Positions 1 through 64,000 of a DNA stretch of 64,000 nucleotides are shown one piece after another. The stretch lies in IMG/VR virus record IMGVR_UViG_3300045988_183789. The stretch is one strand, 5' to 3'. This DNA is from a virus. How positions within the stretch are numbered: the stretch's first letter is position 1; every line of letters starts with the position of its first letter. The notes beneath the pieces are model-generated. The model searched no databases, was not told the origin of the DNA, and was given only the letters and a program-made list of their open reading frames with translations. Both the position numbers and the translations under genes were made by a program.

Positions 1-1344
1 GCTGAAAGCTCTGTCGGAGCAAGTGATGCGTCGGTGGCAGATGATGAACCTGAAACGGCTTACCCCGCCGATGAGGTCCCGGCACAGAATTCTACAAGTC
101 CGACCACACATAGCACTGCTGAGGAATCTGACTCTTCCAACACCACAGAGGCATACGAGCCTGGCAGCTCCTCTCCGATGAGCGAAACCTCCAGTAATGA
201 TTCTGGTTACGAGCCTACGGGTAGAGAAGCCACTGATAGCTTTGAGTCTGAGGATGCCGCTGGTGACGGCCTGGCTGCAACGAACCCGTCCAACGATTCC
301 AATGTGGCCGCATCTTCCAGTGACAGCGATAACGATGCCGATGATGAACCTGATTCCGCATATACACATCACAGTTCTTCTGACTATGATGACGGCGATA
401 GCGAGACGGTTCACGACAGTGATAGTGGAGCAAACAAACACTCCGATAGCGCATCCAATGGCGATGATGCTGATGACGTAGATACTGGCACTTACGAAGC
501 AGAGGATTCTCCGATTGCAGACGGTGCTGGATTCTACGGAGAAGGTACAGGCAATTCGTTTAAGGAAGACGAAATCAAGGCCGCTACGGATGACAGTATG
601 TCTTCTGCTGCGGAACCAGAAGCACAGAGCATCCACGCTGACGTTTCTGACACCACCTCTGGTGCAGTCGTGGAAACGACTACTGTACCTGATGCAAAAC
701 AAACCGGTGACGCAATGCTTGGTCAAGCTCAGGTAGATACCACGGTACAGCAGAGCAATGAGCAGGCCGAGGAAGTATCAATTCCGCCCGTTCCTCAAGG
801 TATTGTACTTTCCAATACCAGCGTCAACAAGCTCAGCGATACCAATGGTACGATTCGCTCTGCATCCGCAGGCGTATTCCAGCTGACGCGTGAGGGACTT
901 GACGAAGATACAGGTAAAACGGTATGGCGTGCAACGCTGAAACAGGATGCTGAAGGCAATCCCGTGACAGATTACAGTGCCAACACGTTCACCTTTGAGC
1001 GTACCGCTAAGTGGAACGCACAGACGAGAAGCTATCAGCCTGAGGGCTTCGATTCTGTCGCAAAAGAAGTTCGAGAAGCAGTAGATTTCCGCGACATCAG
1101 CCAAAGCGCAAATCAGAGCCGTGGCTCTCGCCGTTCGGATAAACCTCAGAATCCGCCGGAACACGAACGCTTCAAGCGTGAAAGGAATCCGAGAGCGTAC
1201 ACGGATGACGCACGACTGACTGAAGGACGTCGTACAACCTCGACAAGCCGTGGCGGAAAACACCGCGCACAGCGCAAAAGCGATACGGCAAAGAAACGTG
1301 ATAATCCGCTGAAGAATATGGATGGCTTCAAAACCAAAAGATAA
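1..1344 (+). CDS. Acidic low-complexity protein, 5' partial. Ser/Asp/Glu-rich, followed by a basic Arg/Lys-rich C-terminal tail
   Basis: The reading frame is open from position 1, so the listed GTG at 34 is probably internal. Composition is extremely biased (S, D, E, T), and the last ~80 aa are basic. No recognisable catalytic motif. Confidence 0.45.
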   Translation, partial: AESSVGASDASVADDEPETAYPADEVPAQNSTSPTTHSTAEESDSSNTTEAYEPGSSSPMSETSSNDSGYEPTGREATDSFESEDAAGDGLAATNPSNDSNVAASSSDSDNDADDEPDSAYTHHSSSDYDDGDSETVHDSDSGANKHSDSASNGDDADDVDTGTYEAEDSPIADGAGFYGEGTGNSFKEDEIKAATDDSMSSAAEPEAQSIHADVSDTTSGAVVETTTVPDAKQTGDAMLGQAQVDTTVQQSNEQAEEVSIPPVPQGIVLSNTSVNKLSDTNGTIRSASAGVFQLTREGLDEDTGKTVWRATLKQDAEGNPVTDYSANTFTFERTAKWNAQTRSYQPEGFDSVAKEVREAVDFRDISQSANQSRGSRRSDKPQNPPEHERFKRERNPRAYTDDARLTEGRRTTSTSRGGKHRAQRKSDTAKKRDNPLKNMDGFKTKR

Positions 1345-1487
1345 GGGATAGCTCCCTTCTGGCAATCAGTAATGGTTGCCAGTGTCTTGCAATGGTCACC
1401 ACCTCCACGTTGGTGCAAGACGGTAATGTACTGAAAGGCAGTATAGCTGAGAGTGACTCTGAAATATGTTCGCAAGGGAGTGATGTG

Positions 1488-3275
1488 ATGGCAGGATTTG
1501 GAAGCGGTAATAGCACTGACAACTTGGGCAATGAAGCTGTAAATGATGCAAAAAAAGCAATGAGTGCGGCTTCCACAGGATACAAGGCGTATCAACAAGG
1601 CAAGAAAGATGCCAAAGCAGTTGCAAAAGCTGCTGGACAGCTTGCCTCTGGTAATGTTGCCGGAGCTGCGAAGACTGCTATTGAAAACCCGATGACAGCC
1701 TTGAAGGTCTTGCTTGTTGGCATCGTCATTTTGTCGATTCCGCTTATGGCTATCGTCGGATGTGCAGTTTTTGTTCTGGCATTGCCTGGTAATATTGCAG
1801 AGGCCACGCAGTCGGCTATCGGGCAGTCTGTTGACAGTGTCGTTCTGGGCTGGGAAGACTATAAGGCACGTTTGAGCAATTCAATTGATGACTTCTTGAC
1901 GCTTATCACCACTGGTAAAAGCGGCACGAAGATGGAAGCCTACAAGGATGACTTGGCGATTGCAAACGACGATGTCTTTACCGGTTACATTGGCACATCA
2001 AATGTGATTGTTGCTGTTCTAAATAACTATTTCAGAGACGAGTATGAGGCTTTTGACGCTAAGGCTCGTGTGGCTGCAAATAACCGTTTGGAGCAACTGC
2101 AACAGCGAGCAACAAATGAAGGTATTGCGTCAAGCGATGTAACGTACAGTGTTGACCCTGAAATCTACGAAGGCAAAAACTACCTGAACTGGACATTCTA
2201 CATCATTGCCGGTGACAGCTATACCGCAAGAAACGAAGAAGGCATTCACTTCCGTGTAAAGGAAATGATTGATGCCGCCAAAGGATTGGAAAAGTCCAAT
2301 CTTTGGAAAGTCACGCTGAAATCCACTTATACGACAGAAAAGAAAACTAGAATGGTCACTCGCAGTGGTACTCGCGATAAGGAAGTCCCTGTTACCGATG
2401 AAAACGGAAATCAGTTATATGATGCCAAGGGAAATCCTCGTACTACAATCATCAAAGAGCCATATTCAGAAACAGTACCCGAAGAGTATACGGCAGCGAA
2501 CATCACGGTATCGTACAAGTATTCGCCTAAAGAAGGTGCCAAGCAGTACATTCTTGACCGCTTTGGAATTACTAACGACAAGTCCGATGACAATGATATT
2601 TCGGATGAAGAGCTGTTTGACGAACAGGTTGCTCAGCTGCGTGAACTTTATCATGCTCGTGAAGCCGAATTCGATTACAACTCCGATTTGGTAATTGATG
2701 AAAACTATCCTGAAAACGGTGCAACCGGAACGGTCGTGACCAGTCCTGCAATCCGCACACTGATTCAACAGTTCTACGCGACCCATTCCGCAGATTCGTT
2801 GTTCGTTGCACCTTCTCCGGTTGGCGGTCCTTGGTCCGGCTGGAAATCCCGCGTCAACTCTCCTCTTGGTCAGATTCGCAATGGTGTTGCCCATAACGGC
2901 ACCGACATTCTGGTTCCGTCAGTACAATACTCTTTGATTGCACCATCCCAAGGCATTATCGTTGGCATTCAAGATGGTTATGCAAATGGTGCCCTTCAAA
3001 CGAGCGGTCAAGCTTCTCGTGGCAATTTCGTGTTTGTCTACTATGGCGAACAGGGAAGTGTCGGAGGACAAAAAGGTGTATTTGTTTTGTATCAACATCT
3101 GACGCCTGGTATCACATGGCACGTCGGAGATACAATCCCAGCTGGTGCAGTTATCGGACGGACCGGATGGAGTGGCTACTGTGTTAGTTCTCATGGCGGT
3201 ACTGGCGAGCATCTGCATCTTGAACAGTATATTGGCTTTGAGCAAGTAGACCCGGAATCTTATCTCGGCAATTAA
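1488..3275 (+). CDS. Membrane-anchored M23-family metallopeptidase, likely the cell-wall hydrolase of the conjugation apparatus
   Basis: RBS AAGGGAG lies 7 nt upstream of ATG 1488. A hydrophobic membrane-spanning stretch is present (LLVGIVILSIPLMAIVGCAVFVLALP). The C-terminus carries M23 signatures HNGTDI (HxxxD) and GEHLHLE (HxH). Confidence 0.7.
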   Translation: MAGFGSGNSTDNLGNEAVNDAKKAMSAASTGYKAYQQGKKDAKAVAKAAGQLASGNVAGAAKTAIENPMTALKVLLVGIVILSIPLMAIVGCAVFVLALPGNIAEATQSAIGQSVDSVVLGWEDYKARLSNSIDDFLTLITTGKSGTKMEAYKDDLAIANDDVFTGYIGTSNVIVAVLNNYFRDEYEAFDAKARVAANNRLEQLQQRATNEGIASSDVTYSVDPEIYEGKNYLNWTFYIIAGDSYTARNEEGIHFRVKEMIDAAKGLEKSNLWKVTLKSTYTTEKKTRMVTRSGTRDKEVPVTDENGNQLYDAKGNPRTTIIKEPYSETVPEEYTAANITVSYKYSPKEGAKQYILDRFGITNDKSDDNDISDEELFDEQVAQLRELYHAREAEFDYNSDLVIDENYPENGATGTVVTSPAIRTLIQQFYATHSADSLFVAPSPVGGPWSGWKSRVNSPLGQIRNGVAHNGTDILVPSVQYSLIAPSQGIIVGIQDGYANGALQTSGQASRGNFVFVYYGEQGSVGGQKGVFVLYQHLTPGITWHVGDTIPAGAVIGRTGWSGYCVSSHGGTGEHLHLEQYIGFEQVDPESYLGN

Positions 3276-3291
3276 ACTGCAACGAAAGGAG

Positions 3292-3318
3292 CCCCACTCG
3301 CATCGAGTGGGGATTTTT
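3292..3318 (+). terminator. Rho-independent terminator
   Basis: Hairpin CCCCACTCG-CAT-CGAGTGGGG followed by ATTTTT, directly after the peptidase stop codon. Confidence 0.6.
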
Positions 3319-3323
3319 AGTGT

Positions 3324-4661
3324 ATGAAATGTTTCTTGAAAAGGGCACTCGCGGTAGGGCTTACAGCAGCAACGCTGTGTACAAGCCTTGCGGGATGTAG
3401 AAAGAAAGATGATGGTAGCGTGTCGGATACTACGCCTATCCCGACACCGGCCATTGAGAGTACCCCTGAACCGTCGGCAAATCCGAACATTTATGGCGAC
3501 GTTGACACATCAGGTGGCAACAAAATCCAAAATGGAAAGCTGGTTCTTACGAAAATTGAACCTGCCGAGCCGAACAACTGCGCATCGAACGGCTATATGG
3601 AAGAAAAGAACCTGGATGGTACTTACCGCTATCAGGTTAAGGCGGAAACCGTTGCCGCCAAGAACCTTGTTCCGTATACGGATGCAAACGGAGCGGGTCT
3701 GAAAATCTTCTCTGGTCATACAGTCTATGTGCGTAAGACAGGCTTAGGCGTTGGTGAGATGCCTGAAACTACGGCAGATGACTCCTCCAGTACAGAAGAA
3801 ATTATCACCGATACTACGACATCAACCGATACAAGTTCCGGCTACATCGACGAAAACGGCAACTATGTTGAAGATGCCACTGATAGTAATAGAGCAACCA
3901 CTTCGTCTACGCTTTCTGATACGGACCAGAAGTGCATTGTTTCCGGCGAGGAAGTATTTGACCTTGACAACTACAGCGACGAAATCCAGTATCCTTCTGA
4001 TTTCTCGCAGCTTCGCAAAGAGGGAACATGCGAGCGCCTTTACGTTTACCATTCGAAAGAGGAGTACGAACAGGCTCTCAAAAACCGTAAAAACGGTCAG
4101 GCTATCTTGACAGGTGAAATGGATGCGCCAATCAAGAGCGTCATTTTGAACGGTTCTCTCATTCCGAAGCTCAATTACACCATCAACAGCGACGGCCGCC
4201 TGTGTGTTTCTCTTCGTGCGCTGGCAGAAGCATACGATTCAAACACAGAATATGACGATGTAGAGCATCTGCTCATTGTGCCAATCACCTACGGGGAGCG
4301 CATCTATATCCCAGTCAAAGGCATTCTCCATAACGCCAGTGAGTATTACCAGATTGACAATACAAACAACACCTTTGTGTTTACCAGCAAAAAACCGCCT
4401 GAGATTTGGACTGATACGTTCTCGCTCGCTACCACCAGTGATGTTGTGATGCCTGTCGAAGACATTGCCCGTATCCTTGGCTGGGATTTCTGGTATGGCG
4501 ACAATGTCCTGAGCGTAGTTACTGATTCTCTCGACGACACGAAAGAAGAAAACATTCTGCTTCAGGAGCAGGATGTCGAAGAAATCGAAATTGATTTGAA
4601 CGATTTACCTGATGTCGATAGTACGGAATCTGATTCAGAAAGTGAGGTGAGCGCATCGTGA
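3324..4661 (+). CDS. Secreted lipoprotein of unknown function
   Basis: Signal peptide with lipobox (LTAATLCTSLAGC). Thr/Ser/Asp-rich linker, acidic C-terminus. Confidence 0.6.
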   Translation: MKCFLKRALAVGLTAATLCTSLAGCRKKDDGSVSDTTPIPTPAIESTPEPSANPNIYGDVDTSGGNKIQNGKLVLTKIEPAEPNNCASNGYMEEKNLDGTYRYQVKAETVAAKNLVPYTDANGAGLKIFSGHTVYVRKTGLGVGEMPETTADDSSSTEEIITDTTTSTDTSSGYIDENGNYVEDATDSNRATTSSTLSDTDQKCIVSGEEVFDLDNYSDEIQYPSDFSQLRKEGTCERLYVYHSKEEYEQALKNRKNGQAILTGEMDAPIKSVILNGSLIPKLNYTINSDGRLCVSLRALAEAYDSNTEYDDVEHLLIVPITYGERIYIPVKGILHNASEYYQIDNTNNTFVFTSKKPPEIWTDTFSLATTSDVVMPVEDIARILGWDFWYGDNVLSVVTDSLDDTKEENILLQEQDVEEIEIDLNDLPDVDSTESDSESEVSAS

Positions 4662-6829
4662 CCAAATGGAACGAACTGAAGGTGAAGTTTTCTCTTCTTT
4701 CTAAAGAGGAGAAACTGGTCATCTTGTTCTGCTGCTCGTTTGTTGTTTCTCTTATCCCGGCGGGATTCATTGCGGCGGTATTTGCCGGAGAATGGGATGC
4801 GGGATTTTTCCGTAAACTGGTGCTTAGCATCACAACAGGCTATGGCATTATTTCGACTCTGATTTTCGCCGCTGCTATTACGGTTGTTATCGTACTGCTT
4901 TCTCGAAAAAACACAGACCTTAATTCTGCCAAAGAAGTCGATGACCGTGGCATGATTACCTCCAATGCTGGTACTTACGGAACAGCAGAGTGGATGTCAG
5001 AGGACGAAGCCAAAAAGGTTTATGAGGTTGGCCCTGTTGAAGATGTGACGGGTACAATTCTTGGTCAGTTTACGACCGATGGCGAAGAAGTCATTGCTTT
5101 GCCGTATGAACCGACTGGCAACCGCAACCTTATCCTTATCGGACCTCCGGGCTCTGGCAAATCTTTTGGCTATGTTCGTACTGCTGTATTCCAGTCTATC
5201 GTTCGTGGTGAGTCGGTAGTCGTTACAGACCCCAAAGGCGAAATCCACAATGATATGCGCAAATTGCTCGAAGCAAACGGCTATAAGGTAAAGGTATTCA
5301 ACCTCATCAACCTTGACCTTTCCAATGCCTGGGACTGCGTACAGGAAATCTATGACCCCATTACGGGCAACATTGATGACCAGCGTGTCATTGCGTTCTG
5401 TAAAACCGTTATCGCCAATACAGGCGGTGGCGCGAACAGCAAGGGCGACCCGTTCTGGGAGAGTTCGGAAGAAAACCTGTTCCGCGTCGCGGTTTCCTAC
5501 TGCGCCTATATGCGCGAGACAACTCTTATCAAAATCTATGAGCGCCGCACCAAAGAACTTCTCACGCAGCTGCCGTTCATTTCGGAAGAAGATGGCAAGG
5601 CACTTGTCGAAGCTGTTACAAATCCCGAATCTGCGATGGTGGACCGTCGCCGTGTTGTCGAGTACCTTGCTAAGAATCTCTATGGCGAGGAAGAGGGAGA
5701 GAAGAAGCTGCTGGCTTGGGAGGAAGATGCACCGACCAGCAACATTTCCGACATCTACAACGCTCTGATGCACAACGACCTGAACTCCTGGGAAGAGAAC
5801 TTCAAGAGCGTGCCCATGAACCACCCGGCCGCATCCGCCTGGGCCGTATTCAAAGGCATGGGCGAGCGTGTACAGCCTAACATTGTCGGTGGTCTGAATA
5901 CCCGCTTGCAGCTGTTTATGACCTTTAAGGTTCGTCGTGTTATCAGTAACGATGACATCCGCCTGGCAGACATTGGTGCTGAAAAGACCGCATTGTTCCT
6001 GATTATCTCGGACGATAACGCATCCATGCAGCTGCTTTCGTCTCTGCTTCTGAGCTTCCTGTTTAAGGACCTGAAGGAAGCGTTCGATGCAGTGGGCGGA
6101 GATGGTCGTATCCCTGTAAACGTCATTGCGGACGAGCTGGCAAATACAGGCGTCTGGCCCAACTTTGAGAAGACGATTGCTACCGCTCGTTCTCGTAAGA
6201 TTGCGGTCTCTCTTATCTTGCAGAGCTTGCCGCAGTTGACGCAGTTGTATGGCGAGGAAAACGCCGAAACCATCATTGGCTGCTGCAACACCATGCTGGT
6301 GCTTGGTTGCAACGATAAGTACACGGCCGAGTACATCTCCGACAAGAGCGGCATCGTTACGATTCGTGCCAAGAGCGTGAGCGATTCCAGAGCAAACTCC
6401 GTTGGTTATCGTGGCGCTATGCAGGGGTATTCTCTCAGCGAAGGTGATGGTAAACGCAACCTGATGAACCCTGATGAAGTTCAGCACCTTGGTAAAGAAG
6501 AAATTCTGATTATGACCAATGGTCAGAACCTGCTGAAAGCTAAGCGCTTTGGCTTTATCCATCATCCGCTGTTCTCCGACCCGCACTTTGTTCCGACTCG
6601 CTGGTCTGAACTGCCCAAGACAGTTGACCTTTATCCTGACGCTCGTAAGCATGATGCTCTGGAGTCACTGGTAGGCGACATCCAGCGTCAGAAAGAAGTC
6701 AACACCGAAATTGCGCAGAGACGTTCGGAAGAGCGTATGAATCCTCGTATGAGAAAGAGCGACCTTATCGGGAATGATAAAGTTCCTTCCAAGAAGAACG
6801 CTTTCGCAGATAAGTCCAAAAAGAAATAA
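4658..6829 (+). CDS. Type IV secretion coupling protein (VirD4/TraG family ATPase)
   Basis: N-terminal transmembrane segments. Walker A LILIGPPGSGKS and a hydrophobic-D Walker B. About 720 aa, typical size and domain order for a T4CP. GTG start overlaps the upstream stop. Confidence 0.85.
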   Translation: MTKWNELKVKFSLLSKEEKLVILFCCSFVVSLIPAGFIAAVFAGEWDAGFFRKLVLSITTGYGIISTLIFAAAITVVIVLLSRKNTDLNSAKEVDDRGMITSNAGTYGTAEWMSEDEAKKVYEVGPVEDVTGTILGQFTTDGEEVIALPYEPTGNRNLILIGPPGSGKSFGYVRTAVFQSIVRGESVVVTDPKGEIHNDMRKLLEANGYKVKVFNLINLDLSNAWDCVQEIYDPITGNIDDQRVIAFCKTVIANTGGGANSKGDPFWESSEENLFRVAVSYCAYMRETTLIKIYERRTKELLTQLPFISEEDGKALVEAVTNPESAMVDRRRVVEYLAKNLYGEEEGEKKLLAWEEDAPTSNISDIYNALMHNDLNSWEENFKSVPMNHPAASAWAVFKGMGERVQPNIVGGLNTRLQLFMTFKVRRVISNDDIRLADIGAEKTALFLIISDDNASMQLLSSLLLSFLFKDLKEAFDAVGGDGRIPVNVIADELANTGVWPNFEKTIATARSRKIAVSLILQSLPQLTQLYGEENAETIIGCCNTMLVLGCNDKYTAEYISDKSGIVTIRAKSVSDSRANSVGYRGAMQGYSLSEGDGKRNLMNPDEVQHLGKEEILIMTNGQNLLKAKRFGFIHHPLFSDPHFVPTRWSELPKTVDLYPDARKHDALESLVGDIQRQKEVNTEIAQRRSEERMNPRMRKSDLIGNDKVPSKKNAFADKSKKK

Positions 6830-6841
6830 GTATTAACTCTA

Positions 6842-6875
6842 ATCCCGGTCTTGTGATAGGCCGGGATTTTTCTTT
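6842..6875 (+). terminator. Rho-independent terminator after the coupling-protein gene
   Basis: ATCCCGG ... CCGGGAT stem followed by TTTTT. Confidence 0.6.
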
Positions 6876-6911
6876 TCCCCGATTCAGCAATGAGTCGGGA
6901 ACTACGCACAT

Positions 6912-6975
6912 CGACAGCCTCCGCGCGGCGCGTAGTGGTTAGTGCCCGTATCCTGCTATCGGGCAGCGAATGTCG
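6912..6975 (+). other. Structured-element family copy 1 (AGACAGCCTCC-core element)
   Basis: Core CGACAGCCTCCGCGCGGCG is closed by the CGACA ... TGTCG helix. Compare copies at 32972, 35504, 62632, 62962, 63630 and 63899. Confidence 0.45.
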
Positions 6976-7011
6976 ATAACATACTACATCCCTACAAAGG
7001 AGACCAATACC

Positions 7012-8172
7012 ATGAACGAGAACGAAATGCTGAACCCCACCACCGTCGAGACCGACGAGGTGACCACCCCTATTGCCCCTGCGGAGGAGGCTATGGAAAA
7101 CGCTCAGAGCGTTGCTCCTGCCGCCGAGCCTGCTGAGGAAAAAGACCCTGTCGAGGCCGTTCCCGCCCCGGCTGACGACGTAGAGGACGAGGACGATGTC
7201 CCTGAAGCTCCCCGTGCTTCTCGCCGCTTCAATGACGACGATTTGCAGATTGGTGCCTTCGTTGACGATGGCAACGATATGCTGAAAGTCGATATGCCTG
7301 AAGACCGCCGCGCCCGTGACCTCGCAGAGATGCGCCGCTGTGTGGCTGACAACAAGCGCAGCCCCCGCCGCTTCCTGCAGGGCAAGGTTTTCGGTGTCCG
7401 TCCTGTCGGTAACGGCAGCGCGGTCGTTGAAGTTACCCGTGGTACGCTGCGCGTGATGATTCAGGCCGAAGACTTCTTCCATTTCTCTCAGATGAAGGGC
7501 ATCGAGAACGATGATGAAGCCACTCGTCAGCGCCGTTTCCTGCGCAAAGCCAAATTGATGAACGGCGCTATCATCAACTTCTGCCCCTATCTGGAAGCCG
7601 AGTCTGAGGACGGCGAGGTTGTCTTCGCAGGCTCCCGCCAGGACGCTATGCAGCTCCAGCGCAATCGTCACTTCTTCGGCCGCAACGCCGATGTCAAGGA
7701 AGGCACCCGCGCCGCAGCATCTATCCTGTCTACCGGTCCCGACTACGTCATTGCTGAGGCCCTGGGCGTAGAGACCAGCATCGGTGCTGCTGCTCTGTCT
7801 GCCTATGAGTACATTGACAACGTGGCCGACAAGTTCCATGTTGGCGAAGGCATTCCTGTGGTCATCGAAGACCTGAACGTAGATGCCGAGAATGGCACTG
7901 TGAGCCTGCGCATGAACCGCGCCATCCTGGAGCGTCGTGCAAATCCCGCCATGAACATCCACAGCCTGGCGCGTGGTGGTGCTTATGGCGCAACTGTCAC
8001 GTCTGTCAATGAGCGCTTCTACCGCCTCATCGTGGATGTCGGCAACATCCAGGCCCGCGTTGCCTTGACTTCTTCTGACGAGTTGTTGACTCGTGGCGAC
8101 CGTGTTACGCTGCTGGTCTACGGCTACGACGATAAGCGCAACTACGTCTGGGGCGCTTGCCACAAGGTCTAA
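7012..8172 (+). CDS. Hypothetical protein, acidic N-terminal region
   Basis: RBS AAGGAG lies 9 nt upstream of ATG 7012. About 386 aa. No recognised motif. Confidence 0.5.
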   Translation: MNENEMLNPTTVETDEVTTPIAPAEEAMENAQSVAPAAEPAEEKDPVEAVPAPADDVEDEDDVPEAPRASRRFNDDDLQIGAFVDDGNDMLKVDMPEDRRARDLAEMRRCVADNKRSPRRFLQGKVFGVRPVGNGSAVVEVTRGTLRVMIQAEDFFHFSQMKGIENDDEATRQRRFLRKAKLMNGAIINFCPYLEAESEDGEVVFAGSRQDAMQLQRNRHFFGRNADVKEGTRAAASILSTGPDYVIAEALGVETSIGAAALSAYEYIDNVADKFHVGEGIPVVIEDLNVDAENGTVSLRMNRAILERRANPAMNIHSLARGGAYGATVTSVNERFYRLIVDVGNIQARVALTSSDELLTRGDRVTLLVYGYDDKRNYVWGACHKV

Positions 8173-8311
8173 TCCATGCCGACTGTCTGCTGCTTTCCCG
8201 GTGGACAGCCGGTTGCCATGCAAGATACCTGCCTTCTCGTGGCGCATGGTGAGCAACTGCATAACCGCAGGCCGATGGTATCAGAATACAGATTTTATGT
8301 GATTGGGGTGA

Positions 8312-8659
8312 ATGTTTGTGTGTCAAAATCACGGCGTTCGTTCGGGACTGTTCTTTTCGCAGCTTGAAAGCAGAGACGTGTTCGTTTCCTGTACTGTACG
8401 AAACAATGCGGTGGAGCTGACTGTCTCTGCTTTTCTCGAATTGAATGATGTGGATATGTCTGTCATTGAAACGTCATGCAGGGAGAACAAAGCCTTTGTG
8501 TCATTGGATGTAAGTGGAAATGGCGTTGTTGCAAGCGTAAAAGAATCTGCGCTGCTTTTGTCTGAGTTGGATAAAAACAAAGAGCTTGCTGTAAGTCTCT
8601 TCCGCCAGTGCTGCACTGTGATGCTTGCAATCATCCCGGAAGGGGAGGGCAACCAGTAA
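8312..8659 (+). CDS. Hypothetical small protein
   Basis: 115-aa ORF in the same operon. ATG follows GGGGTG. Confidence 0.4.
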   Translation: MFVCQNHGVRSGLFFSQLESRDVFVSCTVRNNAVELTVSAFLELNDVDMSVIETSCRENKAFVSLDVSGNGVVASVKESALLLSELDKNKELAVSLFRQCCTVMLAIIPEGEGNQ

Positions 8660-9789
8660 TGAACAAAGAAGAAAAGCAGCCAAATGTTTACATGATTCCG
8701 AAGAACTCGTTTGATACCGGTTACGTTTTTGGTGGTGCGTTCAAAACCAAGAACTTCTTCGAAGGCGTAGTTGTAGCGATTCCGTTCCTTGGAATCTTTA
8801 TTTACGGGTGGACACAACTCGGCTGGGATGTGGAGTCTACCGTAGCCTATGCCGCAATCGTGTGTGCCGGAGTATTCGTAGCGGTATCGCACGGCGTAGG
8901 TGATGACAGCTTCTTTGAGTTCTTGGCTCATGTAATTCATTTCCGCAAAAGTCGTAGAATTTCCAAGTACAATCCGCGTATTAAAACAGAGCTCGAGCCC
9001 GACTACCTACTGAAAGAAAGCGGTATGCTCCCGAAGGAAAAACTGAAAGAAGCATGGGAGAACTTCAAGAAGAAGGTCCTTGGCGGAAGTGATGGGCCAA
9101 TTAGCGCAGACATTACTGCTGATGATTTGCAGATTTACTACGATGACGATGAGGACTTCGTAGAAAAGCCTGATGAACTCAAAACGAAAGCAGAACTCAA
9201 AGCAGAAGCAAAGCAACGCGCAAAGGAAGAAAAGGCATATATCAATTCTTTGCCGCGCAACCAGCGCCGTGCTGCGCGTGCCGCCTTGAAACAAAAGCAT
9301 AAGGAAGAGGCCGAAGCCAAGAAACGTCAAGAAGAAGAACACGAGAAGATGGTGCAGGAGCGTATCAAGCGTCGTATTGAAAAGGCAGAACGTGTTAAGG
9401 CCGCCCAGTATCGTGCTAAGTTGGTCGCTATGCAGCAGATGCAGCAACAGACTGACCCCAACTATACCGCCACTCAATCCGAAGAACAGACGATGGATGT
9501 TGTGCTGGATGAAGTTGAAGCTGTTACCGAGACTCCTGATTTGAGTCTTGACGATGTGACGCTGCTGGATGACATGGCCTCCGCCGAGCCTGAAGAAATT
9601 GACGTCAGCTTTGATGAGGAAGCAACAGCTCACAATGGTCCGTTCGTACCGCGCATTATTACGAATGAGCGCATGAAGAACCAGGTCGGGCCAGTTGTTC
9701 GCCCTCTGAAAGCCAAGCCTCAAATCTATAACAGCCACAATGGAGACTTCTCCGCAGATTCGTTTTCTATCTTTGACGACGAGGAGTAA
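8659..9789 (+). CDS. Membrane protein with a long K/E-rich coiled-coil tail. Possibly the VirB3/PrgI-like T4SS component that precedes VirB4
   Basis: Strong RBS GGGGAGGG. Two TM helices near the N-terminus, then a ~250-aa charged coiled-coil region. Sits immediately upstream of the VirB4-like gene. Confidence 0.4.
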   Translation: MNKEEKQPNVYMIPKNSFDTGYVFGGAFKTKNFFEGVVVAIPFLGIFIYGWTQLGWDVESTVAYAAIVCAGVFVAVSHGVGDDSFFEFLAHVIHFRKSRRISKYNPRIKTELEPDYLLKESGMLPKEKLKEAWENFKKKVLGGSDGPISADITADDLQIYYDDDEDFVEKPDELKTKAELKAEAKQRAKEEKAYINSLPRNQRRAARAALKQKHKEEAEAKKRQEEEHEKMVQERIKRRIEKAERVKAAQYRAKLVAMQQMQQQTDPNYTATQSEEQTMDVVLDEVEAVTETPDLSLDDVTLLDDMASAEPEEIDVSFDEEATAHNGPFVPRIITNERMKNQVGPVVRPLKAKPQIYNSHNGDFSADSFSIFDDEE

Positions 9790-9798
9790 CAAAGCGAT

Positions 9799-12507
9799 AT
9801 GTTTAGAAAGAAAAATAAGCAGCAAGCTGTTCCGAATGGCGTTGTCGGTGACAGCCTGGAGAGCGTTCGTCTGACAAAGAAAGAACGCGAAGAAATTGCC
9901 AACGCCGAACGTAAGCGTATCGACAAAGAGATGCAGGCCAATGCGGACCGTTATCAAATCGTCCGCAGTACACAGCGCATTATCCCTGTTCAAGACATTT
10001 ATAACGGTGTCATTATTACAAAAGACCACCGTTATGTGAAGATTCTTGAGTTTCGGCCCATCAACTTCGGTTACATGGATGCCGAGACACAGAACCGCAT
10101 CATCTCACTCTTCTATCAGACTTTCAAGGCTGTTCCGGTCAACATCCAGTTCAAGACCTTTGCCCGTAAAGCAGATGTCGAGAAGACGATTGCTACAGTC
10201 ACTTCCTATTATCGGGAAGAGACAAACATCAAGCGCAAGCGGATGCTGAAAGCTTACATCGGCCTGCTTCGTAAGACGGCTTTGTCCGTTGGTATTACGC
10301 GCCGTTTCTTTATCATCATTGAGTTTCAGCGTACCATCAGCAATGACGGCTCTAACTTTGATATGGTGGTTGCGGACCTTAATGCAATGGCGGCTAACGT
10401 ACGCTCCCACATGGAACAGTGCGGCAATATCTTCATCCCGGCTCTGGGCGACAGCAGCCGTAATGAAGATGCCGGTATACACCAGCTGTTCTATCAGATG
10501 CTGAACCGTCGCAAGAGTGAGACGATTACGTTCCACGACCACGTTACGCCCATCATTGAACGCTATACCGAAGCGGATAAGAACGGCGTAAAGACCTCTC
10601 TGAATGCCACGGAATTGATTGCGCCAGACTGGATTGATTTTACCCATTATGACTATATTGTCATTGATGGCAAGTTCTACACCTTTGCCTACATTCCATC
10701 TACTGGATATAATCAGCGGGTGTACGCTGGTTGGATTGCTACTTTCGTAAACGCTGGCGAAGGCGTAGATATGGATGTGTTCTTTGAGCATCAATCCCGT
10801 GAAGCGGTTTACAACAAAATCAGTACCCAGCTTCGTTTGAGCCGCGCTAATGCTATGGAAAGCCATGATACAGACTCCGACTACCATGCTCGTATGGAGA
10901 AAATTTCTTCCAGCGAATATATGTTGAAAGGCTTGTCCAGCGGCGAAGAATTTTATTATATGAGCATCCTCATCACCATTGTTGGTGATAGCTTGGACGA
11001 GTTGGAATACAAGTATAACTCCCTTGAAAAGCGCGTCAAAGGCCAGGGAATGAAGATTCGTCGTGCAAACTTTATGATGGAAGAGTGCTTTGAGTCTGCG
11101 TTGCTGCCTCTGGGTAAGCTCCATAAGGACATCAAGCGCCGGGCACAGCGCAACGTGCTGACCTCTGGTGTGGCATCTTGCTATCCCTTCATTTCCTTTG
11201 AAATGCAGGACCCTGACGGCGTTATGATTGGTACAAACCGCGCCAACAACTCCCTTGTCACTATCGACATGTTCGACACGGATGTTCACGCCAACGCAAA
11301 CGCTGTTATCCTTGGTTCTTCCGGTTATGGTAAGACCTTCACCGCACAGCTTTTTGCATTGCGTCTGTCTGAAATGGATACGCAAGTGTTCGTTATCTCT
11401 CCGCTGAAAGGCTTGGAAGACTACGGCGGCGGATGCAAGGCGGTTGACGGCCAGTTCATCAGTATGGACCCGTCTTCCATCAATAGCATCAACATCATGG
11501 ATATCCGCGTGCCGGACGATGCGGACGCCAAGGAGCTGGACGACTACGAGTCTACTGGTTCTCTGCTGACCAAGAAGATTCACACCATCAAGTCCTTCCT
11601 GCATTTGGTCGTTAAGGATATGACACAGGAAGAGGAACAGCTTATTGATACAAGTCTTTACAGATGCTATAAGGACTTCGGCATCACCAATGATAACGAA
11701 TCGATTCTCGATAAAGAACACGGCGGTTATAAAAAGATGCCTCTGCTGGAAGACCTCCAGAAAGAGATGCAGAATGTTCCTGAACTTCATCGTATCTGCA
11801 ACATCCTGAACCCGCTGATTACCGGTTCAATGGCGTGTTATAATCGCCCTACCAATGTTGACCTGAAAGCCAAATACATTGTATTTGACTTCAACGGCAT
11901 GAAGGGCGCTATCCTTACGATGTCGATGTTTGTTGTTCTGGACTTCGTCTGGACCAAAATCAAAGAAGACCGTACAAAGCGCAAGGCCGTATTTATCGAC
12001 GAGTGCTGGAAGCTGATTGGCACCGACTCAAACGAGATGGCGGCAGAGGACGTTGTGGAAATCTTCCGTACAATTCGTGCTTACGGTGGCTCGGCTTTCG
12101 CTATGACGCAGGACATTTCTCAGTTCTATGAGTATAAGGGCGGCAAGTATGGTAAGGCAATCATCGGTAACGCTGACACCAAAATCATCATGCACCTTAT
12201 CCCGTCTGAAGCGCAGGCATTGCAGTCTGCCATTCAGTTGACTGATGCGGAGATGGAAAACGTCTCCAACTTGCAGCGTGGTCAAGGTCTGGTCTGTGCC
12301 GCTTCTGCCAAGCTGTTCGTTGACTTTGTTGCTGCACCTTATGAAAAGCAGGAAATCACGACAGATGCAAAGAGCTTCTATCTGCAAGAGAAAGCCCTCA
12401 AAGAGAAACAGCACAAAGAAGAGCAGGAGCGCCTGGCGGCTGAAAACGCCAAAGGTGGGTCTGACTCTAACAGCGATGACGAGGATTTGCTGAATGTGAC
12501 ATTCTGA
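9799..12507 (+). CDS. VirB4/TraE/PrgJ-family T4SS ATPase
   Basis: About 900 aa. Walker A ILGSSGYGKTF and Walker B AVFIDECWKL. The size and position after a VirB3-like gene are typical. Confidence 0.85.
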   Translation: MFRKKNKQQAVPNGVVGDSLESVRLTKKEREEIANAERKRIDKEMQANADRYQIVRSTQRIIPVQDIYNGVIITKDHRYVKILEFRPINFGYMDAETQNRIISLFYQTFKAVPVNIQFKTFARKADVEKTIATVTSYYREETNIKRKRMLKAYIGLLRKTALSVGITRRFFIIIEFQRTISNDGSNFDMVVADLNAMAANVRSHMEQCGNIFIPALGDSSRNEDAGIHQLFYQMLNRRKSETITFHDHVTPIIERYTEADKNGVKTSLNATELIAPDWIDFTHYDYIVIDGKFYTFAYIPSTGYNQRVYAGWIATFVNAGEGVDMDVFFEHQSREAVYNKISTQLRLSRANAMESHDTDSDYHARMEKISSSEYMLKGLSSGEEFYYMSILITIVGDSLDELEYKYNSLEKRVKGQGMKIRRANFMMEECFESALLPLGKLHKDIKRRAQRNVLTSGVASCYPFISFEMQDPDGVMIGTNRANNSLVTIDMFDTDVHANANAVILGSSGYGKTFTAQLFALRLSEMDTQVFVISPLKGLEDYGGGCKAVDGQFISMDPSSINSINIMDIRVPDDADAKELDDYESTGSLLTKKIHTIKSFLHLVVKDMTQEEEQLIDTSLYRCYKDFGITNDNESILDKEHGGYKKMPLLEDLQKEMQNVPELHRICNILNPLITGSMACYNRPTNVDLKAKYIVFDFNGMKGAILTMSMFVVLDFVWTKIKEDRTKRKAVFIDECWKLIGTDSNEMAAEDVVEIFRTIRAYGGSAFAMTQDISQFYEYKGGKYGKAIIGNADTKIIMHLIPSEAQALQSAIQLTDAEMENVSNLQRGQGLVCAASAKLFVDFVAAPYEKQEITTDAKSFYLQEKALKEKQHKEEQERLAAENAKGGSDSNSDDEDLLNVTF

Positions 12508-12548
12508 ACTGCAAAATCAAACGATACTCCGTTAATACTAACTGAAAA

Positions 12549-12622
12549 CAGCACTTTTGAGATATGCAATGGCCCGGTACAAATAAAACGTGCTGCTTTT
12601 GTGTATCTCAAAAGTGCTTTTC
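12549..12622 (+). terminator. Large hairpin terminator after the VirB4 gene
   Basis: Inverted repeat CAGCACTTTTGAGATA ... TATCTCAAAAGTGCT followed by TTTT. Confidence 0.6.
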
Positions 12623-12754
12623 CTTTTTGTCAAACCTTAAATTGCACATTTCTGAAAGTGCCGCATTTGAACGCTGCTATGCGTAAGTTGGCACTCAATC
12701 TAATGCGAAATATGACAAATACACATTTTGCCAATACTGAAAGGAGACATTCTT

Positions 12755-13345
12755 ATGTCTGAGATTCACAACACCGACATCCGCGAACTGCTTGATTCCA
12801 TTCCGGTTATCCCTAACACGCTGATGGAAGAATATCTGACCCGTCGGTATGAAATTACACCCAACAAGGCCCGCGAAATCATCTACAACGCTTGCCGCAA
12901 AGGTTCAAACCGCCGTCCTGCTTGCTACGCGACCAATGACGGACTTGCCAAAGCCGATTACATTACTATGACGAGCCTGTATCGTAAGCGTTGCCGTGCG
13001 TTCCGTGTTGCTTGCGAGTTTCTGCCGGAGAGCCGTCGATTTTCGATTCCCGCCACCAGTCCTTGGTTGCTGAGTTTTTGCTTTGATAGCAGCGTCTATT
13101 ATGTCTGTGAGTTTGAAAAAGGCAAGGAGCTCATTACGGCTGATATGATTCGCAACGCCGGTATTCGCGAAGATATGATGTCCGTTACCTCTCGAATCGC
13201 TATTCTGCGCCCTGGCACAAAGCGTGAGCTGTTGGATGGCTGCGGAATCCGCTTTTTCTGCACGGTTGACGATGATTACAACCTCGATGTGACCGAGCAG
13301 GTTCCTGACGAGGAGGTTTGGAATGGCGTTCCCATCGTTGATTGA
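12755..13345 (+). CDS. Hypothetical protein
   Basis: RBS AAAGGAGA lies 7 nt upstream of ATG 12755. Confidence 0.45.
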   Translation: MSEIHNTDIRELLDSIPVIPNTLMEEYLTRRYEITPNKAREIIYNACRKGSNRRPACYATNDGLAKADYITMTSLYRKRCRAFRVACEFLPESRRFSIPATSPWLLSFCFDSSVYYVCEFEKGKELITADMIRNAGIREDMMSVTSRIAILRPGTKRELLDGCGIRFFCTVDDDYNLDVTEQVPDEEVWNGVPIVD

Positions 13346-14096
13346 TTATAAACGATACATCGAAGAAAACGGACTTGGCAACAAGCCTACTTCCAACCAT
13401 TCGGATGTGCCGCCTGAAAAGCCGGTTCTTTACCACGATACGGCGGGATATGTAAAGAAACATATTCAAAATGCTTCCGCAATGTTAGGCACAATCCCGG
13501 ATGATATGCCACTCAATAAGGTCTCAGAGTCTACCCTGAGCAGCGTTTCCATCGAGATTTTGAAGGCGGAACGCTCAATTTTGACGTCTTTCAACGGCCG
13601 AGAAAAGTCGGTTCCGTATCAAAAAAACGTCGAGGTGGCTGCCATTCCAAAAGATTTCTGCTCTGTATCAGTACCGGCACACGCGCTTCTGGCAGTACAC
13701 TACAAGACGCTTTTGCCGCCATTCCACTATGAATGGTACAGCCGCAAAGCAAAAGAAAGAGACGATGCAGGACGACATTTTTTGGACGCAGAATTCGACA
13801 TTATTACCGAGGCGGTTGTAACAGAATACATCTCGAAGAACGGACCTATCAAGGTGCCATCAGGGCTTGTCTATCTAATATTTCGCAGGGGCATCCGACC
13901 TGGCAGAAATGTTCCGATAGACAATAATAACGTCTACACGGGGGCCGTTACTAATGCCATCAGTCGCGTACTGCAACACGGTGATGGCTGGCAGCAAATG
14001 AGCTTCGTCTATACCGCCATAGAGGATTCAGAAGGACCTTATCTGGATGTGATTTTGTGCGAAAAATCAGACATCACAAGATGGATTGAAGCGTAG
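13323..14096 (+). CDS. Hypothetical protein
   Basis: RBS GAGGAGG. Overlaps the upstream gene by 23 nt. Confidence 0.45.
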   Translation: MAFPSLIDYKRYIEENGLGNKPTSNHSDVPPEKPVLYHDTAGYVKKHIQNASAMLGTIPDDMPLNKVSESTLSSVSIEILKAERSILTSFNGREKSVPYQKNVEVAAIPKDFCSVSVPAHALLAVHYKTLLPPFHYEWYSRKAKERDDAGRHFLDAEFDIITEAVVTEYISKNGPIKVPSGLVYLIFRRGIRPGRNVPIDNNNVYTGAVTNAISRVLQHGDGWQQMSFVYTAIEDSEGPYLDVILCEKSDITRWIEA

Positions 14097-14264
14097 CTCG
14101 GATACAACAATTTTGGGGACTGCAAAATACAACATTATCAGGATGCTGTTTTTATGCCCCTTAAATTGTTGTATCCTTTCATTGTTTTTGGGCACAGTAA
14201 TAGACTTTCGGCGTATCAGGTGGTACGCTATCGTGTTTCTTATATACAAATATTAGGTGACAAA

Positions 14265-15530
14265 ATGACTAATGAACAAAGGCTTCTGTGCTATCTCTAC
14301 AGTGTAGATTCCATTCAGCGCAGGCAGCTTGTGATTGCACTGTCGGATATGCCGTATCAGAGCGTTACGCTGGCAGTACGAAATGCAGTCAAGCACGGCT
14401 ATGTAGAGGTATTTCGCAAGGATGAATCTAACTATCTGCGTATAACACCAGATGGAGTAAAGTACATCCGCTCCACGGCTCGTGATGCGCTGGATGGGCA
14501 AAAGCGAGCTACTATGAAGCGGCGACTCAAGGGTGAAAACGGCAGGCGGCTGAACCGTATGGAAGTAGTAAGCTGCATGTGTCGAGCGGCAGGCATCAAA
14601 CTCGCAAAGGAAGAACATATCCGTCTTGAAAATGTTCTGAATGCAGATGCGGATGACTACGCAAGATTCATGGACGACTACTTCTACGACAAAGGTCTGC
14701 TGTTTCTCTCTGACGAACTCTCTACAACCATCAAGGCTGAACAGACAGTTGGCGAGGAATACACAACTGGCATGAGCCGTCTGGTAGGAGTGATAGTAAA
14801 CTGCAAAGGAATCTTCTACGTTTACTGCACGCTGGACAGGTTGATGCGTTGGATTATCTCCTATGAGCGCCGCAGAGTCGCAGCTATATCCAAGCTCTTT
14901 GAGAGCAGTGACGCAGCAAACGCCAATGATGATTTTGCTGAAGCGTGTGCGTCTGTACCCAAAAGCGTCATCATTGGAAAGACTTGCGCCATGATTCCCA
15001 AAATCATCACAGGCAACAAGTACGGCAAGGTAGTCGAGAACGCAAGCAGAAGCACTATAACGGATAAGCTGATGACTCTTGCGAATCTCGAACAGGTGTA
15101 CGCACGCAACTACTTCGTTCCAACCAACACGCTCGGCGTAGAACTTCTCTCCAGAACAGTAACGCTGACACGAAGCGACCTCAACAGTATGATTGAGATG
15201 TGGCTTTCAGAAATGACTGAACGATACACAACCGTTTCATCGCGAGAGTATGTAGAAGTCTACATCGAAGACCAAGAAGATAAGACGCTCATCTTTCCCA
15301 TCATTGAACTTGAAGAGCTTGTATTCCAAAAAGCAAGTAAAGAGCGCTATCACATTGTATGTGAAAGAGGAACGCAAGACGGAATCAGCCGAGTTATGGG
15401 CAAAAAACTCATTGACTTCAAAGATATGAACAACACGCCTATGCCTGCGCACAAATATGACGACTACGGAATCCGCCGTGATGGCATTAACCCGCTAACT
15501 CATTCTGGGTATTGGGAGGAAGAACAATGA
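14265..15530 (+). CDS. Hypothetical protein with a winged-helix-like N-terminal region
   Basis: RBS AGGTGA. The N-terminal ~70 aa resemble a wHTH (QRRQLVIALSDMPYQSVTLAVRNAVKHGYVEV). Confidence 0.45.
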   Translation: MTNEQRLLCYLYSVDSIQRRQLVIALSDMPYQSVTLAVRNAVKHGYVEVFRKDESNYLRITPDGVKYIRSTARDALDGQKRATMKRRLKGENGRRLNRMEVVSCMCRAAGIKLAKEEHIRLENVLNADADDYARFMDDYFYDKGLLFLSDELSTTIKAEQTVGEEYTTGMSRLVGVIVNCKGIFYVYCTLDRLMRWIISYERRRVAAISKLFESSDAANANDDFAEACASVPKSVIIGKTCAMIPKIITGNKYGKVVENASRSTITDKLMTLANLEQVYARNYFVPTNTLGVELLSRTVTLTRSDLNSMIEMWLSEMTERYTTVSSREYVEVYIEDQEDKTLIFPIIELEELVFQKASKERYHIVCERGTQDGISRVMGKKLIDFKDMNNTPMPAHKYDDYGIRRDGINPLTHSGYWEEEQ

Positions 15531-15802
15531 TAGCAATTCGAGTATGCCCGATATGCAAGAAGAAGTTCGAGGGTAGAGTAGGCGTCCCGAAAGTCTATTG
15601 CGATGACTGCATGATAACGCAAGACATTGCAGCAATGGACGAAGCCGTAAAGGAGTCAAGTTGGTTCTTTGACGGAGATGATGAGAAATTTGAAGAGATA
15701 GAAGACGAGAAAGACCCGATTCTCGTTCCATCACTTTTGCCGCCGCCTCCACGACAGAGTAAAGAGTCTCTTTTAAGTCTCATTCAAAAGAAGCGTAGCT
15801 GA
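15527..15802 (+). CDS. Small zinc-ribbon protein (C4), acidic C-terminus
   Basis: CPICKKK-x15-CDDC motif. RBS GGGAGGAAG. Confidence 0.45.
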   Translation: MIAIRVCPICKKKFEGRVGVPKVYCDDCMITQDIAAMDEAVKESSWFFDGDDEKFEEIEDEKDPILVPSLLPPPPRQSKESLLSLIQKKRS

Positions 15803-15990
15803 TAGCGCACGCCCAAAACTTCAAAAGCAAATATTACTATTTTATGAACATCGAAGGACCACAATTGAGACAATTACGAATTCGTGGTATAATGGCGATG
15901 AAAATAGAGAAGACGAAACACGGAAGGAGCGTAGCTGCCGAAGCGTAGCCGAAGAACTACAAACCTCAAAGCGTAGCTCCTAACCGTAGG
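15790..15990. repeat. Direct-repeat array, part 1 (AAGCGTAGC / ACCGTAGG motifs, 5 copies)
   Basis: Copies are AAGCGTAGCTGA, GAGCGTAGCTGCC, GAAGCGTAGCCGAAG, AAAGCGTAGCTCC and AACCGTAGGCAC. Confidence 0.6.
15865..15893 (+). promoter_or_regulatory. Sigma-A-type promoter (TTGAGA-17-TATAAT) with a CGAATTCG box in the spacer. Variant of the GCGAATTG promoter family
   Basis: TTGAGA caattacgaattcgtgg TATAAT with an extended -10 TGg. Upstream of the thioredoxin gene. Confidence 0.5.
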
Positions 15991-16008
15991 CACTTGAGGT
16001 TTTGAGAA

Positions 16009-16674
16009 ATGACTAAGAAGTTCATTGTTCCTTACGTAGTTGCATCGCTGGCAATGGCTGCTGCAATTAGCGTGGCCAGTAGTGATGGAGCCGTAGTTGC
16101 AAGAAGCTACTCTGGATACAACAACCAGAAGCCGAGCGTAGCTGCTGACTATACCTATCAAACCGTAGGCATTCCCTGGAATAACACCTATGTTGAAGTG
16201 ACTGCGACACAGGCGAGAGAAATCAAAGATGGCATCGTTATCTTTGCGTATCCTCGCTGCCCTTACTGCCGCAACCTGATTCCTGAACTTACCGGTATTG
16301 CCAAAGAAAAGAACCAGACCGTTTACTACTGCCAAATCGATGAGTACCGCGACATCTACGCATACGACGAGAATACTGGTGCTCCTGTGATGACAAAAGC
16401 AGCAGGGGAAGGGTATGATGAACTTCTCAATTGGCTGCAAGACTACCTGGCAGATTACACGATAAGCGATAAGGATAAGAACAAGTACGAAATTGGAGAG
16501 AAGCGTATCGGCGCTCCTACCATTGTTCGCATCGAAGATGGTGAACCTGTTTCTACCTGGAAGCTGAGTTCGGTTGAAGATGTTTCGTATCCGGAGAACA
16601 AATACGACTCGTGGGATGATACTGTACGAGTTAAAGTCTCTGACTCGCTGAGAGACTACTTTGAGGAGGCATAA
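16009..16674 (+). CDS. Secreted thioredoxin-fold thiol-disulfide oxidoreductase
   Basis: N-terminal signal peptide. CxxC active site in YPRCPYCRN. Confidence 0.7.
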   Translation: MTKKFIVPYVVASLAMAAAISVASSDGAVVARSYSGYNNQKPSVAADYTYQTVGIPWNNTYVEVTATQAREIKDGIVIFAYPRCPYCRNLIPELTGIAKEKNQTVYYCQIDEYRDIYAYDENTGAPVMTKAAGEGYDELLNWLQDYLADYTISDKDKNKYEIGEKRIGAPTIVRIEDGEPVSTWKLSSVEDVSYPENKYDSWDDTVRVKVSDSLRDYFEEA

Positions 16675-16676
16675 AG

Positions 16677-16865
16677 ATGAAAGGCTTTAACATCGGATTG
16701 GTGCTGTACGTCGATTCGCAGTTTCTGGTAACGGCTTGTATTATGGCTGTTGTCTTCACGCTGACCGGCGTGACTGAATACCTTCCCACTTGGGTTATTG
16801 CGCTGTACTTCTTTGGCCTTTATGGGTTCTTTGCCTATAACGCACTCAAAGACGACGATGATTAA
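16677..16865 (+). CDS. Small two-TM membrane protein
   Basis: Strong RBS GAGGAGG. 62 aa, hydrophobic. Confidence 0.5.
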   Translation: MKGFNIGLVLYVDSQFLVTACIMAVVFTLTGVTEYLPTWVIALYFFGLYGFFAYNALKDDDD

Positions 16866-17040
16866 AGCGTAGCCCGGCGGGTGAAACCGTAGGTGCGCGT
16901 GGAACGAACCGTAGGCAGAGGATGAAAGCATCGCTGCCAATAGCAAAGGAGCTTATGAACGACGGAAGCGTAGCTGCCACCATGAAACTGGTCGCTGGTT
17001 GCGTAGCCGTCGTTCTTTTTCTTTTTAGGAGGCGTAGCCA
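16864..17040. repeat. Direct-repeat array, part 2 (AAGCGTAGC / AACCGTAGG motifs, 7 copies)
   Basis: Copies are AAGCGTAGCCCGG, AACCGTAGGTGCG, AACCGTAGGCAGAGG, AAGCGTAGCTGCC, TTGCGTAGCCGTCG and AGGCGTAGCCAAAC. Confidence 0.6.
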
Positions 17041-17043
17041 AAC

Positions 17044-17277
17044 ATGGTATATGAAGTGATAAGTCCGAGAGGACGCGGAACAGGAACTATCATTGGAGTT
17101 CATACGGAATCCGCACAGTGCATTGACTCTCTTGATATGCAAAAAGCGATGGTAGCAGGAGGTAGTAAAATCACCTTTGAGGGGACGACAGAAGAATATG
17201 AAGCTGTAAAGGATAAGCTGCATCCGAAGACGAAGGTGACTATTTTGAAAGAAGCCGGGAAGAAAACGAAGAAATAA
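17044..17277 (+). CDS. Hypothetical small protein
   Basis: RBS AGGAGG. 77 aa. Confidence 0.45.
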   Translation: MVYEVISPRGRGTGTIIGVHTESAQCIDSLDMQKAMVAGGSKITFEGTTEEYEAVKDKLHPKTKVTILKEAGKKTKK

Positions 17278-17382
17278 GAGATAGGATGAAGCTGTTGCCT
17301 GATATAAGTTCATCAAGAACTATGAAGCAGCACTTTGGAATACACAAGAATTGGGCTGAAGTGAACAGCCGGAAAGGCAATT

Positions 17383-18141
17383 ATGACCACGAACTTTGAG
17401 AACACCTATCAGGCATTCATGCACTGTGACGTAGACAAGCTGGCTGCGGAGTTTGCAGCTATGTATCACAGTGGCGGCGAGGAGCGTGACCGGCTCGCAG
17501 ATGCTAAGGAAGAGGTCAATGCTGCATTCATGCGCATGAAGACGCTCCCCCTGAAAGTAGAGCCGGAGCAGAAACTGCTCTTCGTTTGCAAGGGCTTTGG
17601 TGACGTGGGAGATGACACCGTCTGCATCGAAGCCAGTGACCTCCGTGCCTGGAAAGAGAAGCACACGAAAGTATCTGAAGCTGAAGCCATCAGCGATGAG
17701 ATGCTTACCTTTATGAGCACCGATGACATCATGGCGGCCGTAATGAAGCAGGACCTGCCGACTCAGTACGCTTTTGAATTTTGCAGCTGGGAAGAGATTC
17801 TCAGCTGGAAGCTGGCACCGTCCAGTATCTATATCTACGGCCTTGAGTGGTGCCTTTCCCGCGTGTTGTGGGAAATGACCTTTTTTGGCATCGAACCTGA
17901 AGGTATGGAGAACGCCAAAGCTGAAATCGACGCGAACCTTGAGGAAGCAAAGAAAGACCTTGCTGAAAACGGCGAACCCAGCAAATGCATTCCGTTCGAG
18001 GAAGTCGTAAAGAAGCTGCTGGGCGACGACTATACAGAAGACTGGTATCCCGAAGAAGAGCAGGAGAGAGACCGGCGGAATATGGCGATTGCGGCCTACA
18101 AGGGAAATCATGAAGCAGAGAGGCTGCTCGCGATGCTGTGA
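17383..18141 (+). CDS. Hypothetical acidic protein
   Basis: 252 aa, strongly acidic C-terminus. RBS GGAAAGG. Confidence 0.5.
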   Translation: MTTNFENTYQAFMHCDVDKLAAEFAAMYHSGGEERDRLADAKEEVNAAFMRMKTLPLKVEPEQKLLFVCKGFGDVGDDTVCIEASDLRAWKEKHTKVSEAEAISDEMLTFMSTDDIMAAVMKQDLPTQYAFEFCSWEEILSWKLAPSSIYIYGLEWCLSRVLWEMTFFGIEPEGMENAKAEIDANLEEAKKDLAENGEPSKCIPFEEVVKKLLGDDYTEDWYPEEEQERDRRNMAIAAYKGNHEAERLLAML

Positions 18142-18199
18142 GGTGCCCTATAATTCATCCAGAACAAAATTAACCCGGAGCAGAAAGGAGATGATAGAG

Positions 18200-18988
18200 A
18201 TGCTTATTCATATTTTTGGCGATACACATGGACCGGATGAGATTTTCAAAATCAATCCGAAACGGTTCCTTAACCGTGACATCACAAAAGATGATGCGAT
18301 TGTTGTTTGCGGAGACTTCGGATTTCCGTTCTTTCCGACAGACCGCATCCCGGCGGACGACCTCAAGACACTGGACATGCCGCAACACTGTATCAAGTCA
18401 GCGCGAGCGTACCAGATGTACACCGACTGGATGAAGTCTTTTCCTTGCAATATCCTCTTCATCGATGGTAACCACGATAACCACACCTTCTGGGCAGAGC
18501 AGCCTACTGAACGGTGGAACGGCGGCTTGATTCAACGCCTGCCGGAAGCACCGAATGTCATCCACCTGATGCGCGGCGAATACTACACGATTGATGGTAT
18601 GACTGTATGGTGTATGGGAGGTGCAGAGTCTATCGATAAAGCATACCGTACAGAAGGCGTCACTTGGTGGAGGGAAGAAGTCCCATCTCAGAAAGAGATG
18701 TGGCACGGTCTTGACGCATTGGATGAGCATGGGAATAAAGTAGACATCATCATGACGCACATGCTTCCACAGATGCTCATGCCAATCTATTTCAGAGACA
18801 TCAGCCCGATTCACGACCCGACTGGCGTATACCTTGATGAAATTTACCGCCGGGTGAAGTTTAAACAATGGTGTTGCGGCCACATGCACCAAGACATCGA
18901 TAAATCGATGTACAAGCTCAGAGTGCTGTACAACCAGATTGCGGAAATAAACACGGACGACTTTGGGAAAGAAGGTGATAACCAATGA
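18200..18988 (+). CDS. Calcineurin-like metallophosphoesterase
   Basis: RBS AAAGGAGA. Motifs HIFGDTHG and GNHDNH. Confidence 0.7.
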   Translation: MLIHIFGDTHGPDEIFKINPKRFLNRDITKDDAIVVCGDFGFPFFPTDRIPADDLKTLDMPQHCIKSARAYQMYTDWMKSFPCNILFIDGNHDNHTFWAEQPTERWNGGLIQRLPEAPNVIHLMRGEYYTIDGMTVWCMGGAESIDKAYRTEGVTWWREEVPSQKEMWHGLDALDEHGNKVDIIMTHMLPQMLMPIYFRDISPIHDPTGVYLDEIYRRVKFKQWCCGHMHQDIDKSMYKLRVLYNQIAEINTDDFGKEGDNQ

Positions 18989-19827
18989 GCGACATCTATG
19001 TGGCAGGAGATGTGCATGGGAACTACAAAGGTCTCATCGAATCCCTCATGGCCGCCGGATGGAATGAAGGAACCGACAAGCTCGTCTTCGTTGGTGATGT
19101 AGTAGACCGTGGCAAGGAAAACGCAAAGGTCGTCAACTTCATTACGGAACATCCAGATACAGTCCATCTCGTTCTTGGCAACCACGAATACGAACATAGG
19201 CAGATGCTTCGATACTATAAAGCACTCGCACAGTCTCCGACCGTCAGAAAGCTCGCAGCCTGGGTCTTCCTACACTACAAGCAAGGAGAGCACATCTTCA
19301 GAACAAAAGAAGAACTCGAAACGCTCAGATGCAGCATGGAGGAAAGAAAAAAGATTCTCGCCGCTAGACCCCATACGTTCGCTGGGTGGCAGAAGCTTTT
19401 TATTACCTACACACTCGCGTGGGAGAACGATGGGCTTTGGCAGATGGTCGTCTATCTGCTCGACAATATGTGTGGCACACCGTACGAAGCAGAACATACC
19501 ATCTATGAGTATCTGTCTGGTACGAAAAAAACGAGGGAAAGCTTTGAAACTACCTTTGAGAATCAAGCACAGGAACTCAACATCACGCCTCCGCCCGGTT
19601 CTCGATTCAAACAAATCGTGGTAACTCACAACAACCCGTTCGGTCGAGTCTTTGATTATGATAAAGACGAAATGTTGACCGGTCATCGGGATACGCTCTA
19701 TATTTTTGGACATATCCCTCATAAAGAAATCACTCGCATGGACAGACCCAACTCCGGTTGCACATACCTCGACATTGATACATCTCCATACGGAGTATCC
19801 GTCATTAAGCTGTCTAACTATCTCTAA
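18985..19827 (+). CDS. Metallophosphoesterase (PPP/ApaH-like)
   Basis: Motifs GDVHGN, GDVVDRG and GNHE. Confidence 0.7.
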   Translation: MSDIYVAGDVHGNYKGLIESLMAAGWNEGTDKLVFVGDVVDRGKENAKVVNFITEHPDTVHLVLGNHEYEHRQMLRYYKALAQSPTVRKLAAWVFLHYKQGEHIFRTKEELETLRCSMEERKKILAARPHTFAGWQKLFITYTLAWENDGLWQMVVYLLDNMCGTPYEAEHTIYEYLSGTKKTRESFETTFENQAQELNITPPPGSRFKQIVVTHNNPFGRVFDYDKDEMLTGHRDTLYIFGHIPHKEITRMDRPNSGCTYLDIDTSPYGVSVIKLSNYL

Positions 19828-20298
19828 ATAACGATACGCACGTCATAGGGGCCTACGGGCTTCTGTGGCGTGCTTTTCTTGTTGTATAGGAACAATATTG
19901 GTCTAAGCATGAAATACCTCGTGGCAGGCGGCCTTGTGGCGCTGTGCATGGCAACAAAAGGAAATAATAAGACTGTGACTTACACGGACAGTCACACGCG
20001 TGTAAGCTATAGGTAAATCCTGTTGCACGGCGTGTAAGTTCTCTTTGTGTTGGATGAACTACGGCAATAGGCATGGTCCAGTACATCCGGCACGCGCTTC
20101 ATAGCGAGCAAGCTCTACCAGACATCATATCAGAGCAGCCAACCATGACACAGTTGGCAAGCAACTCTGTGTGGGAGCCGAGTGCGGCGTTCACGCGAAC
20201 CACAAATAGTAGAACGGAACTCGTTGTAAAAAGTGCCAGAATCAGCAAAAACTCACTGGAAAAATGTGATGCTTGCCACGCACGGAAAAGCGTGGTGA

Positions 20299-20327
20299 TT
20301 GATAAATACCGCAACATGTCGTATAAT
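20299..20327 (+). promoter_or_regulatory. Sigma-A-type promoter, TTGATA-17-TATAAT
   Basis: Near-consensus hexamers 45 nt upstream of the 20373 gene. Confidence 0.55.
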
Positions 20328-20372
20328 GTTATATTAGAGAAATTTGGCGTGTCCCATACAAAGGAGAATACG

Positions 20373-22520
20373 ATGGGCAAAGGCAAGGCAAAACGTAATA
20401 GCAAGAAACCAGCTGGCAGCTTCAAAGAACGATGCAAACGAGCGCTACTTAAAAATATAGCCGGATTCGGCGGCGAGATGGAGAAGGACCCAAGCGTTGC
20501 CTTTGAGTTTGACATTGACAATAAAACAATAGATAGGCGAGTAGAAGCCATTGCCGAAACACGAGATATGGCAGTAGCTATTGCCAAAGAATATATACCG
20601 GAAGACCTTGAGGTGAGATACGAGGACGAATGGGTCCGCCTGAATATGGTGATGACTCCTCCGTTCAACATAGGCGAGCGACAGTTCAATTACTCGCTCG
20701 CCGCTGCTATCTGGATGCTGGATGCCATCAGAGCGAACCACAAGATGGATGAAGCACTCGCTTTGTTGCCAAAAGACGAGGAACAGCTCGCATCTATCGA
20801 ACTACCGTCTTGTGTATCTCCTTGCTATAGTGAAGCTGTGATTCGCAGTATGGTTTATATCATTCTGCATCGAAACGAGGACTGTGTTGGCATCAATAAC
20901 CCGGAGAAGCCTCCGCTCAAGTATCCTGTCACTGATAGCTATACCGTTGCGGGTAAGCAGCATCAGAATGTACCGTCCAGAAATGTGTTTGATGCCATTA
21001 TTGGTTTGCTCCCGGAGGATAAGGTCGATAATGCTGTAAATACGTATGCAATACAGGTAAGAGGAGCCATAAGTCGTTATTTCTGTTGCCGCTCCAAGTG
21101 GGTCAAGGAAGAGAAGAAATGTCTGGATGAAATTCATCGCCTTGATGACGAGCTTAATAAAGTGAGCGATGAAGCAAATGCTTTTTCCCAAAAGACGCAT
21201 TCTATGGTCAAAGCAAAAGCCCTGCCGCTTGCTAAAAATAATATGCCTGGAGTCGGTACAAAAACAGAAATGACAATCGGGCTCCATTCTATTGCAGAAC
21301 GCGGAGAAACTATCGTTGCAAAGTTAGAGGCAATGCAAACCAAGCTCCAAAAGCTCAACGAGTTGGAAAGAGACTTTGCTTATGATAGTGCCGAATGCGC
21401 CTATTGGACAGAAGAAACATGGACAAAGAAATACTCGACGGCCGTAGCAAAACGTGCGGTGAAGTTTGAAGTCATGGACCCGTATGCAGTATGCTTCGCA
21501 TTCTATTACATGATAGATAACGGCGATAATCTTCCGTGGCTTTACTATCCATCCTGTGTGCTTCTCTCCCACGCAGCGGCACAACTACCGTGGTGTGGAG
21601 GAGCAGTCAAGCAATGCGTGGATGCAACAGGTCAAACCGCTTTCTATATTGATGCCAATACAGCCAAGCTCCATCTGATGGAAGACAACCTAACAAGCGA
21701 TAGTAGTGTTGTGCCAATCTGCTGGAATACGATGTCCTTGGTACAACAAGAAGGTGCAGACGCAAAGACTCCCGTGCGTATGACCCCGGCGGTCGCCGTA
21801 TACACCTATACCGATGGAGTCCTTGTTCCGCGTAACACAGCCAGCGCAGACCCGATAGAAGCAACACTTGCCGATTTGGGTGTGACAGCGCCAGAAGGTA
21901 GAGCTGTATACGCCGCATACATATCTCTACTGTCCAACCTAAAAGGCCGCATCGATTTTCCCAACGACGCAAAAGATGAGTGCGATGCTCTACGTGCCAA
22001 ATGCGATGCGTGTGAAGCAGAGATTGAGAAGCTCAAGAATAAGGATGAAAAGAATAAGCAGGGACTCTATAAAGCCGAAAAGACAATCAGTGAACTGACT
22101 ACTGCCATAGAGAAGGCTTCTGCAGAACACGAGAAAGAAAAGCAAGAGCTGAACGACCTTCGTGAGCTGGTGTTTGCGCTGACCAATGACGCAGACTCTG
22201 CCGCCAGGGAAGATACCAAGACGCAGATAGAGTTCCCGTACCACACCACCATGAAGCACATCGTCTTTGGCGGACATCCTTCCTGGCTGAAGGCAATACG
22301 GCCGATGGTGCCGGATGTGAAATTCGTGGATGGAGTTCCGAGCACTGAACAAATCAAGGGCGCGGACATCGTATGGCTGCAAACCAACTACCTCTCCCAT
22401 AAGGCTTTCTACAAAATCATCGACATTGTCCGCAGCAAGAACATCCCGCTGCGTTATTTCACTTCCGCCTCCGCTGCAAAATGCGCAGAGCAGGTAGTCA
22501 ATGCGGACCAGCAACAATAA
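20373..22520 (+). CDS. Hypothetical protein with a C-terminal coiled coil
   Basis: RBS AAAGGAGA lies 6 nt upstream of ATG 20373. About 715 aa. Confidence 0.5.
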   Translation: MGKGKAKRNSKKPAGSFKERCKRALLKNIAGFGGEMEKDPSVAFEFDIDNKTIDRRVEAIAETRDMAVAIAKEYIPEDLEVRYEDEWVRLNMVMTPPFNIGERQFNYSLAAAIWMLDAIRANHKMDEALALLPKDEEQLASIELPSCVSPCYSEAVIRSMVYIILHRNEDCVGINNPEKPPLKYPVTDSYTVAGKQHQNVPSRNVFDAIIGLLPEDKVDNAVNTYAIQVRGAISRYFCCRSKWVKEEKKCLDEIHRLDDELNKVSDEANAFSQKTHSMVKAKALPLAKNNMPGVGTKTEMTIGLHSIAERGETIVAKLEAMQTKLQKLNELERDFAYDSAECAYWTEETWTKKYSTAVAKRAVKFEVMDPYAVCFAFYYMIDNGDNLPWLYYPSCVLLSHAAAQLPWCGGAVKQCVDATGQTAFYIDANTAKLHLMEDNLTSDSSVVPICWNTMSLVQQEGADAKTPVRMTPAVAVYTYTDGVLVPRNTASADPIEATLADLGVTAPEGRAVYAAYISLLSNLKGRIDFPNDAKDECDALRAKCDACEAEIEKLKNKDEKNKQGLYKAEKTISELTTAIEKASAEHEKEKQELNDLRELVFALTNDADSAAREDTKTQIEFPYHTTMKHIVFGGHPSWLKAIRPMVPDVKFVDGVPSTEQIKGADIVWLQTNYLSHKAFYKIIDIVRSKNIPLRYFTSASAAKCAEQVVNADQQQ

Positions 22521-22657
22521 AAGCCGTTACTTGCTTCAGTTCAGAACAAACTATCTACGAACTTGCTAATACTTGCTAAATCTTTGCTACAAGCCGCTTT
22601 CGCAATTTTGAAAATTTTCTCTGAAAAAATCTCTGTTTTATAAAAGAGGGGATTGGT

Positions 22658-23464
22658 ATGAGCATCATTCGAGCAGAAGTCTCAGGATACCGTCACATCG
22701 GATACTATGATTCAGAATTTGTCATCAAAGGCATCTTACACATTGATACCAGGCAATACAACTTCCTACACTACGACGGAGCCTTTGGATTCTCTCGTCT
22801 TGAAATCAAAGCTGGAAAGTTGAAAGCCTCCTACGACGAAGCAGAAGGCTTCCAGATGCAGCAGGGAAAAGAGGCCCCGGAAGGCGGGCTTCTGAATGTG
22901 AACCGAAAGGATGCTATCAAGCAAATACAGGAAGCAGCGACTTCCTATCTAACAACAGACCTCAATGCCTGGGCGGAATACTTCAACCTTGCAACTCGCA
23001 GCGCTGGGCCATTTGCCTACACCTTAACACAGTGCATTGCCTTTCCGACTGAAAAATACCGCTGCACGATAACACCCGCATCACCTTACTGTGAGCTGAT
23101 TTATAATTTCGGCTTTGATGAAGAATACCCAAGAGTCGAATCTCCGCTGTTCCCAGGCGAAGAACTGTTCGACACAAAGATTGACCTTGACTTTATCGAA
23201 GGACCAGCCAGATGGCTCTATAGTATCCTGCTTTTGGATGACGAAGAGCACGAGCTTCCACTCAATAAGGACTATTCCCGTATCGTCAGCTTAGAGATGG
23301 CCCTCGACTGCAAACTGACCTTTGAGGGCTTCCAAGACGATGAACAGATGGGGCAACGCAAGAACTTGATTCTCTTTTCAGATGTTATGAGAGAGAAGAA
23401 ACAAAGAGAGTTTGATTCTGCTTATCAGCGTGAGAAGGAAAACCTTGAGAGCCGCAAACCATAA
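22658..23464 (+). CDS. Hypothetical protein
   Basis: RBS AAAAGAGGGGA. Confidence 0.45.
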   Translation: MSIIRAEVSGYRHIGYYDSEFVIKGILHIDTRQYNFLHYDGAFGFSRLEIKAGKLKASYDEAEGFQMQQGKEAPEGGLLNVNRKDAIKQIQEAATSYLTTDLNAWAEYFNLATRSAGPFAYTLTQCIAFPTEKYRCTITPASPYCELIYNFGFDEEYPRVESPLFPGEELFDTKIDLDFIEGPARWLYSILLLDDEEHELPLNKDYSRIVSLEMALDCKLTFEGFQDDEQMGQRKNLILFSDVMREKKQREFDSAYQREKENLESRKP

Positions 23465-23575
23465 AGCACGCTACGTGCTATAAATACAAACATCGTCATG
23501 CGGAAAATGAAAACGAGTTGTGCATAGGGCGATAAACTATACAGAGACACATCGTACTCAGAAAGAGGCATCTTC

Positions 23576-24028
23576 ATGGCACTTACAGACCATAACTCGA
23601 AGCAGTTCGAGGGAAACATCATCAGATTGCAGCTTCGTACCACCTGTACGAAACTAAGTCTCGATGCAGAACCGAACAAAGAATCAGAGCAGCGGCTCAT
23701 TGTGGCAGAACAGGGAGGTCATGTATATCTCGAACAGCTCGAATATCTGGATGAAGACGAACCGGTCCGAGACCACTACACCATCCATCATCTACCGGCT
23801 GATGCAATACATTCCGTGTTCGAGAAAGTAAAACATGATTTGCCGATGCTCCTGCAGACGGAGGACAGCCATCATACCGACCGCTGGTATCTGACCCTGA
23901 CAAACGATGCAGGGGAGCAGTATCTTTATCGCGGCCGAGTAGGCCTTAGCCAGTACAAAGAACTTTCAGATTACCTCCGCACAGCTCTTCACTTTCTGAC
24001 TTATGGGCGTTTATCAAAGAAAAACTGA
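23576..24028 (+). CDS. Hypothetical protein
   Basis: RBS AAAGAGG. Confidence 0.45.
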   Translation: MALTDHNSKQFEGNIIRLQLRTTCTKLSLDAEPNKESEQRLIVAEQGGHVYLEQLEYLDEDEPVRDHYTIHHLPADAIHSVFEKVKHDLPMLLQTEDSHHTDRWYLTLTNDAGEQYLYRGRVGLSQYKELSDYLRTALHFLTYGRLSKKN

Positions 24029-24109
24029 AGAATCTGTAACATTCTTGCCGCCAACATTGGTTGTTGATACCGTAATTGATATAATACAGATAGAAAAGGA
24101 GTGAATGAC

Positions 24110-25810
24110 GTGGCAAAGAACAACATCCCGGAGACTATGACAGTGGGCGCATTGTACGATAAGTACGCCGAACGCATGGCGCTATTTGCGAGCCGAAGCA
24201 AAGCGTGCATAGAGTTGTCCGGCAAATACTACAGTGAGCATCAGGATAAGGTAGATAAGCATATCAAAGCAATCTGCCACGGAGAGAAAACGCTCCAGTA
24301 CATATTAGGCTTAGATACAGTGCAGAGCCGCAATGCAGTCCTATGCCTGGCATGTATTCTAAGCAGCGACGAAGATGATAAGCCACAGTTTACCGAAGAC
24401 CTCCTATCAACCTATCTGAAAAACACGAAGAAAGAAAAATTGCCTGCGATTAACGAGAAGGCGCTCGAAGCAGTATACAGTAAGATAGAGTCAACCCCTG
24501 ATGACGACAAGAGCAAGCAAACCATAGCGTATGACGCTTTTACAGAACATAAACTGAATCCGCCATCCAGAGCCTTCTTTGCGGTATATGCACCGCGATA
24601 CAAGAATTTCGATTCTTGCAGCAATGACATCTACACCAATGCACTCTTGGCGATGATGCTGCTCGGTAATATCAATACCACTGCCAAGGTTCGCTACATG
24701 GAACGCTACGACTATTTGTATCGAACCATAGTACGGCCGCGATTTGCTGCTAAAAGCTTCGGTGCCACCTGGATTAACGACTCCAATACGATGCGCCGGA
24801 AAACAGGTATAGAGCGCGATGAAGAAAACGCTCTCCAGATGCCTCTTATCGCGACACTCACGGCCAGTGGCGTAATGAACCAGCAAAGAATGGATAAGCA
24901 GGTGCTGTCCAAGGAAATGCTGATGCACATGGCAGTCGCTGCTTATACGGCTGCCGGTATCGATAAAGTAGATGCACCGCTTGAGAAGGTATGGGAAGCG
25001 ATTGACGCAGAAAACGAATCTGCTTACGATGACGAAACCATACAGATAGCAAAAGAGAAAGTGAAAATATTCCGTACTGCACTCTTTAATGCTACTTACT
25101 ATACGATGCTTTGCGAGCAAACGAAGAAAACTGTGCTGGAAGGATTACAGGACTACTTCTTCAATCCGCAGGGGACCCGCCTAAACAATGAACTGAAGAA
25201 GTGCAAGCGACAGATGGAACGGGACGGTGAGCTGCTGAAACAGCAGAAAGAGTCTCTGAAGGAATACAAGGTCCGCGCCGATGCAGCAGAGCGTGCGGCC
25301 GAGGATGCCAGGAATCGCTATGCAGGCATCCAATCCAAGGTCGAGTCCCAGCAAAAGCAAATCACAGACCTTGAGGAACAACTCAAAGCCCTGCGGGAAG
25401 AGAACGCCAGGCTGCGTCAGCAGCTTCCAGCTCAACCGACCGAAGAAAGAGTAGAGGCTGCCACGGCGGAACCAGACATCAACTATGAGGAGGAACTTTC
25501 AAAAATCTTCTCGGCTAAGAAAATCGTCTTCGTTGGTGGGCATCCAAACATCATGGGCAAATTCGCTCAGAAATACCCGGAAGCAGCTGTCGTCGAGAAA
25601 GATAAGGCGATGACGGCCGATAGGCAATTGGACGGTGCGGCCGCCGTACTCTTCAAGACTGACAGCATGGGCCATAAAGAGTATACGCCAATCAAAGACC
25701 TCGCCGGACGAAAAGGTGTTCCGGTAGGCTATATCCGTGACGTCACATCGCTGAACCTTGTAGAGCAGAGCGTATACGAGGAACTCAAAAAACTGAATAT
25801 CACAGAATAA
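24110..25810 (+). CDS. Hypothetical protein with a central coiled coil
   Basis: RBS AAAGGAG. Start uncertain; GTG 24110 has the best spacing. Confidence 0.45.
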   Translation: MAKNNIPETMTVGALYDKYAERMALFASRSKACIELSGKYYSEHQDKVDKHIKAICHGEKTLQYILGLDTVQSRNAVLCLACILSSDEDDKPQFTEDLLSTYLKNTKKEKLPAINEKALEAVYSKIESTPDDDKSKQTIAYDAFTEHKLNPPSRAFFAVYAPRYKNFDSCSNDIYTNALLAMMLLGNINTTAKVRYMERYDYLYRTIVRPRFAAKSFGATWINDSNTMRRKTGIERDEENALQMPLIATLTASGVMNQQRMDKQVLSKEMLMHMAVAAYTAAGIDKVDAPLEKVWEAIDAENESAYDDETIQIAKEKVKIFRTALFNATYYTMLCEQTKKTVLEGLQDYFFNPQGTRLNNELKKCKRQMERDGELLKQQKESLKEYKVRADAAERAAEDARNRYAGIQSKVESQQKQITDLEEQLKALREENARLRQQLPAQPTEERVEAATAEPDINYEEELSKIFSAKKIVFVGGHPNIMGKFAQKYPEAAVVEKDKAMTADRQLDGAAAVLFKTDSMGHKEYTPIKDLAGRKGVPVGYIRDVTSLNLVEQSVYEELKKLNITE

Positions 25811-25816
25811 AGTAAA

Positions 25817-25850
25817 AGAGGGGAGCCAAACAAGCTCCTCTCTTTCTTTT
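25817..25850 (+). terminator. Rho-independent terminator
   Basis: AGAGGGGAGC-CAAACAA-GCTCCTCTCT followed by TTTCTTTT. Confidence 0.6.
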
Positions 25851-26005
25851 GTCAAGGTCTTCCACAGTTGTAGAGTAACTAATGGGATTGCAAACGGCAA
25901 ATTCTTCCATACCCCTTGCATCCCACCACTTGATAGGCTATAATAACAACAGTCGGTTGTTATATGCGAATTAGGAACCATCTGTACGAATTGAGGTTGT
26001 ATATT

Positions 26006-27274
26006 ATGGCAAAAGAGCGAGCCATCCTTCATTGCGATATGAACTGTTTCTATGCCAGCTGCGAGATGGCCTACCATCCCGAATTGCGGGACAAGCCGAT
26101 TGCAGTATGCGGTGACCCAGAGCGACGGAGCGGCATCGTATTGACAGCTTCGTATCCGGCCAAGCGGATGGGGGTAAAAACCGGTATGCCGCTTTGGGAG
26201 GCGCAGCAGCATTGCAGAGACATCACCTTTATCCCGGCTCACTATGACCTATACACCCGATTCAGTGGCTATACAAGAGAAATCTTCCTTCGCTACACAG
26301 ACCAGGTCGAACCGTTTGGTTTGGATGAGGCCTGGCTCGATTGTACCGCGAGTCAGTCTCTCTTTGGGACAGGGGAGGAGATAGCAAAGAAAATCTCCGA
26401 CACCGTCAAGGACGAACTCGGCATTACCTGCTCGGTCGGAGTCAGCTGGAACAAGACGATGGCAAAGCTCGGCTCGGACTATAAAAAGCCGGATGCCATT
26501 ACGGTCATCAATAGGCAGAACTTTGAGAAGATAGTATGGCCGCTGCCTGCTTCAGATTTGCTATATGTTGGGAGAAAGACAGCCGCCAAGTTAGACAACT
26601 ATGCTATTCATACCATTGGAGACTTGGCAAAGACAAGACCCCAGTTTTTGCAGGAGAAGCTCGGCAAGGTAGGACTCTTGCTCTGGAGATTTGCCAACGG
26701 CCTGGATTCTGACCCGGTGGCGAAGTACGAGCAGCGGGAGGTGCTTGCTCCCATCAAGAGCATCGGAAATAGCTGGACGACACCACGGGACTTAAAGACC
26801 GACCAGGATGTTTGGATAGTGCTTTACCTGCTCGCAGAGAGTGTCGCGGCACGCCTCCGAGAGAGCCATTTCCGATGCCGAGGCGTGGAGGTGAGTTTGA
26901 GGGACTCCAACCTGTTCAGCTTCGAGCACCAGATGAAGCTGTCCCTGCCGACGATGCAGGAGCAGGAGATAGCGACGGCCGCGTTCACGTTATATAAAAA
27001 GCACTATCATTGGAGCGAGCATCTTCGTTCCATTGGCGTGCGGGCCATAGACCTACAGCCGGATACGGAGCCTTGCCAAATCTCGTTCGACTTCAGTGCC
27101 GAAAAGCAAGAAGAGATGGAACGCTTAGAATCTGCCATTGATGGTGTCCGAAATAGATTTGGATACTATTCCGTGCAGCGAGCCGTGATGTATAAGGACC
27201 GACTCCTCTCACATTGCGACGCGAGGGCAGACCATACGATTCACCCACACGGATACTTACAAGGGAGCATATAA
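26006..27274 (+). CDS. Y-family DNA polymerase (DinB/UmuC/ImpB family)
   Basis: N-terminus AILHCDMNCFYASCE with the conserved D and CFYAS motif, typical of Y-family catalytic cores. About 420 aa. Confidence 0.85.
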   Translation: MAKERAILHCDMNCFYASCEMAYHPELRDKPIAVCGDPERRSGIVLTASYPAKRMGVKTGMPLWEAQQHCRDITFIPAHYDLYTRFSGYTREIFLRYTDQVEPFGLDEAWLDCTASQSLFGTGEEIAKKISDTVKDELGITCSVGVSWNKTMAKLGSDYKKPDAITVINRQNFEKIVWPLPASDLLYVGRKTAAKLDNYAIHTIGDLAKTRPQFLQEKLGKVGLLLWRFANGLDSDPVAKYEQREVLAPIKSIGNSWTTPRDLKTDQDVWIVLYLLAESVAARLRESHFRCRGVEVSLRDSNLFSFEHQMKLSLPTMQEQEIATAAFTLYKKHYHWSEHLRSIGVRAIDLQPDTEPCQISFDFSAEKQEEMERLESAIDGVRNRFGYYSVQRAVMYKDRLLSHCDARADHTIHPHGYLQGSI

Positions 27275-27277
27275 TCC

Positions 27278-27550
27278 ATGCCAGAACAGAGAATCAAGAA
27301 ATATGTTGAGGTCATCGCTGACTTTCAGCCGGACGGAACGCTCATACCACAGACCGTTATCTGGGATACGGGCCAACGCTTCGACATCACAAACATTTCG
27401 GAGGTGATGCCGCGCAAATACTCTAAAACCGGCGGCGTGGGAGTACGCTATACATGCCAGATTGGCAGAGCCAGCACATATCTATATTATGAAGTAGATA
27501 AATGGTTCGTGGAAGCACGAAAAAGCGCCACAGCAGCAGACCCTTGTTAA
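27278..27550 (+). CDS. Small protein co-transcribed with the Y-family polymerase. Possibly a YolD-like accessory factor
   Basis: Starts 1 nt after the polymerase stop. 90 aa. Confidence 0.35.
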   Translation: MPEQRIKKYVEVIADFQPDGTLIPQTVIWDTGQRFDITNISEVMPRKYSKTGGVGVRYTCQIGRASTYLYYEVDKWFVEARKSATAADPC

Positions 27551-27572
27551 GGCCCACCACCGTGGCGTGTGG

Positions 27573-27881
27573 TTAACATAATACCGCGTCTCTGACATCC
27601 ATGTAATCCCAGATGATGTCGAGCACTTTCTTTTTAGGGGTATCCTCCTCAAGTTGAGAGGTGTTCCGCAGGAGTTCATGCACAGATAAGCCAAGATACT
27701 CAGCAATCTGCTTCATCTGCGGATACGTCGCAAGTATACGGCCGCATAAAAACCTTTCTGCCTCGACTTCCTGGCATCCGAGCAGGGAAGCAACAGAGGA
27801 CACTGAAACATTCCGCTCTTCCATTTTCTGCCTGATATAAGCACCCAGCATTCGTGCATTTGGCACAAGAATCACCTCCAA
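27573..27881 (-). CDS. XRE-family HTH transcriptional regulator
   Basis: HTH segment VSVSSVASLLGCQEVEAERFLCGR. Confidence 0.55.
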   Translation of the reverse strand: MEVILVPNARMLGAYIRQKMEERNVSVSSVASLLGCQEVEAERFLCGRILATYPQMKQIAEYLGLSVHELLRNTSQLEEDTPKKKVLDIIWDYMDVRDAVLC

Positions 27882-27887
27882 ATAAGG

Positions 27888-28283
27888 TCAAGCCTCCTCG
27901 TCAGGAGACTCAGTGTCTTCACTCGCCAAATGACGCATAGCGCGGCGGAACTCGACCAGCTCTTTCTTTGTCAGAGCGTTTGTAACCATAGCGGCGTAGA
28001 ACTCCGGACGGCTCATAGCTGCGACAAAGGTTCTCGCATAGGTCTTACCTGCGCGAACCATACCATCTTCCTTAATACAGCCTTTCTTCATCAAGGAATT
28101 GATGATGGCGAAGATGGAACGCTCTTTCCAGAACAGGTCACCATTCTCTTTCACATGGTCAAGGATATCCTGCTGGCACAGCGGCTTTTTGCTGTTCCAG
28201 AAAGCTTTCATAACGGTTTCCTCTGCGGGAGTCAGATGATACGGACGGGGCGCATGGCTGGAAGCTGCCATAGAAAACACCAA
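27888..28283 (-). CDS. BlaI/MecI/CopY-family winged-helix repressor
   Basis: N-terminal LTPAEETVMKAFWNSKKPLCQQDILDHV, typical of BlaI-family wHTH. 131 aa. Confidence 0.55.
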   Translation of the reverse strand: MVFSMAASSHAPRPYHLTPAEETVMKAFWNSKKPLCQQDILDHVKENGDLFWKERSIFAIINSLMKKGCIKEDGMVRAGKTYARTFVAAMSRPEFYAAMVTNALTKKELVEFRRAMRHLASEDTESPDEEA

Positions 28284-28413
28284 CTTTCATTGCTATTCTG
28301 TAATGCTGATTTTAATTATACGGAATTGCGCTAATTCGTCAATATCGTCACTTTATTTGTGAGCGGAATTGACAAAAAATGATAAATTGTCCAATTGACA
28401 GAAAGGAGCCTGT

Positions 28414-28938
28414 ATGGGAAAATTTAAGAAGCAAACATGCTGCTTTACGGGGCATCGAAACATCCCGCCGGGAGAGCAGACAAAGATTCTAACCAGAGTA
28501 AGGCATCGGCTTATCCCACTCATCCAGAGCGGAATTATCTACTATGGAGTAGGCGGTGCTTTAGGATTCGATACCCTCGTAGCGGAGATGCTCATTGAGC
28601 TGAAGAAAGAAAACGGCCGCCTGCGCATCATCGAGGTGCTTCCTTTTGAAGGCTACCGCGACCGATGGACTCCAGAACAGCAGCTCCATGCTAAGAACTT
28701 AGACAAAAAGATGGACAAAATCGTCTATGTCAGTAAAGAGCCGAGCAAGAGTGCTTACTTGACCCGTGACAGGCATCTGGTCGATTGCTCAGACTATTGC
28801 ATTTCTTACTGCACGAAGCAGACAGGCGGCACAGCTTATACTGTGAAATACGCGCTTGAGAAACAGCTGACAGTCTATAACGCATCGTCGTTTGATGTGA
28901 CAGCATTACTCGGAGCAGCACCTCTCCATCACAAATAA
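28414..28938 (+). CDS. DUF1273 / YpsA-YoqJ-family SLOG-domain protein
   Basis: N-terminal CCFTGHR motif characteristic of the family. Confidence 0.65.
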   Translation: MGKFKKQTCCFTGHRNIPPGEQTKILTRVRHRLIPLIQSGIIYYGVGGALGFDTLVAEMLIELKKENGRLRIIEVLPFEGYRDRWTPEQQLHAKNLDKKMDKIVYVSKEPSKSAYLTRDRHLVDCSDYCISYCTKQTGGTAYTVKYALEKQLTVYNASSFDVTALLGAAPLHHK

Positions 28939-29097
28939 CAGCAGCCGCCAGAATTTTGGAGGCTTTTTGTATATAGCGGTTTACATTTTTATAGAAAATA
29001 TCTCTTTATAGAGTGACCCCACAAAGAAAGGAGGCAGGGACTCGGCCGACCACCACGAACTTGGAAGAAACACAAATAAAGAAAGGACCTGTAAAAG

Positions 29098-29487
29098 ATG
29101 ACGGAAATGAACATGAACGGATACGATTATCTCTTTACCAGCAAGGAAGGCCAGGAAGCACTCAAGGGGCTCCAGCGTTACGGCGTGAACGACCTGACTC
29201 CGTATGAGGACTGGCAGCTTGAGTTTTATCTTGACAATCCTCTGCCGTGGCCCAGATGCTGCGAACTGTTTGGGCAGTACGCCAAATACATCGCAACCCA
29301 TGATGAAATGCCGTTCGATGCTTGGCTCGCAACAATTGAGTATGACCCAGCGTTGAGTGACGGTGAGAGGGAAGACTTCGACTATTCTGAATATGACAAG
29401 GACCCCCTTGTCATCAACTTCTCTGTGGGGCAGCGCCTCGACAGGGGAGAGAATTTCGATGGAGACCCGGAAGTTCTCGAATGCTGA
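29098..29487 (+). CDS. Hypothetical acidic protein
   Basis: 129-aa ORF. Confidence 0.4.
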   Translation: MTEMNMNGYDYLFTSKEGQEALKGLQRYGVNDLTPYEDWQLEFYLDNPLPWPRCCELFGQYAKYIATHDEMPFDAWLATIEYDPALSDGEREDFDYSEYDKDPLVINFSVGQRLDRGENFDGDPEVLEC

Positions 29488-29493
29488 AAAGGT

Positions 29494-29907
29494 TCAGGTA
29501 TCCAGCATAAGATAATAGTCGCCTACCAAGACATCACCAACCTGCATGGTTGTGTTCTTGTCAGGCTCAATATGATGCGCCTGGCAGAATGCCTGCATCT
29601 CAGGTGTCAGAACAGACTGTATCACAATCCTGGGAACGCCGACCTCGGTGCATATCTTCTTCAGTTCTTCCAGAACAGAAGTCATCGTACCACGACGCTT
29701 ATGAGTAAAGCCAACGCGGGACACGACAAGCTCGAAATCACCCAGAAAAGAGACTCGCAGCTCATTGAGTTCATCATCCGATGTAATCCATACAGTGCCA
29801 AACGATACATCCGCCTGGCACTTGCAGTTTTGCTTTGACTCTATGATAGCTTGAAGCCGTTCAATCTGCTCGTTTGAAAGACACAGTCTCTGCATTGAGG
29901 TTTGCAT
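29494..29907 (-). CDS. Possible GNAT-fold acetyltransferase
   Basis: Motif-A-like HKRRGTMTSVLEEL. Confidence 0.3.
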   Translation of the reverse strand: MQTSMQRLCLSNEQIERLQAIIESKQNCKCQADVSFGTVWITSDDELNELRVSFLGDFELVVSRVGFTHKRRGTMTSVLEELKKICTEVGVPRIVIQSVLTPEMQAFCQAHHIEPDKNTTMQVGDVLVGDYYLMLDT

Positions 29908-30046
29908 TACACATCATTCCTCTCATTTTCTATACCCATTATACCATATCATAATAAATCTTGACAGTGTGTGATGAATTGTTTACAAACACTTCACTGT
30001 CCCAAAAGAAAACGCAAAACCAGCAACATATAATAAGAAGCATTAA

Positions 30047-30075
30047 GCTCGACCCAAAGCGGTCGGGCTTTTTTG
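30047..30075 (+). terminator. Rho-independent terminator
   Basis: GCTCGACC-CAAAGC-GGTCGGGC followed by TTTTTTG. Confidence 0.6.
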
Positions 30076-30104
30076 TTGCCAAAACGTGCGAATTGGCAAC
30101 AATA
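30076..30104 (+). promoter_or_regulatory. GCGAATTG-box promoter, copy i
   Basis: TTGCCA aaacGTGCGAATTGgca ACAATA. Confidence 0.5.
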
Positions 30105-30165
30105 TCCATTGCAATGGTTGTCACATTATAACTTTTTCGCAAAATATCAGCAAAGGTGTGATACA

Positions 30166-30600
30166 GTGACAGACGCAAAAAGAATCACAAGCTTATCGGC
30201 TGCCATTTTGCTCGCCGCGCAGTTGTTTACTCCTTTCATACCGGCGGCTTACGCAGATGATAAGAATGGACAGAATACAACATCAATTGCGACCTCCGAA
30301 ACAGCAATGCAAAGCAGCCTTGAAGAAGACAAAGAAGCAGACATCAAACTTGAAAGCGAGGACGGCTCGGCTGCCGATTTCTTTGCTTGCATCAATGGTG
30401 ACTTGGCAAAGGTGAGCAGTACCACAGACCTGCAAGGACCCGAACACCTGGCTGGCCGGGAACGCTACTATCTAACGGCTGAACAGCTGGAAAGCGTCTA
30501 CGCACCGTTTGGCTTTGCTGCCGAGACATGTAGAAGAAAATGCAGAGAACGTAAATCAGGATGTACTCGCAGCCTACAAAAAAGATGCTGGAGCTTATAA
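30166..30600 (+). CDS. Secreted hypothetical protein
   Basis: RBS AAAGGTG with a GTG start. The signal-like N-terminus ends in AAYADD. Confidence 0.4.
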   Translation: MTDAKRITSLSAAILLAAQLFTPFIPAAYADDKNGQNTTSIATSETAMQSSLEEDKEADIKLESEDGSAADFFACINGDLAKVSSTTDLQGPEHLAGRERYYLTAEQLESVYAPFGFAAETCRRKCRERKSGCTRSLQKRCWSL

Positions 30601-30964
30601 GGTGTTGGCACTGACGACCTGTGCCTCGGACTACTCCAATGCCAGAACCGTCATCATTACTCTGCTTCAGGAATGAGTTAAAGTTAAAAGTGTATCTCAT
30701 TTGATTTTGTATACCACATGTGGTATAATACAATATAGAGGGCAAGGACAAAGACCCGACGGTGCTGTCGATGACAGCCATGCAAACCGGGGCAGGGTAC
30801 AGTGCCTGAGTTCTCACAACATTTGCCGTCCCTCTCCGACGGTTCTATCTGCTTTCATGCAGTCACCTCGTTCCTTACATCCTTTCTTTATCCTTTCTTA
30901 CGGACCCCGCTGCTTTTCCCCGCAAAGAGCAGCGGGGATTCTTTTTGCTTATCGAAATAATGTC

Positions 30965-30992
30965 TTGTGCATTTGTGCGAATTGCGTAGAAT
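30965..30992 (+). promoter_or_regulatory. GCGAATTG-box promoter, copy a
   Basis: TTGTGC atttGTGCGAATTGcg TAGAAT, then TTAGAATTGTAC. Confidence 0.5.
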
Positions 30993-31235
30993 TAGAATTG
31001 TACAAGCGGAATTGGGTTCCGGCGGGTCTTAACCTCTTCCTGCCGGTGTGTACGACGTGGTTTCCTCTCACTTTGACATGTTTGCTTTCCGCTTGTATTC
31101 ACCCCATCGGCTTTTTCCTGGGCCGGTGGTTCATATAAAAGGCTGTGGTTGCTTTTGCTTCCGCAGCTTTTTTGTTTGTATTCGCGCCTGCACAAAAGAC
31201 AGGCATTGGTTGTGATGAGCGAAAGGAGTATGAAT

Positions 31236-32927
31236 ATGGCGCTTATCATCGGGATTGTAGCAGTCCTTATTATCATCTTCGGCTTTCTGTGCTACAAGAA
31301 GGCCCCTCCGACGGAGGCTATCGTCGTGACCGGCTTTGGGTTGTCAAAGCCCAAAGTAGTATCCGGTAAAGGCACGTTTGTGCTTCCTGTCTTGCAACGA
31401 GCAGACAAACTGAACATGCGGCTTCTGAAGATTGATGTCAAGACCCCAGAAACAGGCGTTAAGACTCAGAATGGTGTCAGCCTTTGGATTGATTCTGTTG
31501 TGACGATTCAGGTTTACAGTGAGAACTCCACTGTGTTGGACGATGAGGTCAAAGCATCTGGTCTGAAGGACGCCAAGGCGTATATCATGTCCCGCCAGCA
31601 GGCAGCTATCTCGAACTTCTTGGGCATGAACGAGCAGGGCATCAACGACAAGGTCAATGACGTTCTGCAGGGCAACCTGCGTGAGATTGTTTCCGACATG
31701 ACCGTTGACCAGATTCTGACAAACCGCAAGCAGATGGCACTGAGCGTCATTGAGAACGCTCGTCCAGACCTCGCCAAGATGGGCCTTGAGGTCGTGACCT
31801 TCAATGTTCAAGACATTAGGGACGCGATTGATGCACAGGGCCACAATCACGGTGTCATCGAAGCTATCGGTATCGAGCAGGAAGAACTGGTGAAGAAGCA
31901 GGCTGAGATTGCTCGTGCCCAGGCTGCTCGCGATGTGGCATGTGCAAAAGCAGATGCTGAGATGGCAGCGAACGCCAAGGAAGTTGAAGCCCAGACCGCT
32001 ATCGCACAGCGCAACAACGAGTTGCAGCTTGCCAAGGCAAAGCTGAAGGCAGAAGCTGACAAGGCTGCGGCCGACGCAGATGCTGCCGGTCGTATCCAGA
32101 TGAACCTCCGTGCCAAGGAAATCAAAGAAGCTGAGGCTGACGCAGAGATTGCCAAGCAGAAGAAGATGGTTGACCTTGCTGCGCAGGAAGCCGAAGTCCA
32201 GCAGCGTAAACTGGACGCAGAAGTCCGTAAACAGGCTGATGCAGACCTTTATCGCCGTCAGGAAGAAGCAGAAGCCAAAAAATACGAGGCGGAGCGTGCA
32301 GCCGAAGCACAAAAGTTCGCTAAGCAGCAGGAAGCAGAAGGCATCGAGATGGTCGGTAAGGCTGAGGCTGAAGCCATTCGCCAGAAAGGTCTGGCTGAGG
32401 CAGAGGCTATGAAGCAGAAAGCCGAAGCCTACAAACAGTACAACGACGCAGCTGTTGCCGAAATGCTTATCAAGGTTCTGCCTGACATCGCCAAGAGCGT
32501 GGCCCAGCCCCTGTCCAGCATCGACAAGGTGTCTATCATCGGTGGTGATGCTTCCGGCGTATCCGGTGTGTCTGGTAACGTCCCGGTGCTCATGGCCCAG
32601 ACCATGCAGACGGTGAAGGAGGCAACCGGTATCGACATGGGTGAGATTGTTCGTGCCAATAGCATCCAGGCTAAGACGGACCGCAACATCCATATCGATG
32701 GTGTGGAGTTGGACGAGCCAAAATCTCACATCACCTCCGAGCGTGTCGAAGATGGTTGGATGTTCCATGAGAAGGACCCTATCACCGGCGAAGATAAAAC
32801 TTCTTTCCGTCCCGATTTTACGGACGAGGAAAAGGCCATCATGGATGCTCACGCCAAGGCAGCTGAGAAGCATGCTACCACCAACAAAACCAATCCGTAT
32901 AAAAAGAAGACGGGCCCCAACAAATAA
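31236..32927 (+). CDS. Flotillin-like SPFH/band-7 protein
   Basis: RBS AAAGGAG. N-terminal TM helix, SPFH core, long Ala/Glu/Lys-rich coiled coil. Confidence 0.75.
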   Translation: MALIIGIVAVLIIIFGFLCYKKAPPTEAIVVTGFGLSKPKVVSGKGTFVLPVLQRADKLNMRLLKIDVKTPETGVKTQNGVSLWIDSVVTIQVYSENSTVLDDEVKASGLKDAKAYIMSRQQAAISNFLGMNEQGINDKVNDVLQGNLREIVSDMTVDQILTNRKQMALSVIENARPDLAKMGLEVVTFNVQDIRDAIDAQGHNHGVIEAIGIEQEELVKKQAEIARAQAARDVACAKADAEMAANAKEVEAQTAIAQRNNELQLAKAKLKAEADKAAADADAAGRIQMNLRAKEIKEAEADAEIAKQKKMVDLAAQEAEVQQRKLDAEVRKQADADLYRRQEEAEAKKYEAERAAEAQKFAKQQEAEGIEMVGKAEAEAIRQKGLAEAEAMKQKAEAYKQYNDAAVAEMLIKVLPDIAKSVAQPLSSIDKVSIIGGDASGVSGVSGNVPVLMAQTMQTVKEATGIDMGEIVRANSIQAKTDRNIHIDGVELDEPKSHITSERVEDGWMFHEKDPITGEDKTSFRPDFTDEEKAIMDAHAKAAEKHATTNKTNPYKKKTGPNK

Positions 32928-32971
32928 TTGAGGTTCATCACACAGCCCATTGAGGGCTGCTGCCGCTCAAC

Positions 32972-33032
32972 GAAGACAGCCTCCACGGGGCAAGCGGCGG
33001 GCAACGGGAAAGGCTCCTGGCAAATAGTCTTC
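32972..33032 (+). other. Structured-element family copy 2
   Basis: GAAGACAGCCTCCACGGGGCAAGCGGCGGGCAAC ... GGCAAATAGTCTTC. The closing helix is GAAGAC / GTCTTC. Confidence 0.45.
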
Positions 33033-33058
33033 AGAACGAAAAAGAAGGGGAGAAAGCC

Positions 33059-33451
33059 ATGAAAACACAACAGGTCCCAAACTCTCCCTATTTCATCTGC
33101 TATGACGAAAACGGCTTTTTCTGTGTATCCAAAGATAAGGATGGAAAAGAACCTATTTCTGCCTTTGAGACACAAGCATTTCTCGATGCAGTAGCCAATG
33201 GACTACTCTATATCGAGAAAGAACGAAAGAACAGATACCAGCGTATTGACGAAGCCCAAAAAGCCGCTTTTGCCAAAGGTGAAGCGGAAGGCAAAGAAAA
33301 CAAGCTCATCGCCACAGTCAAGGAACTGAAGGAGGAGCAAGCATTGAGGGAAGAGCAAGAGCGCAAATGGGCCTACGAAGCGTATACTCATACTCCGTAT
33401 TACAGCGGGACAAGGACAGAGTGGGTTCGCTTATCTCGTGGAGGATGGTGA
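33059..33451 (+). CDS. Hypothetical protein
   Basis: RBS AAGGGGAGAAAG. Confidence 0.45.
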   Translation: MKTQQVPNSPYFICYDENGFFCVSKDKDGKEPISAFETQAFLDAVANGLLYIEKERKNRYQRIDEAQKAAFAKGEAEGKENKLIATVKELKEEQALREEQERKWAYEAYTHTPYYSGTRTEWVRLSRGGW

Positions 33452-33456
33452 GTAAC

Positions 33457-33711
33457 ATGATGGGAAGTATCCCAATCCCAAATACAAGATTTTATCTGAC
33501 AAGCATCGATGGTAAAAAATGGTTCATAACGGAGTATTATAGGACCGTGCCTTTTAATCCTGAAAAAGATACTTACGACTTGTACAAAGCGTTTGCGGAA
33601 GCCTTCCGAGAAAACGAGAATGAAGAACGGGAATTTCCTGAGAAACTCAAAGAAGCCGAAAAAGAAGCCTGTGGTAGAGGCTTGCACGCCGGACGGTATA
33701 GTCATTTGTAG
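33457..33711 (+). CDS. Hypothetical small protein
   Basis: RBS GGAGGATGGTGAG. Confidence 0.4.
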   Translation: MMGSIPIPNTRFYLTSIDGKKWFITEYYRTVPFNPEKDTYDLYKAFAEAFRENENEEREFPEKLKEAEKEACGRGLHAGRYSHL

Positions 33712-33797
33712 ATACCCGCGAGTTTGAGCGAAGACAGACCAGGGCGGGAGCAATACGATGGCTTCTATGCTTGGTATGCAGCACACGGGAGATAACT

Positions 33798-34373
33798 ATG
33801 AAAAAGAAAACGAAAGCCATTATGCAGATACTTCTTATGTTGGTGATGGCGGTACTGTTTGCATTCGTACCGATTTCCTACATGCAGCAGGTTATCAGAA
33901 CGAACCTGGCTACGGTTGAGCCTTCTCAATTGGAGCAGTATGAGAAAAAATCCATTGCGCTGGATTCGGAAGACTATAACATTGTATCCAACATCATCAT
34001 GTGGGAACGGCATCAGGCCGCAAGTGATGAGCCGTCCGGCGACTACGTAACAGCCTTCTACCCGATAAAGGTATACACCAAAAGTGGTGATGATTATATC
34101 ATCGCGGCCGAGTTTGATGATAGCGAAAAAGGCTCCTATATCTATAGCCATGCTCCTATTAAAGGCAATATCCTGGCAGTACCGGCAGAACACCTGGAGG
34201 AATATCAGGAAGCAATTGGAGACATGAACGCATATCCGTACTATATCAGCGTAGACAGCAGCTCCGACGCCGAGAATTTTTGGGCATCGTTTCTGTGCGG
34301 ATTTCTTTCACTGCTGTCTGCAACAAGCGCAGTTCTGCTAATCAAAATGCAAATGGAGGGGGCAAACAACTAA
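33798..34373 (+). CDS. Membrane-anchored hypothetical protein
   Basis: RBS GGGAGA. N-terminal TM segment. Confidence 0.45.
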   Translation: MKKKTKAIMQILLMLVMAVLFAFVPISYMQQVIRTNLATVEPSQLEQYEKKSIALDSEDYNIVSNIIMWERHQAASDEPSGDYVTAFYPIKVYTKSGDDYIIAAEFDDSEKGSYIYSHAPIKGNILAVPAEHLEEYQEAIGDMNAYPYYISVDSSSDAENFWASFLCGFLSLLSATSAVLLIKMQMEGANN

Positions 34374-34903
34374 TGGGGTGGTATCACGTAAACAACACCG
34401 GGAAAGGCATTACCCTTGGAGACGGTGAGGAAGTCCATTACAACGAGGACTTTCTGGCGAGATATGTTCCGACTAAAGAAGAAGTTCTTGCCTTAGTGCC
34501 GTCTTTCAAAAACGAAGACCTCGAAGGGTATGAAGCCTGGCCGCTGGGCATGAAATTCGTTGCGGCAGCCGGTGATTGGTATAATCTGCACCGGGCTAAG
34601 GACTACGGAAGTGACTGCTTGAAGGAAGAAGCCCATATCATCTATGCAAGCGCCCTGTGTCACATTTTTGAAAAGTGTTACGGCTATCCCTCCGGGAGCT
34701 TTTTCAGTACGTTTGATTACGATGGCAACACGATGGTTTTCTGCGCCATTGATTGGCCGCCGAAAGAGTATAACGAAAAGCTCGCCACTCTGACCGAGAA
34801 GAAGCTCGAAGCGGAATTGCAAGAATTTCTGGTCAATGTTACGGGTGATGAGAGTTATGCAGAACGCAAACTGGAGTTTTGCGAGGAGTACATCAAGGAA
34901 TGA
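34373..34903 (+). CDS. Hypothetical protein
   Basis: ATG overlaps the upstream TAA (TAATG). RBS GGAGGGGG. Confidence 0.45.
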   Translation: MGWYHVNNTGKGITLGDGEEVHYNEDFLARYVPTKEEVLALVPSFKNEDLEGYEAWPLGMKFVAAAGDWYNLHRAKDYGSDCLKEEAHIIYASALCHIFEKCYGYPSGSFFSTFDYDGNTMVFCAIDWPPKEYNEKLATLTEKKLEAELQEFLVNVTGDESYAERKLEFCEEYIKE

Positions 34904-35475
34904 AACGGATAGAACCTAATATCATTGAAACCAGCTACTATACTCTCGTATCTGCCAATGAAGGGGTAGGGAAGACGTTCTGGTGTAAGCGTCAGATTGC
35001 CAAGGTGCTGCGTACCATCTCAGACCGAATCATTGTCTTTGATGTGACAGGGGAGTACGCGGACTTTGTACTGGACCATGACCGTATCGTTCCGGGCCGC
35101 ATTCCGATGATTCTGCATCAATATAAGATTACGGACGATAAGCCCGTTGTGGCGCATACCATCGAAGTCGATATGGCGATGGGAAAGCAGCCCCAACTTA
35201 TTGTCCATGATGTGAGCCGAACTATGACCTACACATGGCATAAGGGGGTTCTTGCCATTACGGCATCACTCATTCACTATCTGGCCGGCAGGGAACACAC
35301 CAAGACCTGGCTATTTTTGAATCTTGACCCGTATTCCTTTGAGGATGAAAGCGAGCCGTCCTGGACGGTGCTCGAACGGTTTGTAAAGCAGCATGGGCAG
35401 GAGGTAAAGCCTGTATTTACATCTCGGAAACTCGGCGTGAAAGAAATCAATAGACGCCTAAACATCAAATCTTGA
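34900..35475 (+). CDS. Small P-loop NTPase
   Basis: Walker A SANEGVGKT and Walker B RIIVFDVTGEY. Confidence 0.5.
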   Translation: MKRIEPNIIETSYYTLVSANEGVGKTFWCKRQIAKVLRTISDRIIVFDVTGEYADFVLDHDRIVPGRIPMILHQYKITDDKPVVAHTIEVDMAMGKQPQLIVHDVSRTMTYTWHKGVLAITASLIHYLAGREHTKTWLFLNLDPYSFEDESEPSWTVLERFVKQHGQEVKPVFTSRKLGVKEINRRLNIKS

Positions 35476-35503
35476 GCGGGGTTCTCCCCGCAGCTGCCTT
35501 TAC

Positions 35504-35573
35504 GCAAAGAGGCCTCCACGAGGCGGGCAGCGGGCAACAGCTACGGCTGGCAGACAACTTTGCTTTCTAACAA
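35504..35573 (+). other. Structured-element family copy 3
   Basis: GCAAAGAGGCCTCCACGAGGCGGGCAGCGGGCAAC ... CTTTGC. The closing helix is GCAAAG / CTTTGC. Confidence 0.4.
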
Positions 35574-35618
35574 ACCATCGGGAAACCGAAAACAAATAAC
35601 ATATTTTGGAGGATATTT

Positions 35619-36506
35619 ATGACTTCTGAACAGGTTCGTATCGCACTCACCGCCAATGCCGTTACTCGCTCGACCCGTACCGGCTTCGATTTTGAGGACC
35701 CCTGCGGCAAGACGCTGGACGAATTCACCAAGGGCGCTACGCTTCAGTGCCTGCGTGTTGCCCAGCAGATGCAGCAGCCTGGCTTTGAAAAGGTGCTGGC
35801 TGCCCAGATTTTCCCGTGCTACACCATCGCCAACTGGAACCAGACCAAGGTCATCTATGATTTCGGCAAGGATTTTCTGGAGCTGCTGATGGATACCGAT
35901 GACCTCACCATCCATCGCGAGGTGCTGGAGCGCCTGCCGTTCAAGAACTTCTATGTGCCTCTGTACAACAGCGTAGACTACTGCGGCATGTTCGTACATA
36001 TCGAGTTTGATACAAAGACGGATGACACCTTCGTTGGCATCGTCCTCGTGGGCCCGGTCCAGAACGAAAAGGAGAACTTCGCGTTCCTGTCTCTGCCCGC
36101 TTGGATTAAGGAGGGTCAGAGCCTGACGGAGGCGACTCGCAGCACGAAACAGTACATCGAAAAAGCATCTTCGACTCGCGATAAAGATGACATCACTATT
36201 CCTGAAACGCTGGACGCTATCCCGTCTGTTTACGGCGAAGGCACGCCCTATGTCCGCCTCGCAATGCTGTGTGCCTACTACCTTGCCAGCAAAGGCGCAG
36301 AGATTCGTCTGGACAGTCCGAAAAAGGACGAGCGTCCTGTCTTTACGTTCAAGGGCCAGACCAAGAAAGTCAATATCAAGACCTTCGTGGTGGGCCATTA
36401 TCTGATGGAGCGTTACAAGAAGGAAGCGAACGGTAAGGCTCCCACCTGGCGGCACTATTGGTGCGGCAATGGCCGCGAGCGCCGTGAGTGCAAGTTCTCC
36501 TTTTGA
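35619..36506 (+). CDS. Hypothetical protein
   Basis: RBS GGAGGA. Confidence 0.45.
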   Translation: MTSEQVRIALTANAVTRSTRTGFDFEDPCGKTLDEFTKGATLQCLRVAQQMQQPGFEKVLAAQIFPCYTIANWNQTKVIYDFGKDFLELLMDTDDLTIHREVLERLPFKNFYVPLYNSVDYCGMFVHIEFDTKTDDTFVGIVLVGPVQNEKENFAFLSLPAWIKEGQSLTEATRSTKQYIEKASSTRDKDDITIPETLDAIPSVYGEGTPYVRLAMLCAYYLASKGAEIRLDSPKKDERPVFTFKGQTKKVNIKTFVVGHYLMERYKKEANGKAPTWRHYWCGNGRERRECKFSF

Positions 36507-36988
36507 TTCCTATGGGTATCGTTGATATTTGCAGAGTGGCGCTGTTCTCCATAACGGCTATCCTTTTCGCTGCAAATGGTGTTTATAACTTGTATTTTGG
36601 GCGTAAAGCCTTCCAAGAAGTAACCTATTGCTGCGGCAAAAGAAAATACCTATCACCCGAAGATACTCTGAACCATACGGTACGAATCCTTGTCATTAGC
36701 TGTGTGATTTCAACGGCATTTGCTTTGTTGGTTTTGCGCTTAATTGAAGTCAATAAGGTCGAAGCTCAACTCATGCTGAACTACTGTTTAACTGTGTTTG
36801 TTTGTTTAGCGTTTGACATTTCGCTGCTGATGGTATCCGCAATTCCTCTTGCATTCGGGAAATTGGCGTCGGTCCGAAAGGTATTACCCATCTATACAAA
36901 GGTTATCTGGGCTGGAAAAGCAGGATGGTGCTTTGTATCTGCTATCGGGTTTACAAAGATGGCGATTCACTATCTAGCTGCACTGTGA
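36488..36988 (+). CDS. Multi-pass membrane protein. Start uncertain
   Basis: Four hydrophobic segments. Confidence 0.4.
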   Translation: MQVLLLIPMGIVDICRVALFSITAILFAANGVYNLYFGRKAFQEVTYCCGKRKYLSPEDTLNHTVRILVISCVISTAFALLVLRLIEVNKVEAQLMLNYCLTVFVCLAFDISLLMVSAIPLAFGKLASVRKVLPIYTKVIWAGKAGWCFVSAIGFTKMAIHYLAAL

Positions 36989-36998
36989 GGGAATGCCT

Positions 36999-37163
36999 AT
37001 GGGTACTAAGAACTATGTCGTTGATGACCGCTGCATTGTTCCGCCGGAAATCAAAATGCTGAGCGCTGCCGAACTGGCTGAAAAGATTGCAGAGTACGAG
37101 CAGGTCTTGCCGCCTCTAAAGCATAACGATGCGGAAATCAAACTACCTATCCATATAGAGTAA
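36999..37163 (+). CDS. Small protein, 54 aa
   Basis: RBS GAGGGAA lies 5 nt upstream of the ATG. Not in the supplied ORF track because it is under 60 aa. Confidence 0.35.
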   Translation: MGTKNYVVDDRCIVPPEIKMLSAAELAEKIAEYEQVLPPLKHNDAEIKLPIHIE

Positions 37164-37173
37164 AGGAGCTTTT

Positions 37174-38040
37174 ATGAGCACTGAACTTGTCGCTATTGAG
37201 CGCATCATTATCGGGAAAGGTGAGAAGGGTGCCGAGCAGGTACGTAAAGATTTGGCGCGATATTTGCGCCAGTTCCTCGATACCGCCAGCATCGAGTCCA
37301 TGAGTCTTAGCGCAATGGTCATCAAACTTGACGGGAAAACTGTTCTGGACATTCACGACAAGACCGGCGGGAAGGGGCTTGATGGTCTCGATACCAGCTG
37401 GCAGCATGCGTCCGAAACAGAAGAAGCTGTTTCTGGCATTCTTCGTGATGTGGACGTAGAAGCGTTTCTGTCTTACGGCATGATTCACTACTTCAGCCAC
37501 AGCATCTTCTACGGCTCTGCATTCTGGAGCGATGTCTTGCAGGATTGCGGGGCTGAATCGGTCCGGTATCAGGGCCTTGAATACTACGACGTGGACAGCC
37601 ATGTGTCGATGCTGACCTTTGATGGCAAGACGCTGTGCGACAGTCCCGATTATGTGTCGGAAGAAGCGGTAAAGGATATTCCTTTCTGGTTCTGCTACAC
37701 CTTCGAGATGGAGCTGGAAGCGGGAGATACCTTCACCGTTCAGCAGGTCGATAAGATGCTGGCTGCAGTTCAGTCCGTCAGGAGCGTCTTCGGCCGCGAG
37801 GAAGGCGATGCAGCAGATGTAGATGAGGGTTGCCTCTCTATCTGCACGAGCGTCACCCTCAAACCTAACCAGATTCAGGACTTTACAGCATTCCTCAAGA
37901 CGATGCTTGACATTGCAGAAGAGTCCGGCGGCTCGCTCAGCTATACGGCTGAGTTTGTGCCGATTCAGATGGATACTTTCGCTGCCATGATTCTGGACAT
38001 GGACAAAGATGGTATTGTGCCTCGATTCTTCAAGTTCTAA
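37174..38040 (+). CDS. Hypothetical protein
   Basis: RBS AAAGGAG. Confidence 0.45.
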   Translation: MSTELVAIERIIIGKGEKGAEQVRKDLARYLRQFLDTASIESMSLSAMVIKLDGKTVLDIHDKTGGKGLDGLDTSWQHASETEEAVSGILRDVDVEAFLSYGMIHYFSHSIFYGSAFWSDVLQDCGAESVRYQGLEYYDVDSHVSMLTFDGKTLCDSPDYVSEEAVKDIPFWFCYTFEMELEAGDTFTVQQVDKMLAAVQSVRSVFGREEGDAADVDEGCLSICTSVTLKPNQIQDFTAFLKTMLDIAEESGGSLSYTAEFVPIQMDTFAAMILDMDKDGIVPRFFKF

Positions 38041-38056
38041 TTCGGATTAGTGATAC

Positions 38057-38090
38057 GCAGCCGCTTCCTTCGGGAGGTGGCTGCTTTTTT
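38057..38090 (+). terminator. Rho-independent terminator
   Basis: GCAGCCGCTTCC-TTCG-GGAGGTGGCTGC followed by TTTTTT. Confidence 0.65.
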
Positions 38091-38105
38091 CGTATCTGCG
38101 AAAAT

Positions 38106-38134
38106 TTGATGAATTGTGCGAATTGCAGATAATA
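38106..38134 (+). promoter_or_regulatory. GCGAATTG-box promoter, copy b
   Basis: TTGATG aattGTGCGAATTGcag ATAATA. Confidence 0.5.
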
Positions 38135-38166
38135 AAAATCAGATATATATTGGGAGGGAAAATGAC

Positions 38167-39444
38167 ATGTTTCCGTTTTTCAAAAAGAAGCAAGCGCCCG
38201 CTAATGTTCCTGAAATCATACCGATTCAGGAAGAAGGCGGTGTCTGCATTGCAAAGTGCTGGACAGGAAAAGAGGATGCCGATATAGTCGTCAACATGAC
38301 TGACGCTTCCAAACATCAAAGCTCAGTCATCTCCATTGTCGGAAGCCACGGCCAGGGCAAGGATTTTACTGGCAAGTTGATTCTTTACCGCCTTTGCAAG
38401 CAAGGAGCACAAGCTACTATCCTAACGGATGGGTTGAGCCGTGAAGAGTACGGCTATATGTGCGACCAGCTTGGCGGTAAGAACGTGATTATAGGAGAAG
38501 AAAACTCACATATCAACTTGTTCGACATTCGCAAGCCGAAAGAAGGCTCCCGTAAGTGTTCCGTTCTAACAAGAAAAGTACAGGAACTGCTCACAGTGTT
38601 CAGAGCAATGTATCCTGAGATGACACCAGAGCAAGCGGGATTGCTTGATGCGTTACTCTACCGCCTTTATAAGGTCAAAGGCATCACCTATGACAATGCC
38701 AGTCTTCTCGTGGAAGGCTCAGACCAGTACAAAGAGTTCCCGACTATAGAAGACTTTTATACGACCATTAAGCTTGCACATCTGAAAGAACTTGATGACT
38801 TCGCAAACGTGCTTTCACAGTTTGTAGATGGACCTTATGGCTGGTTCAACCATAAGACGGATGTTGATTGGGATAGTCCTTTCCTTGTGCTGGACTTTAT
38901 GAAATACAGGGGACAAATCGAAAAAGACAGTACGGCCAAGGACTTTATGATGGCCTATTGCTTTGAAATCCTCAGCGAGCGTATGCAGAACGAGGCGGAC
39001 AAGAAGGCTATTCTGATGCGGGATGTATTCTTTGGCGAGAACCGTGACGTTATGAAAAATGCTCCGTTTATGCTGGAGCGTGACACCACTTTGAGCTGGA
39101 GCAAACACCTCTGCCAGAACGCGATGCCCTGTGACTGCACCGTAATCACCGTTACCAGCGTGTTTAACGACGGTATAGACGATGCGTTTCTCCATGAAAT
39201 CATGGCTGATTCAGATGTACAGGTATACCACAAAATATTCAGCCATTTGGTTCCCAATGTGGCAAAAGCATGCCACTTGAGCGAAAAGAACGCAAAATAC
39301 GTCTCAGAGCTTCAAAGGGGACATGTCATTATTTTTGCGGATGGTAAGTGGACATGGAGCGATGTGAAGGCTGATGATGAAGAATATAAGATGATGACCG
39401 AATATCCTTCTGACATCAGAGTCTATGGGAGGGACTGGCAATGA
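38167..39444 (+). CDS. Hypothetical protein
   Basis: RBS GGGAGGG. Contains GSHGQGKD, a degenerate P-loop-like motif that is not a canonical Walker A. Confidence 0.45.
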   Translation: MFPFFKKKQAPANVPEIIPIQEEGGVCIAKCWTGKEDADIVVNMTDASKHQSSVISIVGSHGQGKDFTGKLILYRLCKQGAQATILTDGLSREEYGYMCDQLGGKNVIIGEENSHINLFDIRKPKEGSRKCSVLTRKVQELLTVFRAMYPEMTPEQAGLLDALLYRLYKVKGITYDNASLLVEGSDQYKEFPTIEDFYTTIKLAHLKELDDFANVLSQFVDGPYGWFNHKTDVDWDSPFLVLDFMKYRGQIEKDSTAKDFMMAYCFEILSERMQNEADKKAILMRDVFFGENRDVMKNAPFMLERDTTLSWSKHLCQNAMPCDCTVITVTSVFNDGIDDAFLHEIMADSDVQVYHKIFSHLVPNVAKACHLSEKNAKYVSELQRGHVIIFADGKWTWSDVKADDEEYKMMTEYPSDIRVYGRDWQ

Positions 39445-39866
39445 ATATCGCTTTATTCGCTATCTCAACCTTCATTGTCATCATCTGTATCGGCATACCG
39501 GTAGCCAAGCATCCTCACTGGTTCAACACATACGAAGAGCAGGTTCAGGCAGCAAAAGATAAAGGTTACTGTGCTATGGCTACGCCTGTCAAAATCCGGA
39601 ACTTGCCGTATGACTCCAGTGAACCCACCTATAAGAACTACAACTATTCTGTCGTATATCAATTTGAGTTTGAAGGCAGGATATATACAAAGCGCCGCCA
39701 ACAGAATGACTACCCGGAGCCAAGGATGTTCTATTTTCCGAGCGGGAACCCCAAAAGAGCATTTTGCTGTAGAGAAGACCAGCCTCTGACACTTGGCAGC
39801 TGGATTTCGGTGCTTATGCTTGTTGCCGTTGGTATCGTATATCGAATTCTATCTATATTTGTATAA
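39441..39866 (+). CDS. Membrane protein
   Basis: Two TM segments. Confidence 0.45.
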   Translation: MNIALFAISTFIVIICIGIPVAKHPHWFNTYEEQVQAAKDKGYCAMATPVKIRNLPYDSSEPTYKNYNYSVVYQFEFEGRIYTKRRQQNDYPEPRMFYFPSGNPKRAFCCREDQPLTLGSWISVLMLVAVGIVYRILSIFV

Positions 39867-39879
39867 AGGACTTTCACCC

Positions 39880-40716
39880 ATGACTTTCCCAATGTTTCTT
39901 TTGCTGCTCACAGTTTCTATCGTATTCCTTCTTGGATTCATCTGGTACTTGGTTTATGAAAACAAGATGCAGCAGCTGGTCCTTACTACCAGTACGCGGC
40001 TTCATGCACTGATTGAGCTGAACGGAAAATATACCTTCTACGATGTTCCGGAGATGGTAACTCGCAGATGGCAACTTGATACAAAGCCAAAATATGACCA
40101 TTTTAACTTCGAGAAGAACGTCTTTATGCAAGTCAGTAAGGAACGAGAAGAATTTGAAACGCTGTTGCAGCTCACAAGAGAAAATGCCAACTTGATGAAC
40201 CAATACCTCCATGATTTTGATAATTTGCCTCCGTACTTCGACGAGACAGAAGATTATGAGCCTACATGGCGCTCAAAGATGTATGCGAGACTCGAACGCG
40301 ATGAAGTCAAGAAAGAAGAACGCAACTGTCCGACTCCTACAACAGAACTGCTCCTGCGCTGTGCCAAGACTTATACTTCACCGCAGGGGCGTCGAAACTA
40401 TGGGGACAGCCAGGTTTATACCGCGAGTGAGATTGAGACTCTTATAAACGAGTCCTATCAGAAGGATAAAGAAAAGGAAAGCAAGGAATACCAGCGGAAA
40501 GCCATGACACCGTCCTTGCGATATGACATTATGAAGCGCGATGGCTTTAAGTGTGTGCTTTGCGGCCGCACTCCGAAAGATGGCATCACGTTACATGTTG
40601 ACCACATCTTACCTGTATCTAAAGGCGGAAAGACTGTGCCGTCCAACCTGCGGACCCTTTGCAGCATCTGTAACATTGGCAAGAGTGACAAGTACGATGA
40701 AAACGGTCTAAATTGA
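39880..40716 (+). CDS. Membrane-anchored protein with a C-terminal HNH nuclease domain
   Basis: N-terminal TM helix. C-terminal DGFKCVLCGR ... HVDHILPVSKGG ... NLRTLCSICN matches the HNH CxxC...HxxH...N...CxxC motifs. Confidence 0.65.
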   Translation: MTFPMFLLLLTVSIVFLLGFIWYLVYENKMQQLVLTTSTRLHALIELNGKYTFYDVPEMVTRRWQLDTKPKYDHFNFEKNVFMQVSKEREEFETLLQLTRENANLMNQYLHDFDNLPPYFDETEDYEPTWRSKMYARLERDEVKKEERNCPTPTTELLLRCAKTYTSPQGRRNYGDSQVYTASEIETLINESYQKDKEKESKEYQRKAMTPSLRYDIMKRDGFKCVLCGRTPKDGITLHVDHILPVSKGGKTVPSNLRTLCSICNIGKSDKYDENGLN

Positions 40717-40730
40717 AAGAGGTTATTTCT

Positions 40731-41621
40731 ATGTACAACTACGGGAAGCCGGTTAACTTCGACGACTGGCTGATTGACCTGCCGGATGAGTTCTCGTTCT
40801 GGCTTGAGGACCAAATGGCTATGATAACGCCATTGGATATTGTGCTGATGGCAGTAGGCTTGCTGGTTATTGTCGGACTCATCTGGTTTTTTATCACGCG
40901 TCAAGCCAAGAAGAATGTGGAGCAGACAAGCAATATCCTCGAAGGGCTGCTGGAAATCAATCAGGGCTACGTGTTCTATGATGTCGATGCGGAAATCACG
41001 CTGCAGTATCCTCAGGATACGAAGGAAACTTATGAAAATGCTTCTTTTGACCGGCTCTTTATGAGCATCGTCCAGAAGAAAATTCCGGCATTTGAGGAGG
41101 TCTTCGGCTGGGCCAATAGCAATAATATCCAGTTTGGAATGTACAAAAAAGAACTCGAAGGCCTGCCCAACTGGACGGAGAAAGATGACGATTGCGGCCG
41201 CCGAGTGCCGTTTTGCCTCTATCACAAGTGGGAACAGAAGCTCGTGAACGATGCGGTGTATGGCACACCTGTCACACAGCCTGTCTTCCATGTGGTCAAG
41301 CAGTATACTCCGGCAAGAGGGAAAACACTCTCTGAGACCCGTACATATTCTATGGCAGAGGCCAAGGAGTTTGTCAGGCTTGCAAAGGAACACGAGGCAG
41401 AAAAGAAAAGACGGGCAGCAGCTCGCAAAGCCGCATCTGCCGAACTCCGTTACTCAGTCCTGCAGCGTGATGGGTTCCGCTGCACTCTCTGCGGCCGCTC
41501 ACCAACGGAGGGTGTGAGCCTTCATGTTAAGCCCATCATGCCGCTTCCTAAAGGCGAGAAGCCTACGGCGGATTATTACCGCACCGTCTGCAATGAATGT
41601 TTGGAGGTGAACCAGGTATGA
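40731..41621 (+). CDS. Paralog of the upstream HNH protein with a degenerate HNH motif
   Basis: Same architecture, TM then C-terminal DGFRCTLCGR. The catalytic HVDHI is replaced by HVKPI, so it is probably inactive. Confidence 0.55.
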   Translation: MYNYGKPVNFDDWLIDLPDEFSFWLEDQMAMITPLDIVLMAVGLLVIVGLIWFFITRQAKKNVEQTSNILEGLLEINQGYVFYDVDAEITLQYPQDTKETYENASFDRLFMSIVQKKIPAFEEVFGWANSNNIQFGMYKKELEGLPNWTEKDDDCGRRVPFCLYHKWEQKLVNDAVYGTPVTQPVFHVVKQYTPARGKTLSETRTYSMAEAKEFVRLAKEHEAEKKRRAAARKAASAELRYSVLQRDGFRCTLCGRSPTEGVSLHVKPIMPLPKGEKPTADYYRTVCNECLEVNQV

Positions 41622-41818
41622 TTGAGACAAAATCAGGCATCAACCTTCGCATCAATGGCACAGTCATCTTTGCTTCCAACAATGTATCCTACTGGTTCAT
41701 TAACGGCCGACTAATTCGGAGTGATGGCGAAATCGAAGGAGAAGCCAAAACAATGAAAGACGCAGTTGCAATCGTACTTGCAAAGTATGGTGGCAGGAAG
41801 GAGACAATCAATGGATGA
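41618..41818 (+). CDS. Small protein, first member of a tandem paralog pair
   Basis: RBS GGAGGTGA. 66 aa. Confidence 0.45.
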   Translation: MIETKSGINLRINGTVIFASNNVSYWFINGRLIRSDGEIEGEAKTMKDAVAIVLAKYGGRKETING

Positions 41819-42008
41819 AATCAGGACCAATAGCGGAGTAACGCTTCGAGTATCTAATGGCAACACAATCTATACCTCCGATGGCAAAGCCTTCTGGCGC
41901 TGCGGCTCGACGCTTGTGGGTAACGGGACCGTCATCAGCTACAAATGTAAGTCGCCGGAAGAAGCGCTGGATATGGTTGCGGCACTTTATAACGGCCGTG
42001 CCAAATAA
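41811..42008 (+). CDS. Small protein, second member of the pair
   Basis: RBS AAGGAGA. 65 aa. Shares an S/T-G-(I/V)-(N/T)-L-R-(I/V)-(N/S)-x-N and ...AL core with the upstream protein. Confidence 0.45.
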   Translation: MDEIRTNSGVTLRVSNGNTIYTSDGKAFWRCGSTLVGNGTVISYKCKSPEEALDMVAALYNGRAK

Positions 42009-42013
42009 AATAC

Positions 42014-42051
42014 GCTGTCACCTCGAACTCCGGGGTGGCAGCCTTCTTTTT
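42014..42051. terminator. Bidirectional terminator hairpin between convergent genes
   Basis: GCTGTCACC ... GGTGGCAGC followed by CTTCTTTTT. Confidence 0.5.
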
Positions 42052-42054
42052 GTC

Positions 42055-42489
42055 TTACAGGGCATGGTGGCACACATGCTCAAAATCTACGAGCAGTTCC
42101 TTCGTCGCTTTCTGCACATACGCCGAAGCCGACTCATCATGGCTTTTTTCAGATGAAAGTATAAGGCACGGACGGTTCATGGCGGTCGAACCGCTACAGT
42201 GGCAAGAGAGTAGCTCTTCTCCAAACTCATAATTGAGGATAGCAGTAAGGCATTCGCCCATCAAGGCACAATCGTCATCCTTTGCCAAAAGCCTATCCGC
42301 TTCATCGTAGTTAATGCGGCCGTTATCGAGACAAATACGGTCAAGGAACACCCGAACATTATCCGAAGCGGTCATTGCATCTATAGTCTGATGATGATTC
42401 TCAAGGAAAATGTAAAATATCAGCTTTTCGATTTCATCCAGGTAAAAGCCAAAACCAGTGATACGGGTCTTAGTATCAGTTTGTGTCAT
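42055..42489 (-). CDS. Hypothetical protein. One of only four minus-strand genes in the window
   Basis: Reverse-complement RBS AAGGATGAGG. Confidence 0.45.
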   Translation of the reverse strand: MTQTDTKTRITGFGFYLDEIEKLIFYIFLENHHQTIDAMTASDNVRVFLDRICLDNGRINYDEADRLLAKDDDCALMGECLTAILNYEFGEELLSCHCSGSTAMNRPCLILSSEKSHDESASAYVQKATKELLVDFEHVCHHAL

Positions 42490-42679
42490 AAAAAACGCCT
42501 CATCCTTCTTTTCTACTTGCATTTATAACACATGGAATACAAAAATGCGAGATTTGACGCTGTTTATTAAAAGCGTGATAACAATTTCTAAAGAAACCAT
42601 GTACATGTCGTAAGGTTCCTTGTTCATCCGTTCGAATTGAGTATCATTGTAGGTAGACTAAAGTAAAGGAGAAACGCAC

Positions 42680-43291
42680 ATGAGTGAGTTCAACCCGAAA
42701 AACGACCCACAGGTCCAGGCATACATTGCCTTCGTGGAAGACTTCAAAGAGTTTATCCGCAGAGAGGATAGAGTCGGCAAAGACCAGTACAAGCTGGTCA
42801 ATCTCTATGGTGAGAAGGGCTTGGATGACCCTGATGCCAAGATTGTGACTTTGCAGGACCAGAAAGCTCAGCTGCTTGCTGCGACCAGCTGTGACCTTGC
42901 GAAAGCAACGCTTTGGCTGTATTACTTCCGCGACAAGTTCGCAGACATCGAGCTTGTTGACATCAGTGGGGAAGACTACACTTCCTATCTGAAGCAAATC
43001 ATCCATAAGCTGAACGATGATACAAGTCCTCTCTACCTGGATGCGTGGGACATGCTTATTCGCCTTGTGGCAGAAGACTGTATGCCGGATGCCTATGTTG
43101 ACGACAAGAAGAAGTGGCAACTGGTATACACCAACATGTACTGGAATGTCCACCTGGCGATGAAGTCTCTCAAGACGGGTGGTTCCATCAAACGCATGGT
43201 GGACAAGCTGCCGAAGGATGCCGATAAAATCGGGAACCTGGCTTTCAAGTATTTCAATGATGCACTCATTGCCTACGAGATGCAGCCTTGA
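42680..43291 (+). CDS. Hypothetical protein, paralog A of the gene at 44488
   Basis: RBS AAAGGAGA. N-terminal FxxFI...G...YKLVNLY shared with 44488. Confidence 0.5.
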   Translation: MSEFNPKNDPQVQAYIAFVEDFKEFIRREDRVGKDQYKLVNLYGEKGLDDPDAKIVTLQDQKAQLLAATSCDLAKATLWLYYFRDKFADIELVDISGEDYTSYLKQIIHKLNDDTSPLYLDAWDMLIRLVAEDCMPDAYVDDKKKWQLVYTNMYWNVHLAMKSLKTGGSIKRMVDKLPKDADKIGNLAFKYFNDALIAYEMQP

Positions 43292-43316
43292 ACATCCGTG
43301 CGAATTGAATAGAATA
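43288..43316 (+). promoter_or_regulatory. GCGAATTG-box promoter, copy c
   Basis: TTGAAC atccGTGCGAATTGaat AGAATA. Confidence 0.5.
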
Positions 43317-43336
43317 AGACATGTAAGCTAAATAAA

Positions 43337-43364
43337 AGAGCGGCTTGACCGCTCTTTCTTTTTA
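43337..43364 (+). terminator. Leader hairpin plus T-tract between promoter c and the gene
   Basis: AGAGCGG-CTTGA-CCGCTCT followed by TTCTTTTT, 23 nt before the start codon. Confidence 0.5.
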
Positions 43365-43386
43365 CTACGCAGAAAGAGGTTTCGGC

Positions 43387-44049
43387 ATGAACAAAAACAT
43401 CCATTATACCGCAACGCACATCACCTGTGAGTTGGAAAACGACATCTACAATTACATCGAAAGCCAGCTGGCAAAGAAGCTCGTACAAAAAGCTGCCGCC
43501 GGGCGCAAGCAGTATTTCTATTATGGCAACGACTCGGACAGCACGGCCATGCAGGTTGCGATGACCAATGAAGAAGCAAAGCACCTGGCTGAATCTTCTG
43601 TCTTGCTTGCCGAGCGGCTCATGGTGCTGTACAACATGACGGCTGGTTTCAAGAACATCGAGATGCAGGCAACCACCGGCAAGCCGAAAGAAGCTGCCTG
43701 GCCCAAGGTCTACAATACGATGGTTGCGAAAGGTTCGCCCTTGTATGATGAGCCGCTCCTCGGCCGCGTTTACAACCTGCCAAGCTACTATGCTTTGAAG
43801 AAGTACGACCGCCAGCTGATGTCCGACATGTATGAAGCCATGATGATGGTTGTGTACGATGCGGCCGTCGAGCTCAAAGGCCAGTGGGATACAAACGGCA
43901 AGATGACCTTGCAGAACCCTCTGTTCGCACATACCGCCGTGACCGTCTTCAACGGTCTGCTTGGTGCCACGACGATGCGCTACAAGGTTCTCAAAGATAC
44001 GCCCGCCGGGGTTATGGAGGGAATGCACATTGAATCTGCTACGGTTTAA
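43387..44049 (+). CDS. Hypothetical protein
   Basis: RBS AAAGAGG. Confidence 0.45.
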   Translation: MNKNIHYTATHITCELENDIYNYIESQLAKKLVQKAAAGRKQYFYYGNDSDSTAMQVAMTNEEAKHLAESSVLLAERLMVLYNMTAGFKNIEMQATTGKPKEAAWPKVYNTMVAKGSPLYDEPLLGRVYNLPSYYALKKYDRQLMSDMYEAMMMVVYDAAVELKGQWDTNGKMTLQNPLFAHTAVTVFNGLLGATTMRYKVLKDTPAGVMEGMHIESATV

Positions 44050-44473
44050 GAAAGACGACCCGACCTACGGGTTTCTGAGCAATTATTATCCTTGCTCCTT
44101 TGTGCTGGATGGAATCTACTACCTCAACGCGGAAGCAGCATTCCAAGCCCAGAAGGTCCCGATGGAGGAGAGACGTCAGTTTGCCTGCCTCATGCCGAAC
44201 GAGGCGAAGAAACTCGGCCGCCGGGTCCAACTTTCTCCAGATTGGGACGAAGTTCGAGACGAAGCGATGCGCCGGGTGCTGTATGCCAAGTTCAGCCAGA
44301 ACGAGGAGTTCAAACAGCGACTGCTCGCTACAGGCGACCGGCACATTATCGAAGACACGACCGGCTGGCACGATAACTATTGGGGGGATTGCCAGTGTCC
44401 CAGATGCAAGGGCGTTCACGGTCAGAACAAACTGGGCATGATGCTCGAAGAAATCAGGACCAAATTAAGATAA
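44030..44473 (+). CDS. NADAR-domain (YbiA/DUF1768) ADP-ribose-processing hydrolase
   Basis: RBS GGAGGGAA lies 6 nt upstream of TTG. YGFLSNYYPCSF ... YLNAEAAFQAQK matches the NADAR signature. Confidence 0.65.
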   Translation: MNLLRFKKDDPTYGFLSNYYPCSFVLDGIYYLNAEAAFQAQKVPMEERRQFACLMPNEAKKLGRRVQLSPDWDEVRDEAMRRVLYAKFSQNEEFKQRLLATGDRHIIEDTTGWHDNYWGDCQCPRCKGVHGQNKLGMMLEEIRTKLR

Positions 44474-44487
44474 AAGGAGAACTCAAC

Positions 44488-45249
44488 ATGAGCGAACAGA
44501 ATACGATTGCCGAAGAGCAGCAGAAAGCCTACGAGGCCCTGGCGCACGACTTTACCGACTTCATCAAGGCAAAGGTACGCGCAGGGGAGAATAGCTACAA
44601 GCTGGTGAACATTTACAAGCAGTATGACATCGATGCTGACAGCTTCGATACCGTCAAACTGGATGATGCCAAAGCCGAAAAGCTGGCGCTCATCTGCATG
44701 GACCTTGCCAACGCTATCCTGTGGCTTCACTGCCACCGCGATGAGTTCAAAGATACCGAGTTCATTGAGGTCGTGAACGGTAACTACCCGAAGTATGTCG
44801 ATTCTGAAGGCAAACATCCTCTCTTGATTTCTGGAAATCTGAGTAACTATCCTGTCAACTCTCTCAAGTCCCTGCTTCGAGGTCTGACAACGACTATCGA
44901 CCAGTATGAACAGCCGCAGCATCCGAAAGCGCAAAAGGATGCTGCCCATATCAATAAGCACGCCATGCACCTTGTGAGACTGTATTACACAGCATTTGAC
45001 ATTCTGGAGCAAGGACGCATCATCACCCGTCGGGACAAGGAGCACGAAGAACTGCTGGCTATCCGCAACGGCAAGTATATGCGTGAGGATGGGTCGTATG
45101 CACCCGAATTCTTCGAGTCTGTGGACCAGCTTGAAACAAGATTTCAGCGAGACGTGAAGAAAACGGAACTCCCGGCAAAACCCGATTTTGCGAAAATCGA
45201 GGAGTTGCTCGTAGAAATCAACAAATCCTATCTCCATCGAATTATGTAA
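44488..45249 (+). CDS. Hypothetical protein, paralog B of the gene at 42680
   Basis: RBS AAAAGGAGA. Confidence 0.5.
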   Translation: MSEQNTIAEEQQKAYEALAHDFTDFIKAKVRAGENSYKLVNIYKQYDIDADSFDTVKLDDAKAEKLALICMDLANAILWLHCHRDEFKDTEFIEVVNGNYPKYVDSEGKHPLLISGNLSNYPVNSLKSLLRGLTTTIDQYEQPQHPKAQKDAAHINKHAMHLVRLYYTAFDILEQGRIITRRDKEHEELLAIRNGKYMREDGSYAPEFFESVDQLETRFQRDVKKTELPAKPDFAKIEELLVEINKSYLHRIM

Positions 45250-45460
45250 AACCGCAAAGAAATGCGGTGATAGCAAACAAAAATAACGTAGAACCAATAG
45301 TGGCAGAATATACAATGCTGAATATATGCAAAATTCTGTGTTATGTAATTTTGCCGTAGCAGCCCGTGTGACTGCGTAAGATTGAACGTCCATCCGTAAA
45401 TCACGGGTGGGCGTTATTTTTGTACCCGCAAAACTCAAAACAAAATACGATAAAAAGTGC

Positions 45461-45488
45461 TTGACCATCTGTGCGAATTGCCTACAAT
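45461..45488 (+). promoter_or_regulatory. GCGAATTG-box promoter, copy d
   Basis: TTGACC atctGTGCGAATTGcc TACAAT. Confidence 0.55.
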
Positions 45489-45513
45489 TGATATTGTAAG
45501 ATAAATAATTGTA

Positions 45514-45555
45514 CCCCGACGGAACACCATGCGTGCCTGCCGGGGTATTCTTTTT
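45514..45555 (+). terminator. Leader hairpin plus T-tract between promoter d and the helicase gene
   Basis: CCCCGACGG ... CTGCCGGGG followed by TATTCTTTTT. Confidence 0.45.
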
Positions 45556-45586
45556 GCGTTAATACGTATTCTGGAGGATTCAAACC

Positions 45587-48415
45587 ATGACTCTCGCTAA
45601 CCTGTCTACTGAGCAACAGGACCTTGTACGCCTGGCTCTCGCAGGCAGAAATATACTCTGTGACGCTTGCATCGGCAGCGGTAAAACATCGACCATCAAC
45701 GTGTTGTGTAACGAGTTTGACGCCTCCAAACAGATTCTGTACCTGACCTATAACCGTCTGCTAAAACTCGACGCGCAAGAAAAAATCCTAAACGACAATG
45801 TTGTCGTCCAGAACTACCACGGCTTTGCTTCAAAACTCCTCTATCGGCACGGAGTTCGTAATATTGGACAGGGCGAGCAAATTAAGAAGGCGCTCGATTT
45901 GCATGTTCCGGTCGGTCGCTATGACGTGCTCATCATCGATGAGTACCAAGATATTAACGAAGAAATCTCTCGAATGCTTGAATATATTAAGGAAGAAAAC
46001 CCCACCATGCAAATTATTGCGGTGGGGGATATGGCGCAGAAAATCTACGACACCACATCTTTGGACATCTGGAACTTCATCAACAAGTTCCTCGGCAAAC
46101 ACACGCAGGTCAACTTTACCCAATGCTTCCGCTTGTCCCACGACTTGGCCGAGCGCCTTGGCACTATCTGGAATAAGGAAATCAACGGAGTCAACGAGAA
46201 CTGCAAAGTCAAGTCCATGACGAAGGATGAGGTCATCGAGTACCTCAACGATTTGGACCCGAAGAACGTCCTATGCCTTGGCGCTCGTACCGGCCAGATG
46301 GCCGCAGTTTTGAATGCCTTGGAAGAGCGCCCCGATAACCTTTACGACAAAAAACATGTTTATGCCAGCATCAAGGACAACGACGGCGAAAAAAGCGTAG
46401 CTCCGAACAGCAATGTGGGCATCTTCACAACATTCGACGGCAGCAAGGGCATGGAACGTCCTATCTGCGTGGTCTTCGATTTCACCGAGGATTACTGGGC
46501 AACCCGTATGCGTCAGCCGCTGACTCGCTACGAAATCATGCGCAACCTCTTTTGCGTAGCTGCGAGCCGTGGCAAGCAGGAGGTCATCTTCGTCAAACCC
46601 GATAAGCGTAGCCTCGTGAGCGACAAGACACTGATGACCCCTGTCAAGACTCGCACCACCTTTAAGGACAAATTCGACATCAGTGAAATGTTCGATTTCA
46701 AGTTCGATGAAGATGTGGATGCGTGCTACAACCTTATCACGGCCAAGCAGGTATTCCAACAAGACCAGACGGAAATCGAAATCAAGCACTCCGATGCGAT
46801 GATTGACCTGTCGCCCTGCATTGGCATCTACCAGCAGGCAAACTTCTTCGATTTTTACGACATCGACAGCGCTATCGCCTTCTTCATGTACCTACACAAG
46901 GACAAGATGGCGAAGGTTCCAACCACTTGGAAGTCCGTTGAACAAAAAGTTCTGTTTCTTACAATGCTGATGACGAGCCAGGACCGTTATATCAAGCAGG
47001 TAGAACTGCCTTTCATCACGCCGGAACAGGCAAAAGCGCTGACTGACCGCCTCTCTACGATGTTTACCCATGATGAAGAGGTTCAGGAACGCGCAGAACT
47101 AAACATTGTGGTAGAACAGGATGAACTGAAGCAGCCTGTCACGTCGCTTATCGTTAGCGGTATGGCCGATGTAGTCAAGGACAACAAGGTCTATTATCTG
47201 AAGTTCGTATCAAACCTCGCACACAAGCACTTCATCCAGTGCGCCTGCTATATGCTCGCCACAGGCCTTCCTACCGGCGTTCTTTGGAACATCCGGGATA
47301 ACACGATGTATGAAGTCGAAATTCCGGACCGCACGGCTTTTCTGAATGCGGTAGTGAAGTGCATCACCAAGGGCGTCTATACGGAAGCTCTCGCCTACAA
47401 TCTGGAGAAAGACTACTCCCAGAGCCTTGACACGATTCTCGACCGTGTTATGTCCGACACTTCGCTGCCTGAATTTGATACCGGCGGCAACATTGTTGAG
47501 GAAAAGCCGCAGGACGAAGGTGTTGCTATTATCAAGCAGGGTGAGCAGTATGTCATCCTGGATGCGGGAACTCGCTCTATCGTGGGCGGTACGGCAGTAA
47601 ACGGCTATGACACAATTCTGGCCGCCTGCGAAGCATACGTGAAACAGAATAAGAAAGCTACGGAAGAATCGGTCAATAAGAAAGAACTTCTCCATGTCAT
47701 TGAACAGTGGCTTGATGACCATGCAGAGTTCGAACATCAGATGTCTTGCGTGGCAGTCGATATTGAGAACCATGTCGGCCCCTATTCGGGTTATTCGAAC
47801 TTCTCTACTTATGTGGTTCGCAAGATGCTTAAAGACTGCGGCTTGGTCATCGACTTCAATGAGCGTCAGCTTCTCAAGGTCTGGAAAGTCCGCGAGAAGA
47901 AGCGTCCAAAGCCTGTTACCCAGTACAGCCCGGCTCAAGCCTCGAAACAGGTGGTTTTGAATCCGGCTGATAGTTTCGAGCAAATGCTGAACAGCTTGCA
48001 GAGCATGGGTGTGGATGTCAAAGTTGCAGAAGAAACCGCAACCGAACCCTATGACTTCTCCCAGTACAAGCGTCTGCCGCCGGAGCGTAAGACGTATGAC
48101 TCTGAACCTGTCGGCTGGTGGAAGGACGGAGAAGAGCAGTATAAGAAAGAAAAAGAAGCGTTTCCGGCCGAATATCGAGTTATTCGCTCCTCCAAGCTAT
48201 CTAAACCCGGTGATGTACGCTATGTCATCATGGAAGAGGATTCCAACACTGTGCTGGATGATGCAAACGGGTATGGGTACAAATCCGTTCAGGCTGCGCA
48301 CAAGGGCTATGGCTATAAGCGGCGCAACGGTGGCAGTTTTGGTTCCAAGAAGAAAGAAAAGAGTGAAGCAAAGCCTCAGACCACGGGCGAGCAGCTTTCG
48401 TTTGGAGGTCTGTGA
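45587..48415 (+). CDS. Superfamily-1 (UvrD/PcrA-like) helicase with a ~600-aa C-terminal extension
   Basis: RBS GGAGGA. Walker A CIGSGKTST and motif II LIIDEYQD. Confidence 0.65.
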   Translation: MTLANLSTEQQDLVRLALAGRNILCDACIGSGKTSTINVLCNEFDASKQILYLTYNRLLKLDAQEKILNDNVVVQNYHGFASKLLYRHGVRNIGQGEQIKKALDLHVPVGRYDVLIIDEYQDINEEISRMLEYIKEENPTMQIIAVGDMAQKIYDTTSLDIWNFINKFLGKHTQVNFTQCFRLSHDLAERLGTIWNKEINGVNENCKVKSMTKDEVIEYLNDLDPKNVLCLGARTGQMAAVLNALEERPDNLYDKKHVYASIKDNDGEKSVAPNSNVGIFTTFDGSKGMERPICVVFDFTEDYWATRMRQPLTRYEIMRNLFCVAASRGKQEVIFVKPDKRSLVSDKTLMTPVKTRTTFKDKFDISEMFDFKFDEDVDACYNLITAKQVFQQDQTEIEIKHSDAMIDLSPCIGIYQQANFFDFYDIDSAIAFFMYLHKDKMAKVPTTWKSVEQKVLFLTMLMTSQDRYIKQVELPFITPEQAKALTDRLSTMFTHDEEVQERAELNIVVEQDELKQPVTSLIVSGMADVVKDNKVYYLKFVSNLAHKHFIQCACYMLATGLPTGVLWNIRDNTMYEVEIPDRTAFLNAVVKCITKGVYTEALAYNLEKDYSQSLDTILDRVMSDTSLPEFDTGGNIVEEKPQDEGVAIIKQGEQYVILDAGTRSIVGGTAVNGYDTILAACEAYVKQNKKATEESVNKKELLHVIEQWLDDHAEFEHQMSCVAVDIENHVGPYSGYSNFSTYVVRKMLKDCGLVIDFNERQLLKVWKVREKKRPKPVTQYSPAQASKQVVLNPADSFEQMLNSLQSMGVDVKVAEETATEPYDFSQYKRLPPERKTYDSEPVGWWKDGEEQYKKEKEAFPAEYRVIRSSKLSKPGDVRYVIMEEDSNTVLDDANGYGYKSVQAAHKGYGYKRRNGGSFGSKKKEKSEAKPQTTGEQLSFGGL

Positions 48416-49035
48416 TGGGAAATAGCGATACTAAGATGAAGCCAAGACATAACGACGTCCATAAATCCTTGAAAGAACGTAATGACGCGATTTACCGAGA
48501 TTATATGGATGGCGTGTGTGTCGTGGATTTGGCTGATAAATACGGGGTGACTGGCTATAGGATTGTACAAATCCTTCGCTCAGACCCCAAATACGGTTTG
48601 GAAAAGACGCGCTTAAACTGGCAGAAAAACACACAGGCAAAGCGTGCCAGGAACAAGAAAATCTACGAAGATTACATAAACGGTGTGCCTTACATCAAAA
48701 TTGCCGAAAAGTGGGGCATGACTAGCAGCGGCATTCAAGCAATCGCAAAGAAGTACCAAAAAGACCTCGAAATCAACTTCGAGAGAACCGTTCGCTCTGC
48801 ACCCAAAACAAAGAAATCCGAAATCGATTGGGCCGAGAGGAAAAGACGATTGATTGCCCAAGCCAGAGCTATTCCAAATCAGTCTCTATCGAATCTTGCT
48901 AAGCAATATGGATTAACGCCAAATGAAGCAAGACAAATTTTAAGAGAAGCGGGCATTATCAAGTGCCCTCGCAACGACTTGAGTGATGAAGCTCTTTGGG
49001 CCGGAATCGGAGGCAGCTATGACGACATCTATTAA
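48415..49035 (+). CDS. Protein with three tandem sigma-70-region-4-like HTH repeats
   Basis: Three ~55-aa repeats, each I/L-YxDY..G.....IA.KYG....I.QI. Paralog of the gene at 57587. Confidence 0.5.
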   Translation: MGNSDTKMKPRHNDVHKSLKERNDAIYRDYMDGVCVVDLADKYGVTGYRIVQILRSDPKYGLEKTRLNWQKNTQAKRARNKKIYEDYINGVPYIKIAEKWGMTSSGIQAIAKKYQKDLEINFERTVRSAPKTKKSEIDWAERKRRLIAQARAIPNQSLSNLAKQYGLTPNEARQILREAGIIKCPRNDLSDEALWAGIGGSYDDIY

Positions 49036-49303
49036 GTTTGCAAAGGCTGTAACTGAGTCTAATCTTCAAGGAAATACGGACAAAAACTTTTCGCGTGAGG
49101 AAACCGCCAGCATCCAACACACAAACGCAGCCATCCGCCAGGCGGTCAGGCAGCATGCCGTTTCACGTGCTAAAAGAACACGGCACACATCCATGCAAGT
49201 GGCTCTTGATGCAGAACGTGACGCTTTGCTGCAGGCAGCCAAGAGCCATGCTCAGCAGTATGCAGAGTCAGAGGCTGCGGTAAAGGACTGCATTGTTAAA
49301 TAG
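49019..49303 (+). CDS. Hypothetical protein
   Basis: RBS GGAGG. Confidence 0.4.
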   Translation: MTTSIKFAKAVTESNLQGNTDKNFSREETASIQHTNAAIRQAVRQHAVSRAKRTRHTSMQVALDAERDALLQAAKSHAQQYAESEAAVKDCIVK

Positions 49304-49319
49304 GGCAGGGAGGTACAGA

Positions 49320-49604
49320 ATGGTCAAAATTTACGGTTCGAGCGATGACCTCGTCTGCTTGGACAATTCAAATTATGCAGTGGATGAAATCGGCTGCTAT
49401 GATGTGGCCGGTGTCTGGCTCTTTCTGGAAGATGACACGGTTTTGTTCGTCCACTACACCGACGGTATCTGGCGCATTGATGTGGAGCAAGAAGGCTCTA
49501 TGCCTTATGAACACCATGTTTGCGCTGGAACGGATGAGGACGACTATAGTGATGTTTTCCTGACAGAATCTGATGTCACAAACCATGAAATTGCCTACAA
49601 ATAA
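49320..49604 (+). CDS. Hypothetical protein
   Basis: RBS GGGAGG. Confidence 0.4.
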   Translation: MVKIYGSSDDLVCLDNSNYAVDEIGCYDVAGVWLFLEDDTVLFVHYTDGIWRIDVEQEGSMPYEHHVCAGTDEDDYSDVFLTESDVTNHEIAYK

Positions 49605-49617
49605 AGGAGAAAACGAC

Positions 49618-50124
49618 ATGAACCTTTCAAAAATCAAGATGATGTTCTTCGATTTTGATGATACACTGCTTATCCACTATCGGGAACATCGGCTCGATGC
49701 TACGGGAGAGGCCCACAGGGAACGGCTCCTGCGCCGGGAAAAAGAAACGAAGGACGGCTACCGAGTCTTTGATGAAATCGGTGAGCCCAATGACCTCATC
49801 CAGCACTTCCTTGAGAGCTGCCCCGACATTCCGAAATACTGCATCTCTTTTGTGCAGAACAGCATCACGCTGCCGTTCAAAAAACAATGGCTTGAAATGC
49901 ACTTTCCGGGCCGGTTCCATGACATGCTTGGCACATCCAGCCCGGAACGCAAAGTGACCGTTATGCAGATGTTTGCCAAAGTCTACGGCTTAGAGCCTTC
50001 CCAAATTCTCTTTGTGGATGACTACTTCAAGGCGGTTGACGCGGCCGCTGATGCAGGGTTCTGCGCCATGAGTACACAGGAACTGGTCAATCGGCAGTAT
50101 TCTGCGGAAAAGCCCGTCATCTAA
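49618..50124 (+). CDS. HAD-superfamily hydrolase
   Basis: RBS AAAGGAGA. Motif I FDFDDTL. Confidence 0.6.
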   Translation: MNLSKIKMMFFDFDDTLLIHYREHRLDATGEAHRERLLRREKETKDGYRVFDEIGEPNDLIQHFLESCPDIPKYCISFVQNSITLPFKKQWLEMHFPGRFHDMLGTSSPERKVTVMQMFAKVYGLEPSQILFVDDYFKAVDAAADAGFCAMSTQELVNRQYSAEKPVI

Positions 50125-50201
50125 TCCATCTCATTCATCGACAAATCACAGTAAATATAAATCAGTCATATTACATGCCTATAAGGCAGGAAGGAATCAC
50201 A

Positions 50202-51068
50202 ATGGGACGTTATAATTTTGAACAGCATACTCGTGACGGCTATGTCGTTACGCCCGCACTGGCAAAGCAGTGGCTGGAGAAGAACACCAATAACCGCAAC
50301 GTGAACTTTGCCAAGGTCAAGAAAATGGCAAAGGATATGCGCGAGGGTCACTGGGACACGACTCATCAGGGCATTGCGATTGCCACCGATGGCACGCTGG
50401 TCGATGGGCAGCACCGTCTGATGGCGGTGGTAGAGTCCGGCGTTACAGTTCGTATGAACGTGACCTTCAATGCGCCCAAGTCTCAGCACATCGATTCCGG
50501 CAACAGCCGCTCGATGGCGAACCGTGTCCAGATGTCAGACTATGACATGAGTTGGACCGACAAAACAATTCTCTCGGCAGCCAACCTTATCGGCCGTATG
50601 TTTTCCGGCTCCAATTTAAGCCATGAGGAAGACCTGACCGAGTGGCTCGCCAAGTATCGGCCTCAGATTGAGATGGTCACGAGCCATATTAAGCGTGGTT
50701 CGATGCGTGGCCTGTCTTCAGCCGGTATCACCGCCGCCATGATTGTGGCAGCGATGAACGATGTGCCCGAAGCCTATATCGCCAAGTTTCTCGAAGTTTT
50801 CTATAGCGGTTTCACGACCAATGAAGCCGAGCACTATGCCGTCATGCTGCGTGATGACCTGATTCGCAACAACACTTCCAAAACCGGCACACAGTATGCA
50901 AAGTATGCCTTCTACCGTACTGCGAACCGACTGAACCAGTATTATAAGACTGCCACCGGCCAGCGTGTCGCAAAGCGCATCAATGACGGTGATTTCCCGT
51001 ACAACATCTACGACGCCACGGGACGTATCGTAAAGCCTGAAGCCAAAAAAGCCAAGAAAAAGGCGTAA
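50202..51068 (+). CDS. ParB/Srx-superfamily DGQHR-domain protein
   Basis: RBS GGAAGGAA. Contains the VDGQHRL motif. Confidence 0.55.
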   Translation: MGRYNFEQHTRDGYVVTPALAKQWLEKNTNNRNVNFAKVKKMAKDMREGHWDTTHQGIAIATDGTLVDGQHRLMAVVESGVTVRMNVTFNAPKSQHIDSGNSRSMANRVQMSDYDMSWTDKTILSAANLIGRMFSGSNLSHEEDLTEWLAKYRPQIEMVTSHIKRGSMRGLSSAGITAAMIVAAMNDVPEAYIAKFLEVFYSGFTTNEAEHYAVMLRDDLIRNNTSKTGTQYAKYAFYRTANRLNQYYKTATGQRVAKRINDGDFPYNIYDATGRIVKPEAKKAKKKA

Positions 51069-51086
51069 CCTGAAAGGAGAACCCCC

Positions 51087-51206
51087 ATGAAGAAGTTTCT
51101 GAAAATGGTAATGGTAGCCGGTATCGCAGCTGCCGTTGCGCATCTTGTCTCTTTGCACAAAAAGCGTAAAAAGATGATTCAGCTGGGCCATGATATTCTG
51201 AGGTAA
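51087..51206 (+). CDS. Small membrane peptide, 39 aa
   Basis: Strong RBS AAAGGAGA lies 6 nt upstream of the ATG. One TM helix. Confidence 0.4.
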   Translation: MKKFLKMVMVAGIAAAVAHLVSLHKKRKKMIQLGHDILR

Positions 51207-51212
51207 ACACAA

Positions 51213-51878
51213 GTGGCTAAAACACAATTGACCCGCGAAATTGAGGTGGCGCTCCATAACTGGAATCCAACCAACTACGGCGGGTATAGAACGGATACAT
51301 TCCGCCAGGGCTTCGATGCTCTTGAAGTGCCTGTGGAGTGCGGCACGACACGCTCTGGGCTTGTAGATTTCGTCCGTGTGCAGGAGTGTTTTACTTCTGA
51401 GACAAAGTGTGGAACTTGCAAATTGTCGATGTACTCCGACGAGGATAAAGACCTCGTTATGCCGTCTATCGAACAATGGACGCAGGAAGTGAATTGTCCG
51501 AAGGACATCTCCAACTGGAATTTTCGCAACGAACCTTGCACCGAGCGGTTCTGTAGGTTGTATAAGACACAGCATCTCTACACGATTGATACCGTCATCA
51601 CCTGTGTAGAAATTAAAATCTCAGTAGGGGACTTTCACTCTGACCACGGGCACAACTTTGTAGGGCATTGCAACTACTATGCTATGCCGACGGCTCTCTA
51701 TAAAAAAGTGAAAGGCGAAATTCCCGATGGCATCGGTGTCCTGATTTACTATGACGGTGAAAGCACCTATGGTATCCGCAAGAAGGTAGAGTGCAAACCG
51801 CACCAACTCTCAGAAGAAACGCAAAAATGGCTTATCATGTCCGTTGCCAAAAAGCTGCCTCGATTCGTTAAGCATTGA
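51213..51878 (+). CDS. Hypothetical protein, possibly a PD-(D/E)XK-fold nuclease
   Basis: GTG start with RBS GAGGTAA. GLVDFVRV ... VEIKIS loosely resembles D..(D/E)xK. Confidence 0.4.
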   Translation: MAKTQLTREIEVALHNWNPTNYGGYRTDTFRQGFDALEVPVECGTTRSGLVDFVRVQECFTSETKCGTCKLSMYSDEDKDLVMPSIEQWTQEVNCPKDISNWNFRNEPCTERFCRLYKTQHLYTIDTVITCVEIKISVGDFHSDHGHNFVGHCNYYAMPTALYKKVKGEIPDGIGVLIYYDGESTYGIRKKVECKPHQLSEETQKWLIMSVAKKLPRFVKH

Positions 51879-51920
51879 GGCAGCTTTGATTTTTACTAAC
51901 GACCAGAAAGGACTTGTTAT

Positions 51921-52694
51921 ATGAGACGGACAAAAGCAGTGATAACTGCTGTGGCAGTAGGCGTACTGACCTTTGCCACAGCTTGCGCGAGTAGTGCATC
52001 TACTCCCGTATCAGTACCACCAGACTCTTTTGCCAGCACAACGGAATCAGCGGCAACGGCTGAGACAGCGAATGATGCGATTTATCTAAGCACCGACAGC
52101 ATCCCGGAACCCACACCTCATGCTCCTTTGTCGAAACCAACAGCTGCACCAGAGCCTACTCCTACACAGACGCCTGAACCGACAGAAGCACCAATACCGG
52201 TCCCTACAGATACTCCGGCTCCACTCACGACCAGCGTATGGGGTGATGTGGTGCCTGCCACGTATGGCGCTTCCTACGGGACAGTCTCATGCAGCAGCGT
52301 AGGTATCAACGCTTCCCTTATCTGGGGCGATGACCAAGCTCTCCTCGACAGCCGCAGCGGTGTATATCAGTACGCAGGCTCCTATCAGGTAGGCTACGGT
52401 GGTTGTCATCTTCTTTGCTCCCATAACGACAGCACTTTGGCTTTGCTTCAATACGTAAGTATTGGTGACGAATTTGTGGTCACTACAGACTACGGACAAT
52501 ACGTATATACGGTAGATTCTGCCAGGCCGGGAACGGTAACGGCAGACGCGGGCACTGTGGTGGCCGATGATGGAACCATTCTTGTGGACCTTTCGAACAC
52601 CACCGACCGGCTCGTGATGTATACCTGCTATCCGTTCGGATACTACCAAACCACAAACCAACGCTATGTCGTCAGAGCCACGCTGTCTGCTTAG
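51921..52694 (+). CDS. Secreted sortase-like transpeptidase
   Basis: Signal peptide, Pro/Thr-rich linker, and C-terminal LVMYTCYP (TLxTC-like) with an Arg 15 residues downstream. Confidence 0.45.
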   Translation: MRRTKAVITAVAVGVLTFATACASSASTPVSVPPDSFASTTESAATAETANDAIYLSTDSIPEPTPHAPLSKPTAAPEPTPTQTPEPTEAPIPVPTDTPAPLTTSVWGDVVPATYGASYGTVSCSSVGINASLIWGDDQALLDSRSGVYQYAGSYQVGYGGCHLLCSHNDSTLALLQYVSIGDEFVVTTDYGQYVYTVDSARPGTVTADAGTVVADDGTILVDLSNTTDRLVMYTCYPFGYYQTTNQRYVVRATLSA

Positions 52695-52706
52695 GAGTGC
52701 CAAAAG

Positions 52707-52928
52707 ATGTCAAAGGAAAAACTACTGAAAATCTGGAAGGTCACAAAGACCATTATCATTCCGCTCACCATTGCTTTGGCGGACGTTCTTTTTTGGGCAA
52801 AGGCGATGACTGACCCCACTTGGCTTATTCTTTATCCTCGCCATATAGCACTTGGATGTATCTGCAGCCTGGGTCTTATTGGGTGCTGCATTTATGCTGA
52901 CCTTAAAGTGTCCCATAACCAAAAGTGA
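52707..52928 (+). CDS. Small two-TM membrane protein
   Basis: RBS TAGGAG. Confidence 0.45.
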   Translation: MSKEKLLKIWKVTKTIIIPLTIALADVLFWAKAMTDPTWLILYPRHIALGCICSLGLIGCCIYADLKVSHNQK

Positions 52929-52933
52929 AGGCC

Positions 52934-52962
52934 TTGCCATTCCTTTCGAATTGACTACAATA
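52934..52962 (+). promoter_or_regulatory. GCGAATTG-box promoter, copy h
   Basis: TTGCCA ttcctTTCGAATTGact ACAATA, then TTGATTGTACGATAGATAC. Confidence 0.5.
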
Positions 52963-53028
52963 TTGATTGTACGATAGATACCAAACACATAAAGATGTTA
53001 CGATTTTCTATCGTTCACAATCTGTTTT

Positions 53029-53071
53029 AAGAGCGGACTTATCCCATTCCGGGGTAGGCCCGCTCTTTTTT
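53029..53071 (+). terminator. Leader hairpin plus T-tract before the MBL gene. Sequence family shared with the hairpin at 54514
   Basis: AAGAGCGGACTTATCCCATTCCGGGGTAGGCCCGCTCTT followed by TTTT. Confidence 0.55.
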
Positions 53072-53092
53072 ATTTGAAAGGAGAAATTTCCA

Positions 53093-54250
53093 ATGCAAAG
53101 CAAAAACACATTCTTGCGGAGAGCAGCGGCAGCGATTGCGGCACTCTTCACCCTCAGCTTCGCAGGCTGCGGTCAGACCCCGATTGATTCGGGTAGTCTT
53201 CCTGTATCCGGGGTCGTCTCAGAAAGTCCTGTCTCTGACAGCGAGCAGACGGCTGGCGTAACGGAAGACGGCAGCTTTACTATCCACTTCATTGATGTGG
53301 GGCAGGCGGACTCTGCTCTTGTTACCTGTGATGGGCATTCGATGCTCATTGACGGTGGCAATGTTGATGATTCTGACCTCGTATATTCTGTTCTGGAACG
53401 TGAGACAGACGGACATCTGGATTATGTTGTTGGCACGCACGCCCATGAAGACCATATCGGAGGTCTTTCCGGTGCATTCGAAGCCGTGACGGCTGATGTC
53501 ACGTATTGCCCTGTCACAGAGTACGACAGTAAAGCTTTTCGGAACTTCAAGCAGCGAGCGGAAGAAAGAGGCAACGGCCTTACGATTCCGTCGGTAGGGG
53601 ATACATTCTCCCTTGGCGATGCCGAAGTGACTGTTATCGCCGTGAACTCAGTGCCGGATGATACCAACAATACCTCCATTGTCCTACGCATCGTATATGG
53701 AGAAACCTCATTCTTGTTTACGGGTGATGCAGAAGAGCCTGCCGAAGATGTTATCCTACAGTCTGGACAAGACATCCAATCTACTGTTCTGAAGGTAGGG
53801 CATCATGGTTCTCGAACCTCCACATCCGAAGCGTTCCTCGACACAGTGAATCCAGCCTATGCTGTTATTTCCTGTGGCAAGGACAACAGCTATGGTCATC
53901 CACACGACATCACTTTGGCAAAGCTCCAGAGCAAAGACATTGAGGTTTTCAGAACTGACGAGATGGGAGACATCTACTGCACATCGGACGGTAAGGACGT
54001 CACTTTCACTTATGGCGAATATCACCAGGCGGCAGAAAGCACTACCACCGATACAGTCGAGGTCGAGGAGTCACAGCAAAAGGATACGACGGTCAGTACC
54101 TATGTCCTGAACACAAACTCTATGAAATTTCATAAGCCTGACTGCTCCGCCGTAGCTCAAATGAGCGATGCAAACCGCAAAGACTATACAGGTTCCCGCG
54201 ATGACCTAATCGAGCAGGGCTATACACCTTGCGGGTATTGCAAGCCGTAA
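53093..54250 (+). CDS. Metallo-beta-lactamase-fold lipoprotein with a Cys-rich C-terminal tail
   Basis: RBS AAAGGAGA. Lipobox LSFAGC. MBL motif GTHAHEDHIGG. C-terminal C...C..C. Confidence 0.65.
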   Translation: MQSKNTFLRRAAAAIAALFTLSFAGCGQTPIDSGSLPVSGVVSESPVSDSEQTAGVTEDGSFTIHFIDVGQADSALVTCDGHSMLIDGGNVDDSDLVYSVLERETDGHLDYVVGTHAHEDHIGGLSGAFEAVTADVTYCPVTEYDSKAFRNFKQRAEERGNGLTIPSVGDTFSLGDAEVTVIAVNSVPDDTNNTSIVLRIVYGETSFLFTGDAEEPAEDVILQSGQDIQSTVLKVGHHGSRTSTSEAFLDTVNPAYAVISCGKDNSYGHPHDITLAKLQSKDIEVFRTDEMGDIYCTSDGKDVTFTYGEYHQAAESTTTDTVEVEESQQKDTTVSTYVLNTNSMKFHKPDCSAVAQMSDANRKDYTGSRDDLIEQGYTPCGYCKP

Positions 54251-54422
54251 AGGCTATCAACTGTTCCGTTCTTGATTAGATATTAACTCATAGCAATACA
54301 AAATCTATCCAATTCTATCCAATAACCAATCCAATCTATTACTAATATGGTAAACGCGACCCTTCATCTCGAATATGACGATGCCACTCGTATCCAGTCA
54401 TTCATCCAACAAAAGCACTCGG

Positions 54423-54451
54423 TTGTCAAAATATGCGAATTGCGTAAGATA
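54423..54451 (+). promoter_or_regulatory. GCGAATTG-box promoter, copy e
   Basis: TTGTCA aaatATGCGAATTGcgt AAGATA, then AAAGTGTACGATAGATAAC. Confidence 0.5.
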
Positions 54452-54513
54452 AAAGTGTACGATAGATAACATAATCGAAAAGGCGACTTGCCCTTCGTAT
54501 TCACAATTTCGCA

Positions 54514-54553
54514 AAAAGAGCGGACTTCCCACGCGGGAGGCCCGCTCTTTTTG
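54514..54553 (+). terminator. Leader hairpin plus T-tract before the gene at 54580
   Basis: AAAGAGCGGACTTCCCACGCGGGAGGCCCGCTCTTT followed by TT. Confidence 0.55.
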
Positions 54554-54579
54554 CGTCAAAACAAAGGAGTGTATTTACC

Positions 54580-54912
54580 ATGACTAAAATTTTTACTATC
54601 GCAGCAAACGAAATCATCGGCCCATTCAGCACCGAGACGACCGTGTTGCAGTTTGAGTATGACTCTGAAAAAGCGTATGACGTTCTCACGCAAGTACGCA
54701 ACGCCGTAAAGTCTTATCTGGATACCGAAGAAGGCAAAAAGACGCTGCGACTCAACAGTGGCTACTTCAACTGGGGTGATGCGGCCGAGATTCCTGATGG
54801 CTTCTATGAGTCGTTCGGCCTTAAAAAGCTGGACGCGCCGGTTGCTGATTTGACCGTGGACTTCAACGAAGACCTGACGGCAGATGAGATTTCCGATGAG
54901 GAGGGCTACTGA
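54580..54912 (+). CDS. Hypothetical acidic protein
   Basis: RBS AAAGGAG. Confidence 0.45.
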   Translation: MTKIFTIAANEIIGPFSTETTVLQFEYDSEKAYDVLTQVRNAVKSYLDTEEGKKTLRLNSGYFNWGDAAEIPDGFYESFGLKKLDAPVADLTVDFNEDLTADEISDEEGY

Positions 54913-56345
54913 TGGCTCAGTTCAATGACATGCTTGCTCAAATCGGTGCAATGCTATCTAAGAAAGAAAATGAGCCGTTTTCCTATGAAGAGCTTGCATC
55001 GATGCTGAAAACAAGCCCTGATGCTCTTAAAACCTTTGAGGATGTCTACAAAACCCAAGTGCTGGAAAGTGGGACACTGTCTGACAATCTTCTCCAGTGG
55101 GATACCGCAACCGTAAAGGCAATGCTCGATAAGAGCGCGCCTTTTACGAAAGAGCTGGACAATCTCATTGACCAAATCGTTGCCGAGCTGATGGATGACA
55201 CCAGACTGTACATCTATGAGCCGAAACGCGGTGGTTACTACGTTCGATATTCCGCAAACCAGCATATCCTTCCGCCGGTAACGAACGAAGACCTCCAGAA
55301 GTTCCCGGAAGAACTTCGGCCACAACTGACCGGCAATCTGATGAAGATTGACATTTCGGAGCCGTCTTACAAGGTGCTGCTCAGCCACTACAAGGCGTAT
55401 CTCGATGCGAGAAGCGACCGAAACAAAGCGATGCAGTATCACATGTTCCGCCAGGGCCTCGACATTCTGGACCTCGATGACATCACATATCAGATGCTTG
55501 AAATGAATCCGAACACGATGAGCTACTGGCTGCCGCCACTGGTTGCTGCCTTGGACGGCAACAAGTTCTTCAAGGTGCCGGAGACAAAACTCTTGCATGT
55601 GCCCATCACGATGCTCCAACTCACGAGACTCGGCTTTGAGACGCTTAATCCCGTGACGAAAGCGATTGTGAACCGTTACTGCGAGAGAATCTTTCATCTG
55701 AATGAAGATGGCGACTATTTCATCAAAACTGGCACCTATTCCTCCAAGTACGAGTTCCGCAATGCCCATGTCCATGAACCTCAAGAGGTCCGTGAGATGG
55801 GCGAGTATTTCTTGTTTTTGAACCATCTGACCTGCTCTATGGCAGCACCCGGCAATGGGCATTGCTTCTACGGGGCAAATACGACCAACGAGTGGGTCGT
55901 CAGAGAGTATATCAAAGACAAGGAAGGGAACCCGACTATCTATAACGGTCTGCCGCTGCACACTGAATACCGCGTGTTTGTGGACTTCGATGCTAAGACG
56001 ATTCTCGGCGTCAGTCCGTACTGGCGCAGCGATGTGATGAAGGGGAAATTCCAGGAAGTGAGCAGTCCACAGGAACGGCACGACTACGTCATCTACCAGA
56101 TGCACGAGGATGTGCTGGAGAAGCACTACCAGGAGAGCGTTCAGGCTGTTCTGGATGAACTGAAGAAGGTCATCCCACACGTAGAGTTGACCGGGCAGTG
56201 GAGTGTTGACGTGATGCGCAACGGTGATGATTACTACATCATCGACATGGCGCTTGCTGAGAACTCTGCGCTGAGCGATTGCGTGCCTAAGAATCTGCTT
56301 CGTGCTTATCCGCAGCAGTGGCTGCCGCAAAGTCCGACGATGTAA
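54912..56345 (+). CDS. Hypothetical protein, possible ATP-grasp-like C-terminal region
   Basis: RBS GAGGAGGG. C-terminal WSVDVMRNGDDYYIIDMALAEN resembles the ATP-grasp Mg-binding strand (E-x-N). Confidence 0.4.
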   Translation: MAQFNDMLAQIGAMLSKKENEPFSYEELASMLKTSPDALKTFEDVYKTQVLESGTLSDNLLQWDTATVKAMLDKSAPFTKELDNLIDQIVAELMDDTRLYIYEPKRGGYYVRYSANQHILPPVTNEDLQKFPEELRPQLTGNLMKIDISEPSYKVLLSHYKAYLDARSDRNKAMQYHMFRQGLDILDLDDITYQMLEMNPNTMSYWLPPLVAALDGNKFFKVPETKLLHVPITMLQLTRLGFETLNPVTKAIVNRYCERIFHLNEDGDYFIKTGTYSSKYEFRNAHVHEPQEVREMGEYFLFLNHLTCSMAAPGNGHCFYGANTTNEWVVREYIKDKEGNPTIYNGLPLHTEYRVFVDFDAKTILGVSPYWRSDVMKGKFQEVSSPQERHDYVIYQMHEDVLEKHYQESVQAVLDELKKVIPHVELTGQWSVDVMRNGDDYYIIDMALAENSALSDCVPKNLLRAYPQQWLPQSPTM

Positions 56346-56369
56346 TTTTTCAAAAAGGAGAATACCACC

Positions 56370-56879
56370 ATGAGCAAAACCGTTATTCTGATGGGCAAAT
56401 CCATGCCGACCAAAGATGTCGCTGAGTTTCTTTACACGGAGACTCGCGACAAAAACTACCAGGCTGAGACCGGCTGTGCATACGCCAAGTTCAACAGTTG
56501 CAAGATTGCTGAACCCGGCACCAAATGGGCGGAGTTGACTCCTTCCCAGAAGATGCAGGCCATGTCTATGTCCCTGTTCCAGATGCTGGGCAATGGTGAT
56601 GACAGGGGAGAACCTATCCTCATCAAGACCGCCAACACCACCAAAGAAGTCTGGTGCCCGTTTTACGCAGACAAGGTCGCCATCGAAAGCGCGAATGTCT
56701 TCGAGCGTGTTTACGCAGAGGTGAAAGCTGCTTATGAGGAAAACAGCGCTTTTGCCAAATTCGACACCATGAACCACGAGGAGAAGATGTTCGAAATCTC
56801 GTTGTATGTCATGCACAACTTCGAGAACATCCTCAAGAAAATTGAAGCCATTCCCGGTGTACAAGCCGGAAAATACTAA
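56370..56879 (+). CDS. Hypothetical protein
   Basis: RBS AAAAGGAGA. Confidence 0.45.
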   Translation: MSKTVILMGKSMPTKDVAEFLYTETRDKNYQAETGCAYAKFNSCKIAEPGTKWAELTPSQKMQAMSMSLFQMLGNGDDRGEPILIKTANTTKEVWCPFYADKVAIESANVFERVYAEVKAAYEENSAFAKFDTMNHEEKMFEISLYVMHNFENILKKIEAIPGVQAGKY

Positions 56880-56891
56880 TCACATTGCATA

Positions 56892-56923
56892 AGAGGGGCT
56901 GCCGTCAGGCGGCTCCTCTTTTT
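56892..56923 (+). terminator. Rho-independent terminator
   Basis: AGAGGGGCTGCC-GTCA-GGCGGCTCCTCT followed by TTTT. Confidence 0.6.
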
Positions 56924-56950
56924 GCTTTTCATTGCGAATTGAATACAATA
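56922..56950 (+). promoter_or_regulatory. GCGAATTG-box promoter, copy f
   Basis: TTGCTT ttcatTGCGAATTGaat ACAATA. Confidence 0.5.
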
Positions 56951-56973
56951 AAGTCATGTGACGCACAAGTGAG

Positions 56974-57450
56974 GTGAGTAAATTGGAAAACGTCAAAATT
57001 ATTACGCCGTACGGAGAAGTTATCAGTATTCGTACTTTCATCGAGTGGGAGTATAACTGTGGCAAGACTGATTTTCAGCCAAACGAGCGTTATCCTTTGT
57101 GGGTCACTGTGCCGGTTGAAGAAAAGCTTGGCTATATTGCTTGCAGCCTATTTGGTGACCTTGCAAATTTTGATGACTATGAAGGCAAAATCGGCATCAC
57201 CGATGGGAACTCAACACGATATTTCTTCTTCACAAAGAAGAACTGCGATACGGAAATTCTGCAAGCATTGACGGCAATGCTCAATGTTTTGTATACAAGC
57301 AGCGAGGAAATGCTTCTTTCTGAATCCGGCTACACTTTTGAGTCATTGAGTCTGAATCAACGATTCGACACAATTGCTCGCTACATCGAAGCAAATCTTG
57401 AAGTGTGCTTGCTTATGTTGGCACATATTCCATATATGGAATGGAAATAA
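56974..57450 (+). CDS. Hypothetical protein
   Basis: GTG start inside GAGGTGAGT; exact start uncertain. Confidence 0.4.
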   Translation: MSKLENVKIITPYGEVISIRTFIEWEYNCGKTDFQPNERYPLWVTVPVEEKLGYIACSLFGDLANFDDYEGKIGITDGNSTRYFFFTKKNCDTEILQALTAMLNVLYTSSEEMLLSESGYTFESLSLNQRFDTIARYIEANLEVCLLMLAHIPYMEWK

Positions 57451-57470
57451 AACCGTTTTATGTTGCCTTC

Positions 57471-57499
57471 TTGCACGTTTGTGCGAATTGAGTAAACTG
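57471..57499 (+). promoter_or_regulatory. GCGAATTG-box promoter, copy g
   Basis: TTGCAC gtttGTGCGAATTGag TAAACT, then GAGTATTGTAGACC. Confidence 0.45.
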
Positions 57500-57535
57500 A
57501 GTATTGTAGACCAAAAAGTGCATTGACGACCACTA

Positions 57536-57565
57536 AAGCAGGTTCTTTTAAGGGCCTGCTTTTTT
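57536..57565 (+). terminator. Leader hairpin plus T-tract before the gene at 57587
   Basis: AAGCAGG ... CCTGCTT followed by TTTTT. Confidence 0.5.
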
Positions 57566-57586
57566 ATATGCAAGGAGGACAGAACA

Positions 57587-58111
57587 TTGATTGATAGAGA
57601 AGCAATGGCAGAAAGGAATCGACTCATTGTCGAGGACTTGAAGAGTGGTATGTCTATCAAAGACGCAGCCGCAAAGCATCATGTATCAACCCATATCTGC
57701 TATAGAGTATCTCGTGAAGAGAGTCGTAACGAACGCTCTATGGACTTCCACAAATGGAAGAAACAACGAGACAAAGAAATCGCTCGCAAGTACAGCAAGG
57801 GTGTAACGGCCGTTGAGCTGGCGAAAGAATACAACATGAACCGCGCAACGATTTATAGCGTCATCAAGCAGGTAGACCCGAAATATACCTGCCAGCGGGA
57901 TTCTGATGTGATGACAAAGGCAAAGAAAGAACGCCTGAAAAGAGAGGAACGGTATATCCAAGCAGTCAGAGAGAACCCGCAGAAGTCAATTCAGGCACTT
58001 GCTAAGGAGTATGGTTTCTGTACCACATGTGGATACGACATCATGCACAAAGCTGGAATCCACCGTAAAAGGGGAAGAAAGAAAACAAAGAAGGCGGCGA
58101 AGGAACAATGA
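57587..58111 (+). CDS. Protein with three tandem HTH repeats, paralog of the gene at 48415
   Basis: TTG start 7 nt after AAGGAGGA. Three repeats of (L/I)...Y..G.S...(A/L)AK.(Y/H)....I..(V/I). Confidence 0.5.
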   Translation: MIDREAMAERNRLIVEDLKSGMSIKDAAAKHHVSTHICYRVSREESRNERSMDFHKWKKQRDKEIARKYSKGVTAVELAKEYNMNRATIYSVIKQVDPKYTCQRDSDVMTKAKKERLKREERYIQAVRENPQKSIQALAKEYGFCTTCGYDIMHKAGIHRKRGRKKTKKAAKEQ

Positions 58112-58785
58112 GAAAGCCGCTTTTGATTATTCCGGCGCTTGCTGTTGCCTTGACTGCCTGCTATCCCGTCAGCACGCTGCCCGCCGATTTCCCTGTGGCA
58201 ACGGCTGAAAGCAGCGAAACGCTAGGCCTTCCAGCTCAAACCAGTATGGAAACAGAACCGGTGCGAGGCGAGAACAATAACCTTATCGCTCTCGGCGACT
58301 GGGGAACAGTTTCAAATGGCTCTTTGACCGATGGGCGATGGCATGACATTGAAATGCGCATCACTAAAATCACTACCGAAACAGAAAATGAAGATTACAT
58401 CAGCAACACCATTGCGCTCAGTAATTCTCTTTCTGTACTGCGAACTGAAGAATCAGCTCTTGATAAGCTGCGAGATGGCATCGAAGACCCGGAACTCGTA
58501 GTGGTGGATTACGAAGTGAAGCTGCCGGAAGATTACCCATGTGACGGCAATGCGGATGTGAGTCTTTGCGTGGTTGATGATGCAGGTGAGCATCAGATTA
58601 TCAAACTGCTGACTACAGCTGACAGCGATATGACGCCTGGTCTGACATACGCAAAGCGCGGCATCTATGTTCGCACAAAGTGCGATACCAACTACACATT
58701 CAAAAGCGTTCGGTATCTGAACGAAGCTGATATTGAGGCGAGAGCCGCGAGAGCTGACACAGACACCTACTTTGCAAATAAATAA
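58108..58785 (+). CDS. Lipoprotein
   Basis: Signal peptide with lipobox LTAC. Confidence 0.55.
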   Translation: MRKPLLIIPALAVALTACYPVSTLPADFPVATAESSETLGLPAQTSMETEPVRGENNNLIALGDWGTVSNGSLTDGRWHDIEMRITKITTETENEDYISNTIALSNSLSVLRTEESALDKLRDGIEDPELVVVDYEVKLPEDYPCDGNADVSLCVVDDAGEHQIIKLLTTADSDMTPGLTYAKRGIYVRTKCDTNYTFKSVRYLNEADIEARAARADTDTYFANK

Positions 58786-58842
58786 CAAAGAATCAAGACC
58801 TGCCGTTTGGTGGGTCTTTTCATTTATAGAGGTAAATAAACC

Positions 58843-59754
58843 ATGAATGATAACAACCGCATGCTCCTTCGCTATGTAGCAGAAGGCGACATTCGCAAAG
58901 CACAGATGCAAGCAAAAATCATTCTGAACAGTATCACCGCTGCGAGGGATGAGCAATTCAAGACGAACTGCCTGGCAAAGCTCAATAATGCTGAACCGCG
59001 ATTCATTGAATTGCCGTTCAACATGCAGGGTCTTTTGGTGGCAGAAGATGTATCTGATTTCCCGGAGCAGAGATTCCTGATTCGTGAATCGGAGAAAGCA
59101 GTCATCGAAAAGATTCTCAAAACGAGAAAAGCGTCCCTCAAACTCAAAGAAATGGGCGTTCACTATACCAGTTCTTTGCTCCTGAGCGGTGAGCCTGGAA
59201 CTGGTAAAACCGAACTGGCAAGATACATTGCCCACAAAGCAGACCTGCCGTTCGTATATCTCAAATTTTCCGGTCTTATCAGCTCGGCTCTTGGCAAGAC
59301 ACAGCAGAACATTGGTCTGGTCTTTGACTATGCTAGACGCAGCCCCTGTGTGTTGTGCCTCGACGAAATCGATGCTATCGGTATGAAGCGCGGCGGCAGA
59401 GACGATGTAGCAGAGATGAGCCGCGTGACGATTGCTCTGATGCAGGAACTTGACCGGCTGCCCAATGACGTTATTCTTATCGGAACCACGAACAGGGAAG
59501 ACCAGCTTGACGCTGCACTGTTCCGTCGGTTCAGCTTCCTTCATCGTGTTCGCATGCTGGATACTCAGTCTGCGCATGACTTATGCGAGAAGTTCTTCAT
59601 TTCGGTTGGCTATACAGCGAGCAAGAAAGAAATTGAAGACCTGCTCTCTCACATTGACCACAATTATACGCCCAGCAATGTAACGAAAGCTTGCACGGAC
59701 CATATTGTGAGTTGGGTCATCGAACAACAGGAAAAGGAGGGCCAGGATGCGTGA
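58843..59754 (+). CDS. AAA+ ATPase
   Basis: Walker A GEPGTGKTE, Walker B VLCLDEIDA, sensor-1 IGTTN and an Arg finger region. Confidence 0.7.
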   Translation: MNDNNRMLLRYVAEGDIRKAQMQAKIILNSITAARDEQFKTNCLAKLNNAEPRFIELPFNMQGLLVAEDVSDFPEQRFLIRESEKAVIEKILKTRKASLKLKEMGVHYTSSLLLSGEPGTGKTELARYIAHKADLPFVYLKFSGLISSALGKTQQNIGLVFDYARRSPCVLCLDEIDAIGMKRGGRDDVAEMSRVTIALMQELDRLPNDVILIGTTNREDQLDAALFRRFSFLHRVRMLDTQSAHDLCEKFFISVGYTASKKEIEDLLSHIDHNYTPSNVTKACTDHIVSWVIEQQEKEGQDA

Positions 59755-60487
59755 ATTTGAGATTAAGTTCTATGAACCCCGTGGCACAGTGGCAGAGGAA
59801 CATCCTGAAATTGCTGCCATGTGGCACCCGACTGCCAATGACTGTGGTCCTGATGAAATCACGTGCGGAAGCGGTCGTCGCATTGCCTTGATTTGTCCTC
59901 GGTGTGGATACGGCGAAAATGGGGAATGGCGGCCGGTGCTTTCTTCTGTCTGTCGTACAAGAGGCGGCTGTCCGGTTTGTGCTGGACGAATCGTGGTCAA
60001 AGGCGTGAATGATGTAGCCACAGTTCATCATGAAATTGCCGAACAGTGGCATCCAACACTAAATACCATTAAGCCCGACCAAATCACATCCGGCAGCGGT
60101 CTGCATGTCTATCTTGTCTGCAAGACCTGCGGCTATGGTCAAAATGGCGAGTGGCATCCGCTCCTGGCTTTCGCTTGCGGTAGTGGCGTGAATCATACCG
60201 GCTGTCCGCAATGCGCCAGATTAAGGACTTCTCATAGCAGAATGAAGCGGATTCGTAAATGCACGACGAAGCCTATCATCAGCGTTGGATACCCTCAGAT
60301 TGCAGCTATGTGGCATCCGACCGCCAATAAGTTTCGGCCCGATGAACTGACCGCCGGAAGCGGTGAACGCATTGCTTTGGTATGTCCCGATTGCGGCTAT
60401 GGCAAGGACGGAGAATGGACGCCGTTGCTCTTTACCGTATGCAAGTATGGTCCTAAGTGCCCCGCCTGCCGCAAAGTGCGGAGGTGA
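59747..60487 (+). CDS. Protein with three tandem zinc-ribbon repeats (DUF4379-like WHPT...N motif)
   Basis: Three ~80-aa repeats, each (M/Q)WHPT.N ... GSG ... C..CGYG.(N/D)GEW ... C..C. RBS AAGGAGGG. Confidence 0.6.
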   Translation: MREFEIKFYEPRGTVAEEHPEIAAMWHPTANDCGPDEITCGSGRRIALICPRCGYGENGEWRPVLSSVCRTRGGCPVCAGRIVVKGVNDVATVHHEIAEQWHPTLNTIKPDQITSGSGLHVYLVCKTCGYGQNGEWHPLLAFACGSGVNHTGCPQCARLRTSHSRMKRIRKCTTKPIISVGYPQIAAMWHPTANKFRPDELTAGSGERIALVCPDCGYGKDGEWTPLLFTVCKYGPKCPACRKVRR

Positions 60488-60493
60488 TACCTC

Positions 60494-61168
60494 TTGGCTT
60501 ACAATATGAAAGACCAGCTTGCAGTCGGAAAACTTGGAGAACAGGTGGCGATTGACTATGTAAAAAAGAGCTGCGAATTGGGAAGGTTGAGCTTTGAGAG
60601 CTACGAAGATGTGCGAAACATCAAAGCGTATCAAGAACAGGATATTGACTTCCTGATTCATCGCAAGGATGGCCGCACAGTGACACTCGACGCCAAAACG
60701 GATACATACACTACCGGCAACATCTTCCTGGAACAGGCCGTTGACTCTTATCTATTTGACGCGAATGGCAATGTCATCAACTGCAATTCTATCACCAATG
60801 AGTCAACACTTCATCACTCGGATGGGTGGCTATACAAAAACGCCAACTGCATCTTCTATTACTTCTCAAGCACCAAAATGCTATATGTATTTCATCGAGT
60901 AAATGCAGCGCTCTATGCCACAGAACTGCTCGATGCGGGATACAAATTAAAGCAGGAAAAACGCCCCTTTCCTCGTGCTGCTGAAAACCACGAAAAAGGC
61001 CGACCTCTTACGAAATACTACGGCATAGGGCTGCTTTTACCGGCCGAGCAGATGCTGTATTCTGAACGGATGCAGGGACACATGTGGAAGTGGAGAGTCG
61101 AACAAGATAAGACTGGACATTTCAGGTTCATTCCTGTAAAAACGCGTAAGTTTGTTAAGAATCTATGA
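60494..61168 (+). CDS. PD-(D/E)XK-nuclease-like protein
   Basis: TTG start after GGAGGTGA. GEQVAIDY ... DIDFLIHR ... VTLDAKTD fits the E ... D ... (D/E)xK architecture. Confidence 0.45.
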   Translation: MAYNMKDQLAVGKLGEQVAIDYVKKSCELGRLSFESYEDVRNIKAYQEQDIDFLIHRKDGRTVTLDAKTDTYTTGNIFLEQAVDSYLFDANGNVINCNSITNESTLHHSDGWLYKNANCIFYYFSSTKMLYVFHRVNAALYATELLDAGYKLKQEKRPFPRAAENHEKGRPLTKYYGIGLLLPAEQMLYSERMQGHMWKWRVEQDKTGHFRFIPVKTRKFVKNL

Positions 61169-61244
61169 ATCATTGGCCTACACAGTACGAGTCGGAACTC
61201 GAAAAATGGTATAATATAGACAGTTCAAGAGAGGAGCAAAAGCA

Positions 61245-61688
61245 ATGAATGTTGTTGGTGTGGTTACGCTCGGAAAGCTCATTGAAGCGCATCGAGACAG
61301 TGACGAACAGAAGTTCAAGACCTACGTTGAGTTCATTGCCGAAGCCTATGAACAGCAGGGAAATGACCGTGGCGCTCGCATCATCCGCAACTCCTATACA
61401 GGCGGCGGCAAGGATACCGCAAAGGTCATCCTGGACGCAGCCTCCCCCGACGAACAGGATGTGGCGGTCTACTACGAGACCGGTTACTATGAGCTGGATG
61501 TCATGGGTTCCGGTGGGTCTTATCATGGTGTCACTACGACAAACTCCGCCGCTGAGGCCATGCGCCGACTTGATACCAATGCCGCCAACTATATCCAGCG
61601 CGTGACGCTGTATAAAAAGGACGGTAAGGTTACGAAAAAAGAAGTGGCCGAGTACGACCCGATAGCAAAGGAATGGAGAAACATCTGA
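61245..61688 (+). CDS. Hypothetical protein
   Basis: RBS GAGAGGAG. Confidence 0.45.
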   Translation: MNVVGVVTLGKLIEAHRDSDEQKFKTYVEFIAEAYEQQGNDRGARIIRNSYTGGGKDTAKVILDAASPDEQDVAVYYETGYYELDVMGSGGSYHGVTTTNSAAEAMRRLDTNAANYIQRVTLYKKDGKVTKKEVAEYDPIAKEWRNI

Positions 61689-62359
61689 TGGACTGGCGAG
61701 TATTTCCCATCAAAGCAGTTCTGAAGCTCCTCAACGACAGGTTTGTGCTGGAACGGGTCACGGTCAAGTGGGACGATGAGACCTACGGCAAGAGTGAAGG
61801 CACGCGTTTTGTACTCTGCCACCGTGAGGAAGTTGCGAGCATCGACCATATCAAGGTGTGCTCGTCCGGGTTCTTTCACGACACGTTCGTCTACTACGGC
61901 GACGGCTTGATGCTGAAGCTTTGGCAGGACAACCTGAATGTCGATGAAGAGCATGAGCGCTATTCGAGCAACAAATTGGTATCTCCACTGTTCTCTCTTT
62001 ACAGCGACAGTATCCCGGATGATTCGTTCATGCACCGCTGGCTCGTATTCCAGGGCATTACGGAAGCACAGCTTAACGAAATCGCTACCGTTCTTCTCAT
62101 TGACCCGATATACGCCTACGATGGCCTTGATAAAAAAGTCCTGAAAAGCGATGACGGGTATCCGACCATGATTCAGCAGGGTGGAACGGTCTACTTGAGT
62201 GAATCGGAAGTCATAAAAGCAGCATCTGCCATCGAAGACGACAACCTTCGCAACCGAGTGCTGAGCGTTCTCTGGTCAAGGAAACGTGTAGTCAAGGATG
62301 TCACGAAAGAGAGCCGAGACATTGCAGATGTCAGCGATTTGCAGCTTCGCAAAATATAG
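61688..62359 (+). CDS. Hypothetical protein
   Basis: ATG 9 nt after GGAG. Confidence 0.45.
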   Translation: MDWRVFPIKAVLKLLNDRFVLERVTVKWDDETYGKSEGTRFVLCHREEVASIDHIKVCSSGFFHDTFVYYGDGLMLKLWQDNLNVDEEHERYSSNKLVSPLFSLYSDSIPDDSFMHRWLVFQGITEAQLNEIATVLLIDPIYAYDGLDKKVLKSDDGYPTMIQQGGTVYLSESEVIKAASAIEDDNLRNRVLSVLWSRKRVVKDVTKESRDIADVSDLQLRKI

Positions 62360-62454
62360 AACGTGCTTCAAATAATCTGTATTGCCGAATCATGCGAACC
62401 GCGTATACTAAATAATACATTAGTCGTCAAGGTCTTGTGCCTTACGACTACCAC

Positions 62455-62530
62455 GCTTCTGTAGCTCAGATGGCAGAGCGGCTGTTTTGTAAGCAGCGGG
62501 TCGCAGGTTCGAGCCCTGTCGGAAGCTCCA
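62455..62530 (+). tRNA. tRNA-Thr (anticodon TGT)
   Basis: Cloverleaf folded by hand. Acceptor GCTTCTG / CGGAAGC, anticodon loop TTTGTAA, T-loop GGTTCGAGCCC, encoded CCA. Confidence 0.8.
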
Positions 62531-62631
62531 CTGGTTTTCATCGTTCCTCCGTTGAAATCCAAAATCCCGCTTGATGAATCGTAACTTCTTGATACGATGC
62601 TATACACACATCTTGCGGGCTATGTCACCAT

Positions 62632-62694
62632 AAGACAGCCTCCTCGCGGCGGTGACGGTAACACGGGTATTGAGCTCCCCGTGGCAAATGTCTT
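62632..62694 (+). other. Structured-element family copy 4
   Basis: AAGACAGCCTCCTCGCGGCGG ... GGCAAATGTCTT. Confidence 0.4.
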
Positions 62695-62700
62695 ATTTCT

Positions 62701-62776
62701 GGGTCGTTAGCTCAGTCGGCAGAGCGCTTGACTGTTAATCAAGATGTCACAGGTTCGAGCCCTGTACGACCCTCCA
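62701..62776 (+). tRNA. tRNA-Asn (anticodon GTT)
   Basis: Acceptor GGGTCGT / ACGACCC, anticodon loop CTGTTAA, T-loop GGTTCGAGCCC, encoded CCA. Confidence 0.8.
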
Positions 62777-62961
62777 TATACCGAATATCAAGTGTTGTAA
62801 GTGTCATCCCGACACACATCACAACTACTATAGTGCTACATACCCTCACTTGATAGACGGTAATAACAACCTCGGAGAATGTGCATTGTAGCTGCTTGCA
62901 GCACATCATACTACACCAGTATAGTTCTACACATCCTTGCGCAATCTCCGAGAATCCCTCA

Positions 62962-63029
62962 CAAGACAGCCTCCGCGTGGCGAGGGATGGACAACGCAAG
63001 TTTTGAAGGTTCTTGCGGCCAATGTCTTG
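62962..63029 (+). other. Structured-element family copy 5
   Basis: CAAGACAGCCTCCGCGTGGCGAGGGATGGACAAC ... GGCCAATGTCTTG. Confidence 0.4.
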
Positions 63030-63077
63030 TTATTGACACTTTGAAGGTTCTTGCGGCCAATGTCTTGTTATTGACAC
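63002..63077. repeat. 38-bp perfect tandem duplication abutting the tRNA-Met 5' end
   Basis: TTTGAAGGTTCTTGCGGCCAATGTCTTGTTATTGACAC x2. Confidence 0.8.
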
Positions 63078-63149
63078 GGGGTATAGCAATGGTAGCTTAC
63101 CAGCCTCATACGCTGGTGGTTGTGGGTTCAAGTCCCATCCCCGTATCCA
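63075..63149 (+). tRNA. tRNA-Met (anticodon CAT). C1-A72 mismatch suggests an initiator-type tRNA
   Basis: Acceptor CACGGGG / CCCCGTA with a C1/A72 mismatch, anticodon loop CTCATAC, T-loop GGTTCAAGTCC, encoded CCA. The anticodon stem lacks three consecutive G-C pairs, so initiator versus elongator is ambiguous. Confidence 0.7.
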
Positions 63150-63183
63150 TCGTCTCGGCCGCGACGCTAAATCGGTCATATAT

Positions 63184-63260
63184 GGCTCGTTAGTTCAGAT
63201 GGTTAGAACGCCAGCCTGTCACGCTGGAGGTCGCCGGTTCGAGTCCGGCACGAGTCGCCA
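63184..63260 (+). tRNA. tRNA-Asp (anticodon GTC)
   Basis: Acceptor GGCTCGT / ACGAGTC, anticodon loop CTGTCAC, T-loop GGTTCGAGTCC, encoded CCA. Confidence 0.8.
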
Positions 63261-63629
63261 CTGGGTGTAGTACAAGGGAACACGTCAATCGCGCGATAAG
63301 ACGTAATAGTGGAGTACAGGTGCGACGCGTAAGCACGGAACACGGTGGTGTGACACCACCCATCCAGAACACGTCCCGACACAGACGTTAAACAGGTCGA
63401 AATCTAACAGGGAGGGCACTCCGATGCAGAAGTAATTCTCGTCCGATTGTCAAAAATCCGAACAAAGGAGAACGCCTATGCACTAATTACGTCCGATAGG
63501 CCGCATAAGTGAAAGGGATAATCCGATGCACAGGTAAACCTGATGGCGGGCAGCTCCCGTCTTAAAACGTCACGATAGGTAGCGCCTATCAGGGCACGCC
63601 GGTTCTTATCGACGTGCCCTGCCACCCAT

Positions 63630-63690
63630 GAGACAGCCTCCACGCGGCGGGTGGTGGACAACGATTACTACAGTCGCTGACGAATGTTCT
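63630..63690 (+). other. Structured-element family copy 6
   Basis: GAGACAGCCTCCACGCGGCGGGTGGTGGACAAC. 3' boundary unclear. Confidence 0.3.
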
Positions 63691-63898
63691 CTACCCAATC
63701 TGGAGGGTAAACCAGAGAAAGTAAGCAACCTTTGGCCCAGGTCATGGCTTAAAACCGACCTACCCGTGTTGCAAAACGCCTTTGGACGTTCCCTCCGGGG
63801 TACGGCGTCGGCGGACGCTTAACGAACCCCCTCAAGCAGCAGGGAATACGCGGAAGCTGCTTGCGCGGACTGGTCCACACAATCCGCGTTACTGCTCA

Positions 63899-63970
63899 GA
63901 AGACAACCTCCTCGTGGTGAGCAGTGGGCAACATTGTTGCGGTCAATACCCGCGACATGGCTAAGTCTTC
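63899..63970 (+). other. Structured-element family copy 7
   Basis: GAAGACAACCTCCTCGTGGTGAGCAGTGGGCAAC ... GTCTTC. Confidence 0.35.
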
Positions 63971-64000
63971 AATCATGGGAATCGCATCACAACTCCCGGT

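Follow-up and report, generated by a model that had tools for sequence, protein, structure and literature searches.

The 64-kb window (the whole stretch of DNA analysed) carries a repeat of ~70 nt, which raises the question of what structure it encodes and what that structure does for the element that harbours it. An initial annotation had described three + strand copies (6912-6975, 32972-33032 and 35504-35573) with a common core, complementary ends and upstream hairpins, all of which are present in the sequence. The strand was correct, but the starts had been placed 10-11 nt too far downstream (true spans under c2, c4 and c5 in Table 1). The helix overlooked there is P1, in which an upstream segment forms 6-7 bp with the bases just past GGC. 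Hammerhead, twister, pistol, T-box and c-di-GMP consensus sequences had been weighed, and HDV had been left out.

Covariance-model matches of the nine copies

Nine copies were found in the window, all on the + (coding) strand. The Rfam model RF02682 (HDV-F-prausnitzii) aligns end to end at eight of the nine + strand sites, with 29-43 bits (local E 5e-6 to 6e-3). RF00094 (HDV) additionally matches four of these eight and is the only one of the two to match the ninth, c1 (matched span 1382-1460, 33.5 bits). No copy scores above a curated Rfam threshold, the best values being 43.0 bits against 44 for RF02682 and 33.5 bits against 50 for RF00094. The sole other Rfam family at the nine sites was the HDV-like drz-agam-1 (RF01787; 63615-63686), at chance level (15.4 bits, E 7.7).

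When model R1 was scored at every window position, the nine copies obtained 46-72 bits and the next best position 12.9 bits. Model R2, built solely from other contigs, recovered eight of the nine with correct starts. Seven copies had been counted previously; c1 and c3 had been overlooked. The core GCCTCCNCGNGGC, with at most one mismatch, occurs seven times, always on the + strand, against 0.89 occurrences expected, a count reached in 0 of 100 shuffles. The repeat is genuine, greatly exceeds chance and is selected for structure. Its fold is already known and represents no new RNA class: the novelty first claimed for it did not withstand the full-length, if sub-cut-off, Rfam alignments. Judged by sequence and fold, the copies are very probably HDV-like (delta-like) ribozymes, predicted to cleave themselves.

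Table 1 Ribozyme copies and upstream stem-loops in the window. Scores are in bits; distances to downstream features are measured from the ribozyme end.
Feature	Position	Strand	P1	P2	P3	L3	P1.1	P4	J4/2	Scores	Remarks
c1	1384..1458	+	GTCTTGC/GCAAGAC	GTCAC/GTGAC	ACC/GGT	TCCACGTT	CC/GG	7 bp	GCUGAGA	RF00094 33.5; R1 46.2	between 34-1344 ORF and M23 peptidase gene (real start ATG 1488)
c2	6901..6977	+	ACTACGC/GCGTAGT	CGACA/TGTCG	GCC/GGC	TCCGCGC	CC/GG	6 bp	GCGAA	RF02682 33; R1 56.7	ribosome-binding site AAGGAG; ATG 7012 at 34 nt
c3	8215..8282	+	GCCATGC/GCATGGT (G1-U wobble)	GATACC/GGTATC		TTCTCGT	UC/GA (compensatory, replaces CC/GG)	4 bp		RF02682 33; RF00094 33.4	
c4	32962..33032	+	GCCGCT/AGCGGC (6 bp + C-A mismatch)	GAAGAC/GTCTTC	GCC/GGC	TCCACGG		5 bp	GCAAAUA	RF02682 43.0	ATG 33059 at 26 nt
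c5	35493..35563	+	GCTGCCT/GGGCAGC	GCAAAG/CTTTGC	GCC/GGC	TCCACGA		4 bp	GCAGACAA	RF02682 35.9	ATG 35619 at 55 nt
c6	62624..62696	+	GTCACC/GGTGAC (6 bp)	up to ATAAGACA/TGTCTTAT				6 bp	GCAAA	RF02682 29; R1 66	tRNA-Asn (62701) at 4 nt; cleavage site 93 nt past tRNA-Thr
c7	62954..63030	+	ATCCCTC/GAGGGAT	CAAGACA/TGTCTTG				6 bp	GCCAA	RF02682 41.5; R1 71.9	tRNA-Met (63075) at 44 nt
c8	63621..63691	+	GCCACCC/GGGTGGT (G1-U wobble)	GAGACA/TGTTCTC (one bulge)					ACGAA	RF02682 35; R1 65.9; R2 72.5	
c9	63891..63970	+	ACTGCTC/GAGCAGT	GAAGAC/GTCTTC	ACC/GGT (compensatory vs GCC/GGC)			8 bp	GCUAA	RF02682 42.3; RF00094 31.2	
Stem-loop before c1	1359..1382	+									ends 1 nt before cut; upstream 45 nt -21.9 kcal/mol, z -5.1
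Terminator-like hairpin and T-run	6841..6878	+									hairpin 6841-6868; 3' of VirD4 gene
Second stem-loop before c2	6878..6899	+									ends 1 nt before cut
Stem-loop before c3	8178..8213	+									ends 1 nt before cut; -19.6 kcal/mol, z -4.1
Stem-loop before c4	32943..32959	+									CAGCCC-ATTGA-GGGCTG, no T-run; ends 2 nt before cut
Stem-loop before c5	35476..35491	+									GCGGGG-TTCT-CCCCGC, no T-run; ends 1 nt before cut
Hairpin before c8	63591-63620	+									
Hairpin before c9	63863-63889	+									

Fold, conserved core and upstream stem-loops

Each copy follows the helix order P1, J1/2, P2, P3, L3, P3', P1', P1.1, P4 hairpin, J4/2 and P2', a nested double pseudoknot. L3 reads U-C-C-N-C-G-N, P1.1 joins a GG to the CC of L3, and J4/2 (G-C-N-A-A) holds the catalytic cytosine; none of the structural features that define HDV-like ribozymes is missing from the repeat. 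The covarying "closing helix" of the initial annotation (CGACA/TGTCG, GAAGAC/GTCTTC and GCAAAG/CTTTGC) is real, but is P2 of the double pseudoknot and not a simple closing stem.

That the RNA secondary structure is selected, as had been proposed, is borne out by genuine compensatory changes in helices P1, P2 and P3 and in the P1.1 pseudoknot, both among the copies and between orthologous copies of related contigs. Pairs were counted in eight window copies and, separately, in 53 distinct sequences from related contigs. Among the window copies P1 is 98% paired, with both sides changing in six of seven pairs, while P3 and P1.1 are both 100% paired, with GC to AU at a single pair of P3 and one CG to UA change in P1.1. 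Taken together, the paired share of cells is 91% and drops to 33-50% once the partners are slid by 1-3 columns. In the 53 related sequences P1 is 99.5% paired and all seven of its pairs are compensatory; the first pair of P3 is GC in 41 and AU in 12. Across 23 different P2 sequences, cognate strands form a mean of 6.35 bp and non-cognate strands 3.73 bp. Orthologous copies at one intergenic site show compensatory differences in P1, P2 and P4. Such P1 changes occur in the c1 orthologues of seven related contigs (L001-L007), the c2 orthologues (ACCACAC/GTGTGGT in L001 and L002) and those of c4 (GCTGCTC/GAGCAGC) and c5 (ACTGTCT/GGACAGT in L057), and the c3 orthologues keep UC/GA with P1 and P2 changed on both sides.

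A stem-loop precedes each copy and ends 0-4 nt short of the predicted cut. Its end and the cut are separated by 0-1 nt in 57 of 66 distinct contexts, compared with 27 of 66 control windows, and the median folding energy upstream of the cuts is -15.4 kcal/mol (controls, -8.6 kcal/mol). In the c4 orthologues a hairpin of different sequence stands at the same place. Of the hairpins noted earlier ahead of the copies, that at 6841-6868 alone has a terminator-like T-run and is the only terminator-like site adjoining any window ribozyme; the others are plain stem-loops abutting the predicted cut.

Several features count against activity of individual copies. The +1 nucleotide is A instead of G in three window copies, a G-U wobble at the cleavage site is present in only two, and P1 of c4 contains a mismatch. 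In addition, full formation of P2 may leave c6 without a J1/2 spacer, a state in which HDV-like ribozymes were reported to be inactive (PMC4908430). The +1 substitutions, the c4 mismatch and the sub-threshold Rfam scores would suit a fold kept as a compact 5' or 3' block to exonucleases, or as a protein-binding site, with weak or absent cleavage. We consider this very unlikely, as the invariant positions are the catalytic ones: the J4/2 cytosine (53/53), the L3 motif with its U...C-G and the C-C that enters P1.1, beside an A three positions past the J4/2 cytosine (53/53). Structure alone needs none of the catalytic positions, and a stem-loop so close to the predicted cut is sensible only if the cut occurs.

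Genomic placement and possible functions

The element is large, conjugative and plasmid-like, with VirD4 and VirB4-like ATPase genes, and nothing in it matched capsid, portal or tail genes; its host is a gut Clostridiales bacterium. All nine copies are intergenic and sense-oriented. Copies c1-c5 precede genes; behind each come a ribosome-binding site and an ORF, the start codon of which lies 26-55 nt from the ribozyme end, not 40-60 nt as first estimated. Two copies precede a tRNA (4 and 44 nt), and c8 and c9 sit in non-coding sequence. The larger distance, at c7, stems from a duplication of its 3' half (63002-63077); in relatives it is 6 nt. Promoter-like sites were sought between each upstream gene and its ribozyme and none was found, so the ribozymes must belong to longer transcribed RNAs.

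We lean towards a role in transcript punctuation or processing; of the options offered first, that of an element for RNA processing or stability came close to this explanation. Identity and role taken together appear likely, a rating that is a compromise between the two. A long sense transcript of the conjugative element would be made, in which each ribozyme would fold and cut where its own P1 begins, that is, 5' of 1384, 6901, 8215, 32962, 35493, 62624, 62954, 63621 and 63891. The upstream product would carry a 2',3'-cyclic phosphate end 0-4 nt beyond a stable stem-loop, which could protect this new 3' end and also shield ribozyme folding from flanking sequence. The downstream product would start with a 5'-OH enclosed by the compact fold of the ribozyme, followed by 26-55 nt with a ribosome-binding site and then the next ORF, or by 4-44 nt and a tRNA. 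The ribozymes might thereby act as enzyme-independent punctuation that sets apart neighbouring cistrons, tRNAs and spacer RNAs within one polycistronic transcript and uncouples their stabilities. The sequence, the covarying fold, the conserved core and the genomic placement are observed; cleavage itself, and its effect on RNA fate, we infer.

Some points weigh against this proposal. As c2 follows the terminator-like site, its transcription would depend on read-through. More distant relatives have no ribozyme at the site 3' of the flotillin gene, and individual copies are therefore dispensable. In Bacillus, RNase J1 degrades the 5'-OH ends that the glmS ribozyme generates, so cleavage could destabilise rather than stabilise downstream mRNA.

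The strongest rival is that the ribozymes serve mainly in tRNA maturation, as proposed for theta ribozymes (PMC10879173), the protein-gene copies being spill-over duplicates of little or no function. The tRNA region holds four of the nine window copies, and tRNA arrays are present in relatives, some of them with ribozymes directly at tRNA 3' ends: in 11 distinct copies the cut falls 0-2 nt past a tRNA 3' end, and 17 stop 4-8 nt short of a tRNA 5' end. In the window, however, the cleavage sites lie 93, 177, 360 and 630 nt from tRNA 3' ends, none of them near. In total, 70 of 98 distinct copies are not tRNA-adjacent; 52 of 70 such copies in relatives have a ribosome-binding site and ORF downstream (median 30 nt). 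Moreover, c1-c5 persist at the same gene junctions in relatives with 86-89% identity in the flanking proteins, with compensatory helix changes, which argues for selection on the mRNA-leader copies themselves. A mainly tRNA-directed role is therefore unlikely.

The location in 5' leaders could instead point to ligand- or condition-responsive ribozymes that switch downstream genes in the manner of glmS. The nearest Rfam family is the F. prausnitzii ribozyme, whose modulation by glucosamine-6-phosphate has been reported, and the variable P4 and J1/2 could hold sensor elements. Yet there is no conserved extra domain, P4 being in all nine copies a simple hairpin of 4-8 bp whose loop is not conserved; the downstream genes (M23 peptidase, unknown proteins and tRNAs) have no common functional theme; and the identical core also stands beside tRNAs. 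Regulation of this kind seems improbable.

Least credible of all is a cis-regulatory or antitermination leader of a new class, or a single-stranded DNA site (ssi or ssDNA promoter) for conjugative transfer, even though the element is conjugative and all copies lie on one strand. Each helix and conserved nucleotide maps onto an HDV-like ribozyme, and sibling copies are set to the nucleotide against tRNA ends, an RNA-level relationship. All genes and tRNAs lie on one strand, so the strict + orientation of the copies follows that of their neighbours and is explained by transcription. Nor is the single-stranded DNA transfer site supported by the conserved positions, which match the catalytic core of an RNA.

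Comparison with known ribozymes and engineered insulators

The closest curated model to the window copies is RF02682, "HDV ribozyme from F. prausnitzii". HDV-like ribozymes and the window copies share the helix order and nested double pseudoknot, the L3 motif as in HDV, the J4/2 motif with its invariant C and the CC/GG of P1.1. The P1 of c9 and of many siblings (ACUGCUC or GCUGCUC with GAGCAGU or GAGCAGC) is near the RF02682 consensus, and both hosts are gut Clostridiales. The window copies nevertheless score 1-15 bits under the RF02682 cut-off. The F. prausnitzii ribozyme, reportedly described by Webb et al. in 2009, is said to be a single copy upstream of glmM, whereas the window holds nine per 64 kb in a conjugative plasmid-like element, at gene junctions or beside tRNAs and each behind a stem-loop.

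Gut Caudoviricetes phages carry HDV-like ribozymes termed theta ribozymes (Kienbeck et al. 2024, PMC10879173); those cutting at tRNA 3' ends were shown to self-cleave and were proposed to mature these ends. Like the window copies they are found in the gut microbiome, multi-copy and associated with tRNA arrays, and the siblings that cut 0-2 nt past tRNA 3' ends resemble them. Their non-tRNA copies, as described in that paper, are also intergenic and sense-oriented, with function given as unknown. Theta ribozymes are characterised there as minimal and without P4, whereas all nine window copies possess one. Unlike them, the window copies include five mRNA leaders and none directly at a tRNA 3' end; the two that precede a tRNA 5' end have an arrangement that the accessible text does not mention for theta ribozymes. 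The element also differs from the phages described there in its type IV secretion genes and its lack of matches to virion genes.

Engineered insulators (RiboJ-type) and tRNA-ribozyme arrays (such as the tRNA array method, PMC12381190) are synthetic, whereas the window arrangement is natural and its effect is one that we infer. The logic proposed here matches theirs: between transcription units, a self-cleaving ribozyme would detach the upstream RNA and give the downstream RNA a defined 5' end.

The recurrent element and its fold

The core of the recurrent element, GCCTCCNCGNGGC, occurs seven times in the window with at most one mismatch, always on the + strand, against 0.89 expected occurrences. 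At least seven occurrences were found in none of 100 dinucleotide-preserving shuffles, so the repeat is real and its frequency far exceeds chance. R1, a covariance model derived from the window copies and scored at every window position, recovered exactly nine sites (c1 to c9; 46-72 bits, next best 12.9 bits). These include the three copies of the initial annotation, whose common core, complementary ends and upstream hairpins are all present in the sequence, and two copies that it had overlooked, at 1384 and 8215. The core was recognized there correctly, but the 5' strand of helix P1, 10-11 nt upstream of the annotated starts, was missed. Likewise, the "closing helices" CGACA/TGTCG, GAAGAC/GTCTTC and GCAAAG/CTTTGC do pair, but they constitute helix P2.

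All nine copies fit the helix order of HDV-like ribozymes when parsed with a Python descriptor. This family folds as a nested double pseudoknot in the order P1-P2-P3-P3'-P1'-P1.1-P4-P2', where P1 stacks with P1.1 and P4, and P2 on P3; cleavage occurs at the first nucleotide of P1, and L3 and J4/2 form the core (PMC4908430). In the nine copies, a P1 of 6-7 bp is followed by J1/2 and the 5' strand of P2, P3 reads RCC and P3' GGY, loop L3 reads U-Y-C-N-C-G-N, P1.1 consists of two bases paired with L3 positions 2-3, P4 is a hairpin of 4-8 bp, and J4/2 (G/A-C-N-A-A/G) leads into P2'. The sequence of P1 is unlike in each copy while its pairing is always kept (e.g. ACTACGC/GCGTAGT, GCCGCT/AGCGGC, GCTGCCT/GGGCAGC, GTCTTGC/GCAAGAC and GCCATGC/GCATGGT). 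An analysis of P4 found no conserved sensor domain, which argues against a ligand-responsive switch.

To extend the comparison beyond the window, IMG/VR was scanned for AGACAGCCTCCNCGNGGCG, giving 110 stretches, of which 770 kb yielded 238 ribozymes when searched with a covariance model; 53 distinct sequences among the best 150 of the 238 matches make up the related-contig set. The viral-contig scan yields 98 distinct copies. The catalytic cytosine is essential and is placed at the first J4/2 position in the theta-ribozyme paper (PMC10879173); in the G-C-N-A-A reading used here it is the base after the leading G, which may itself belong to P4. In HDV-like ribozymes a C-to-U change of this base abolishes cleavage. 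This cytosine is present in 9/9 window copies and in 53/53 related sequences, the A three positions later is present in 53/53 of the latter, and L3 is invariant among the 53 as U-C-C-N-C-G-N. A non-catalytic, structural role would not explain these invariant positions, which are exactly the catalytic ones. In HDV, the G at +1 forms a G-U wobble at the base of P1 that descriptor searches do not strictly require. The pair at +1 is G-C in four, G-U in two and A-U in three window copies, and G-C in 50, G-U in 25 and A-U in 23 of the 98 distinct copies.

The core resembles that of the genomic HDV ribozyme, which we take to read …CAGCCUCCUCGCUGGCG…GGGCAAC…GGCGAAUGGGAC. At gathering thresholds, an Rfam search of the window returned four tRNAs only and no HDV match. 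HDV matches emerge only under E-value thresholds, where nine + strand sites align full-length to HDV-type models (Table). RF02682, "HDV ribozyme from F. prausnitzii", accounts for eight of the nine, with scores of 29-43 bits (cut-off 44); RF00094 (HDV_ribozyme) also matches four of these eight. The best scores, 43.0 bits for RF02682 (threshold 44) and 33.5 bits for RF00094 (threshold 50), stay below curated membership. Only one further Rfam model, drz-agam-1 (RF01787), which also describes an HDV-like ribozyme, reached the sites, with a score no better than chance (15.4 bits); in a whole-window search at E ≤10, none of the other families, among them hammerhead, twister, pistol, T-box and riboswitches, matched the nine sites. 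Judged from sequence, the nine copies are HDV-like ribozymes by every structural criterion tested, but by score they are not curated members of RF02682 or RF00094. What had been proposed as a novel structured element, and a new RNA class, is a known ribozyme class just below the Rfam thresholds.

Coordinates of ribozymes, tRNAs, spacers and genes in the window, and of selected features in related contigs (L numbers, in their own coordinates)
Feature	Position	Strand	Remark
c1	1382-1460	+	RF00094 only, 33.5 bits (cut-off 50)
c2	6901-6977	+	RF02682
c3	8213-8284	+	RF02682
c4	32962-33033	+	RF02682
c5	35493-35563	+	RF02682
c6	62624-62695	+	RF02682
c7	62954-63029	+	RF02682
c8	63621-63687	+	RF02682
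c9	63891-63972	+	RF02682
tRNAs Thr, Asn, Met, Asp	62455-63260		Rfam curated thresholds
Spacer, tRNA-Asn 3' end to c7 cut	62777-62953		177 nt
Tandem duplication	63002-63077		38 bp, perfect
Spacer, tRNA-Asp to c8	63261-63620		non-coding
Spacer, c8 to c9	63692-63890		non-coding
M23 peptidase	1488-3275	+	start ATG 1488, ORF end 3275
VirD4-type coupling protein	4658-6829	+	168 bits
VirB4-like ATPase	9799-12507	+	
Calcineurin-like metallophosphoesterase	18089-18988	+	adjacent to the next
Calcineurin-like metallophosphoesterase	18985-19827	+	
Flotillin (SPFH/Band 7)	31149-32927	+	
Nucleotidyltransferase-like gene	44380-45249		phrog_388
Y-family polymerase, two HNH proteins, Mor-like regulator		+	
tRNA-3'-abutting ribozyme, L010	1639-1714	-	
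tRNA-3'-abutting ribozyme, L050	2158-2233		
tRNA-3'-abutting ribozyme, L077	608		
tRNA-3'-abutting ribozyme, L025	829-899		
tRNA-3'-abutting ribozyme, L080	2075-2145		
tRNA/tmRNA array, L072	2787-13310		
tRNA/tmRNA array, L084	2837-10190		
tRNA/tmRNA array, L023	956-7601		

Covariation within the window and among relatives

When the nine copies were aligned with MAFFT (A1, A2), P1 was set wrongly in four rows, and R1, built from A2, consequently mis-registered P1 in c1, c4 and c5 (starts 1385, 32964 and 35497). The Python descriptor and R2, a covariance model built from other contigs only, were used in its place for the register of P1. R2 recovers eight of the nine window copies with correct 5' ends and misses c1 at E < 1e-3. 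The covariation figures are counts of paired cells, and the window set comprises the eight copies aligned by R2.

In these eight copies 98% of the P1 cells are paired, with changes on both sides in six of the seven pairs. P3 and the P1.1 pseudoknot are 100% paired, the former with GC replaced by AU in c9 and the latter with one change of CG to UA (in c3, where L3 UUC stands with GA). Across the whole structure both-side changes occur in 12/17 pairs, and 91% of the cells are paired versus 33-50% when the 3' partners are slid by 1-3 columns; none of 500 shuffles reached the observed pairing score. Among the 53 distinct related sequences P1 is 99.5% paired, with compensatory changes in 7/7 of its pairs and in 14/18 pairs of the whole fold, and the first pair of P3 is GC in 41 and AU in 12. 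Model-based alignments shift the P2 columns where J4/2 varies in length, and P2 pairing there is just 72-78%. Column counts were replaced for this helix by a comparison of strands, in which cognate P2 strands pair over 6.35 bp versus 3.73 bp for non-cognate ones, across 23 different P2 sequences.

The strongest covariation evidence in these sequences is the comparison of orthologous copies at shared gene junctions, where the flanking proteins are 86-89% identical and the ribozymes differ through compensatory changes. P1 of c2 reads ACTACGC/GCGTAGT in the window and ACCACAC/GTGTGGT in the orthologues, that of c4 GCCGCT/AGCGGC and GCTGCTC/GAGCAGC, and that of c5 GCTGCCT/GGGCAGC and, in one orthologue, ACTGTCT/GGACAGT. 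For c3 there are three P1 and three P2 sequences, with a constant P1.1 of UC/GA.

Genomic placement and the host element

All nine ribozymes are intergenic and in sense orientation. In c1-c5 a ribosome-binding site and start codon follow 26-55 nt after the ribozyme. c6 ends 4 nt before tRNA-Asn, and c7 ends 44 nt before tRNA-Met in the window but 6 nt before it in relatives without a 38-bp duplication; c8 and c9 lie in a non-coding stretch beyond tRNA-Asp. This duplication is a perfect tandem repeat of the 3' half of c7 and the spacer to tRNA-Met, spanning the 3' strand of P4, J4/2 and the 3' strand of P2, and it thus provides c7 with two alternative 3' halves. It is absent from relatives such as L008 (ribozyme 1633-1709, tRNA-Met at 1716). 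At c1, a mechanically called ORF (1392-3275) starts within the ribozyme, at ATG 1392. The M23 peptidase of relatives starts with MAGFG, which corresponds to ATG 1488 here, preceded by the ribosome-binding site AGGGAG; in an automatic annotation c1 would probably be hidden within a gene.

No sigma-70-like promoter was found between the upstream gene and its ribozyme at the window copies, and a terminator-like hairpin with a T-run precedes c2 only. A stem-loop precedes the predicted cut in all nine (gap 0-4 nt): at 1-2 nt in c1-c5, c7 and c9, at 4 nt in c6, and directly abutting in c8. Measured from the last paired base, the distance to the cut is 0-1 nt in 57 of 66 distinct upstream contexts, versus 27 in control windows 60 nt further upstream, and the median folding energy is -15.4 versus -8.6 kcal/mol. 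The position of this hairpin is constant while its sequence varies among orthologues. Where the ribozyme of a relative abuts a tRNA, the acceptor stem stands where the hairpin would be.

In 11 distinct relative copies, all containing P4, the cleavage site falls 0-2 nt past the 3' end of tRNA-Thr or tRNA-Gly, and in 17 further distinct copies the ribozyme stops 4-8 nt short of the 5' end of a tRNA. A role confined to tRNAs would nevertheless leave the mRNA-leader copies unexplained; these are conserved and covarying, and 70 of the 98 distinct copies do not adjoin a tRNA. The initial annotation had also considered a single-stranded DNA site or a novel leader RNA, but neither is needed, as transcription accounts for the uniform orientation, and a spacing to tRNA ends that is exact to the nucleotide belongs to the RNA level.

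The spacer between tRNA-Asn and the c7 cut folds at -53.7 kcal/mol (z = -5.95, 200 dinucleotide shuffles) into two domains, the second closing 1 nt before the cut. Its orthologues are nearly identical, and their two one-sided changes preserve pairing. It may be a small RNA freed by tRNA processing on one side and by the ribozyme on the other. The spacers from tRNA-Asp to c8 and from c8 to c9 are without a convincing ORF, and each runs up to the following cleavage site with a hairpin at its end (folding z -1.57 and -2.33).

From its gene content we read the host element as a large conjugative, plasmid-like element, although its relatives' contigs are listed as viral in IMG/VR. Capsid, portal and tail proteins had no match among 30 window proteins. 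Among genome records the nearest is a contig of 224 kb belonging to a human-gut Clostridiales MAG, and homologues with 86% identity occur in >1000 assembly blocks, on contigs of 200-400 kb that have the same gene order and genes for a T4SS pilin and a RecD2-type helicase. Exact look-ups with a window protein and with P0135 gave no contig by which the window might be extended. A 20 kb megablast against deposited phages gave no match, and when the region of tRNAs and ribozymes was compared with phages by blastn, the tRNAs alone matched. In relatives L008-L117, contigs of 200-400 kb with VirD4, VirB4 and T4SS pilin genes, arrays of 7-22 tRNA genes and a tmRNA (tag DNNRYASPIAA) stand beside the ribozyme-rich region.

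More distant flotillin-locus relatives (L118, L123-125) are without a ribozyme after the flotillin gene, and host-chromosome flotillin loci (L120, L121) have no ribozyme at all. Flotillin homologues ~80% identical are found in ordinary chromosomes beside glycoside hydrolase and transporter genes (e.g. GCA_027682645.1), a likeness that points to a recent exchange between element and host lineage and gives a hint of what the host is.

A proposed role and comparison with known systems

What is observed is the fold, the conservation of its catalytic positions and of its placement, and the abutting stem-loop. On this basis the most likely mechanism would be that the genes are transcribed as long sense RNAs in which each ribozyme cuts its own 5' edge, with predicted product 5' ends at 1384, 6901, 8215, 32962, 35493, 62624, 62954, 63621 and 63891. 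The upstream RNA would end in a 2',3'-cyclic phosphate directly past the stem-loop, and 3' ends of this kind resist 3' exonucleases. The downstream RNA would begin with a 5'-OH enclosed by P1 within the compact pseudoknot, ahead of the ribosome-binding site. Cleavage may either stabilise or destabilise the downstream mRNA; the glmS product with its 5'-OH is degraded by RNase J1 in Bacillus, but there the 5' end is not enclosed in a fold. The stem-loop probably also keeps the ribozyme from pairing wrongly with sequence upstream of it, an effect that Chadalavada et al. reportedly described in 2000 for HDV itself.

The net effect would be an enzyme-independent punctuation by which cistrons, tRNAs and spacer RNAs are uncoupled from their neighbours. 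Within the tRNA array the unit would release precursors, and in relatives it would make tRNA 3' ends directly, a role proposed for theta ribozymes (PMC10879173). More tentatively, and with rather less than even confidence, we propose that a family of conjugative extrachromosomal elements of 200-400 kb in Clostridiales of the human gut has its one-strand transcriptome organised throughout by such punctuation. Each unit of stem-loop, cut site and ribozyme would then fix where one RNA ends and where the next begins, with its 5' end protected, and would do so without host RNases. The same device would mature tRNA 3' ends, trim tRNA 5' leaders and free structured spacer RNAs (e.g. 62777-62953) as stable small RNAs. 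As a lead only, the two calcineurin-like phosphoesterases and the phrog_388 gene could repair the 2',3'-cyclic-phosphate ends that the ribozymes leave behind; a CCA-adding enzyme and RNA ligase are enriched in theta-ribozyme phages (PMC10879173).

Two other roles were considered and rejected. For a retrotransposon-type role, as in R2 and L1Tc elements, no reverse transcriptase was found near any copy among the proteins scanned. Fail-safe "torpedo" termination is rejected because the ribozyme remains on the downstream fragment, where it would block a 5' exonuclease.

The chemistry of HDV-like ribozymes is well characterised, their function in bacteria and phages much less so. Literature searches with incomplete journal coverage returned no report of such ribozymes on plasmids or conjugative elements, or directly 5' of tRNAs, and no description of the 200-400 kb element family. 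This is a known kind of ribozyme in an unusual context worth testing. The window and hundreds of related gut contigs form a natural system for the role of HDV-like ribozymes away from tRNAs, and their position at conserved gene junctions, behind a stem-loop and before a ribosome-binding site or tRNA, makes the question directly testable. They also offer synthetic biology about a hundred natural variants of a compact insulator-like unit of stem-loop and ribozyme.

As described by Kienbeck et al., theta ribozymes are minimal HDV-like ribozymes of Caudoviricetes phage genomes that lack P4 and cleave within 5 nt of a tRNA 3' end (PMC10879173). The window copies are not theta ribozymes, since P4 (4-8 bp) is present in all nine and none abuts a tRNA 3' end, their cut sites in the tRNA region lying 93, 177, 360 and 630 nt from one. 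The 11 distinct copies in relatives do match this arrangement, but with a full-size ribozyme that includes P4. The spacing of 4-8 nt before tRNA 5' ends seen in relatives has no mention in the sections considered of that paper, which counts only 12 matches in bacterial genomes and leaves copies away from tRNAs as of "unknown function" (PMC10879173). The punctuation proposed here would be a bacterial analogue of mitochondrial tRNA punctuation.

Follow-up and report, generated by a model that had tools for sequence, protein, structure and literature searches.

The 64,000 nt stretch of DNA analysed here (the window) carries an array of short direct repeats, GCGTAGC and its variant CCGTAGG, which is a real, selected signal: a conserved cis-element specific to one family of mobile elements. 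All 13 exact copies lie on the + strand between positions 15793 and 17038 (approximately 1.25 kb), directly after the conjugation (T4SS) genes, and no exact copy of either variant occurs on the minus strand of that interval. The reading that we favour, although tentatively, is that the motif acts in cis and is recognised on the sense strand while this is single-stranded, either in nascent RNA or in the non-template DNA; a putative factor bound to it would set terminator read-through or translation. Such single-stranded recognition, in the course of transcription or afterwards, is more likely than a role as a classical plasmid iteron, centromere or oriT site.

GCGTAGC is found at positions 15793, 15929, 15943, 15971, 16136, 16867, 16968, 17001 and 17032, and CCGTAGG at 15984, 16163, 16887 and 16909. 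Chance would place about 0.096 copies in 1250 nt of one strand (Poisson P(≥13) ~9e-24). Across the window, GCGTAGC occurs 16 times against an expectation of 6.35 ± 2.6 and CCGTAGG 11 times against 3.5, and GCGTAGC ranks top among all 7-mers of the window for local clustering, with nine copies in 1.3 kb. The spacing of the copies is irregular, ranging from 13 to 136 nt (13, 14, 20, 22, 28, 31, 33, 59 and 136 nt). The repeat unit is 7–12 nt long, and an extended consensus, (R)AA-[G/C]CGTAG[C/G]-Y-G-C, was built from 59–96 non-redundant family instances. The original prediction of at least 12 direct repeats is borne out by this count, as are the five copies that it placed upstream of the thioredoxin gene; the thioredoxin coding sequence contains two copies (16136 and 16163) rather than one, and of the seven copies placed downstream six are exact, the seventh (GCATCGC, 16927) being degenerate in the window and an intact GCGTAGC in relatives. 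In the rest of the window the motif occurs at background density, with two exceptions. The first exception is a single GCGTAGC (14091–14097, + strand) whose TAG is the stop codon of a 257 aa gene (13323–14096), and which is kept at the equivalent place in L001 (3998), L004 (4038), L011 and L135; the second is a cluster of three GCGTAGC copies on the + strand (46395, 46554 and 46606; 46395–46612) within the coding sequence of a UvrD-like/PD-(D/E)XK helicase.

The element that carries the array is a large uncharacterised conjugative element of human-gut Clostridiales, with a Firmicute host. A genome scan with a VirB4 alignment matched one Clostridiales MAG, a scan with the thioredoxin protein gave no matches, and no nucleotide similarity to annotated plasmids or phages was detected. 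The elements of this family are abundant, uncultured conjugative replicons of 220–270 kb equipped with tRNA arrays, and the majority of their genes belong to no recognisable family. Nothing relevant to the motif was found in the literature, and no Rfam family matched at E ≤ 1, apart from one spurious miRNA match. Several known sequence types were dropped for want of a match, namely the cre/CcpA box, ECF-sigma promoters, ssoA CS-6, Chi/KOPS-like polar sequences, tRNA-fragment mimicry and the Cas6f repeat.

Within the family, the array is still found in related elements whose neighbouring protein is as little as 62% identical, and smaller clusters of the motif occur in other intergenic regions of the family, including ones far from this locus. 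Comparison of variants of one locus showed invariant 12-mers separated by divergent spacers; the motif stays fixed while the spacers and neighbouring synonymous sites drift. Clustered copies occupy only the gene strand in every family locus, a bias in which gene strand is inseparable from replicon or transferred strand because the elements are almost entirely unidirectional in gene orientation.

It is very unlikely, in the light of this conservation, that the array has no dedicated function and is a by-product of slippage, unequal recombination between short repeats or coding constraints. Arrays do grow and shrink by recombination between copies, as in a ~66 nt indel bounded by GCGTAGCtgc that distinguishes L174 from L152, and sites are gained and lost individually (at 30.6 kb the window has no copies, and relatives have three). 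Many unrelated pattern matches in public data are also plain tandem coding repeats: a three-copy pattern scan of viral contigs returned mostly in-frame tandem coding repeats, which were filtered out, and the L046 and L122 clusters were excluded as coding CVA repeats and a ~100 nt tandem repeat, respectively. However, a by-product would not be expected to remain invariant amid drifting spacers and synonymous sites, to hold its position in relatives with only 62% protein identity, to be strict in both orientation and complementarity, or to show spacing that is not tandem. The two copies in the thioredoxin gene add to this argument. They fall in variable signal-peptide and linker codons within the first ~160 nt of the gene, and the motif codons AGC GTA GCT (SVA) are retained in the plasmid variants, whereas non-plasmid homologues have other residues; a degenerate copy in the same gene (GCGTGGC, 16070) is intact in L125. 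Within the early coding sequence the motif, judged from these codons, appears to dictate the amino acids and not the reverse.

The outer bases of the motif are complementary in every array copy. CGTAG pentamers lying within 100 nt of another copy are flanked by G..C in 54 cases and C..G in 10, and never by G..G or C..C; background CGTAG pentamers have complementary flanks in 9 cases and non-complementary flanks in 13 (Fisher p = 6e-10 against clustered copies). On sequence grounds, the unit can fold as a mini-hairpin in which a 2 bp stem (S-C...G-S′) closes a G-T/U-A triloop; AA usually precedes the unit, and YGC usually follows it. The closing C:G pair never varies, the outer pair covaries between G:C and C:G, and all 64 array instances obey the rule of a GNA triloop, a C:G closing pair and an outer G:C or C:G pair. 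A candidate third pair (−1:+7), which is A:T in 50 of 96 instances, is weakly supported. The number of independent events behind the covariation may be very small, since comparison of orthologous copies revealed no switch between G..C and C..G, and the C..G class has somewhat different 3′ flanks from the G..C class. Covariation of the outer bases as a base pair is not accounted for by recognition of a double-stranded site.

The positions of the copies relative to genes and transcription signals are a further line of evidence. The first copy (15793–15799) lies in the final codons of a 91 aa zinc-ribbon protein gene (CPIC...CDDC; 15527–15802, + strand). Downstream of it is a strong sigma-A type promoter on the + strand (15865–15893, TTGAGA-N17-TGgTATAAT, 11 of 12 matches plus the TG), which forms a conserved block in the alignment with relatives, and from which transcription would start near 15901. 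The four copies of sub-array A (15929–15990, + strand) sit at +27 to +90 relative to this conserved extended −10 promoter, in what would be the 5′ UTR of the thioredoxin gene, and a Shine–Dalgarno sequence follows 6 nt downstream of the last of them. Taken whole, the 5′ UTR has no significant predicted fold (z −0.66). The gene for the secreted thioredoxin-fold protein (16009–16674, + strand) is followed by that for a 62 aa small membrane protein (16677–16865, + strand), which co-occurs with it in motif-positive lineages. Sub-array B (16867–17038, + strand), comprising the six exact downstream copies and the degenerate one, begins 1 nt past the membrane-protein stop codon; in the family, too, arrays start within a few nucleotides of stop codons.

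Sub-array B also contains an intrinsic terminator (16957–17028, + strand), with a hairpin at 16957–17015 (−34.9 kcal/mol, z −4.8) followed by a T-run. The motif copies at 16968 and 17001 form opposite arms of this hairpin, partly via G:U pairs. The terminator is also present in L001 and L004, where two motif copies again make up its opposing arms, with three compensatory pairs, and an independent case is provided by L087, in which the A-G-C of the motif is the base of the 5′ arm of another terminator; most terminators in the window are free of the motif. Immediately 3′ of the terminator is a gene for a 77 aa lysine-rich protein (17044–17277, + strand), which matched no family and no PDB entry, and the last copy of sub-array B overlaps its ribosome-binding site.

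The covariation, the gene-strand bias, the transcribed positions, the terminator arms and the selection on the motif all point to single-stranded reading on the sense strand. Because G:U pairs in the terminator arms work only in RNA, this part of the array points to use at the RNA level. The intrinsic weakness of a 2 bp RNA hairpin counts against an RNA reading; a review gives a Tm of 39 °C for r(GCGAAAGC) against 76.5 °C for the DNA form (PMC13037366). We envisage that a putative trans-acting factor, of element or host origin, would bind the motif, and that an occupied motif would compete with the terminator hairpin and so cause antitermination or attenuation. Expression of the 77 aa gene would hinge on read-through of the 16957–17028 terminator. 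At the copy that abuts a ribosome-binding site, occupancy could alter translation. The expression level of the thioredoxin/membrane-protein cassette, and that of genes further downstream, would thereby be determined by occupancy.

Several RNA-based regulators, including TRAP at the trp leader, HutP, BglG/LicT-RAT, and CsrA with its CsrB-type sponges, act on several short sites in leader or intercistronic RNA, a number of which are located in the loops of small hairpins. As in these attenuators, sites of the array coincide with the 5′ arm of an intrinsic terminator or with a ribosome-binding site: in sub-array B both terminator arms are involved, and in L087 the AGC at the stem base. The irregular spacing is like that of CsrA sites, and sub-array B followed by its terminator resembles a sponge-like 3′ element of the CsrB type. 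However, S-C-GUA-G-S′ matches none of the motifs of these systems, the regular 2–4 nt spacing of TRAP and HutP sites is lacking, and known ops-type or RAT-type elements have copy numbers far below the 13 found here. Antitermination and attenuation are employed by the conjugation operons of Gram-positive bacteria (PMC8191782, PMC8955417, 10.1101/2025.11.24.689506).

A close parallel for a signal read in non-template DNA is ops, the RfaH recruitment element, a short non-template-strand hairpin in leader regions of long operons of horizontal origin, the F tra operon among them; in this hairpin a C:G pair closes a GGTA loop and the flipped pair C3G/G8C partly restores function (PMC5995543). The array motif likewise closes its loop, GTA, with a C:G pair, and in most cases T-G follows immediately 3′. 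Its loop is one nucleotide shorter, however, and the motif (A)AGCGTAGCTGC misses the 12 nt ops consensus GGCGGTAGnnTG; its copies number 3–13, against one or two for ops, the host belongs to the Firmicutes, and the window encodes no NusG/RfaH/LoaP paralogue. A Pfam scan of the ~70 window ORFs found no gene of the NusG/KOW, ANTAR, PRD, CsrA, TRAP or HutP type, and no BglG/LicT or PyrR domain.

The principal competing explanation is that the array is bound by protein as double-stranded DNA, either as the oriT binding site of a MOB_C-type (TraX-like) relaxase or as a set of operators or centromere-like sites for a regulator that acts globally on the element; we regard this as possible, but doubtful. 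The array was at first likened to plasmid iterons or partition centromeres, and there is a resemblance, in that same-strand direct repeats form two blocks around a small operon on a plasmid-like element. Plasmid iterons are repeats of ~17–22 bp with regular helical-phase spacing, in a non-coding origin with an adjacent rep initiator gene, and partition centromeres of the ParR/ParB/TubR type have a partition NTPase gene (ParA/ParM/TubZ) alongside and a binder whose specificity matches the repeats. The units of 7–12 nt found here, with their irregular spacing and their placement in coding sequence, 5′ UTR and terminator arms, do not fit that description; compared with R1 parC and tubC, they are much shorter, and clusters are dispersed to other loci. 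As originally noted, no ParA, Rep or relaxase gene is adjacent, and profile scans of the window ORFs recognised none: Pfam found no ParA, ParM or TubZ, neither Pfam nor NCBIfam found a Rep-family domain in the ~70 ORFs, and no known relaxase was recognised in the 64 kb. The cumulative GC skew of the window shows no switch.

A regulator that depends on promoter geometry is also disfavoured. Several arrays lie 20–150 bp upstream of promoters, as an operator might; L130, L103, L095 and L136 have arrays upstream of a promoter, whereas that of the window is downstream of one, and in L136 some copies are only 8 nt apart or overlap, with the Y-G flank not kept. The lack of a fixed array–promoter geometry, together with the overlapping copies, argues against such an operator.

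An oriT binding site is a possible role for the array, and its appeal lies in the neighbouring gene (14265–15530, + strand), the last large gene of the T4SS module, which encodes a conserved 421 aa protein. This protein has an N-terminal winged helix of the MarR/TubR type, a fold that resembles TubR among others, and a ~320 aa C-terminal domain whose fold weakly resembles nickases of the restriction-endonuclease type, in matches that fall short of usual significance (Foldseek E ≥ 0.13). The MOB_C relaxases bind direct repeats and have a restriction-endonuclease-like catalytic domain related to PD-(D/E)XK enzymes, and TraX of pAD1 uses an N-terminal wHTH to bind five direct repeats 70–120 bp from nic (PMC12857230). 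The arrangement in the window, with direct repeats behind a T4SS module whose last large gene encodes a wHTH and weakly nuclease-like protein, is similar to that of pAD1 TraX and CloDF13 MobC, and no other relaxase was found in the 64 kb. On the basis of these fold matches the 421 aa protein is a candidate for DNA processing, and perhaps a relaxase. However, it shows no sequence similarity to proteins in 72,556 plasmids, NCBIfam or Pfam, and no catalytic motif was identified in it.

Two distant, motif-negative relatives bear on the identity of the binder. At the equivalent place, L132 carries seven direct repeats of ~19 bp at ~31 bp spacing and L134 three to four copies of CGGGTACCTG; this substitution of one direct-repeat array for another, together with the long inverted repeat at 16957–17015, would suit a duplex binding array. 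The original prediction had named the upstream wHTH-like protein as the candidate binder, and a winged helix is indeed present, but its recognition helix (PYQSLTLAVRxAxxHGY) does not differ between lineages that carry the motif and lineages that lack it, P0078 and P0093 being identical over this segment. Given this lack of co-variation with the motif, we disfavour the protein as the specific binder. The zinc-ribbon protein was rejected as a binder because its gene is present in the motif-negative L132 and L134 and absent from the motif-positive L136. The thioredoxin was likewise rejected as the partner of the array, its homologues in other contexts (L005–L010) being array-free; the ‘221 aa’ gene of L134 is not a thioredoxin homologue. 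A duplex-binding array also leaves unexplained the base-pair covariation, the irregular spacing with some overlapping copies, and the motif clusters at distant intergenic loci of relatives.

Single-stranded reading need not occur in RNA or during transcription. The copies could instead fold into mini-hairpins in single-stranded DNA, whether of the transferred strand or of the lagging-strand template, and serve to prime synthesis of the complementary strand (ssi/sso-like) or as sites for single-stranded DNA polymerases or binding proteins after conjugative entry, a reading that we consider quite improbable. ‘Extraordinarily stable’ DNA mini-hairpins follow the rule of a GNA triloop, a C:G closing pair and an outer G:C or C:G pair; GC..GC and CC..GG stems form the stable hairpin, CG..CG and GG..CC stems do not, and d(GCGTAGC) has a Tm of 70 °C (PMC13037366). 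Both array variants match d(GCGNAGC)/d(CCGNAGG) exactly. The natural examples, which include G4 oric, ssiA of RSF1010 (CCGAAGG) and the early promoters of the phage N4 vRNAP (PMC13037366), are single-strand initiation signals and single-stranded DNA promoters, but they occur singly inside larger origin or promoter structures, not in arrays. Confinement of the motif to one strand is consistent with such a role; clusters just 3′ of genes on a conjugative element of >220 kb would suit repeated priming, and the genes downstream of the array, rich in counter-defence and repair types, resemble a leading region. Conversely, no primase was found among the scanned window ORFs, a possible analogue in L134 has a GG-GTA-CC stem that breaks the stable-hairpin rule, the G:U-dependent pairing in the terminator points to RNA, and sites at the 5′ end of the transferred strand would be of little use in copying downstream DNA. 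It is conceivable, although unlikely, that the arrays are the first natural multi-copy use of stable DNA mini-hairpins as a single-stranded DNA signal, either for ops-like recruitment of a new non-NusG elongation or antitermination factor in a Firmicute megaplasmid, or as priming or loading sites on the transferred strand.

Overall, the recurrence of the motif at gene boundaries, in a leader and in terminators offers a handle on the control of a large one-directional gene set. An oriT binding site would define the transfer origin of these elements and a new relaxase family. If the motif is read as RNA or non-template DNA, it would represent a new attenuation or antitermination module with a putative factor; and if the single-stranded DNA mini-hairpin signal proves true, very large mobile elements transcribed in one direction would have a strand-specific cis-signal of a new class.

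Between positions 15793 and 17038 of the window, the + strand carries 13 exact copies of the heptamer S-CGTAG-S′ (nine GCGTAGC and four CCGTAGG), and a scan of the − strand of the same interval found none. Chance would give approximately 0.1 copies per 1250 nt on a single strand (Poisson P ~9e-24), and GCGTAGC ranked first for local clustering among all 7-mers of the 64 kb window. With 13 same-strand copies counted, the original prediction of a repeat array around the thioredoxin gene (16009–16674) was essentially right in its description, and it is the copy count that needs adjustment: the thioredoxin CDS contains two copies rather than one, and the seven proposed downstream copies are six exact copies and a degenerate one at 16927, which is intact in relatives. 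Motif density elsewhere in the window is at background level, save for a single + strand copy at 14091, the TAG of which is a stop codon, and a + strand cluster of three GCGTAGC copies (46395–46612) inside the CDS of a UvrD-like/PD-(D/E)XK helicase (45587–48415), where two of the three use the AGC-GTA-GCT reading frame. The window scan also revealed a dispersed excess of CCGTAGG on the − strand (CCTACGG on +), with seven occurrences (214, 4288, 19852, 41562, 44064, 52273 and 61782) versus approximately 1.7 expected per strand; the copy at 19852 falls within a terminator hairpin, and the excess is possibly a codon effect.

The consensus from 59–96 non-redundant instances is (R)AA-[G/C]CGTAG[C/G]-Y-G-C. 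An ascertainment-free test of the flanks considered all CGTAG pentamers with another copy no more than 100 nt away. These clustered pentamers were flanked by G..C in 54 cases, C..G in 10, C..T in two and A..T in one, and never by G..G or C..C, compared with nine complementary and 13 non-complementary S..S flanks in the background (p = 6e-10). The complementarity of the flanks therefore points to a unit comprising a 2 bp stem and a GTA triloop, in which an outer pair that is variable yet complementary and an invariant inner C:G pair close the loop. The 3′ flanks of the C..G class differ in part from those of the G..C class and no switch from G..C to C..G was seen between orthologous copies, so the independent compensatory events may be few. 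In DNA, GC-GNA-GC and CC-GNA-GG fold as mini-hairpins, CG..CG and GG..CC do not, and the Tm given for d(GCGTAGC) is 70 °C (PMC13037366). The window motif fits this published sequence rule exactly, a match that speaks for mini-hairpins formed in ssDNA with a role on the transferred strand, although we regard that reading as improbable. The motif hairpin also resembles that of ops, the RfaH recruitment signal, whose G-G-T-A loop, in the non-template strand, is closed by C3:G8, with T6 flipping into RfaH (PMC5995543).

A strong, conserved promoter (TTGAGA-N17-TGgTATAAT; 15865–15893) precedes four copies (15929–15990), which are thus placed in the 5′ UTR of the thioredoxin gene. The first ~160 nt of the CDS hold two to three further copies, within the variable segment that encodes the signal peptide and linker; there, plasmid variants read AGC GTA GCT as S-V-A and non-plasmid homologues have unrelated residues. 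The downstream sub-array B (16867–17038) starts 1 nt past the stop codon of the 62 aa membrane protein gene and ends with a conserved intrinsic terminator, in which a T-run comes after the hairpin (16957–17015; −34.9 kcal/mol, z −4.8). Two of the copies make up opposite arms of this hairpin, pairing mostly via G:U, and the seventh copy overlaps the RBS of the following gene. A separate instance is the related locus L087, where the A-G-C of the motif forms the base of the 5′ arm of another terminator. No Rfam family matched. A conserved block, TTTATGAACAT, lies at 15836–15846, just 5′ of the −35 element in the extended −10 promoter, and recurs in several otherwise diverged intergenic regions (L001, L004 and L095-type loci); it may be an operator for another regulator.

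The array is retained on the same strand and at the same positions in seven syntenic relatives (L001–L004, L011, L125 and L135; thioredoxin identity 62–98 %, VirB4 86–88 %), with diverged intergenic surroundings. In the more distant L136, where the ~420 aa neighbour protein is just 62 % identical, 13 GCGTAGC copies surround the equivalent genes; the AA and TGC flanks are gone, which identifies the 7-mer as the core unit, and some copies overlap or sit 8 nt apart. This pattern of conservation makes an array without function very unlikely. Neither the motif nor the thioredoxin cassette was present in L132–L134 (42–48 % identity), and thioredoxin homologues in other genomic contexts had no array. 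At the array-equivalent position, L132 has seven ~19 bp direct repeats (AAACCGCAAnATGTGGCC-like; ~31 bp spacing; 12123–12345), each with a 5 bp inverted repeat; they lie just 3′ of a terminator, in the position equivalent to sub-array B, and have the look of genuine iterons or of a protein-binding array. L134 has three to four copies of CGGGTACCTG there, C-GGGTACC-TG, plus one GGGTAGC (11343–11441), between the ~420 aa and zinc-ribbon genes. Their GTA triloop and TG flank match those of the window motif, whereas the stem is GG..CC; they may be an analogue particular to this lineage, or the match may be a coincidence arising from a KpnI-type palindrome.

Such analogous arrays in distant relatives are one argument for a duplex DNA array, either an oriT binding site or an operator, which we consider possible but rather unlikely; the others are its location after the T4SS genes and beside the gene for a wHTH/nuclease-like protein. 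The window is a portion of a conjugative element, encoding a VirD4-type coupling protein (4658–6829), a VirB4/TraG-type ATPase (9799–12507) and an M23 peptidase, with almost all genes on the + strand. The final large gene of the T4SS module is conserved across all relatives and encodes the 421 aa wHTH protein (14265–15530). This protein had been proposed as the motif binder, but its recognition helix is essentially the same in motif-positive and motif-negative lineages, which argues against its being the reader specific to the motif. In architecture it is reminiscent of MOB_C relaxases; one of these, pAD1 TraX, combines wHTH and PD-(D/E)XK domains and binds five direct repeats (PMC12857230). 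Searches of plasmid proteins, NCBIfam and Pfam found no similarity, and the 64 kb yielded no other relaxase. With its homologues (P0023–P0138), it forms a sizeable metagenome-only family (116 clusters, down to 40 % identity), the genes of which always end the T4CP...VirB4...DUF5697 module. This wHTH and possible nuclease family may represent a new family of relaxases or of DNA-processing proteins.

Genes 3′ of the array are of counter-defence and repair type, in a long one-directional run (17383–54250) that resembles a plasmid leading region and includes DUF6557, two metallophosphoesterases, a Y-family polymerase (25964–27274), a SLOG/YpsA protein, flotillin, an HNH protein, NADAR (43961–44473), the UvrD/PD-(D/E)XK helicase, a sortase and an MBL-fold protein; two Mor-like regulators are also encoded 3′ of the array. 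No Rep, ParA, known relaxase, primase or NusG-like protein was detected in the window. Nucleotide and protein searches of annotated plasmids and phages gave no matches; the sole genome match was a 224 kb contig of a human-gut Clostridiales MAG, and metagenome relatives reach 234–273 kb. Several contigs of the family are classed as viral in IMG/VR, yet encode a T4SS. The family also carries tRNA gene arrays (four genes at 62455–63260, after the repair-type run; 16 in L136, 11197–13270), which are unusual among conjugative plasmids and recall huge phages.

Scans for the motif pattern in viral and metagenome collections, which also recovered irrelevant tandem coding repeats, found several further loci of the same element family (~70 % identical to window 30–38 and 54–62 kb), each with one cluster of three copies of AAGCGTAGCTGC. 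These clusters are invariably intergenic and on the gene strand, begin at or just past a stop codon, and lie either 5′ of an extended −10 promoter or adjoining an intrinsic terminator. The orthologous 30.6 kb site of the window has no cluster, so individual clusters are gained and lost. Among variants of one locus, the 12-mers are invariant and the spacers drift. Two sub-array B orthologues, L174 and L152, differ by a clean ~66 nt indel (two CCGTAGG and one GCGTAGC) edged on either side by GCGTAGCtgc; unequal recombination between copies of the motif gave rise to it, and array copy number changes in this way. L002 has a paralogous extra sub-array B (5292–5395; CCGTAGG then three GCGTAGC; ~70 % identity with the original) in non-coding DNA past metallophosphoesterase genes, near an IS605-type TnpB gene (6199–7320, − strand); here, the array module has either duplicated or changed position. 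L083, L095 and L087 share an upstream gene, motif cluster, promoter and RBS, then diverge abruptly, either from the start codon of the following gene or immediately past the first motif copy; this suggests that cassettes are exchanged as modules, with these intergenic elements as the junctions.

Our preferred, though tentative, reading is that the motif is a signal read single-stranded on the sense strand. It is favoured by the complementarity of the outer pair, by strict gene-strand orientation (gene strand and replicon strand are not separable in the available data, as the elements are unidirectional), by the presence of copies in UTRs, early CDS, 3′ UTRs and terminator arms, and by a promoter geometry that is not fixed, with some copies close-packed or overlapping. 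Because copies are embedded in terminator arms with G:U pairs, transcription-coupled control is the best single explanation; antitermination, attenuation or translational control would involve a factor that binds nascent RNA or non-template DNA. A literature search found no published description of the motif, which lies outside every defined family. It is a new cis-element in an uncharacterized family of gut megaplasmid-like elements, and its mode of action is most likely similar to that of known attenuation or antitermination signals.

Follow-up and report, generated by a model that had tools for sequence, protein, structure and literature searches.

Promoters with a conserved box in the spacer

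The window, a 64,000-nucleotide stretch of IMG/VR virus record IMGVR_UViG_3300045988_183789, contains 11 promoters with the layout TTGnnn-N5-T(G/T)CGAAynG-N2-TAnAAT. All 11 are intergenic, lie on the + strand, and are spread over 30 to 63 kb. A weight matrix trained on 105 related promoters, all from other contigs, returned at least 20 bits at exactly these + strand sites, and no other site on either strand of the window reached 8 bits. The composite pattern itself had 7 matches in the window, compared to an expectation of 0.09. The genes of the element also all lie on one strand.

The most upstream member is promoter a (30076 to 30103; TTGCCA-aaacg-TGCGAATTG-gc-AACAAT; 24.3 bits), whose -35 adjoins a terminator at 30045 to 30070 and whose predicted start, near 30111, opens a short leader without a terminator. 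Promoter b (30965 to 30992; TTGTGC-atttg-TGCGAATTG-cg-TAGAAT; 45.9 bits) is predicted to start near 31000 (GUACAAGCGG...), and promoter c (38106 to 38133; TTGATG-aattg-TGCGAATTG-ca-GATAAT; 37.0 bits), with a terminator (38057 to 38084) adjoining its upstream side, runs straight into a ribosome-binding site. So does the promoter at 42620 to 42647 (TTGTTC-atccg-TTCGAATTG-ag-TATCAT; 32.5 bits), which serves the gene at 42680 to 43291. Promoter d (43288 to 43315; TTGAAC-atccg-TGCGAATTG-aa-TAGAAT; 45.0 bits) overlaps the stop codon of the gene upstream and has a predicted start near 43323 (GUAAGCUAAAUAA), while promoter e (45461 to 45488; TTGACC-atctg-TGCGAATTG-cc-TACAAT; 50.2 bits) lies downstream of a terminator at 45385 to 45415 and has its predicted start near 45496 (GUAAGAUAAAUAA). 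Promoters f (52934 to 52961; TTGCCA-ttcct-TTCGAATTG-ac-TACAAT; 35.9 bits) and g (54423 to 54450; TTGTCA-aaata-TGCGAATTG-cg-TAAGAT; 30.2 bits) are followed by promoter h (56922 to 56949; TTGCTT-ttcat-TGCGAATTG-aa-TACAAT; 20.3 bits), which sits directly behind a terminator at 56887 to 56925 and has a leader without one. Promoter i (57471 to 57498; TTGCAC-gtttg-TGCGAATTG-ag-TAAACT; 43.4 bits) drives a gene for a triple-helix-turn-helix (triple-HTH) protein, and the last promoter (62382 to 62409; TTGCCG-aatca-TGCGAACCG-cg-TATACT; 28.7 bits) drives a cluster of tRNA genes (Thr, Asn, Met, and Asp; 62455 to 63260).

A preliminary description of this DNA had listed at least nine canonical copies and two variants. 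The nine, promoters a to i, were each found where it had placed them, and the class is indeed strand specific, with a nonpalindromic box at a fixed position between -35 and -10. It had overlooked the members at 42620 and 62382, and its variants, at 15865 and about 12690, scored below 8 bits each and are not members; we rejected the former as a plain TTGAGA-N17-TATAAT promoter. By our parse, the spacer measures 16 nt, not about 17 nt, and the box ends 2 nt rather than 3 nt before TAnAAT. The downstream ATTGTA(C/A) block is present, not as a separate element but as an A-rich discriminator followed by a pyrimidine(-1)/purine(+1) start site, the predicted start being the 8th nucleotide after the -10.

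The box is an asymmetric 9-bp site, TGCGAAynG, held in rigid register at about -24 to -16, with an information content of about 16 bits and no dyad symmetry. Its conserved core is TGCGAA; the final three bases (TTG in the window) vary among relatives. Judged from the DNA, the module is a promoter class proper to the element family and apparently of the host sigma-A type, with a TTGC.. -35, a 16-nt spacer, and a TAnAAT -10. Use of sigma-A fits because the -35 TTG and the -10 A2/T6 are invariant, the start bears a Y(-1)R(+1) signature, and the leader's 5'-terminal stem begins exactly at +1. At the -35, TTGC is favored over TTGA (79 of 111 promoters). A box promoter occurs once per ∼3 kb, usually with a terminator alongside, and such promoters head essentially all units across 30 to 63 kb, including those of regulators and tRNAs; the type IV secretion system (T4SS) operon has a single one, at its head just upstream of the window. 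This is not the late or transfer regulon proposed in the preliminary description.

Conservation among relatives

The motif is specific to a diverged family of ∼230- to 250-kb conjugative megaplasmids that is very common in human-gut Firmicutes, and it occurs in at least 120 stretches among IMG/VR contigs of this family. By comparison, bacterial genomes totaling 596 Gb gave 79 scattered single matches versus about 70 calculated to occur by chance. Since matches there are at about chance level, the motif is no host-wide signal.

We collected 52 relatives via a protein, so that the sample was unbiased for the motif. Exact boxes in these relatives were on the gene strand and in promoter context in 34 of 34 cases, with none on the opposite strand. 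TGCGAA was invariant and the three bases after it were variable. The spacing TTG-8-TGCGAA-5-TAnnnT held in all 74 unbiased cases, and variants of ±1 were not seen. Orthologous promoters retained the box even where the downstream protein was only 31 to 39% identical and the leaders could not be aligned.

Leader terminators and a new leader RNA

Hairpins with T-tracts, described earlier in the leaders, were confirmed as genuine terminators behind six promoters (b, d, e, f, g, and i); none is present behind the other five (a, c, 42620, h, and the tRNA promoter). In the leader of b (31000 to 31180, + strand; z = -5.5), the 5'-terminal GUACAAGCGG pairs with CCGCUUGUA ∼100 nt downstream, and a hairpin at 31104 to 31129 is followed by a terminator at 31137 to 31172 with its T-tract, a layout retained in relatives. 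The + strand terminator of d (43335 to 43366; hairpin 43335 to 43357; z = -3.6) has a stem from about +13 followed by UUUCUUUUU and is the sole terminator of the gene upstream. That of e (45511 to 45556, + strand; hairpin 45511 to 45548; -17.1 kcal/mol) lies ∼30 nt before the start of a helicase gene at 45587. That of i (57535 to 57568, + strand; hairpin 57535 to 57562) lies ∼20 nt upstream of the triple-HTH gene and has an equivalent in all diverged lineages. A consensus promoter scan of 42000 to 61000, which covers d, e, f, g, and i, listed no sigma-70-like promoter in the 25 to 40 nt or so between hairpin and start codon, in agreement with the preliminary description. With strong terminators between many box promoters and the next ribosome-binding site, the downstream genes need read-through.

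Across the family, 50 of 111 nonredundant promoters (45%) have a strong leader terminator, and the remaining ∼55% lead directly into a ribosome-binding site or tRNA. These terminators are conserved and show compensatory changes (8 of 12 pairs; 92% paired). The upstream unit has no terminator other than the leader terminator in 29 of 110 cases, and at 21 of 110 promoters there are terminators both upstream and in the leader. Strong terminators also adjoin start codons within operons, with no promoter after them (3292 to 3312, 51851 to 51887, and 58797 to 58816), and the T4SS operon, at more than 30 kb, has at least 4 internal terminators.

Two of the window's six terminator leaders, those of f and g, are copies of R1, a structured leader RNA of ∼100 nt that is absent from Rfam and that we regard as new. 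Copy f (52969 to 53071, + strand; 71.4 bits and E = 3.8e-9 with the R1 model; z = -5.7) has GUACGAUAGAUACC at +1, a 5'-terminal stem, UUCACAAU, and a terminator at 53029 to 53067 with a U-tract. Copy g (54457 to 54553, + strand; 77 bits, E = 5e-10; z = -6.6) reads GUACGAUAGAUAAC ... UUCACAAUUUCG, then a terminator at 54517 to 54548 and a U-tract. Relatives totaling 462 kb contain 108 R1 matches, every one on the gene strand. Its single-stranded motifs GAUAGAUAMC and UUCACAAUU are invariant around variable hairpins; its 5' closing stem shows no covariation, the 5' strand being invariant. The T4SS operon begins with R1, which also heads very short units that are ended by the next terminator.

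A -10-like hexamer (TACGAT or TAAGAT) at +2 to +7 occurs preferentially in terminator-bearing leaders. Scored as TAnnnT (TACGAT, TAAGAT, TAAGGT, and others), leaders with and without a terminator numbered 29 and 7 when the hexamer was present and 21 and 54 when it was not, a ratio inflated by shared leader ancestry. Several leader classes unrelated to one another show the association. In lambda PR', the sigma-dependent pause element occupies the position that the hexamer has here. Conservation of the hexamer is not strict, and AGAUAMC behind it is better conserved.

Interpretation

We put at roughly 40% the probability that the box is a docking site on host sigma-A promoters for a factor that the element encodes, forming a plasmid-wide regulon with the triple-HTH protein as candidate factor and attenuation as a second layer. 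An element-encoded DNA-binding protein would read the box while RNA polymerase occupies or tries the same promoter, and this single factor would cover essentially every transcription unit, no fewer than 11 in the window and, just upstream of it, the T4SS operon head. It would most likely act at initiation. Because the promoters look intrinsically competent, we lean toward a global repressor or modulator that would mediate plasmid-wide silencing and release, with a co-activator as the alternative. At ∼16 bits and without dyad symmetry, the box would be unusual as a stand-alone repressor operator, and a factor binding jointly with RNA polymerase fits better. Attenuation would be separable, acting where about half of the box promoters transcribe a leader with a conserved intrinsic terminator. 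We infer binding of the box by a protein, that protein's identity, and the sign of its effect alike.

The best candidate is the 174-amino-acid triple-HTH protein encoded at 57587 to 58111 (+ strand), which has weak Pfam matches to Mor, HTH_23, and HTH_28. Its gene is conserved and syntenic, being the first behind a box promoter and terminator in every lineage, a position typical of autoregulated regulators. The only proteins that a model of it resembles are tandem-HTH proteins whose monomers bind asymmetric sites, and with three HTH units in tandem it would, as a monomer, be suited to such a site. Against it, the recognition helices of its orthologues show only moderate conservation, whereas the box is invariant. 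A paralogue of 207 amino acids is encoded at 48412 to 49035 (+ strand), within the promoter e operon. Among the trans factors suggested earlier, the triple-HTH candidate gained circumstantial support; the zinc-ribbon protein gained no support, nor did the XRE-like candidate, which has a generic HTH domain and nothing more, or the supposed BlaI-like product of 29494 to 29907, which has no significant Pfam match.

A regulator of initiation does not on its own account for the frequent strong terminators after promoters and the intra-operon terminators right before start codons. These features have a place in a lambda-Q-type reading, in our judgment rather unlikely, by which a factor on the spacer box boards RNA polymerase at a sigma-dependent promoter-proximal pause and makes it terminator resistant. 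Box-initiated transcripts alone would then pass leader and intra-operon terminators, and stray transcription would be stopped. The asymmetric spacer box in rigid phase with the -10 and start, the conserved leader terminators and the hexamer accompanying them, the promoterless terminators before start codons, the T4SS operon with its one box promoter, and the single gene strand all favor this reading, as does the frequency of processive antitermination among Gram-positive conjugative elements (PMC8191782, PMC11658703). However, no homologue of Q, NusG/RfaH, sigma, or another antiterminator was found among the proteins of the window, which covers roughly one-quarter of the ∼240-kb element, and ∼55% of promoters keep the box without a leader terminator or -10-like element. 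The imperfect conservation of the hexamer relative to AGAUAMC, and the ancestry behind the hexamer-terminator ratio, weaken it further. Whereas lambda has a single PR' for a 26-kb late operon, units here are short, and the spacing of promoters at ∼3 kb, normally with a terminator for each, implies that units still end at terminators. Of the lambda-Q-type layout in the preliminary description, the spacer box, leader terminators, and hexamer stand, but no factor of this kind was found in the window, 5 of the 11 promoters there lack leader terminators, and units are short; its alternative, in which every promoter contains an operator, has at least as much support.

For the hairpins only, R1 may itself be the regulator, as a small cis-acting antitermination RNA (put/EAR/canT/conAn2-like) or an attenuator switched by one RNA-binding factor, leaving the box as an independent initiation signal; this we consider doubtful, though less so than the Q-type reading. 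Its many gene-strand copies, its invariant single-stranded motifs, and its position before the internally terminated T4SS operon argue for such a role, and Gram-positive conjugation operons are known that begin with RNA-based antitermination elements or leader attenuators (PMC8191782, PMC11658703, PMC13401043). At ∼100 nt versus 260 to 600 nt, however, R1 is much shorter than conAn2 and canT, its 5' domain and terminator can form side by side in the predicted folds, which show no obvious mutually exclusive antiterminator, and both its use on very short units and the lack of covariation in its closing stem count against this role. Improbable in our view is a dedicated element-encoded sigma or sigma-remodeling system, whether reading an ECF-like GAAC/GAAT-N16-(T/C)GTA or appropriating sigma-A as MotA/AsiA do. 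GAAY-N16-TGTA in box promoters does have the spacing of ECF promoters, and the preference for TTGC and the spacer of 16 rather than 17 nt also fit. Yet the sigma-A-like -35 TTG and -10 A2/T6 are invariant with the box (34 of 34 and 74 of 74), the 5'-terminal stem begins at the G of GTAC, upstream of an ECF-type start if TGTA is the -10, and Sigma70_r2/r4 was not found among window proteins. We give equally poor odds to the absence of any trans factor, with one expression cassette copied by duplication or gene conversion, a spacer that tunes RNA polymerase binding, and hairpins that are ordinary operon-end terminators and 5' stabilizers. Similarity does span promoter, leader, and terminator up to the ribosome-binding site, as many as 5 cassettes lie within 9.4 kb, some leader terminators (the 29 of 110) are all that ends the upstream unit, and in Firmicutes, stems at the extreme 5' terminus are known as a stabilizing design. 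But TGCGAA is invariant while flanking spacer, last three -35 bases, and leaders vary freely, a position-specific conservation that holds across lineages at ∼31% protein identity, and sigma-A is not known to read 6 to 9 specific base pairs at -24 to -16. Where terminators lie both upstream and in the leader, the latter is more than the end of the previous operon.

For the docking-site reading, one promoter design across nearly all transcription units points to one plasmid-encoded controller of the whole element. A related megaplasmid, pMP7017 of Bifidobacterium, offers a precedent in a plasmid-specific 34-bp motif over the -10 of 19 promoters, which its authors read as a transcription-factor site (PMC10832533).

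Box promoters in the window

The preliminary description had reported a recurrent promoter with a fixed box in the spacer between its -35 and -10 elements. These box promoters proved to be real. The motif TGCGAATTG has nine exact matches, always on the + strand, and eight of them lie in the layout that had been described; the ninth, at 60572, is intragenic and lacks promoter context. The composite pattern TTG-N10-GTGCGAATTG-N3-ANAATA, searched across the window with up to three mismatches, gave 7 matches against 0.09 expected. When ten sites were aligned, the TTG of the -35, the box (TGCGAAynG, with TGCGAA as its core) and the A and T of the -10 were invariant, and the adjacent bases were variable.

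To score the window, we used a weight matrix trained on 105 non-redundant promoters, all from related contigs and none from the window itself. It returned exactly 11 sites of at least 20 bits, all on the + strand, and everything else on either strand scored below 8 bits. The -35 elements of these sites start at 30076, 30965, 38106, 43288, 45461, 52934, 54423, 56922 and 57471 (promoters a to i, in that order) and at 42620 and 62382, so that all 11 fall between 30 and 63 kb. With the same matrix, no box promoter was found in the T4SS region (1 to 30 kb of the window). The nine canonical sites listed previously were all recovered; the promoters at 42620 and 62382 had been missed, and two supposed variants at 12690 and 15865 are not members by the weight matrix. 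The promoter at 62382 drives a cluster of four tRNAs (Thr-UGU, Asn-GUU, Met-CAU and Asp-GUC; 62455-63260), and tRNAs are preceded by box promoters in relatives too.

The megaplasmid and its relatives

Nearly all genes of the window are carried on the + strand. Pfam searches identified a type IV coupling protein (4658-6829) and a VirB4/TraG-like ATPase (9799-12507), together with an M23 peptidase, a sortase, a Y-family polymerase, a flotillin, NADAR, HNH nucleases, an AAA ATPase and two paralogues with three HTH repeats each. GC content is 48%, and Shine-Dalgarno sites are strong. No near-identical DNA match was found in the annotated phage and plasmid records searched; relatives in annotated collections were seen at the protein level only, in Bifidobacterium and Lactococcus megaplasmids and SPbeta-like Staphylococcus phages. 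An unchanged copy of one window protein is encoded by 227-248-kb contigs in many human-gut assemblies, and 484 blocks of the collection index it. Conservation within the family is highest (73-99% identity) for the gene of a 477-aa protein without Pfam domains (54912-56345). The closest annotated relatives of this protein belong to Bifidobacterium conjugative megaplasmids, including pMP7017 (~40% identity over 95%), and more distant ones to the Lactococcus megaplasmids and SPbeta-like Staphylococcus phages; identities across these groups are 27-46%. Based on the 227-248 kb gut contigs and the relatives of the 477-aa protein, sequence comparison places the window in a large conjugative megaplasmid of gut Firmicutes, whose family contigs are filed as viral in IMG/VR.

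One 227-kb metagenomic contig (L202) is a natural deletion variant in which window position ~2066 is joined to ~57123, leaving it without the coupling protein, VirB4 and ~55 kb of cargo. Throughout the window, long antisense ORFs of up to 636 aa overlap real + strand genes, for example at 54954-56864 (-). These are a compositional effect and not evidence for genes, and naive longest-ORF calling fails in the window.

Specificity and conservation of the box

An exact scan with the pattern TTG-N8-TGCGAATTG-N2-TANAAT matched at least 120 stretches of IMG/VR contigs, many contigs having several matches, and the matching contigs are diverged relatives that share 64-80% nucleotide identity across their common genes. 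The same pattern gave 79 single matches in 596 Gb of bacterial and archaeal genomes, where ~70 are expected by chance. Since such a number is at chance level and the matches come from unrelated phyla, the box is not a host-wide promoter feature.

To avoid circularity, we fetched 52 loci by means of the 477-aa protein, a sample that is unbiased for the motif. Each of the 34 exact boxes in these loci has a promoter context and lies on the gene strand, the opposite strand having none; a further 90 sites have one or two mismatches and full promoter context, again with none on the opposite strand. The TGCGAA core is invariant in these loci, and the next three bases vary (TTG, CCG, CGG, CTG, TGG, CAG and others). 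At every unique TGCGAA with a TTG and a TAnnnT nearby (74 of 74), the flanking gaps are 8 nt and 5 nt, with no variant of plus or minus 1. The box is also kept at orthologous promoters whose downstream proteins share 31-39% identity and whose leaders cannot be aligned, which rules out recent copying alone as the source of the similarity. As judged from these comparisons, the box motif is specific to the megaplasmid family and under selection.

Promoter anatomy and start site

The family consensus consists of a T-rich upstream stretch, TTGC..A-N3-(G)TGCGAAynG-(ca)-TAnAAT and an A-rich discriminator. The promoters are of sigma-A type: TTG and the A2/T6 of the -10 are present at 34 of 34 exact-box sites and 74 of 74 sites with TGCGAA in context, and the spacer is constantly 16 nt. 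Downstream of the -10 there is a sequence signature, with a pyrimidine at position 7 (76/86) and a purine at position 8 (81/86). The transcript is predicted to begin with G/A-U-A, which would place the box at about -24 to -16, and the 5' stem of the leader begins at this predicted start, the G of GTAC being the first base of the 5'-terminal stem. A block ATTGTA(C/A) had been described as a second conserved element and read as part of a lambda-Q-type layout. Because of the signature at positions 7 and 8, we assign it to the discriminator and start-site region, and a role as a second -10 or general pause element is ruled out.

Several known elements were considered for the box itself. The spacing of GAAY-N16-TGTA suits an ECF reading, but the sigma-A elements are invariant and the 5' arm of the leader (GUACG..., or GUACAAGCGG in b) would precede the start, and we rejected an ECF-type promoter. 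By inspection, an extended -10 or TRTG motif fails as well, since the TG is one base off register. Spo0A (TGTCGAA), LexA/Cheo box (CGAAC-N4-GTTCG), Rex (TTGTGAA-N4-TTCACAA), cre and CodY operators offer half-site likeness at best, and none of them fits. Inspection also revealed no antisense promoter with conserved spacing in the leader.

A -10-like TAnnnT at +2..+7 occurs in 36 of 111 family promoters; the majority lack it, and it is not strictly conserved. Promoters with this hexamer (TACGAT, TAAGAT) divide 29:7 with versus without a leader terminator, compared to 21:54 when the hexamer is absent.

Leader terminators

Terminator-like hairpins had been described in the leaders of these promoters. 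A strong hairpin with a U-tract before the start codon was confirmed for 6 of the 11 window promoters and is lacking in the other 5. The hairpins lie on the + strand at 31137-31172 (b, where a second hairpin precedes), 43335-43357 (d), 45511-45548 (e), 53029-53067 (f), 54517-54548 (g) and 57535-57562 (i). Fold z-scores for the six segments range from -1.6 to -6.6, with entire leaders scored for five and only the 3' part (31100-31185) for b. For d, e, f, g and i the hairpin ends ~25-40 nt before the start codon. The earlier statement that this leaves no room for another promoter held up, as a consensus scan of 42000-61000 found none in these five gaps. The d and e leaders are a minimal form, in which GUAAG(A/C)UAAAUAA is immediately followed by the terminator.

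Across the family, a leader terminator follows 50 of 111 non-redundant promoters (<80% identical), compared to 13% of random windows that contain a terminator. The other promoters lead directly into a ribosome-binding site or tRNA, so the leader terminator is frequent but optional. A predicted downstream terminator, as in a Q module, is found in 6/11 window leaders and 50/111 family leaders, and compensatory changes accompany it. A terminator also lies just 5' of the -35 in 56 of 110 promoters, and 21 of 110 have both the upstream and the leader terminator.

R1, a repeated leader RNA

A conserved leader RNA of ~100 nt, which we call R1, is predicted to be transcribed from promoters f and g as well as from a quarter of the family promoters. 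It starts at +1 with GUACGAUAGAUA(A/C)C and continues with one or two variable hairpins; CGUAC then closes a stem with the 5' end and is followed by single-stranded AAUUCACAAUUU and a terminator whose 5' arm, GCRGACUU, is unusually conserved. Pairing in the terminator helix reaches 92%, and 8 of its 12 pairs show compensatory changes. For the 5' closing stem the figure is 87%; this stem cannot covary because its 5' strand is invariant, and it is backed by differing extensions in f (ACGAUAGA:UCUAUCGU) and by a comparable stem of 10-12 bp in the b-type leader (GUACAAGCGG:CCGCUUGUAC). RNAalifold recovered the terminator alone. A covariance model of R1 identified two copies in the window and 108 copies in 462 kb of unbiased relatives, on the gene strand only and with up to five per 9.4 kb. 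At L255:224-9232 and similar loci, the full cassette of box promoter, R1 leader, terminator and conserved RBS region TTTTTGCGTCnAAnACAAAAAGGAG is present five times in 9.4 kb, which suggests spread through duplication or gene conversion.

When the window was searched against Rfam 15, the 4 tRNAs alone reached the gathering threshold. A relaxed search of the leaders gave as its best hit the L20 leader, with 23 bits against a threshold of 58.7, and no family matched R1. R1 would be a new and very abundant class of cis-regulatory RNA and a candidate entry for RNA family databases. We also considered a leader peptide. One subclass has an SD-ATG, and its frame is broken by a 1-nt indel between close relatives (CGTACAATTCAC vs CGTACATTCAC), which places the conservation at the nucleotide level. 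No antisense or complementary RNA partner for the conserved leader motifs was found in the window.

Terminators inside operons

Strong intrinsic terminators were also found inside apparent operons, at 3292-3312 (12 nt before an ATG), 6841-6868, 19838-19873, 25815-25845, 51851-51887 and 58797-58816. Their predicted stabilities range from -11 to -29 kcal/mol, and some lie 12-34 nt before the next start codon. Because no promoter follows these, the genes beyond them depend on read-through. The sibling contig L202 carries, at 455-600, a box promoter (TTGACGAACCGTGCGAACAGAATAAAAT) together with an R1 leader and terminator, ~7 kb upstream of the point that corresponds to window position 1. They precede a 153-aa ORF without Pfam matches, a RecD2-like helicase, a T4SS pilin and a protein of 1566-1673 aa. 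No box promoter was found in the 21 kb from the RecD2-like helicase to past VirB4. Given this distance behind the head promoter, the T4SS genes appear to form one long operon, with a box promoter at its head and several terminators to be crossed.

What may read the box

Because the box is invariant, asymmetric and rigidly phased, a sequence-specific reader in fixed register with RNA polymerase appears to be needed, and neither sigma-A alone nor descent seems able to account for it. Since the -35 and -10 are good, box promoters should fire unaided. The simplest model, to which we assign a probability of about 40%, is an element-encoded initiation regulator, a repressor or modulator, that would read the box and hold all units under one control. 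By analogy, this logic would match the global regulons of conjugative plasmids. The best candidate for the reader is the triple-HTH protein encoded at 57587-58111, for several reasons. A tblastn search of the fetched loci found full-length orthologues in every lineage, always as the first gene behind a box promoter and in constant order (box promoter, 80-160-nt leader with terminator, gene). A paralogue (48412-49035) is located in another box operon, and the fold suits asymmetric sites. In its predicted structure (pLDDT 78), the protein looks like generic tandem-HTH DNA binders only, Mos1, CENP-B and IstA among them; a structure search gave no significant match and nothing beyond a tandem HTH DNA binder. 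The recognition helices are only moderately conserved.

The preliminary description had favored antitermination of the lambda-Q type, which we consider a serious rival, if an unlikely one. Its asymmetric spacer element and leader terminators were borne out, and it is the only model that explains terminators both in leaders and inside operons; however, box promoters recur every ~3 kb beside terminators, as though these truly bound units. It alone explains why TACGAT/TAAGAT at +2..+7 goes together with leader terminators, although the hexamer is not strictly conserved and the box is equally present where terminator or pause-like hexamer is absent. It is likewise alone in explaining how one box promoter could serve a terminator-containing T4SS operon of >30 kb. 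No known protein component was found for it: when nearly every ORF of 60 aa or more was scanned in the window, which covers about a quarter of the element, Pfam gave no match to Q, an antiterminator, NusG/KOW or a sigma factor. A dedicated sigma factor, or sigma appropriation, is less likely still, and we hold a cassette that works free of any factor to be about as improbable.

Whatever the box does, the R1 leader itself may be an attenuator or small antitermination RNA. We regard this as possible, if less likely than not. The predicted R1 fold, however, has no obvious mutually exclusive antiterminator, unlike the zipper attenuator of pLS20 (PMC13401043). In the antitermination reading, the box would be the loading site of an antiterminator that boards at the promoter, a functional analogue of Q without sequence kinship and possibly the triple-HTH protein, which jointly with the terminators of leaders and operons would license transcription of the whole ~240-kb megaplasmid; we think this improbable. 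Read-through would then be limited to polymerases started at box promoters, with R1 possibly acting as an RNA co-determinant. If true, it would extend Q-like systems beyond proteobacterial phages for the first time and would be the first of them to occur in many copies, as a genome-wide switch.

Comparison with known systems

The element resembles the lambda PR'-qut/Q system in several respects. In both, the -35/-10 spacer of a promoter of sigma-70 type holds an asymmetric protein site (here putative), a hexamer resembling a -10 follows at about +2..+7 (AACGAT in lambda PR'; TACGAT or TAAGAT here, in a subset only), and a downstream terminator requires read-through. The two differ in that a lambdoid phage has one such promoter per genome and the element at least 12, that no Q homologue was found among the window ORFs and that half of the element promoters lack terminator and pause-like hexamer. 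Moreover, the one is a proteobacterial phage and the other a Firmicutes plasmid with short, terminator-bounded units. The T4 MotA box is also an asymmetric site of ~9 bp, upstream of a sigma-70 -10 and at constant spacing from it; it recurs in many promoters of one temporal class, and MotA is monomeric and element-encoded. The MotA box replaces the -35 (centred at -30) and requires AsiA, whereas the element retains the TTG of the -35 and has its box centred at about -20. In the IncP KorA/KorB, IncW R388 and Inc18 omega systems, one plasmid protein acts at a short site that recurs in many promoters and often overlaps the -35 and -10 or lies between them. Such global repressors are usually autoregulated and provide coordinated silencing with a burst following transfer. 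Their operators are palindromes or repeat arrays, whereas each promoter of the element has one asymmetric 9-bp box, whose register with the polymerase-binding elements never changes.

By analogy, the closest conceptual relatives appear to be these plasmid repressor networks and the motif regulon of pMP7017, the layout being also like PR'-qut and the MotA box. pMP7017 has a 34-bp plasmid-specific motif in 19 promoters, accounting for ~24% of genes and absent from host chromosomes, which its authors suggest to be a transcription-factor site (PMC10832533). This motif, AWAYATGY-TATACT-GAATATGTCCACATAAAAWA, overlaps both the -10 and the initial ~20 bases of the transcribed region, and a leader-terminator layer is not reported (PMC10832533). 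The replicons are related, with a ~40% identical 477-aa protein and similar gene content, including AAA ATPase and sortase. Each carries a plasmid-specific sequence in many promoters that is absent from hosts, but the two motifs are unlike in sequence and position, and our scan of a 41-kb stretch of pMP7017 found no TGCGAA box.

Processive antitermination in mobile elements is represented by conAn (pLS20), canT (Tn916), HK022 put and EAR; put is ~70 nt and conAn2 and canT are 260-600 nt, and these determinants are single-copy RNAs that act with or without protein (PMC8191782, PMC11658703). The conAn and canT systems share with the element a Gram-positive conjugative setting and long one-strand operons with internal terminators. 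In them, a determinant near the operon head lets polymerase pass terminators, to which R1 is comparable in position only (at the T4SS head). As described, conAn, canT and put are set apart in being neither a DNA site in a promoter spacer nor repeated before many short units. The cATT leader of pLS20-family plasmids, a single 456-nt zipper-type attenuator, has an upstream segment complementary to the terminator itself, which forms an antiterminator (PMC13401043). Both cATT and R1 serve as the leader of a conjugation operon, with a structured domain followed by an intrinsic terminator and a 5' segment that pairs with a distant 3' segment. In R1, by contrast, the partner of the 5' strand lies ~20 nt before the terminator, and the structures can coexist; R1 is also shorter, at ~100 nt, and multi-copy.

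Both processive antitermination and attenuation in leaders are already established for Gram-positive conjugative elements (conAn, canT and cATT; PMC8191782, PMC11658703, PMC13401043), where the determinants are RNA-based, present once and of much larger size. What is new is a family-wide spacer-box promoter code, coupled to a highly repeated leader-terminator RNA, in a prevalent and uncharacterised gut megaplasmid. The element is among the commonest large extrachromosomal replicons in public human-gut assemblies. To our knowledge, almost nothing is known about the control of such megaplasmids. The 28-bp promoter code allows all megaplasmid transcription units to be predicted from sequence and is a simple experimental target, with one site and one candidate protein. 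Whole-plasmid silencing and release versus promoter-licensed antitermination thereby becomes testable in gut Firmicutes. The promoter and terminator cassettes are ready parts for genetic tools in poorly tractable gut Clostridia.

Other sequence features of the window

Only two minus-strand genes in the window are convincing, an XRE-type HTH protein at 27573-27881 (-) and a 137-aa ORF at 29494-29907 (-). The pair sits just 5' of the first box promoter and adjoins a TTGACA-N17-TACAAA promoter with the inverted repeat CAGTG...CACTG (29935-30035); together these may form the regulatory switch region of the element. Nine + strand copies of AGCGTAGC lie within 3 kb (14090-17038), and the whole window has 13 against 2.7 expected. 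The cluster surrounds small ORFs and the plain sigma-A promoter at 15865, whose spacer contains a perfect palindrome (ACGAATTCGT), and looks like an iteron, oriT or partition-type repeat array. In the intergenic region at 22540-22600, 5' of the gene at 22658, there are several direct repeats of CTTGCTA/ACTTGCT and no box promoter, and these repeats may represent a separate regulatory site.
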